In this document: piece after piece, positions 1 to 32,935 of the stretch | How positions within the stretch are numbered: the first letter of the stretch is position 1 | Layout of the letters: each line of letters opens with the position of its first letter | Assembly: GCA_048213135.1 (NCBI GenBank) | Contig: AFZH01018780.1 | Coordinates: 1-32,935 of the forward strand | Source of the DNA: Reclinomonas americana ATCC 50394 | Lineage: Eukaryota | Reading direction: 5' to 3' | DNA length: 32,935 nucleotides | Position numbers and translations under genes: made by a program | The notes under the pieces: generated by a model | What the model saw: the letters and a program-made list of their open reading frames with translations, nothing else | Told to the model about the DNA's origin: nothing | Database searches by the model: none

Positions 1-761
1 TGGACGTACCGTTCGAACCAGCGCTTCCAGCTCCACCGCCGCCGCCTGTTGTGTGCGGAGTGAGGCGGGAAAAACAGGAGGGCGAAGCGATGGGAAGGGA
101 AGGGAGCGATGAGGAAGAAGGAGGAGGAGGAAGCAGAAGGAGTAGTCGTGAGAGAAAGAAATCATCTGTACATCCCACTTTCACACGCTGCATCCACACC
201 TGCAGTGCGCGACGACGTGTTGCCCATGCCACCATTGTTGCCCTGTCCAGCTGTTCCAGCGGCACCCGCTGCACTTGTGCCGCCAGGGTTGCCACCGCCG
301 CTCCCGCCTGGGTTGCCGGGATCGGCGCCAGCCGGTGAACCACCGCCTCCGCCGCCACCTACGGCCACCACCAAACTACCGATAGACGAGTCGCTACCGT
401 CCTGTCCATTCCCGGTGCCGGGGGACCCGAGACCACCAGCACCTACGGTGATGGCGTACGACACTCCAGCGGCGACCACATCGGAGCCAGATAGCAAACC
501 GCCAGCACCTCCACCACCTCGACCATAGATTGTCATCATATTAGTCGGTCCGCCGCCACCGCCACCACCGCCGGCAACCACCAAGTGTTCACGATTGATG
601 CTACCGGCGGGAATGCTCAGCGTTCCACCACTAGTGCTGGTGAATGTGTGCACAGTGTAGGTGGAGGCGCCGGCGACCACCGTCGTGATCGTGCCGCCAG
701 AGCCAGTCAGGGTGACTTGTGCCGAGGCGAGGTCCGATAGAGCGGCAACCATGAACAGCAT
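1..761 (-). CDS. Secreted glycine-rich domain protein (Gly-rich/ALK-LTK-like polyglycine-helix type); 3' part lies beyond the window start
   Basis: Signal-like MLFMVAALSDLASA|QVT from ATG 761, then YTVHTFTSTSGG...HLVVAGGGGGG...GGGGAGGLL...YAITVGAGG...GSDSSIG..AVGGGGGG. GT-AG intron 199..47, a short exon 46..10 (GGGGAGSAGSN), then another donor (gtacgt). An acceptor at ~839 may indicate an upstream exon, so the start is uncertain. Confidence 0.7.
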
Positions 762-1787
762 GAGAGCCAGTGTCGTCACAGAGGCGAGCAGCGGCGACCG
801 CTGCTGGGCGGTGGTGCATCTCGGATGTGTGATGCAATCTGAGAAAAGTTAGACAATGAAGGATGATAATGTGGATGGGGTGGGAGTGTGAGTGAGAGGT
901 GATGGCTACAACAAGGCACAGCGATGTGGAGGAATAGGGGTGTGTGCAGCAAAGAAGTGTACTGCCTCCAAACAGGGAGACTGATGCAAGAAAACGCATG
1001 TGTACGAGTCCATGAGCGTGTATATTTGACAGGGAGTGAGAGGAAGGAGAGACAGGGTAGAGATAGAGAGAGAGAGAGAGAGAGAGATAAAGAGAAGGTG
1101 AGAGAGAGGAAGAGGAGGAAGGAAGAGTGACTGAGCGAGGAAGAGAGTCGCAATCAACTTGAGTCATTCGCTCCGTCCACACTCACTCACTCGCTCGTGC
1201 ACACGAATGTGAAAGAGTGCTGAGTGCGTGAGAGAGTGTGTGAGAGAGAGAGAGAGAGTGAGAGTGTGTACACAGATGCGTTGTCTAACTTCTCACCATG
1301 AGGAACACATGGGCTGTGAATGGCAGAGTGTCTTTCGCACCCGCCACTACAACACAGCATCGATGTGCTTGTGCACGCACAGCGGCACCCAGCACTCACG
1401 CACGCTTTTTGCTGAAAACCAATTCGCCAAATTCGTCATTTGTTCAGTCCGGTTCGCGTTCAATGTGGCCTTATCAGCATGCAACGCTGCGGCAACATCT
1501 GAGCACCACACTGACCAACATACAAACAGCAACAGCTGCCTTCACGACCAAGTGACCAGTCGGGACAGCGGCTGCTCTTTCGTATGTCGGAACATTGGCA
1601 AGACACCCAGAGTTACTTATGCAGGCTGCACAACAACAAAGGAACACATGGATCCATATTCACAACGGACGGTGACCCAAGAATCCAGAAAGGAGACGCA
1701 TGTGCATCACGCCTCAACGAAGGCCGATCGCGCTGATACAGAGGAAAGTTATGTCAACGTCAAGGCTGCATTTCTTCTCTCCCACGC

Positions 1788-3795
1788 TCAATGCCTGCTG
1801 CGCACTGTATCCTTGCCGTCCAGATACTCGTCGGCCTGCTGCAGCAGCCAGCGCACCTCGTCGAGCGGCGCTGTCAGCGACGACTCGCGTGATCCCTGCA
1901 CATCCATGTGCACAAAGGCCACACAGCCCTGCACACATGTGCACAACTCAGCTTTGGGTGGCACTGTCTCTCTTTCTCCCTGTCCCCCTTTTCCTCATTC
2001 TCTCTCGCACGTCTCACACAATTGGCATCTCCATCGAGAGCACGGAGCTGGAACAGCCGTGTCTGTCCCTCCCTTACCCTCTCTCCCTCTTCTCTCATCC
2101 TCTCCCCTCCCTCCCCCTCTCCGTCTCCGTCTCCCTCTCCCCCCTCCCATCCCCCCGCCTCACCTGCACCACAGCGAGTGCGGCCAAACACGGATCCCAC
2201 GGCATGCTGGAGGGGAGCCCACCGGTGTGCGTCACTTCCACGTGGGCACACGGACGATTCGACGCAGAAAACATGCGAAACACAAAGCCGGCGCCGTGCG
2301 GACCGACTACAATGTCGGCGTCCACAAAGTGCAACACGGCCTCCGCCGCCGTGGCCAGCGGTGGCATGACGGCCACGTCAAAGTGTGGAAACTCACGTCG
2401 CATTACGTCCGCCACCTGCCCTGTCGCGATGAGCAGAAGACGCTGCGCTTTGCGCGGGGAGTGTCACAAACGAGACCTGCTCATGGTTGGCCAGCACCCG
2501 CACACCGTCGCGTTGCAGCAACACGACACGACGCACCGGTCGCTGCGTCGCACCCAGCCTTCGCAGTGACACGGATCGTCGGGCTGCGCAGATCGTTGCG
2601 GTGAGAGGAGGAGGAAGGAGGAGAAGGAGGAGAGAGTGCACGTGACGCAACGTGCCCAGTACTCGCGCAGCGCGGCACGCACCATGTCGCCGTGCAGCAA
2701 CATGAACACGCGATGCAGTTCACGAATGATGGAGGGTTGCGGCTGCGTGCAGTACATGCCGGCGGTGAAGTACACTTTCCGGGCCATGACAGGCGGTGGC
2801 CCGAGGATCAGCTGTGCCACACACTCATGTCGTGAGGGATTATTCGACAGGCGTGCAACTTCACACACATATCGAGGCGCAACTCGTTCGCGTGGAATGC
2901 CCACAGTGGCAAACAAGTCGTACGTCATCTCGTCACCGTAGCGCCCGGCGCGTGTGAGAATCACAATGCTGCGATCCGCATGCACCTCGCTCCACACTTG
3001 CAGCAGGCGTGCCAGCGAGTCCGCCACAATGTGAAACACATTGTCGGCATGCAACTGCAGGAGCGGCAGCACGGCATCGGCCAGCAGCACAGTGTCTGTG
3101 GCGGACCACCAGCGCGACTCGACATGCCCGTGTGGCTCGCACGAGCGGGCAATCAGCAAGTAGTCGGCGGTGTACACAAAGTCATTCGCGGCAATCACCT
3201 GCGCGACACACAAGTGAGCTCAAGAGACTCGGTCAAGGGGATGGCGGAAGACGCACCGCATTCTCCACCACCAACGAGTACGACGGCGAGAACGATCTCT
3301 CCGCCACCATCGACAGTCTCTCGTCGACGCGCGAGGGCGTGGCACGCACATTGATATCCAACTGTGACGACGCCTGCATGCAACGCATCATGCACCCGAC
3401 AATCACTGCAGACCTACACTGTAACACTATACCTGATCAAACTGCGGATGCCGACGCAGCACATACGCCGGCGACTGCACCTGCGACACCACATCGTACA
3501 ACTCACTGGCAAACAACTTGCGCAGGCGACCGGCTCGCACCGACAAGGCCTCCGCACGCAGCGACAGCCACGAGGAGAAGGCGCGAGTGCACTCGCGACG
3601 AAGCTGAAACGGTGCTGTGGCGTAAGCCACCGCGCCTATGCCCTCCTCGGATAATGATGATGCCTCGAAGAGCGACCATGGAAAGCGATCGGAGCATGAA
3701 GAGGAGGAGGCGACAAGTGTGGAGAGCGATGGAGCTGCGGCGATGATGGCCACGAGAAGCGCCACGAGCAGGAGAGTGCTGGCGCAGAGTCGCAT
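1788..3795 (-). CDS. Glycosyltransferase family 61 (DUF563)-like type II membrane/secreted protein, ~7 introns
   Basis: N-terminal hydrophobic anchor MRLCASTLLLVALLVAIIAAA. GT61-like motifs NVFHIVADSLARL, GIPRER, RVVLLQRDG-RVLANHEQV and FVDADIVVGPHGAG. Exons join in frame through GT-AG introns, ending ...DGKDTVRSRH* at 1788. Confidence 0.75.
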
Positions 3796-3851
3796 TCGCT
3801 TGTGTCGTCCTGCCTGTTGCAGCGGACACGACTTTCCCTTCCGTCACAGTC

Positions 3852-6800
3852 ATGGACGACTATGCGACGTGGGTTCGTTGCTCCGCTGTTATGTAGTCAC
3901 TTGCTTTCTCTCTCTCTCTCACTCGCGCGTGAACGAGTGCAGAAATCATCGTCGGCACACTCGAGTATCATTCTGCAAGCGTTCCGAGTGCCGGTGGTGC
4001 GCTACCAGAGACACACGGAGCGACTCACTAGCGCGGATGAGGCCAAGTACTCCAAGTATGAGGTGTGTGTGTGTGCCTGTCTTTCTCTCTTGTCACACAC
4101 AGACACTGACTGTGTGGGCAGAGTATTGATTACACGCGCGTCGACAATGACTTGTTCCGCGCCAATGTCAGCATGGAGACGCGTTTTGTTGCGTTCATCC
4201 TCTTCTTCTACCTCTCTTCTCTTGTTTTGCAGCTCACGTGCGCAGTCGGTCATGAGTACCAATGGGCAAAGGTACGCGATGAGTGTGCTCATTGGATTGC
4301 TGGTCGGCATGTTGTCTTTCGGGGTGCATTGGACCATCGATCGGCTGCAAGGGTGGAAGAACGAGTGGGCGAGCAGCTGTTGCGTGGTGATGGGGAAAGG
4401 CACAGCGGAGTGAGCTCTCGCACGCGGACAAGGATGACAACTGTGTTCCACTCTCCCTTGCCTCCGTCATCACCTGCTTTCTTGCTTCACCTTTCCTCAA
4501 ACTCCCGTGTTCCGATGGCCTCCTTGCATGCTCTTCTCTCCCCGTCACTCTCTTTCGCCTGGACGACGCCATCCATCAGCTTGTGTTCGATTTCAATCGC
4601 GGTGGATCACTCTTTTCTCGCCGTCGTAAGAACACCATCTCTCTTTCTCCGCCTTTCCTCGGCTTCCTGTGCCCGACTGCATACCTGCCATGTTGCAAGA
4701 TCACTCTTCTCTTCCCATCACGACAACGTCGTCACAGCTCATGCATCGCCTGCTTTCTTTGTCGTCTTTCCGACTACATCCCTATCACGTTCTCTTGTAT
4801 CCAAAGCGGACCACTCTGTCCACTTCCTCGCACTCGCGCCTGGACCGCGCCGTTCATGTCACGTACCGATCTCTCCGTTGCGATTGCAGCGAAGAACCCT
4901 CTTCTCCCATTCAAAGCCTGCTCTCTTTCTCCGTCATTCGTCGCCTTGGTTGTGCTCGTTTATTGCACTCGATGATCCACTCGCCGCCTTTCTGTGTGAT
5001 CTCTCGTTCCCCTCCTCTTCCTCCTTTGTATTGCCTTCATCGCCCGATGTCCTTTGCCATCCTCCCCCCCTTCGCCTTCTCGCCTCTCATCGTTCTCCCC
5101 CACCACAGTCCTCGCGGACGACAGAATCACAGTGGCGTTTTTGGTGTGGATGAGCTGCAATCTGGTGCTGGCCTTCGCCTCCGTCTCCATTGTGCTCTTC
5201 TGGGAGCCGGCGGCGGCTGGCGGTGGCATTCCCGATGTGAAGGTCAGTCGGTTCCGCCACTCATACTCTCCCTCCCCATCGTCTCCCAACCGCAGTGCCA
5301 CACACAGGCCTACCTCAATGGCGTACACTTGCCGCGAGCCATGAATGTGCGCACATTCGTCGCCAAGGTGACCGCGATGATCTTGGCTGTGGCCTCCAGC
5401 TTGCCCTGCGGTCCAGAGGTGATCGCCCCCTCGGCTCCTTCCCACTTGATTTTCTGTTGTCTGACTACTCACTCCACCACCATAGGCGCCGATGATTCAC
5501 GCCGGAGCCATGGTGGGTGGCGGTCTATCGTCACTCGGCTCCAAGAGTATCGGCTGCAATCCGCGCACGCGCTTCCGCAATCCTCGTGATCGGTGCGCCA
5601 GGCATAGAAAACCCTCCCTCCTTCCCTCCCTTGTTCATTCACCTCTTGTGCAGACGAGACTTTATCCACATCGGTTCAGCAGCGGGTGTGTCGGCTGCAT
5701 TCGGTGCGCCGGTCGGCGGCACGCTGTTCGCCATCGAAGAGACGTCATCGTTCCACTCGAACGAGTTGACCGTGTTGAGTCTGTGCGCTGCCGCGTCAGC
5801 CACACTCGCATACGGATTCTTCCTGAGGTGCGTACTTCAGGGCTGAGAGGTCACCCAGAGACGTGCTCTTACCGACTCACCATCTTCGACGTAGCGGCTT
5901 CAATGGGACGCTCAACAAGACGTGTTGCGTGATGGCAATGATTCGTCTCGCGGTACTCCTCGCTTCGTCTAACATTGAGTGTGTTTGATGCAGCCACTGT
6001 CATGTTCGAACTCGGTCAGACGACGGATGAGGTATGTCTCTCAACGTGCTCCTCTCATCGCCAGTGCACGTCCTCCTCAACTCTCTGCGTCACAGTACCA
6101 CATCGCAGAGCTTATTCCGTTTTCAATCCTCGGCTTTATCGGTTTGTCGCTTGCATTCGCCACGACTTTGCACTTCAACTGGCTCACGCCTACATGTGTC
6201 GGTGCGCGCAGGTGGCACCCTCGGCGCCCTGTTCACCTGGCTCAATGTGCAACTCAATCGCTGGCGGAGAGACAACATTAACTCGAAACGGTGGGCGCGA
6301 CTCACTGAAGTCCTCGTGATTATGGTGATCTGCTCGGCGGTTTTCTCCCTCGTGCCTGCCAGCTTTGGTTGCTTGTTGCGTGGAGCGTGTGAATACGCCT
6401 TACTGCTCTCGGCACTTTGTTGTGTGTGGTGCCGACATGTTGCGCAACCGCAGACCAACACCCAACATTCAAAATCCCAACAATCTTCCCAATTTTCTGA
6501 GTGGACTCATCACGCAGTACACGTGCCCGAACGGGTACTACAATGGTACGCAGAAGTGCCATTCACTCTCGCTCCACGTGGCCGCTGCATGATGCACTCA
6601 CTCACGTTCATGCAGAAATGGCCTCGCTCTCCTTCGACACGCAAGAAGCAAGTGTGCGTCGCCTCTTCCTGACCAATGTGCCGGACATGGTGAGCGGATT
6701 GCTCTTCGCCGCCTGCTCTCGTCTGCATGCCAACCATTGTTGCTTGTTGCAGTTCTCGCTGACCTCGCTGGCCATCATGTTCTTTGCGTACGCCATCCTG

Positions 6801-8309
6801 TCGTGCCTCACGGCCGGCTCGGCGATTTCCGGCGGCCTTGTCATTCCGGTGCGTCGGCTCTCATGCCGCGTCGTCTCACACCCTCTCTCACTCTCTGCAC
6901 CCGACACACAGATGCTTGTCGTGGGTGGTGCATACGGACGCTTCTTTGGTGTTCTCCTCAACAGATGGTGGCCAGGCACGGTACGTGATCTTGATTTCTG
7001 ATTGCACGTACGTTTCGTGCGCTCACCCAATTTCTTGTTGCAGATCGAACCGGGCGTCTATGCACTGGTGGGTATTCAGCACGGTTGAGATTTGACAGAG
7101 ATTGATTCTCCTTACCGATGTGTGTGATGCAGGTCGGCGCCGCCTCGTTCTTTGGCGGCGTCTCTCGACTAAGCGCAGCGCTCTGTGTGATTTTTGTGGA
7201 GATTACCGACGGTAACGTTGTTCTGCCCACCGCTTCCTGCACATGCGCGTCGCTCATGCACTCTCCCTGTGTAGATCTCGCCTTCTTGCTGCCCGTGATT
7301 CTGGCCAGTTGCGACGGCACGCGTGCGCTGACTGCATTTCCGTGCCTCGCTCACTCGTCACCACTACGCAGTCATGATTTCCAAGGGTGTCGGTGACCTG
7401 TTCACGCACCCGCTGTACGAGAGCATGCTCGTGCTCAAGTTTGTGCCATTCCTCGAGCAAGATCCGCCATTTGTGGCTCGGTAGGCTGCCGTTTTTCATT
7501 GCCTCTCCAGTATTCTCTTCTTCTGACGTGAATGCGCCCCCCGCCAGGCGCATGCGATGTCGCGATGTGGCCAAGTGTCCGGCCGTCACGCTTCGACTCC
7601 GCGAGACCGTGGCACGCATCTGCGAAGTACTCACCAACACCACGCACAATGGATTCCCGATCGTGGACGACGAGGGTCTGTCCCGCGGGTGCGTCAAAAT
7701 CCAAAAGCCACTTTTTTGTCGGTGTGGCGTCTTGCTGACTTGGGTGCCTGCGTGCAGTCTCATCCTGCGTGCGCACTTGATGTTGCTGCTTCAGCTGCGT
7801 GTGTTCGACGTGGACTTTGTCGGCACACCGGCCGAGTTCCAGCACCTGTTGAACTCCAAGGCCAAGAAGAGTCTGGGTGCGCTCGGCCTCCTGCCGGACG
7901 ATTCGCCCAAGATAGTCCTCCTGTACAAATGTGCGCATGGCCCCGTCTCCTTTTTCCCTGAGAGTCACACTCTCTGACACATGCCTGCAGATATGAACGT
8001 GTCGCAGTTGGTGGTGTCGGGCGAGTGGAACGCCGACCTGGCCTTCCGCATCTTCCGCACCCTCGGACTGCGGCACATGGTCGTCGGTGAGCGCAGACTT
8101 CACTCCCGCGATGGACGCGCTCATTGCCTAACACGCCCACCACAGTGGACCGCCACAACCGCGTGCAAGGCATGATCACGCGCAAGGACCTCGTGGATCG
8201 CAAGCTAGACGACCAATACGAGGCCGCCTGCAGCATCGCCATGCAGGAGCTCGAGGCCATGGACAGCATCTCTGCGTTTGCAGAGGAGCAATCAGGGCAC
8301 GAGTTGTGA
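3852..8309 (+). CDS. CLC-family anion/H+ antiporter (CLC-6/7-like) with C-terminal CBS pair, ~23 introns
   Basis: Stitched exons give YESIDY, GGGIPDVKAYLNG, GPEAPMIHAG, RDFIHIGSAAGVSAAFGAPVGGTLFAIEE, SGGLVIPMLVVGGAYGR, GAASFFGGVSR, HPLYE, THNGFPIVD, FRTLGLRHM and GMITRKDL; stop TGA at 8309. Confidence 0.95.
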
Positions 8310-8414
8310 AAAAAACAAAGAGCGTCGTGTCCCCTGTCAGTCTGTCAGGTGTTTCGCGTGTCGGTGGTTGGCGATCGCCCTTCCCAAATGCACAGCTCCC
8401 GTCGCCGCCCGGCC

Positions 8415-11400
8415 ATGAGCGACTCGCCGCCCTCACCCACCAGCCGCAGCAACCGCTCCTCGGTCTCCCCGCGCCAAGTCCGCCGCAGCGGCCACTCTCC
8501 ACGACCCTCCATTGTCGTCTCCTCCGCCTCTTCATCCTCCACCACCACCATCAATGGCCACCACCCGCCTCCTCATCTCAACGGAACCTCACTCACTGTG
8601 CCTCCACTCGCACTTTCATCGTCACTCGCCGAGCACCTCATGCTGCCACTTCCCTCACCGCGCTCCGCCGGAAGCACACGACCCGTCTCCCCACGCGCAG
8701 TCTCCCCGCGCGCCTACTCGCCACTCTCCTCGCTCTCCATCGACGTGCCAAGTTACACACACACACACACACACACACACACTTTCACGCGAATGTTGCA
8801 TTTTGTTTGTGCTCATCGTATATGTGTGTGTGTTTTTAAAAAGCGGGTCCGCCCTCGCCTTCGCCGTCGCCTTCGCCGACTGCGCCGTCGCCTTCGCCGT
8901 CGGGAAGGCGCGGTTCGTCAATGGTGGCGCGCTGGTTCAAAAAGTCGACGGGGCCCTCGGAAGACAACATCAAAGTCGCCGTGCGTGTGCGCCCGTTCAA
9001 TACGTTGTTGGAGCGGTGAGTGGGCGGGAGGGAGGTGGAGGGAGAGAGGGGGGAGACATGCATGCATGTGCATGAGAGTGTGTGATTGGTTTGTGGCTTG
9101 TCGTCGTCTGAAACGTGCATGTCATGCGTGTATGTGCTCATGCATGTGTGGATGTACACGGTGCACGCTGTGTACGTGTGCACTTGTGAGGTTAGCGAGT
9201 GATGCGTGCCGAAGACTGGTCCTCCTCTCCCTTGTGAGATAGACTCGTCCGAGAGAGTTTGCCGACGCGTTTTCGTGCGTTTGCATGTCGTGTGTACGTG
9301 CTCTTGCGTGTGTGCGCGCTGTGCGTTGTGTGGAGTGTGTGTGCACTTGCGAGGTTGGGGAACGATGCGTTGGTGGAGACTGGACCGCCTTTGCATTGTG
9401 AGATAGACTCGTGCGAGAGAGCTTGCCATCGTTTCACATCCGCTGGCATGTCGTGGCGTGTTCGCGCTCTTGCGTGTGGATGCGCGGTGTGTATGTGTGG
9501 AGTGTGTGCACTGGCGAGGTTGGGAACGATGGGCTGCTGCAGACTGGTCCTTTGCGTTGTGAGATAGACTCGTGCGAGAGAGTTTGCCGACGTTGTTTCG
9601 TGGGTTTGCATGTGTGTACGTGCACTGTGCGTGTGTGGAGTGTGTGCACTTGCGAGCGATGCACATCCGGAGACTGGTCCTTTGCGTTGTTGTGTGCCAG
9701 CGCTTTCGCCTCCGTTTGTGTGTCGTGCCTGCACTTGCGAGCGATGTGTTTCCAGAGATAGGTTGTCCACGCTCTCTCGTGCGTTTGCATGTCTTGTGTG
9801 CGTTGGGGTGTTTGCTCTTGCGAGGCTGGCGAACGATGCGTTTCGAGAGACACTTGACATACGTTTGCATGCAATGCGTGGTGTGCGTTGCTCTTCGCAC
9901 TTCGTGAGATCGATGCGGGCATTTCCTACACCCGGTGTTGCACTTGTGAGGCTGGCAGGCGACGCACATCGACAGACATTCCTTCTCGCTGCACTCTCTT
10001 TTCCCTTCGCCCTGCGTTTTGGCTCAATCCTCTTTCTTGTGGCGCAGCGAGGTCGGCGAGCAATGCATCGTGGCCATGGACGGCAACGTGGTCACCATCT
10101 CCAATCCATCCAACCCGGATGCGATGCCACGCGAATACGTGTACAACTACGCGTATTGGAGTCACAACCCCGAAGACCCAAACTTTGCGGACCAGAAGCG
10201 CGTCTACGAAGACCTCGGCAATGTCGTGCTGGAGAATGCTCTGCAGGGTGCGTTTTTCTTGGTGCCAATATCCTTGTGAATGCCCTTGAGTCTCATTTTC
10301 CTTCTTGTGACAGGCTATAACTCGACATTGTTTGCGTACGGCCAGGTGTGCATGCGGTAGTGTGCGTGCGTTTGTGCGTGCATTCGCTCAATTTGCGCAA
10401 CATCTCGCAGAGTGGCTCGGGCAAGTCGTTCTCGATGATTGGTGGCAACAACGAGCACACACGAGGCATTGTGCCGAGAGTTGCGCAGCGTGGACCATCA
10501 GAAGGTCTTTGCGCATCCACAAATTTCTCACCCCGCGCACAGTTATGCCGCGACCTCTTCAACCGCTGCGAGGCGGAGATGAGCGACAATCCGGACCTAG
10601 AGTTCGAATTCTCGCTCACCATGGTGCAAATCTACATGGAGCGTCTCAGCGACCTGCTCGTTGTTGGTCGCCAGGAGCAGGTTAATTTCGCGCTCGCAGT
10701 GGAGAAAGATGTGCGTGCCCGAGGTCGCTCACTTCTCGTATCTCTCGGTGTGCAGAGCGACAAGCGCATCCGTGTTGCCCATGATAAGAAAAAGGGCACG
10801 TATGTGTTTGGCGCCAACCAGTTGCGTGTCGCGCTCGCTGCATACCCCGTGCCTCTCTCTTTTGTTGTTCGCTCACCTGCGTGTGCAGAGTATTTGTCGC
10901 CTCGTACGATGAGATGATGCACCACATGAATCAAGGGCTCCAACTGCGGTGTGTACCCCCCTATGACGCTCTCTTCTTCATCTACTCTGCGTGACCTGAC
11001 CACCCGCTACAGCATTCTCGGCACCACCGCCATGAATTTGGAGTCGTCGAGGGCGCACACCGTCATCACCATCTTCTTTAGCAAGGTGCTGTCCCCCTTA
11101 TTTTTTCAGAAGCATGTCTCTTTCACGCCCGCTCACGTGGACGTTGTCTCGATTTCGTAGAAGGACCGCCGTGCTGGCTCCTCCACCGAGGCCAAGATCA
11201 ACCTGGTCGATCTGGCTGGCTCCGAGCGCGTCGGCAAGGCCGAGACGGAGGGTATCGCGCTGAGGGTGCGTGTCTCTGTCTTTTTCGTTCAGCGTCGACT
11301 GCATTCTCATCCTGCGTGACCACAGGAGGGAGCCAAGATCAACCTTTCGCTCATGACACTCGGTCGTGTGATTCGGGACTTGGCGCGCGGCCAGTCGGCC

Positions 11401-14400
11401 TCCTTCCGTGACTCGAAACTCACCGAGTTGCGTTGCCTACAGCACGTTTGTGCCCCCAAGTCGTTCTGTGGATTCCTCACTCAGCGTCTCGCAGGATGCT
11501 CCAAGAATCGCTGGGAGAGAACAGCAAGACCATTATGATTGCCACCATCTCGCCAACGTCCGCGTGTTACGAGGAATCGGTTTCCACTCTCGAGTTGCGT
11601 GCCACAGAAATCGAGCTTGCGCCACCCGTTCCCTCACCCTCGATGCCCATCCAGGTTCTCAAAAACCGTGTCCACCGTCAAAGTCAAGGCCGTGAAGCAG
11701 CAGCGTACCGACGCCGAGTTGAAGCGGATTGCAGAGGGTGAGATTTCCATCCGTTCATCCTCCGTGCACTGTCCTCAGCATCGTCACCCCCCTTTGCGCA
11801 GAGTCACAAGCGCGTATCGTCGAGCTGCAAGAGGAGCTCGGTGAGTGTCACGATCATCGACTCGAAAGTATCTGGCGTCTGACCGTGTTGCTTTCTCTCT
11901 CTCTCGTGCAGCGCGCAAGGACGAGATGAACTCGGCCATGTTGCAGGACCTGCAAGACGAGCTCGAGGAGAAGCTGCGCCTCATCGAGGAAATGACGCAG
12001 ACATTCAACGAACGCCACCAGCACAGCAAGGTCCTCGACGCGCAGCGTGCAGCGTACTTGCGGGTGCGTTTTTTTTGCTCTTGAATTTGCTTCATCGTGC
12101 TGGGCGTCTGATCGCCTCCTGCCATAGGAAATGGGCATCACGCTGAGTGAGCTCCCGCCAGAAGTGCCACGCATCGTCAACATGAGTGAAGATCCGTTCC
12201 TGGATGGCCGCCTTCAGTACGGCATCAATCCGGGCGAGTCGCTGATTGTCGGACGCCTCGACGAGTCCGCCTCTACGGTGCGCAGTTGTTGTGTGTATTG
12301 TTGATTTACTCGCCGTCTGCTCACCCTCCACGAGCAGCAATCACACGCCAACATTGTGCTGGTGGGTGCCAGCGTCGATCACAAGCACTGCATACTGGAG
12401 AACGTGGGTGCGTATCTCGTTCGGCGAAATTCTTCGGTGGCTGCCCGCCCCCACGCTCGTCTCATCAATGCTTGTGTCCATAGGCGGTCAAGTGTGGCTC
12501 ACGCCACTGACCACCGATGCGAGATATCAGACGTTTGTGAATGGTGCCGAAGTGCGAGAGCGCACCGAGTTGACTCAGGTGCGAAACAGAGGACGATGTG
12601 TCATGCATTTTGTATTTATCGCATTTCGTTGTCCCTTCGGTGTCTGTGTGTACGTGTGTCCCTGACCCTCTTCCTCTTTTTAATCACGGTGGAACACAGG
12701 ACTCGCGCATCTGGATCGGCTCAAGCCACCTGTTCCGTTTCGAAGATCCCACATGCGGTGCTCCCTCAGAAGAAATCACGTACCGATTTGCGTACATGGT
12801 GAGTCTGTCTCCGCCCTTTGAGCCTGGGCAAACCCCGTCGCTGATCACATCGCCGTCTCGTAGGAACTGCTCAAGAACCAGGGCTACCGTGACCCGGAGG
12901 AAGTCAAGCGTGAGGTGGCACGCAACACCGCGCGCGTTCGCAAGCGCTTGGAAGCCAAATTCCAGAAGGAGCGCGAGCAGGCCCAGCACGAACGTGTTGA
13001 GCTCGAGCGTGAGGTGAGTAATGGTTGAACAAGGGCGACCGTTACTGGTAGACTTTCCTTATATCTTCTCTCTTGCCGGTTGTCTTTCCTTCGTCTTCTC
13101 CTATTCTTCTTTCCCACTCCATTTTCCCCTCTTCAATTCCTTCCCGTTCTTTCTCCTCGTCGACTTTCTTTTCCTCCTTCCGGTCGACCCTCTGTCTCTC
13201 TTCCTTCACTTCCACCTCCTTCTCCACCCTTTCCTCCCTTTTCCTCCCTTCTCCTCCTTTCTCTTCCCTTTTCCTCCCTCCTCCTCCCTTCTCCTTCACT
13301 TCCACCTCCTTCTCCTCCCTTCTCCTCCTTCTCCTCCCTTCTCCTCCCTTCTTCTTCACTTGCACCTCCTTCTCCACCCTTTTCCTCCTCTCTCCTCCCT
13401 CCTCCTCCCTTCTCCTTCACTTCCCCTCCCTTCCCCTCCTTTCTCCTCCCTTCGCCTCTTACTCAATCCCCTCCCTCATCCTTCCGCAGATGCAACAACG
13501 CTATGAGGAACGCATACGCCAAGTGCAGGAAGACATTCCAGCTGTGGTACGTTGTCTTGCTCCTCCTTTCTCCTTTCCTCCGTGAGTGACATTGGTGCCT
13601 CGCAGCATGCCGCCCGACGGGAGCTGGAATTGGAGCGCGAGCGTTTGGCGCGCAAGAACCAAGAACTGGAGCAGCAGATCGCCGCTGCTCTCCAGGTCAG
13701 CGTGATTCGAGAGGAGCAGCGCGCACAGGAGGAGATTCACAGAATACGACTGGACAACAAGCTCACGGCGGTGCGCGTGCCTGAGCTCGTCCGCTTCCCA
13801 CATGGCTTCCCCGATACTCACTCCATTTCTGTGTGCCTGCCACGTGCAGCTCCTGCCGCTCGTTCGGCAGGCCAACCTCATTGCCGAAGATCTCAAGCGG
13901 CCTGTCGCATTCAACGGCGTGCTTAGAAGGCGCCCGGAAGCCATTGCACGGCTGGTGCGCGACGATGTCGGCACATTCCAGTCCGATGTTCGTCACTCTC
14001 CACTTGTCTCATTCTCACCCCCGACCTGGCTGACCACACACTTGTGCACACAGGTGGACGCCATGGTAGAGGTGCGCTCGCTGTGGAACTCCACGGTGGC
14101 GCATTGGGATTTTGAGAGTTTCCGTGATCGCTTTGCGGTCATGGATCAAGTTTATCGCGACGTGCACGAGGCCTTGCAGAAGCACTCGGTTTGTTGCCTC
14201 GCGCCCCCTTCTCTCTCTTGGCGTACATGCGTGTGACACTGGCGAGGTGCTGTGCAGACGTACGAGCTTCCGTTGGAGGACGACCCTTTTATTGTTAGAG
14301 CTGAGCGACAGCTTATCGGCTTTGCTCCCCTTTACCTCATGTCGCTGCGCATGGGTGTCGGTGTCAACGACGACACGGATCCACCCGACGAGGAATCCGG

Positions 14401-15838
14401 CGACGGCATCCTGCCCATCATGTCCGATCAGAGTGGCACGCAGGACCTCGGGCACATTGCTTATGTCTTGTGCGTGTTGCTGCTTGCTAATTGAGACCAA
14501 CATCACCTCACTCCCTATTGTGACAGAAAATGTGACTACGACCCGCTGGCATCGATGGATTCGGATGCCTCGGATTTCGAGCCACAGCCGGTGCCCATCG
14601 GCACCGAGCTCAAGTTTTCCATTACCATTCTGTGCGCCCGCAACCTGCCGACCAGCCTCGCCACCGACGTGTACTGCTCATTCAGACTACATCGCGATCC
14701 GCGCGAGAATCGCACCAAGGTGACGTGGTGTTCTGATCGCCCTCCTGAGAGTAGTTGGATTCCTTACACACACATATATGCACGCAGACGGTGGAGGGCG
14801 CCAATCGCAACCCACGTTTTGGCGACACGTTTAATTTTGCCATTGTGATGACCGAGGACATGTCGGAGTACATGATGAACGGCGTCGTCAATGTGCAAGT
14901 GTGGGGCAAGTCTCCGTCGGACACGGCGAAACTTCCGCTGCCCATTCGTGTCGGCTACTCTCCAACGTCGCCAGCACCGACTGTGCGTGGCCTCGGCAAC
15001 GCGTCGGCAGTGACCAATAGTTGCGTGCTAAGAGTCACCATTCCATTCCTTCCCTCTGACGGGAGCTCACGCGTCTCATCACAGTTGCTGCCGCTGCCGC
15101 CGCCGCTGCGACCACACCGCGGTCCATGGCGTCACCACGAGGTTTGTGGTCATGTCTGTGCCTTGCGCATGCCCCTGCTTGGCTGACTCTTTGTGTGTGT
15201 TCGCGTAGCGGTGGCGTCCATGGTCGACAGTCTGCGAAGTGAGCGCACCGATCTGCGTGCCGAAGTGGAGAGGTTACAAAAGGCGCTGGAGAACCGCAAC
15301 GCCGGTCCGTCAAACGACTTGACCATGGAGCTCGTGCGCGGCAGTCAAGAGCGGATGAAGGTGCTGTGGTGTCCTCTTCTTTTCTCTCTCTCTCTCTCTC
15401 TCGATCTCTTGGGCACTGACACCGTCAATCGCGCCACAGTTGCAAACGGAGGTGACGGCCGCACGACAGGCACTACAAAAGGCGCAGCGGCAGATTGTCG
15501 ATCGGGATGAGGAGGCCGAGGAGTTGCGCTCGCGTATTCGACGGTTGGAGAAGGAGGCACAGACGGCCGTTCGTGAGCGACACACGCTGCAACGAGAGCT
15601 GCAGAGCAAGGATGCCGCGCTCACCGAACTGCAGGACTCGCACCGTACTCTGCAGGTTTGTGCGCTGTTGTTCTTGCAGAACCGAGCTCGCTCTCTCTCA
15701 CCGCTGCGCACGGCATCACAGACGAGGCACGATCAAATGACTCAAGAGTTGACTGCTCTCCGCACTCGTTCCTCCACTGCCGTCACACCCGGTAACACGA
15801 CTCCCACTGGCAACAGCGGCTGCTGCGTTGTCTTGTAA
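8415..15838 (+). CDS. Kinesin-3 family motor (KIF28/KIF13-like): SP-rich N-terminal extension, motor, FHA, coiled coil, C2 domain, coiled coil, C-terminal CCVVL; ~30 introns
   Basis: IKVAVRVRPFN, YNYAYWSH, GYNSTLFAYGQ|SGSGKSFSM (P-loop), NLESSRAH (switch I), INLVDLAGSER (switch II), INLSLMTLG, FRDSKLT, LGENSKTIMIATISP. Kinesin-3 PRIVNMSEDPFL followed by FHA (IVGR...HCILEN...TFVNG...RIWIGSSHLFRF). C2-like FSITILCARNLP...NPRFGDTFNF...VQVWGK. Confidence 0.93.
9170..9965. repeat. Diverged intronic tandem repeat (~164-bp units with ~82-bp sub-periodicity) in kinesin intron 2
   Basis: TTGTGAGATAGACTCGT at 9232, 9396 and 9557. TGCACTTGCGAG-like motif at ~9179, 9342, 9507, 9645, 9730, 9813 and 9939. 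Confidence 0.85.
13190..13470. repeat. Low-complexity polypyrimidine (CT-rich) intronic tract with internal repeats
   Basis: Almost only C/T on the + strand, with TTCACTTCCACCTCCTTCTCC-like units recurring (~13205, 13296, 13355); lies inside kinesin intron 13014..13489. Confidence 0.85.
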
Positions 15839-15940
15839 TGTAAGCGGATTTATCATGCGTTTCCTTTTTCTCTCCCCACCCCGCGTCTTGTACAACGAAA
15901 TGTTCATTAACCAACTTCCCGCCGAGGGGGCACACGCTCG

Positions 15941-17064
15941 TCATGAGACGCCTGGTGCCGAGTCGCCAAACTGCTCTCGTATGTCCTCAAGCGTCTCGGT
16001 GGAGGCCGCATCGGTGGGAAAGCGCGCCTGGATCACAGGTCGCACATCTTCTGCCTTGTCCAGCTCGTGCAGGAACGGCAGCAGATCCATCAGCGAGTAC
16101 GATTCGTCAATCTGCATGTACACGAGCGGTCAGAGGCAGGTCACCGCAAGTTCGTTTGAAAAACACACACACGCGCAACTTCGCCCCAGTAGTCTGGCAC
16201 CAGAATGGCATTCTCCGGCTGCAGCGCCGACGACAGCGGTGAGTTGTCGACCAGCACGGTGCGCCGGAGATCTCGCCCGAGAATGTGCAGGTTTTTCACA
16301 AAGTACGGGTGGCCACTGCACGCGGGCGATGAGCGAGGAATAGAGAGGAAGGAGACAGCGGGGGGCAAGAGAGACCTGGTGCATTCGCGAAACAAACAGG
16401 CTCGAAAGATGCGCGACTTCTTGTCAATGAGGGAGACCGCCTCGGCGCCATACGCCGAGTCCGACGCCGTAAACAGAATCGGCTCGGCAAACTCGTTCAC
16501 AGCCTCCAAAAACGCAATCGCGTGCTTGCGGACCCATATCTTGACCGGCTCCTCGCGCTGCATCGCAGCAGAATCGTCAGCACAAGAGCACACACATGAA
16601 GGCCCGCCACACGCACGTTACTGAATGAGTCGCGGACAAACACCTGCGCATCGGGCTTGCGCATGGTGGCGGGCACTGGATGGTGCAAGTAGCGTGCATG
16701 CAGCAGCGTTTCGTCGAGATCCAGCACCACACACAGACGCCCGCGGTCGCTCGGTGCCTGTCATCACGATTGAGCGCAGTGAGGGGAAAGAGCGAGAGGA
16801 GGATGAGTGGCTGCTCACCTGTGGCGCCAGCATGTGATCGGAATGCGCAAACGATGGCGCGTCATACATGCGTCGCCATGAGGATGAAGGCGGTGACTTT
16901 GAAGACGAAGATGCCGATGCTGTGGAGGATGAGAAGAGTGACAGTGATGGAGGCCTTCTGCTAATGAGCGGCGCGTTGTTGTTGTTGTTGTTGTTGTTGC
17001 ACAGTGAATGTCGTAATCTTATGAGTGACCAAGGCGGCTGCAGCGGTCTTCGCACACACAGCAT
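15941..17064 (-). CDS. FCP1/SCP (NIF-domain) HAD-family CTD small phosphatase-like protein, 4 introns
   Basis: LCVVLDLDETLLHA (DxDxT), IWVRKHAIAFL, ILFTASDSAYG, LFRECT, YFVKNLHILGRDLRRTVLVDNSP, QPENAILVPDYWG, LMDLLPFLHEL..AEDVRPVI. The start ATG at 17064 is tentative. Confidence 0.9.
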
Positions 17065-17537
17065 TGCTGCTGCACACAATCACAAGAAGAGAAGAAGACA
17101 TCAACAACGGGAAATTGCGCGTGTGTGTGAGTGTGTGTGCGTGTGTCTCATCAGCCTCACTGGGTGTCGTGAGAGTCAGAGGAGATGTGCGCGAGGGGTG
17201 AGTGCATGCGTGTGTGCGAGAGAGAGAAAGGAGAGAGAGTGAGTGTCGCGAGAAGTCGCACTGATGTGGTGCGTGGAGAGCATGCTAAGCGCATCATCAC
17301 CAGAGTAAAGGTGAGAGAGACATGTGTGATTGTGTGTGGAGAGAGAGACAGGGAGAGAGGAAGGTGTGTCTTCTCACCCACACGTCGATTGAAGCAACGT
17401 CTTGTGTCCTGCCACTCTCAATTCCCTTTCCCCCCTCCTATCCCCCTTCCCAACCTTGCCCGTCGCACGCGCATTACACACATGTCGCTGCACGTTTACT
17501 GCGCAACGGCAAGCAAAAGGAGCCTCGACCACACATA

Positions 17538-18313
17538 TCACTGGAACGGGCAGTCGACGGAGAAAAAGTCGGCGGGCCAGTCGGCGACCTGCGCCGGCTT
17601 GTACGACGAGTAGTACACCGAGTCCTGCACGTGCTGGAAGACCCCACTGCTGGCCTCGTTGCCCTCGTAACGATACATGGCCAGTCGATTGGTGTCGGCC
17701 TCGAGCAGCACCGTGTACGTCGAATTGGTGCGGTTTGGCGGATCATCCGGCGGCTGATACGTGTACACGTCTACGGTGCCGACGACTGGCGGGAACGCGC
17801 CGGTGCGCTGGTACGCAAAGATCTTTTGCAGCACGTCGGGCGCGTTCGGGAAGAAGCTGGACTCGGGCTCAAATGTCGCACACTTGCGCTGCATAAAGTC
17901 CATCTCGATGGCGTGCCGAGTGCGAAAATTGTCGACCACGCGCACCGTGCCCATATACGCGGCAATGTCGGAGCGCGTGCACAGCAGCGCAGTCGACGAG
18001 TACGTCCACCCGACCACCTCCGACGACAAGTTCGTCGTGTACTCTACACTGTATGGTGAGGAGGCAACACAGAGAGAGTGGGGAGTGGCGAGAGATGCGT
18101 ACCGTGACGCTGCTCGACAAAGGCGGCGCTGAACTCGGCATCGGTCAGTGGCGGTGTCTTGCCGACTTGACATGAAGAACACGCATTGTCAGTGATGCAC
18201 CAAAGAATGACGTGATGGTGATACGCACCCACAAGCAGCGCACTGAGCAGGCACAGGGCGATGAGCAGAGACAGCGCGGTCGCCGCGGTCATTTGCGAGT
18301 CAAGTTGGTTCAT
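17538..18313 (-). CDS. Secreted ~230-aa protein, ependymin-related/LolA-fold-like, 2 introns
   Basis: Signal peptide (ALSLLIALCLLSALLV), PPL..EFSAAF, a beta-rich body (RSD..., KC), an N-glycosylation sequon region NRTNST, and C-terminal PADFFSVDCP resembling the F-x-x-P/C end of ependymin-like proteins. The family call is by pattern only. Confidence 0.55.
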
Positions 18314-18775
18314 TGTTTCGGCTTGTCAATCACAGACAGACACACTCATTGCTGAGCGTGTTGCAGGTACGTCGTCGACGATGCTTCTGTGTGTGTGAGC
18401 GTGTGTGCCTCTGTGAGTGGTTTGTGTGTGTGTGCGGCACGTTCGTTGATGCCAAGTGAGAGCATTCGGAGTCGACTCCGCCGCACGAAGTGAGCATTGC
18501 TCGCTCGCTTTGTCGGGATGCACCTCCTCTCTTGTTCTTCCTTTACACGTCGTCACACCGCCGAGGCGAGCACCCACTCGATATCTGCATTCTGTGTGTG
18601 TGTGTGTGTTCCCGCGCGCGCGTGCTCGTCTTGTCTCTGCGTGCACGCCATTGCCACTCGCTCCTCTCTGTGTGACTCTCGCTTCTGTGTGTACGTGCGT
18701 GTGCGCATCGGTGTTCTGTGAGGAAAGCTCTCTCGATCTCGTGTCATCATCTCGCGCGCGTGATTATTGGCGCCA

Positions 18776-21700
18776 ATGGCCGACGGCATTGCTCAGTTCC
18801 GCCAGCTGGCGCATCGCTTCCTGCAGGGTGCTGGCGACGACGGTGGCGATTCTGACTTTGTCTCTGCACTTCTCGGCGGCGACAAGAGCGACAAGTGGAA
18901 TCGGCGACGCAAGAAGTTGTCGTTGCAGATGACGAGTGCGAGCAGTCGTGCGGCGTCGTATGATCCGGAGGGCATTGGGCGCTCGCAGGCGTTGCCGTAC
19001 GCGGCGGCGCTGCATGCGGAGCGTCACGAGTACCTCCAACGCGTGTTGACCAGTGTGCGAGCCGACTACAAACCCGGCTCTGGTGAGCTGCCTTCGTCCA
19101 CCTGGAGCACCTGATCGCTTCTCACAGCGGGTGCACGCAGACTCCATCAACGTGTACGACGCGCTGCGCAGCTGCCGCAGTTTGGAGCGCTACCTCAACT
19201 GGAACTACAAGCTGAGCGACGAAGATCGGGTGCTGCTGCTCAACTACTATGTGCATGCATCGCTCGTGCCCGAGATCGACTCGTACATCATGTGCCGTTT
19301 CTTGAAGATGGTCACTCGCCTGCTCAAGTTGCGTGAAAGTGCACCTCATTTGGAGAGCAATGACAGTGCTTGCTTGGTGGCTCACACGACCACGCGCAGG
19401 CCGGAACGACTCACCGGCTTTGTGATGCCGTGGCGACCGTTCTTTGATCGCATTGTGAAGGATTTCCTGTTGCCTGTGCGCATTTCGGAGATTGCTCACA
19501 GATATGTCGCCTCCACCTCCGCCAACTACCTCGCTCCTCCTGAGTCGCGTCTCGCTCATCACATTATTTCATTCGCGCGCACAGCGACGTCCAAGAGCAT
19601 TGGCAGCTGGCTGGTCGAGGTCGTGCAAATGTCAAGGCGCTTCTTCGCCCCCGAGGCGTCGGAAGAGATTCTCGACCAGTGTCGCCAGTGGCTGTGCCCC
19701 ACCGACATGAATTGCTCGCTGGCGGTGGTGCGCTTGTGTTTGTGTGTCTGTACGCTCTCTCCAGGTCGCTCGCCTCGGTCTCATAGTGGTGACAGGCTGT
19801 GCTCGGCGCCTTCTTGCCGCCGAACCCGCCCAACCCCGCCAAGATTGTCGACGAGCTGATGGAGCTGTGGGCGTGGGATGGTGTGTTGGTGCTTGTGAGC
19901 GTTGCGTGTGGAGGAGGATGCGGGAGCTGATTGTGCTGGCGCCCGGCGCAGGTCACGATAACTTTTGGGACGCCAACTTTTTCATGATCTTCGGTCGCAT
20001 GTCGAACCACTGCGGTGACCAGATCAACTGGTCCAAGTACTTGGACCTGATCTTCACCAAGCTGATGGCGATTCTCGGTGTGTACAGAGAGAGAGAGAGC
20101 TCTCGATGTGTCGCTCGCTGACCCAGAGTGAACAGATTTGCGTATCGGCACGCTGCCCGACACGGTGGCTCGCAACCCAGCGCACAGCCTCTGCAGCATC
20201 TTCATGCAAGTGCAGGATGCCGCAGTTGCGCCTGCCTGATGTTGCGCACGTGCATGTCGGCCATGCCCTCACACGCCGATTGTCATTCCCCGTCGCAGAA
20301 TGTGGCCATTCGCAGCGGCGCCTCGCTGCTGGTGCATCTGTTGTCGCCGCAGGACCCGGCCGGTCTTGTCTTCTTGCGCCGATTCATCAACTCGGTGGAA
20401 GTGTGCGTCCCCACCTCGGCTTTGTGACGGAAGGTCGTGCGTCTGCTCACCTTGTCGCTGCGCCAGATTCTACCATCCCGCACAGACGGCCGGCTCGTAC
20501 GGCAATCTCATGTCGCTGATGGACGGGCTGTGTCTGCGCTTCTCCGATCGCTTGCTGGAAGGTTACGATGATGTTGGTGTTGCTGTTGCTGAGAGAAAAG
20601 GAGTCGCTGATTCGGCAGTGCTCTTCTTCCTCCACCCCCGCAGAGAGTGAAGGCCGTGCTGTGTACAGCTCGTCGCTGTTCTTGGAGGTTTGCTCGCAGA
20701 ACCCGAAAGTCTCAATGTTGTTGACTTGGTGCCTCTTCTGACGCTGGTGCTTTTCACAGGCATCGCACAAGGAGGAGTTTGTGCGCATTGTGTTGCCGCT
20801 GCTGCTCAAGTCCATGTACTCGAAGAACGGAAGCATGCGCAAGTTTGCGCAGCAGGGATTCAAGTATATTTCCTGTTGCGTCCTCCACTTTGTTGGTTTT
20901 TTTACTTTTATCCTGCGGTGGCATCGCTGAACGAGGGAGCGCGCCTGCGCAGTCATTGCACCCGAACTAACATTCCCGGCATTCATGGAGAACATCACGG
21001 GGTCGCTCGAGACGCTTACCGAGGTACTTTCGCGTCTTGTCCTGCTCTGGTGCCGCACGTGTGTGTGTGTGTGTGTGTTGACTTGGCATGAATGAAGGTA
21101 CACCGCGCGCCCGCTGCCTTCAACGTGTGCGGGCAAATGTACCGCAGCTTGGCCGCTGGTCCACCCGGACCGGCAGCCATACGATTGCTGTCGATCTTGC
21201 CGCACTTGCCGGGCTCGCTCATGGCCAGCAACATGTCCAAGTCGAACTCGGTGATTCGCTTCGCCTCAGGTACGTGTGCATCGCGTTCGTCGATCACGTG
21301 ACCGTCCTGCGGCATCCTCATTGGTTTTGTCAGGACTGTTGAGCATCGTGCCCATGCTTCCGTGCGATTCGTCGCATCCGGACTTGTTGCAGCTTCCCGA
21401 GGAGCACAGGTAACGTCCACGATCGGGAACGTGAGAAACTGGGTGGATGGGTGAGCTGACGATGGCGCAGGGAGGCGATTGTTCTGCTCTCGGCCAACTG
21501 GGAGGAGTGGTCATTCTCGCTCTTTAACAGCCTGATGGAGTTTGTTGCGTGCGACTTCGATGCTACTTGCCAGACATGCGACACGCAGCCTCACTTCCCG
21601 AGCGTGCAGATCAAGAATGTGTTGCCACCAAAGAAGGGCGACGTCGTGGTTGGTCCGCGGTGTCAGGTGAGAGTCGTTATTGTTGTGAATGTGGATGAGC

Positions 21701-24700
21701 GCCGTGTCCTGACGTACATTGGATCCCCCCAGCTGCTGGTCAAGCTGCTGCTGTCGCACACCACGGAGGCGGTGGCCGAGCGATTGGTGCGCCACGTGTT
21801 TGACAAACTGTCGGCGGCCATCAACATGGACATTGTCACCACGGCTTCGATCATTGTCGGTCTGGTGGCCTCGGTGCGCAGTGCGGCCACACTGCGCCTG
21901 TTCGTGGAGCACGCTCATTCGCTGTTGGTACGACGCACGGCAAGTGGTCTCGCTCCGAACCACGCGACGGAGAGTGAGTTCATGTGGAATCTGGAGATCC
22001 TCGCCGACTGTGTGTCGCCCACCGGTGCAGCTGCGCTCCCTCATGCGTGCGTCCTTGTTGGTTTTCGGGTCGCCACTTCCAAAACTCCTCAAATTTCTCA
22101 TTTCCCTTGCACAGCCGCAAGATCATGGAGATTGTCGAGGCTTGCTCGCAGAGCGACAACCGCAAGATTCGCAGCCGCGCTGCGCGCCTGTGCAAGTCGG
22201 TGCGTGGCTTCTTGACTTGAACACTCCCGCATTCTTTCGTGTTCCGACCTCTCTTCTCCCCCCTTGCAACACAGCTGCTGTGGACGCTGACGACTACCTT
22301 CCCGGTTGAGTGGCGCTGTGTGCCGCCCAGCGTTTTTGAGTCGGCTGGTGAGCGGGAACGCGAGAGTACAACAACAGCAATCGTCGTCGTCGTCGTCAAA
22401 CCACTCACCTATTGTGTGACACACAGATTTCCAGAAGGCGAGCTGGAAGTACTGGGCTCGCACGTACTCGTACGACGAGTTGCAAGTGCAGTGGCACGTG
22501 CCGGTACGCATTCCGTGGTGTATCTACTGCCCAGTGTGGAAGCGTGTGTGTATGGCTAATCGTTATCGCGTACGTGCAGAGCGTGGAGGAGGTCGAGTGC
22601 GCGTGCCAGATTGCCGCCACCGTGGTCGACACCCACCTCGATTTGCTGGACGAGTACATTGTGGAGTTCAGTGTGCTGCCGGGCGGAAGACAGCGCTCAG
22701 TGTCGGCGCCACCAGCAGTGGATAGCAGCGGCGCAGCAGCTGAGGCAGCGCCGCCGTCATCATCCACCCATCTGCAGGTCGAAGCACCCACGTCAAGCCG
22801 CTCACCGAGCGGAGCGTCGTCCGTCACGTGCGTTCGTGCACTTTTGTCTTCCTTCTCTCTTACGTTGTCTCACGTGTGTATTGTAGTGATCGACGAGGTC
22901 GCGCCATCCAGTCGCTTGTCATGCTGCGCGAGGTGTTGCGCGGTGCCAGCATGACCATTCCAGAGTTGCGGTCAGCCGCCGGCGCCGCCACGGCTCCTGA
23001 CGACACACCCGGCATTGGAGACGACGCGGAGGAGATTGACGAGCACACGTGAGTCAGCTGTTTGTCTCGCACTCACGCTTGTATGTGAGGCATGCTGATT
23101 TCACAAATTTGTTGTGTTGCGCAGTCACCCACGCCTCCCGGTAGAGGTTGATCGCGGTCGCCTGAGCATCGCTGAGCATAACCCTGCGCTGCATGGTTTG
23201 TTTGCGATCTTGTCAGCTGACTCTTGATATTCGCTTGCTCACTCTTTCCGACTTGACAACAGCGCGGATCAGCAGCATCCGGCAGCGCGTGGCCGTCACA
23301 TTGCATCACATTTGCTCTGACCTTTCGTCGTCGCTGCGTGACTTCCCGAAACTGTGGACGTCGGTGGCCAAGGTCACGGAAGCGCTGATCACGTACCGCG
23401 GTATTCCGATGCGCTACGCCGCCGCGCTGGACAGCACAGTGCAGTCGCACAAGAGCAACTACTACGATGCGTACCACGAGCGCAACCGCTATCACCGCGC
23501 CGATGCGAGTTGCGTTGGCCTTCCTGCACTGCGTGTGAATCGACAGTGATTCACCACGACCGTTTTTTTCTGTTTCCAGTCGATCGCGTCTACTCGCAGC
23601 ACATGCAGCGCATGCGTGCAGTAACGTGGGCGTCGGTGACACTGGAGAAGGAGTACGATGATTTGCTGGAGGACACCATCAACCTCTGCTTGCACGATTT
23701 CGCCGTTGTGAGGGGGTGAGTGTCGTCCGTCCGTGTGTGTTGCTGTGTTGGTCGTCGTACACAATGGCTGACGGCGTTGTGATGTGCAGAGTGGCGCAAG
23801 AAACGCTGCAGAAAATGTCGCGATTCCTTCCGTCCAAGCGCATCCGTGCCTACTTGCCGCGTTTCTTCCGTGTGCTGTCGAGTCGAGGTTTGCTTTGTGT
23901 GCGCACAGGCGTTTACATCAGGCTTGGGAATCTTACACACTCTTGTATGCACAGAGACCAAGGACGCGCAGCTGAAGGGTGCCATTTTCACGCTGCTGTC
24001 TCCAAGTTTGATTCGCCGCATTTTCGAAAGTTGGACATTCATTCAGTACCTCCTGTTGGCGTTGCTGTCGTCCATGCACATCGAAAAGGTGAGGAGAGAG
24101 TGTGCGTGAGAGAGATAAAGAATGCTGTTGCACGTGTTGACGTGCACCTTTGGCATCGCAGGTGTCCGTACAACGCCTGGTCAACACACTCGTGCACTCG
24201 CTGTTTGGCATGTACGAGATCACCATGTCGGTCATTGCTCGTGAGCGTCTGGCGGGTGGCGGCCCGCTGAGCACAGCCACTCGTTGCGTTGGCTCGCGCA
24301 CCATCATGTGTGCACACCGTGCCGCTGACTCAATTTCTTGTCTTATCGCACAGGCAATGTGGCGGTGTCGCGCATCGATGCAGTGGTTTGTTGTTCACCG
24401 ATCCACACTCCGATTGCTTCCCACATGCTAACCTCGTAACGACGCGCAGATGGACTTCCTGCTGCAGTCGGTGCGTGCTCCGAACCCAGACGCACCGCTG
24501 GTGCCGCCCGACTCCACCACCGATGCCGATCTGCGAGCGGCATATCGTGTGTTCTGCGACGACTACATGGCCGGCAAGTTTCGTTCTTTCCCCCGTCGCA
24601 TCTGTTTGCCATCTCTTTTTGACCTCGTATCTCCATTACAGCATTCCTGTGCATCACTGGAAGTTCCAGCTGGTGGTGGTGGGCTCACTGGCCGCGCTGG

Positions 24701-27700
24701 TGCGCACCGATGTGCGCCCGTCGGCCGCCGCCGTGGTGTTCCTCACGAGGCAGATGACGTCGGAGATTCTGTCGATTCGCAACACTGCGTTGCGTAAGCT
24801 TTGCACGCCACAGGGTTAGCTTGTCTGCTCAACGCCCTCTCACACAGATCGCATGCCATGAATCTCATGCTGTCCCACTTCAAGTACCCTTCGCCGCGAG
24901 TCATGATTGATCGGTGCTGCGCGTCTCTGCCATCGCGCTAGTCCCCCACCTTTTTTTCGTGTCTCACCGATGTTTGTCGGCACACAGACCTGCACTGGAC
25001 AAGCCGTCGCCATACCATCAAATCGAAGTGTTCGCCCGTGTGCCGCAGACGGAGAGCGAGTGGAAGGATTGCGAGTTCATGGAGCGAAGTGCGTGATTCG
25101 ATTGCGCGATGTACGCGTGTGTATCACATGCACTCACCCTCCCCTACACAGACTGCTTTGGATTCTACCAGCTCCCACGACGCTTCCCCGTGTACTCGTA
25201 CCGCGACGAAGTGATTCAGGCTGTGCGCAGCACGCCGGAGGGGCAGGAGCGTGTGGCCACTGTCGACGCACTGGCGGTGTTGCTCACGAACCTGTTCCAC
25301 GAACAACACAGTGCGTGCAGGGCATCATCACCTCCTTTGCCACCGAGTGTCATGCTCACTCCCTGTGCTTGTGGGTGCTTGTGCAGCGGCGGACGATGGC
25401 AAGAGCGTGAACTTTATTCGCAAGTACATTGACATGTCATTGCTGGAGGTCGACTCGAACGTTGCGTGCACCGCACCCGTACTCCTCATACTTCATCAAC
25501 GAGTTGCTCACCGTCGTCGATGTACACAGCCGGTGCCGTACAGCACCTCGCTGGCCAACATTTGGAAGGGCTGGGCGCAGATTCTCGGCCTCAAGTTGTG
25601 GGACGAGCTCAAGCCGATCCTGCACGACTTCAAGGCCATTGCTGGCCAGACCATCCCGGAGGAGCGCACCAAGATGCGCGCCACCGCCGAGATCATTGGT
25701 GGCTTGTCGCGTGGCTGCAAGCACTGGCCGTATGCCCACCAAGTGCAATACGTGCGTCGACCGCCATCTCACCTGTTGTATGAACGGTTTCGTTGGTGCT
25801 CATTTGTTGTGTGTGCGTTTCAAGTGGCGTGAGGTCAGCGAAGTGCTGCGACACTGCTTGAAGCACAGCTCGTTGCAGTGTGCTGCCGACTGGAGCGACT
25901 GCCTCCGTGATTGCGTATATGACAAGGATCCGCGGCGTATCCAGTGGCTTGTTGGTGCGTCGCTGCAACTCTCTCGCACACCATCATTCATGTGTGTGAG
26001 AATTGACTGGCTTGCGCGCTCGCAGACTTGCTGTTTGAGGACCTCGATCTGGGCGACGCATCGGTACCATCGTCACTGCATGTGCGGCGGCTGACGTACC
26101 TCGGACCGGTGATTGGCGAGCTGAGCTGGCGCAGCCCGCGACTGGACTGTTGCGTTTTGGGGGGGACAGTGGATGAAGGAAGGGAGGAGGAGGAGGAGGA
26201 GAAGGAAACAGACATGGGCGTTGACAAAAAGACTGTACAAGTATCTCACTTTTGTGATGTGCGATTGCAGATCGGGCACTCGACTTGGTGCGTGCGCATC
26301 TCGGCCACCCGTACCAGCAAGTGCGCGGACGCATTTCGTCGCTGCTCGTTCGAGTTGCGTGGGGAGGAGTAGCGCCGATTTCGCCCCTTATTCGTTGTAG
26401 TGCTCACGCTCGCGCAGGTGGTGCGCAACATGTGGAAGCCGGCCTTCCTACGCGCCTCTGGTGGCTTCCTGCTGTCGGCAGATGCCTCCGGCAACGAGGT
26501 GGACCCGGTGATCATGCAGTTCATTCGTGAGTGGGCGGCAAGTTTGGAGACGCTGGACATGGGCACTGCGATGGATGTGATTGCCGCGCAGCAGACGCTG
26601 CAGGTCGAGTCAGTTGCGTCAGCTTCTCTTTGGCACAGTCGGAACGAGAAGATGACAGTTGATTCGGGCAGGCAACGTCGACGGTTGGAAGCGCAGCGGC
26701 AGGCGAGGGTGCTTCGGTGCAACCACCGCCGCCTCCCGCCGGTCTCGGACGGTCGGCTTTGATCGACGTTGATCCGGCGCGCCTGGTGGCGCTGGCGCAG
26801 AGCCGCTCGTTGCCGGAGGAGTTGCAGGATGCACTCGAAAAGTACCTGGCGTCCGAGAATCGCACACTGGACGATTTGTCGAACCTGGTGTGTGTTGATG
26901 TATAGGTGTGCTTCGCTGCGCGGATTTCCTTGATCCTCACGTCGCATGGTGTGTCGTGCAGTTGCCCGATGTGACTGTGCCAGTGGAGCTGCAAGAGATG
27001 ATGCTGAAGCACTTGCACGGCGCCCTGCAGTCCAGTGTGACCGAGCTCGCCAGTCTGGTGAGTGAAGATGCTTGATTTCCCCAGTGTTTATCATGCCAGC
27101 TGACATGGTGGCGCTAAAGGACCAGGCCGAACTGGATGAGAGTGAGGAGGATGATCACGCGGCCGCCAGCGAAGGTAATGGGAGGCACAGTGCTTCTCCT
27201 TGTCTTTTTTTTTGCTGTGTACTCACTGCGGTAACACCGCCCACAGCCACGTTGCAAGTGGCGGATTCGCACCGACGACTGCCGGCCGAGATGCAGCAGA
27301 CGCTGCGCCTGCTGAACACGCTAAAGACGGCGCTCGATTTTGTCGCGCGCAGCAGCAGCTCGTGCAGCAATCGGTCGTACTTTATGTACACATTTGTGCT
27401 GATGCCGGTGCTGTTCAAGGCGCAATCTATTCCAGACGAGGTGCGTTTTTCTCGCGTGTGTGCTGTTGTCTCACAGCGATGGGGGCTCACTCCGTGCTGT
27501 GTATGGTTTGCAGTCGGTGAAGCGTCTGTCGCTGTCCATTTTCAGCGGCGTGGCGCACATTGTGTTTGTCGGTGCACGGTATCCGCCCGATGCGGCCCTC
27601 GTGTGGGGCGCGGAGTATGGTGCGCTGAGGGGAGGGGAAGAGTGTGGAGAAGGGAGGAAGGGAAGAGAGACGAACACTGTCTACATCAAGTCTCTGCCTC

Positions 27701-29039
27701 TCCTTTCTGTCTGTGTTGCCATTTGTGTAGAAGGCTGAGGGAGAAAGAGGGAATGAGGATGTCTTGTATTCAACGTGTATTTACCTCTCCGTTTCTGTCT
27801 CTCTGTCACCCTGTCAGTGTGTATGTGTCTTGTTTGTATGTGTTTCTCTGCCTTGGTTTCTTTCACTTCCGATTACATCTCTCGCTTCCCTCGACACGAA
27901 CGTGCGTGCTGTCATTCTTTCACCTTTGTTTCTCACTCTGCCCCCCTCTCTGTATGTCTGTTTGTCTGTCTGTTATGCGTGCATCGCTTCCGTGGTTTTC
28001 TCACTCCGATTGAGTCTCTTCTCTCCCTCCAGTCCCTCCCACTCTCTGTCTTTGTCTCATTCACTGTCTGATTACATCTTCCTCTTTCATCCTCACTCCA
28101 TCTATCTCTTCTGCACGTCTCCCCATGCCTCACTCCTCCCTTTCCCCTGCCCGCTGTAGCGCCTTCGAACTGCTCGGACCTCATCATCCAGTACGCGCAA
28201 CAACTGCTGATGGAGAACGCCAAGGATGTCACCTGGCTGCACAGACACGTTGTGCTCAGCATGCTGCAGTTGCGTGACGTCGCCTCCCCCTCCCGTCGAT
28301 GTTGGCACTGAACGAGCGTAACTCTGCGCAGGCCGCTGATTTTCCGCAACCGGTTCATGCTGACCGAGGCCTCGTGGGATCAATTCTTCGATGCGATCAT
28401 CGCGGCGCTGTCGGACAAGACGCTGGAGGTGCGCGAGGCGGCCTCAGTCACCCTGTCGGGCTACATTTCAGTGTTGGACGCTGAAGGGAAGCTGCCCGCG
28501 ATGATTGTTGCGTGACGCCCCCCGCTCCACTCGTGCCAGTCGCGATCACTCACTCCGTGTGTCGCAGGAGCGCTTCGAGGCACTGGCGAACTCGCCAATC
28601 AGGAAAAAGGGCAAGAAGTACGACCTCACCGATCCACTCTGTTGCGTCGCCCTTGCTTTTTCGCTCACTCTCCTTTGCGACTCATCGCCGAGTGCAGTGC
28701 GCGAACACACGTCGCTGCGTCAGAGTGGTATCCTCGGTCTGGCTTCCATCGTGCGCGCCTTCCCGCATGAGATCCGCCCGTACACGCCGCACGTGCTGGT
28801 GACCGTGGCCAAGCACATCAACGATCCGTCGCCCGTGCCGGTTCGTCTCACTCCCTCCATTTGGCGTGCATGAAGTTTGCAGGCTGACTTTTCCTATGAT
28901 GCAGACGGCCGTCAAGAAGGTGCTGAGCGACTTCTGGAAGACGCATCGCGACAACTGGGCCAAGGAGAAGGAGCTATTCACCGAGGAGCAATTAGACGTG
29001 CTGAGCGAGCTGATGATCGCGCCCAGCTACTACTGTTGA
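18776..29039 (+). CDS. PSME4: Proteasome activator PA200/Blm10, ~49 introns
   Basis: Very long HEAT-type protein with PWRPFF, SRRFFAPEASEEIL, FYHP, ILPHLPG..ASNMSKS, HWKFQ, AEIIGGLSRGCKHWP, HLGHPYQQVR, LEVREAASVTLSG, GILGLASIVRAFPHEIRPY, AVKKVLSDFWKTHRDNW and terminal APSYYC* (YYX/HbYX gate-opening motif). Confidence 0.95.
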
Positions 29040-29257
29040 GCAAAAGTGCGCAACTCTTTCTCTCTTCGTATATGTGTACATGAAATGTAGGCGTACGTAG
29101 TATGAGCATGCATCAGCAGCGACAAGGGGTTGTTGCACGAACTTGAAGCGACCAATGCTCGCATTGGGGCGAGTCATGCTTGCATTTGTTATGTCGCAAA
29201 CGCTCCGTCCGTCCGTCGCTCGCAGTCACAGTTTAGTTTGTTGTGAGAGCCAAGAGA

Positions 29258-29718
29258 ATGCAACAGTGCCCCGTGTGTGAAGCCTACTTCCCGCAAGAGA
29301 TTATCGAGCAGCACGTGGATGCGTGCCTGTCAAACCCGCCTCAACAACAACACGCACCGCTTCCGCCTGCGCCTGTGGCCGTGCACTATCCCGCACCCGT
29401 GGCACAACAGCCACAACAGCCTCAGTATGCACCACAAGTGAGGTAAGTGCACGCGCGCGCGAGAGAGAGAGAGAGAGAGGGAAGAGTGCTGTGTTCGTTT
29501 TCTCCGCTTTTTCACTCAACCGTGTGCACACCTTCGCAGCTACGTGCAGCAGCCACCGCAGGCGCACTACCCCGCAGGAAGGTGAGCGGTACCTTCTCTC
29601 ACTTTGCGTGTGTGTCGTCTTTCCTTTTTCATCACACTCATGAGGATCAATACTTTGTGCGTCGCAGCTATGTGCCGCAGCCCCCGCAACCGCAGTACCC
29701 GCCAGTGAGGTGAGCGTG

Positions 29719-29751
<33 letters not shown>

Positions 29752-30837
29752 ACTCACACACACACACACACACACACTTGCGAACATGACATTGTGTCAT
29801 GTCACCGTCTCCGTACTCAACAACGATACTTTTTGTGCGTCGCAGCTACGTGGCACAGCCACCGCAACAACCGTACCCGCAAGTGAGGTACGCGCGCTCT
29901 CCTTCTGCACTCTTCCACATCGTTTGTTTGTTCGATCTCACTCTTGTTGCCACAGCTACGTGCCGCATCAGCCGCCGCCACCGGGACCCATGTACGCCCC
30001 TGCGTGAGTAGCTCTCTCTCTCTCTTCGGCTTGCCACTTCAAGCGCGCCTCGCTCACCTCTGCTTTGCAGCATGCCGGCGCCACCGCCACCGTTTGCTCC
30101 GTACCCGGTGGCCGGCTACGTGCCGCCAACACCGCCGCCAGCATACGACGCGTTGCGTAGCGAGTCTCTCCTACTCCCTTGACCACATTCGTCTCACCGT
30201 CGCCACTGCAGACCGCACCAGCCGCTCCCGGCCTACCCCGAGGTCACACCGCACGCGCACCCACAGGCAATGCCGGTGCCAGCGCCGGTACCACACGTGG
30301 CGTTGCCGCAGCCGCCGCCACAGGCGCCAGCGCCAGCGCCGCAGCACCAGCGAGAGGGCTCGTTCCTGGCCGTGGTGGATCATCCCGCCGCCGCCGCATC
30401 GGCCACACATGCCCACCACGTGCCCGATGTTGTGCAGGGCCCGCCGCCAGTGGAGCCACCGCCATTGCCGTTGCGTCACTCGCTGTTCTTGATTGCAGGA
30501 AAGAGAAAGAGAATGCTCACTTGTCGCAGTCAAACATTCCTGCAAGTGGTCGAGGACGATGAGACCAAGGTGCGTGACCACGAGCAGGGCTTGTTCCTCC
30601 CTCCGCCCCCCACCTCGCTCACAACGAATCGACGCGCAGAGTCTTCGCCTGGCATTCGAGCTGCAGCGCCAGTTTGACCGCGAGGCACAGCCGCAAGCGT
30701 CGGGCATCTCGGCTGAGGAGGAGGAACGGTGCGCACATCTACAGATCTCCCGTCGTCTCGTTTGCCGCCTCACACACACTCCCACATGCAGATTGTTCCA
30801 ACAGTGGCTGCGTGCCAATCAGGAAGGCCCACAGTAG
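29258..30837 (+). CDS. UBZ4 (Rad18-type) zinc-finger, Pro/Gln/Tyr-rich protein with C-terminal MIU/UIM-like helix, 9 introns
   Basis: CPVCEAYFPQEIIEQHVDACL (CxxC...HxxxC), repeated SYVxQPPQxxYP exons, and EDDETKSLRLAFELQRQFDRE; all exons join in frame. Confidence 0.8.
29718..29777. repeat. Compound (CT)n/(CA)n microsatellite in an intron; similar CA/GA/GT tracts occur throughout (e.g. 1065-1087, 8755-8782)
   Basis: Directly visible dinucleotide runs. Confidence 0.9.
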
Positions 30838-30928
30838 TCGTGCGTCGGTGTTGTTGCGTTGTGGCGACGCTCGTTGAATAAATGAGAGCAGTCCTCCGTC
30901 CTCCGTCTTTCGTCGTTTCTTTGTTACA

Positions 30929-31210
30929 ATGGAGAAGAGGAGTCTGGAGGTGCGTCCATGGGTGCTTCCACGCTACCGACTGGCCACCAAGTTCGCCTTT
31001 GTGTCGGCGGCGTTGGTGTGCGGCCACCAACTCGGCATCTACCTCGGCGAGTACTACGTGCAAGACAAGATGCGCAAGCAGGAGGAGCGGCAGCGCGGTG
31101 CAGCGAGTTGCGTGTGTGCACTGGGAGTGGACGCGAGAGTGGGGAGACTCACACGTTGTCTCTGTGTGTGTTTGTGTGTGCAAACAGCGTCGCCTCCATC
31201 TTCATCATAA
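30929..31210 (+). CDS. Small single-pass membrane protein (~66 aa, one intron 31107..31187)
   Basis: MEKRSLEVRPWVLPRYRLATKFAFVSAALVCGHQLGIYLGEYYVQDKMRKQEERQRGAA-TSPPSSS*; host-like GC3-rich codons; GTTGCGT...CAG intron. Confidence 0.6.
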   Translation: MEKRSLEVRPWVLPRYRLATKFAFVSAALVCGHQLGIYLGEYYVQDKMRKQEERQRGAASCVCALGVDARVGRLTRCLCVCLCVQTASPPSSS

Positions 31211-31388
31211 TGAATGCTCGTTCCTCGTAGAGACATGCCACGTTCTGCTGCAGAGAGTGAGAGCAACAGAGGGTTGCACACACACACACGCACGCACACA
31301 AACACGCATGCACACACACACACACACGCACGCACATTCATCCACGAAATTTGGCCTCCCTGCGCCCCACACGTTCACACATTCTTCC

Positions 31389-31574
31389 ATGAGCGATCAG
31401 CAGCTGCCTAAGCCCGAGCGCGACTGGACGTGCATCCATCGTCCCAACCCAGCCTACAACAAGGAGACGGAGGAGAGTGTGGAGAAGGTAGCGGAGGCAG
31501 TCCTCGCGGATGCGGCACTGGCGCCTCAGTGGGGGTGCATTCACCGCCCGTGCCCGCCGCCCGACAAAGAGTGA
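31389..31574 (+). CDS. 61-aa intronless peptide with two WxCIHRPxP motifs
   Basis: MSDQQLPKPERDWTCIHRPNPAYNKETEESVEKVAEAVLADAALAPQWGCIHRPCPPPDKE*; coding-like codon usage between microsatellite-rich flanks. Confidence 0.6.
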   Translation: MSDQQLPKPERDWTCIHRPNPAYNKETEESVEKVAEAVLADAALAPQWGCIHRPCPPPDKE

Positions 31575-32935
31575 TGTGTGTCTGTGTGTGAAAGAGAGAA
31601 AAGAGAAAAAGGAGAGAGACTGTCGATGATCTCTTGTGGATGAATGTTGTTGAGTTTGTTGTTGTTGTTGTTCGTGTAGTTGGGTAAACACCATTCGCTG
31701 TTGCTGTTGCTTTGAGTCGTTGTTGTATGGAGAGTTGTCTGTGGCGTGGGATGGAGAGTTGTCTGTGGCGGCGTGACGGTTGAGCTCTTGCAGTGGCCGT
31801 TACTATCGTTCGTGCTTGTTTGTGTGGATCATGTCGCTGGAGAGGCGACCCGTGCTCCTCCATGGACATGCATGCGTAGAGGTCGATCGGCCTCGGTTGG
31901 CGTGCCAGGCAGCGCACCACCATGAGGTTCGCAACATAGGTCGATATCGAGATTTGTGTGCTCCGCAGAGAAGCATGCCTGTCTTCGCCTTGTCAGTTAG
32001 CGCTCGCTGCTGGTCTTGCCACATGTGGCACACTGTGGCGGACAAGTGCAGCGTGCAGAGCGGCCACGGAGCAAGCGAGAGCGCACGCATATGCGCACCG
32101 ATTGGTTCACTGTCTCGTCTTCTCTCTCTCCAGCTTTCTGGAGGTGAGGCCTGCTACTTGTACGGCTCGACGACTCCATGAGCACACGTGGCTCGATGGT
32201 GCTGGTTGCACTATCTTTGCGACGTGATATCAAGAAACCATCAAATTCGGCCACGTAATTTAATCCCCCAGCACTGAGCTCACCTGTCTCCTCGCGCGCA
32301 GCTACGGCCCAACTACACACGCCACCACACTTTGCCACCACTCGTAGTACACAGAAGAGGATCAAAGGACAGCGATATACTGTAATCCACTGGTCAACCA
32401 CGTTATGCGGTGAAGATCGCAGTTCTCGACTTGTTCGGAGCTCCGAGAGCGAACACACACACACAAGGAACCTGCTGCTGCCTCAAGATTGGTGTCTGTA
32501 TTGAAGTTTTGGATACGGTTGAACTTGGTCATCAAGATGGCTGTTGCTTGTTTGTTGGTGAATGAATTTGTTGTTGTTGCGTATGGCAGCGCTGCAATTG
32601 CAATGCAGCGATGCAGTGATTGCTTATTCTGATCGATGCATCCCTCCCTGTCACGTCTTTTGCACACTAGAAAGCTGCACGTAAGCCCCATTTTACCTTT
32701 TTGTGTTCTTGCTTGTTGCCAAATTGGGACGAATGCATTCCGCGGTATTCCGAGATGCACCGCATCTCATAGCCCCGTCGTGCAGTCACTCAAGCGCAGC
32801 GTGGAGAGAAGCTCGTGCGTGTGGGAGGGAAAAGGTGCAATTCCTCTCGCCTCACCTCCACTCACTCTCCCTCACCCTCGCGCACACACGCATGCCTTAA
32901 CATGACACACAGTGCGTCAACAAGTATGTCTGCGA

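Follow-up and report, generated by a model that had tools for sequence, protein, structure and literature searches.

The host genome is packed with introns, and this locus raises the question whether the motif GTTGCG(T) opens a second class of them and, if so, what reads it. The sequence-only reading of the window, that is of the whole 32,935-nt stretch of DNA that was analysed, had listed donors of this kind; GTTGCG does stand at all 28 positions (25 on the + strand and three on the - strand), and the base before it is A, C or T, never G, in 28/28, just as had been claimed. Our analysis, which draws its evidence from six genes over 33 kb, confirms that GTTGCG(T), at predicted junctions, is a real second 5' splice site class of ordinary U2-type GT-AG introns.

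The motif is enriched in the window and strongly oriented. Both strands together hold 59 copies of GTTGCG, compared with 33.3±5.3 in 100 shuffles (largest 46), and 29 copies of GTTGCGT, compared with 8.0±2.8 (largest 17). Relative to the coding strand of its region, GTTGCGT occurs 28 times in sense and once in antisense, and G precedes none of the 41 sense copies of GTTGCG, as against 8 of the 18 antisense ones (Fisher 2e-5). The strand bias and the missing G are free of any gene model, which speaks against the class being an artefact of gene models whose true junctions lie elsewhere, whether at a GC donor that lies 3 nt further downstream or at some other GT, an explanation that we regard as very improbable.

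Homology backs eight junctions, five in the CLC gene and three in the kinesin motor. When scored with an HMM of 29 CLC homologues against in-frame GT/GC-AG alternatives within ±24 nt, 22/22 junctions of the CLC gene ranked first, including those at 4188, 4379, 5924, 6375 and 7308, where the margins were 1.4 to 7.1 bits. The Pfam kinesin profile is continuous without a gap across the junction at 10480 (105/106), and continuous again at 11427, where a split codon lies between 285 and 287. In these tests the GC site 3 nt further on, use of which would add one residue, scores below the GT model. At 8/8 testable junctions the GT of GTTGCG is preferred to all in-frame alternatives, GC included, which is a further point against an artefact.

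Gene finding without a donor model led to the same sites. A parse asking only for GT made GTTGCG the second commonest donor hexamer (9/120), and a donor-blind model trained on + strand genes only picked 2883, 2651 and 16179 in the - strand genes, so that the outcome was the same outside the training set. In a further parse, whose intron and acceptor models were trained without any GTTGCG intron, GTTGCG became the commonest donor hexamer (17/167); set against 31 candidates, this parse gave 17 exact matches, five of the same phase, four of another phase and five without a same-acceptor intron. Phase-compatible candidates were thus 22/26 of the same-acceptor ones, where 1/3 is expected (p=1e-7). 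An artefact could still draw on the 9/31 candidates at which the donor-blind parse took another phase or another intron, on the tendency of a self-trained donor model to reinforce itself, and on the 7/30 GTTGCG introns that are in frame and stop-free, for which open reading frame logic alone is no proof. For 22 of the 30 junctions, all 14 PA200 ones included, the evidence is that of frame and signal, and the members at 15020 and 26149 were set by manual reading, against the parser. Taking frame and homology together, the predicted GTTGCG sites are real donors; the introns are collected in Table 1.

Table 1. Predicted introns of the GTTGCG class. Blind, donor-blind parse; exact, exact match of that parse; stop, stop codon in read-through; frameshift, effect of retention; open, in frame and stop-free; score, read-through coding score; new, absent from the list of the sequence-only reading. 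A slash marks the junction.
Intron	Strand	Donor	Length (nt)	Phase	Exon end	Gene	Evidence and remarks
2584..2651	-	GTTGCGTC	68	1	cac	GT61-like	chosen by blind; frameshift
2812..2883	-	GTTGCGCC	72	0	cga		chosen by blind; open; score -0.20, under exon 10th percentile
4188..4245	+	GTTGCGTT	58	0	ttt	CLC	top of 7 in-frame alternatives (CLC HMM), margin 2.8 bits
4379..5108	+	GTTGCGTG	730	1	gct	CLC	pyrimidine-rich; top of 11 alternatives (CLC HMM), margin just 1.4 bits; stop
5924..5993	+	GTTGCGTG	70	1	cgt	CLC	top of 5 alternatives (CLC HMM), margin 3.9 bits; stop
6375..6453	+	GTTGCGTG	79	2	ctt	CLC	top of 4 alternatives (CLC HMM), margin 5.3 bits; exact
7308..7371	+	GTTGCGAC	64	1	cca	CLC	top of 7 alternatives (CLC HMM), margin 7.1 bits; tblastn of homologue P0076 continuous across at residue 458
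10480..10542	+	GTTGCGCA	63	0	aga	kinesin motor	Pfam kinesin 84-105 in exon upstream, 106/107-145 in exon downstream, gapless
10821..10888	+	GTTGCGTG	68	2	cca	kinesin motor	exact; frameshift
11427..11494	+	GTTGCGTT	68	2	cga	kinesin motor	kinesin profile 251-285, split codon, 287 onward; exact
11594..11654	+	GTTGCGTG	61	2	cga	kinesin motor	parser choice; exon ending 11593 matches kinesin profile 287-318, 34.0 bits vs 22.4 for shorter exon
15020..15084	+	GTTGCGTG	65	1	ata	kinesin tail	manual reading; with gag/GTTTGTGG at 15142, downstream frame is that of the parser's poor donor pair (GTGCTAAG, GTCACCAC)
16112..16179	-	GTTGCGCG	68	0	gaa	NIF phosphatase	chosen by blind; stop; exon upstream matches NIF profile 96-135
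19328..19399	+	GTTGCGTG	72	2	caa	PA200	exact; open; score -0.21
20225..20298	+	GTTGCGCC	74	0	gca	PA200	exact; stop
20875..20952	+	GTTGCGTC	78	1	cct	PA200	new; exact; stop; exon upstream matches HEAT_PSME4_mid
21544..21588	+	GTTGCGTG	45	0	ttt	PA200	least certain of the set; shortest of class, open, without branch motif; exact; score -0.25
23509..23579	+	GTTGCGTT	71	1	cga	PA200	exact; stop
24283..24353	+	GTTGCGTT	71	1	ctc	PA200	chosen by parser with intron-side donor model; frameshift; blind took other-phase donor
24789..24847	+	GTTGCGTA	59	2	tgc	PA200	exact; stop
25461..25529	+	GTTGCGTG	69	0	aac	PA200	exact; open; score -0.47
26149..26270	+	GTTGCGTT	122	1	act	PA200	manual reading; restores exon 26271-26353 (no match of this exon in PDB or Pfam); frameshift; parsers instead took GTTGACAA at 26220
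26354..26417	+	GTTGCGTG	64	0	cga	PA200	parser choice; frameshift; blind put a different intron here
26613..26671	+	GTTGCGTC	59	0	tca	PA200	new; exact; frameshift
28269..28331	+	GTTGCGTG	63	2	gca	PA200	exact; stop
28507..28567	+	GTTGCGTG	61	0	att	PA200	exact; stop
28641..28697	+	GTTGCGTC	57	1	tct	PA200	exact; open; score +0.08, not clearly intron-like; exon after it matches PSME4_C from profile position 4
30152..30211	+	GTTGCGTA	60	2	cgc	proline-rich	parser choice; stop; blind took same-phase donor 12 nt off
30470..30529	+	GTTGCGTC	60	2	gcc	proline-rich	parser choice; open; score +0.03; blind put another intron here
31107..31230	+	GTTGCGTG	124	1	cga	small gene from ATG 30929	class member with moderate confidence; parser choice; stop; blind disagreed

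Among the curated short introns in gene bodies, 29/115 start with GTTGCG, a count that omits 4379..5108 on account of its length. Among all predicted introns the figure is 31/147, which includes a candidate at 30853 that was later struck from the set of 31, leaving 30. The predicted class thus makes up between about one fifth and one quarter of the window's introns, and the earlier estimate of about a fifth is correct or a little low. The same reading had held that ordinary donors mostly follow G and had proposed comparing donor class with the -1 base; in the curated set G stands at -1 in 67 of the 86 other introns and in none of the 29 GTTGCG introns (Fisher 8.5e-15), so that the -1 base, at these predicted junctions, depends on the class.

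Apart from their donors, the introns of the two classes are alike. Median length is 68 nt for GTTGCG introns and 67 nt for the others, a CTCAC-type branch motif is found in 25/29, and 26/29 end in GCAG or ACAG. That about 30 introns in six genes have one heptamer in common, and that very high intron density could suggest intron gain, might be taken as a mark of origin, the introns being copies of a mobile, introner-like family or the product of a single mode of insertion through which GTTGCG comes to stand at the 5' end. Against such an origin speak the likeness to the other introns in length, branch site and acceptor, the interiors, in which no common sequence was found (mean local alignment score 12.9 within the class, 13.0 to 13.2 between classes), the absence of terminal repeats from GTTGCG introns, and 5'-to-3' end pairing that does not exceed that of the other introns (p=0.08). 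We consider this the least credible of the explanations weighed here.

The composition of the donor itself points to a shift by one base. With the window's own ordinary donor matrix, the mean score of GTTGCG sites is best at offset +1, where it reaches +2.59 bits per site; in register it is -2.26, and it falls to -8.7 or below when the offset is -1, -2 or +2. On the exon side, the -1 base of the class (A 15, T 8, C 6, G 0; n=29) resembles the -2 base of ordinary donors (A 37, C 24, T 16, G 9; n=86), with A in 15/29 and 37/86 respectively (p=0.52). The probability of finding no G in 29 is 1e-19 at the ordinary -1 rate and 0.04 at the ordinary -2 rate, so that the constant lack of G becomes just mildly surprising, and the intronic G occupies the place of the ordinary exonic -1 G; that the +1 G stands in for the missing -1 G had been suggested before, and the composition bears it out. 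At its other end, +7 of the class is T in 24/29 introns and so resembles the ordinary +6 base. Where ordinary donors have no -1 G, most of them are complete GTGCGT or GTGAGT sites, which suggests that GTGCGT is a strong core, and the same core follows the extra T in the second class.

Since GTTGCGT is GTGCGT plus one extra T, U1 might also pair in register with G+1 and U+2, bulge out one U and read GCGU as +3 to +6; a bulge +3 (or +2) register is among those validated for human sites (PMC4856993). The -1 base would then still face U1 C9, favouring G, in conflict with the 0/29 seen. Nor need a bulged base be T, yet sense to antisense counts are 28:1 for GTTGCGT as compared with 0:2 for GTAGCGT, 2:2 for GTCGCGT and 7:5 for GTGGCGT. 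With T alone enriched at +3, a shift fits better than a free bulge, and we think a bulged U unlikely. The sequence statistics support the reading of GTTGCG(T) as a donor shifted by +1.

The interpretation given in the sequence-only reading is thus supported in part; other features of the class speak against the same U1 simply moved one base over. In H/GTTNNGT, NN is GC in 28 sense copies and one antisense copy, and any other NN has at most six sense copies, whereas ordinary G/GTNNGT sites also have TT, GT, GA or AC; this near restriction to GC points to some further constraint or to a different reader. With GUUGCGU in the shifted register, the near-universal U1 5' end would make two mismatches, and its pairing would leave the invariant C at +5 unexplained. 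The shift also gives no account of the enrichment of C at -3 of the class (15/29, compared with 21/86 at ordinary -4; p=0.01).

A rival explanation is a dedicated reader, namely a second U1-like snRNA, another snRNA or a protein complementary to GUUGCGU; the two donor codes would then exist side by side, in place of a single U1 working in two registers. A U1 complementary to GUGCGU would need just one base change for this, and variant U1 snRNAs exist in humans. The class is discrete: while the constancy of TTGCG is a matter of definition, none of the other GTTNNGT forms shows clear enrichment in sense, and T stands at +7 in 24/29 introns. Invariance of this kind is expected of a perfect helix of seven bases. 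The same invariance can be read as compensation for a mismatch at +2, the exon-side composition is that of the ordinary matrix slid by one, for which a single reader is simpler, and no snRNA gene was found within the window to support the idea directly. We hold a dedicated reader to be possible but rather doubtful.

As an explanation of the whole, we consider it on balance probable that the second donor class is read by the U1 snRNA 5' end in a +1-shifted register, and we infer that U1, with bulged U6 pairing, is the reader of GTTGCG(T). An ordinary site is (A)G/GTGCGT, with +3 and +4 looser, and a site of the second class (A)/GTTGCGT; both present the heptamer G-N-T-G-C-G-T, which in the second class begins one base further into the intron. 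The first intron G then lies at the usual place of the last exon G, and the intron T at +2, which falls on the position of the normal +1 G, is a mismatch. U1 C9 would pair with G+1, A7 with U+3, and positions 6 to 3 with GCGU; after the departure of U1, U6 and U5 would cut at the sole nearby GU, one base upstream of the U1 register.

A literature search yielded no description of such a donor class. Shifted U1 pairing as such is established for human sites (PMC4856993, PMC9311317), and the shifted site tested in the former is A/GUCAAGU rather than the GUUAAGU named in the sequence-only reading. If the shift proposed here is true, an exon that is unable to end in G would still give a full recognition helix. 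To our knowledge, shifted reading of splice sites in humans is known solely as a rarity, whereas in this window roughly one intron in four starts with GTTGCG(T).

Twenty-nine of the 115 predicted introns in our curated set for the window begin with GTTGCG, and the last exon base before them is A in 15, T in 8, C in 6 and G in none. The sequence-only reading had claimed that ordinary donors, by contrast, mostly follow G, and this is borne out by the 86 remaining introns, typically (A)G/GTGCGT (the slash marks the exon/intron border), 67 of which have G at -1 against 0/29 in the GTTGCG class (Fisher test, 8.5e-15). The class is present in all six genes. The corresponding counts are 0/19 versus 51/66 (4.4e-10) in a stricter set limited to introns that are incompatible with retention and carry a branch motif, and 0/31 versus 73/116 (1.7e-11) in the full 147 predicted introns. 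These 147 come from the final parse, in which four introns were substituted after manual inspection (7068-7132; 15020-15084 together with 15142-15208; 26149-26270); two of the substitutions add GTTGCG donors. The 115 are those inside the six gene bodies that are 45-136 nt long and end in YAG, and the 32 introns dropped include two with GTTGCG: the one at 4379, which is 730 nt long, and a false one at 30853.

The window (G+C 56-61%) is dense in short introns, which are mostly 57-90 nt long, carry CTCAC or CTGAC branch motifs and end in GCAG or ACAG. Intron density is very high, about 115 to 147 in 33 kb, with exons often of 30-150 nt. None of the 115 curated donors is GTAAGT, the universal optimum, and the commonest ordinary hexamer is GTGCGT (n = 17). 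A few long introns are scattered among the short ones, all on the + strand: 4379-5108 (730 nt), 13014-13489 (476 nt) and 27620-28159 (540 nt). The first of them, in the CLC gene, is strongly pyrimidine-rich on its sense strand, with GTTGCGTG at its 5' end and a second GTTGCG at 4877.

Genes of the window, with the basis of their assignment
Feature	Position	Strand	Basis
CLC chloride channel	about 3950-8305	+	AT skew and Pfam matches
Kinesin	about 8400-15835	+	AT skew and Pfam matches
PA200/PSME4	about 18900-29039	+	AT skew and Pfam matches
Proline-rich gene	ends TAG 30835-30837 (by sequence reading)	+	AT skew/Pfam strand assignment
Small gene	ATG at 30929	+	AT skew/Pfam strand assignment
GT61-like glycosyltransferase	about 3795-1400	-	likeness to GT61
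NIF-type phosphatase	about 18790-15944	-	NIF profile match

Several of these genes have features of their own. The kinesin apparently starts near 8414 (MSDSPP...) and has its first motor exon at 8945-9015 (+); introns of 467 to 770 nt in 8396-10047 (+), poorly resolved by our parser, precede the dense motor exons at 10048, and the models there are uncertain. At the 3' end of PA200 (29034-29039, +) the read-through frame ends ...SYYC followed by TGA at 29037-29039, a Tyr-Tyr-X terminus resembling the HbYX tail of PA200/Blm10; the parser had instead spliced at a GTTGAG donor overlapping this stop, which we take to be false. In the proline-rich gene, the region 29438-29955 (+) holds three 42-nt exons (29540-29581, 29668-29709 and 29846-29887), each in phase 2 and each opening with cta, and two of them have a near-identical acceptor region upstream, ...TTTGTGCGTCGCAG. 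They look like duplicated exon-intron units, and the sole repeat reported there by TRF is a (CT)n tract at 29719-29755.

The bias in strand and preceding base can be counted with no gene model at all. All 28 positions listed in the sequence-only reading, 25 on the + and 3 on the - strand, do carry GTTGCG, and a preceding G is found at none of them. Over both strands the window holds 59 matches to GTTGCG versus 33.3±5.3 in shuffles, and 29 to GTTGCGT versus 8.0±2.8, with a shuffle maximum of 17. When sorted by coding strand, 28 of the GTTGCGT matches are sense (preceded by T in 11, A in 10, C in 7 and G in none) and a single one is antisense; GTTGCG with a base other than T after it occurs 13 times sense (G before: 0) and 17 times antisense (G before: 8). 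Taken over any GTTGCG, G precedes 0/41 sense versus 8/18 antisense matches (p = 2e-5). Three sense GTTGCGT on the + strand are not donors in our models. One, at 19901, falls within the 19881-19951 intron, 20 nt past that intron's G/GTGTGT donor, and could be an alternative donor. Another, at 30853 (GTTGCGTT), is downstream of the proline-rich gene's stop codon and ahead of the following ATG; the parser took it as a donor, which we rejected, the proline-rich gene having already ended. The third, at 32576, is near the window's 3' end, where our models are poor.

Genes were parsed by dynamic programming with a codon model, a Markov model of intron interiors, an acceptor matrix and a length prior, in-frame stops being forbidden. 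With GT as the sole donor information (a donor-blind parse), the + strand genes gave 120 introns, the top donor hexamers of which were GTGCGT (11) and GTTGCG (9). The three - strand donors proposed earlier, 2883, 2651 and 16179, were recovered by a donor-blind parse with models trained on + strand genes. When the interior and acceptor models were trained without GTTGCG introns, GTTGCG was the commonest donor-blind hexamer (17/167), with the mild circularity that the codon model was derived from gene models using these introns. In that parse 17 of the 31 GTTGCG candidates were placed exactly; of the rest, 5 kept the phase, 4 changed it and 5 had no intron with the same acceptor, so that 22/26 are phase-compatible versus 1/3 by chance (p = 1e-7). 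A first-order donor model (+3 to +8, without exon bases) gave GTTGCG in 25/120 introns, among them 22 of the 25 + strand donors of the sequence-only reading; it is self-reinforcing, and we do not rely on it. Wrong parser choices at 7084, 15025/15131 and 26220, together with skipped short exons, were replaced after sequence reading and CLC homology. In genomes of this kind, many introns would be misannotated by gene finders that use only one donor matrix, as happened with our own parser until its donor model could accommodate two classes.

Homology backs 8 of the 30 predicted class junctions that were accepted, all in CLC and kinesin. For CLC we built an HMM from 29 homologues (600-1000 aa) that phmmer retrieved with a single CLC exon as query. 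The nearest CLC homologues are metagenome proteins and proteins of protists from several groups. The spliced model scores 789.8 bits against this HMM, and all 22 of its junctions rank first among in-frame, stop-free GT/GC-AG alternatives within ±24 nt. This includes the five GTTGCG donors claimed earlier in this gene, which lead by 2.8, 1.4, 3.9, 5.3 and 7.1 bits. Protein homologue searches with a 66-aa kinesin exon and with an ORF spanning introns gave no match, neither an annotated protein of this organism nor kinesin or PA200 homologues, and kinesin junctions were judged from single-exon Pfam profile coordinates alone. At 10480 the kinesin profile runs gapless from 84-105 to 106/107-145, and at 11427 from 251-285 through a split codon to 287 onward. 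The donor at 11594 is favoured because the exon ending at 11593 covers profile positions 287-318 with 34.0 bits versus 22.4 for the parser's shorter exon.

The same data bear on where the cut is made. A GC donor 3 nt downstream is an ever-present in-frame alternative that would add one residue; it scores below the GT model in 5/5 CLC cases, and at 10480 and 11427 it would break the continuity of the kinesin profile. If both ends of each intron were shifted by one base, the introns would be TT...GN and the mRNA would stay identical in 8/29 cases only, namely where the next exon starts with G; this reading is likewise not supported. As for PA200, its exons are too divergent for junction tests: a PDB search with two exons gave chance matches only, and Pfam matches on 34 exons establish the identity of the gene and are no test of its junctions. 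Across all accepted class introns, 23/30 cannot be retained without a frameshift or stop. In 5 of the 7 that can, the read-through coding score lies below the 10th percentile of exon windows, the exceptions being 28641 and 30470.

To place the class relative to the ordinary consensus, we scored it at successive offsets with a matrix of the 86 other donors (columns -4 to +8), a proxy for U1. The mean was -8.7 bits per site at offset -2, -9.7 at -1, -2.26 at 0, +2.59 at +1 and -19.9 at +2. At the best offset, +1, (A)/GTTGCGT aligns with (A)G/GTGCGT: TGCGT coincides with ordinary +2 to +6, and the single mismatch is T+2. The alignment fits the earlier proposal that the intronic G+1 would take the place of the -1 G. 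Base -1 of the class resembles ordinary -2 (A 37, C 24, T 16, G 9; n = 86), with A at 52% versus 43% (p = 0.52) and G at 0/29 versus 9/86, and the absence of G at -1 is therefore expected rather than odd (P = 0.04). Ordinary donors that themselves have no -1 G mostly carry the full GTGCGT or GTGAGT. We also considered a bulged U1 register, in which -1 and +1 pair canonically and any base may be the bulged one. Such a free bulge is disfavoured because -1 G is missing (0/29) and because T alone is enriched as the extra base, the sense:antisense ratios being 28:1 for GTTGCGT, 0:2 for GTAGCGT, 2:2 for GTCGCGT and 7:5 for GTGGCGT.

Two further donor types were noted beside the class. GTTTCG(T) starts the introns 24578-24641 (+), 16316-16393 (-) and 25787-25868 (+). 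Those at 24578 and 16393 follow non-G (caa/ and ttt/, respectively) and score +3.2 and -0.2 bits at offset +1 versus -1.8 and -4.6 at offset 0; the third is preceded by acg/. GTTTCG(T) may thus represent a less common variant of the shifted donor. The intron 20401-20485 (+), with the donor gaa/GTGTGCGT, has its frame-compatible GT two bases upstream of a perfect GTGCGT, and may be another instance in which cleavage and the closest fit to the consensus do not coincide.

Otherwise the class introns look like ordinary U2-type introns. All 30 begin with GT and finish with AG, and YAG, which is a filter of the curated set, ends 29/29 there. Median length is 68 nt in the class versus 67 nt in other introns, and phases, branch motifs and acceptors are alike; YTNAY is found 6 to 45 nt from the 3' end in 25/29 class introns (CTCAC in 16; median distance 15 nt) and in 75/86 others (median 19 nt). 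Similarity of interiors within the class equals that between classes, and end pairing is not in excess of that in other introns, which argues against a repeat or introner family. Introner-like mobile introns, which would share interior sequence and carry terminal repeats, are thus not supported. The U12 consensus has RTATCCTT as donor and TCCTTAAC as branch site. U12-type introns do resemble the class in adding a separate donor consensus to the one that a genome already has; the class does not match theirs, since its donor is GTTGCG and its branch is CTCAC-like, a feature which together with GCAG or ACAG ends the class has in common with neighbouring introns.

The best reading of these data is that U1 would pair with the class donor in a register shifted by one base into the intron, while the cut would stay at GU. 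The sequences show the logic of the shift, and the role of U1 is what we infer. In human, shifted U1 pairing is known as a rare rescue mode serving a few splice sites. Three observations fit poorly with a plain shift of the same reader: GC is nearly exclusive at +4 and +5; C stands at -3 in 15/29 class donors versus 25/86 at ordinary -3 and 21/86 at ordinary -4 (p = 0.04 and 0.01); and GUUGCGU fits the standard U1 end poorly. These misfits make a dedicated variant snRNA that reads the class a live rival. An Rfam search of the window gave no snRNA gene at the gathering threshold or at E up to 1; weak matches far below threshold (mir-297, mir-466, mir-3149 and SCARNA2; 31148-31394 and 8755-8833, both -) lie on CA/TG-rich stretches and look like chance.

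A bolder and, in our estimation, rather improbable extension is that two parallel 5' splice-site codes operate genome-wide, with /GUUGCGU read by a U1-like snRNA whose 5' end is one base off the main U1, or else that the U1 register is uncoupled from the cleavage site in a quarter of introns. In either form, exons unable to end in G would be served by a donor helix that lies entirely on the intron side. More generally, if one in four or five introns used a fixed shifted donor, the recognition register would itself belong to those elements of the splicing code that can evolve. The class would then offer a natural system for the coupling of U1 binding with the choice of cut site by U6/U5, show relief of the coding constraint on the last exon base, and inform the question of whether a parallel code can arise from variant snRNAs.

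Full-text searches of an incomplete literature collection returned, among the matches listed, no description of GTTGCG, GUUGCG or GTTGCGT as a splice donor and no account of a protist with a shifted register. The precedent is provided by the shifted and bulged registers of human; what appears to be new, as judged from sequence in six genes, is a fixed class of shifted donors. At mammalian shifted-register sites (Roca and Krainer 2009), shifted U1 pairing with a cut at GU is described (PMC4856993, PMC9311317); the tested human example is A/GUCAAGU, and the estimate for human is that about 1.5% of 5' splice sites use any of the validated noncanonical registers (both from PMC4856993). As described there, these sites share with the class a best consensus match at +1 into the intron, G+1 in place of -1 G, a mismatch at +2 and cleavage at GU. 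They differ in that here one heptamer would account for 29/115 introns, with a core of GCGU rather than AAGU, the likeness on our side being one of sequence fit. Bulge and asymmetric-loop registers (Roca 2012, Tan 2016) also have an extra nucleotide in the first intron bases, but keep -1 paired and favour -1 G, whereas the class has no -1 G and takes T only as the extra base. Two classes of 5' splice sites have also been defined by U5 loop 1 (AG//GU) versus the U6 ACAGA box (//GURAG), as well as two LUC7-dependent classes (PMC11732430, PMC11842720, bioRxiv 10.1101/2022.04.05.487178). In these sources, exon-side is set against intron-side reliance and -1 G is anticorrelated with intron-side strength, much as in our ordinary donors without -1 G; those are soft tendencies within one register, whereas the GTTGCG donors form a discrete class with a one-base offset and no G at +5. 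Finally, the tunicate Fritillaria borealis is reported (bioRxiv 10.1101/2025.08.15.670264) to have lineage-wide noncanonical splicing, for which a shifted U1 register was raised as a possibility. An entire lineage is thus off the standard donor consensus, but its intron ends are non-GT/AG, whereas the GTTGCG class keeps GT-AG and would differ in register alone.
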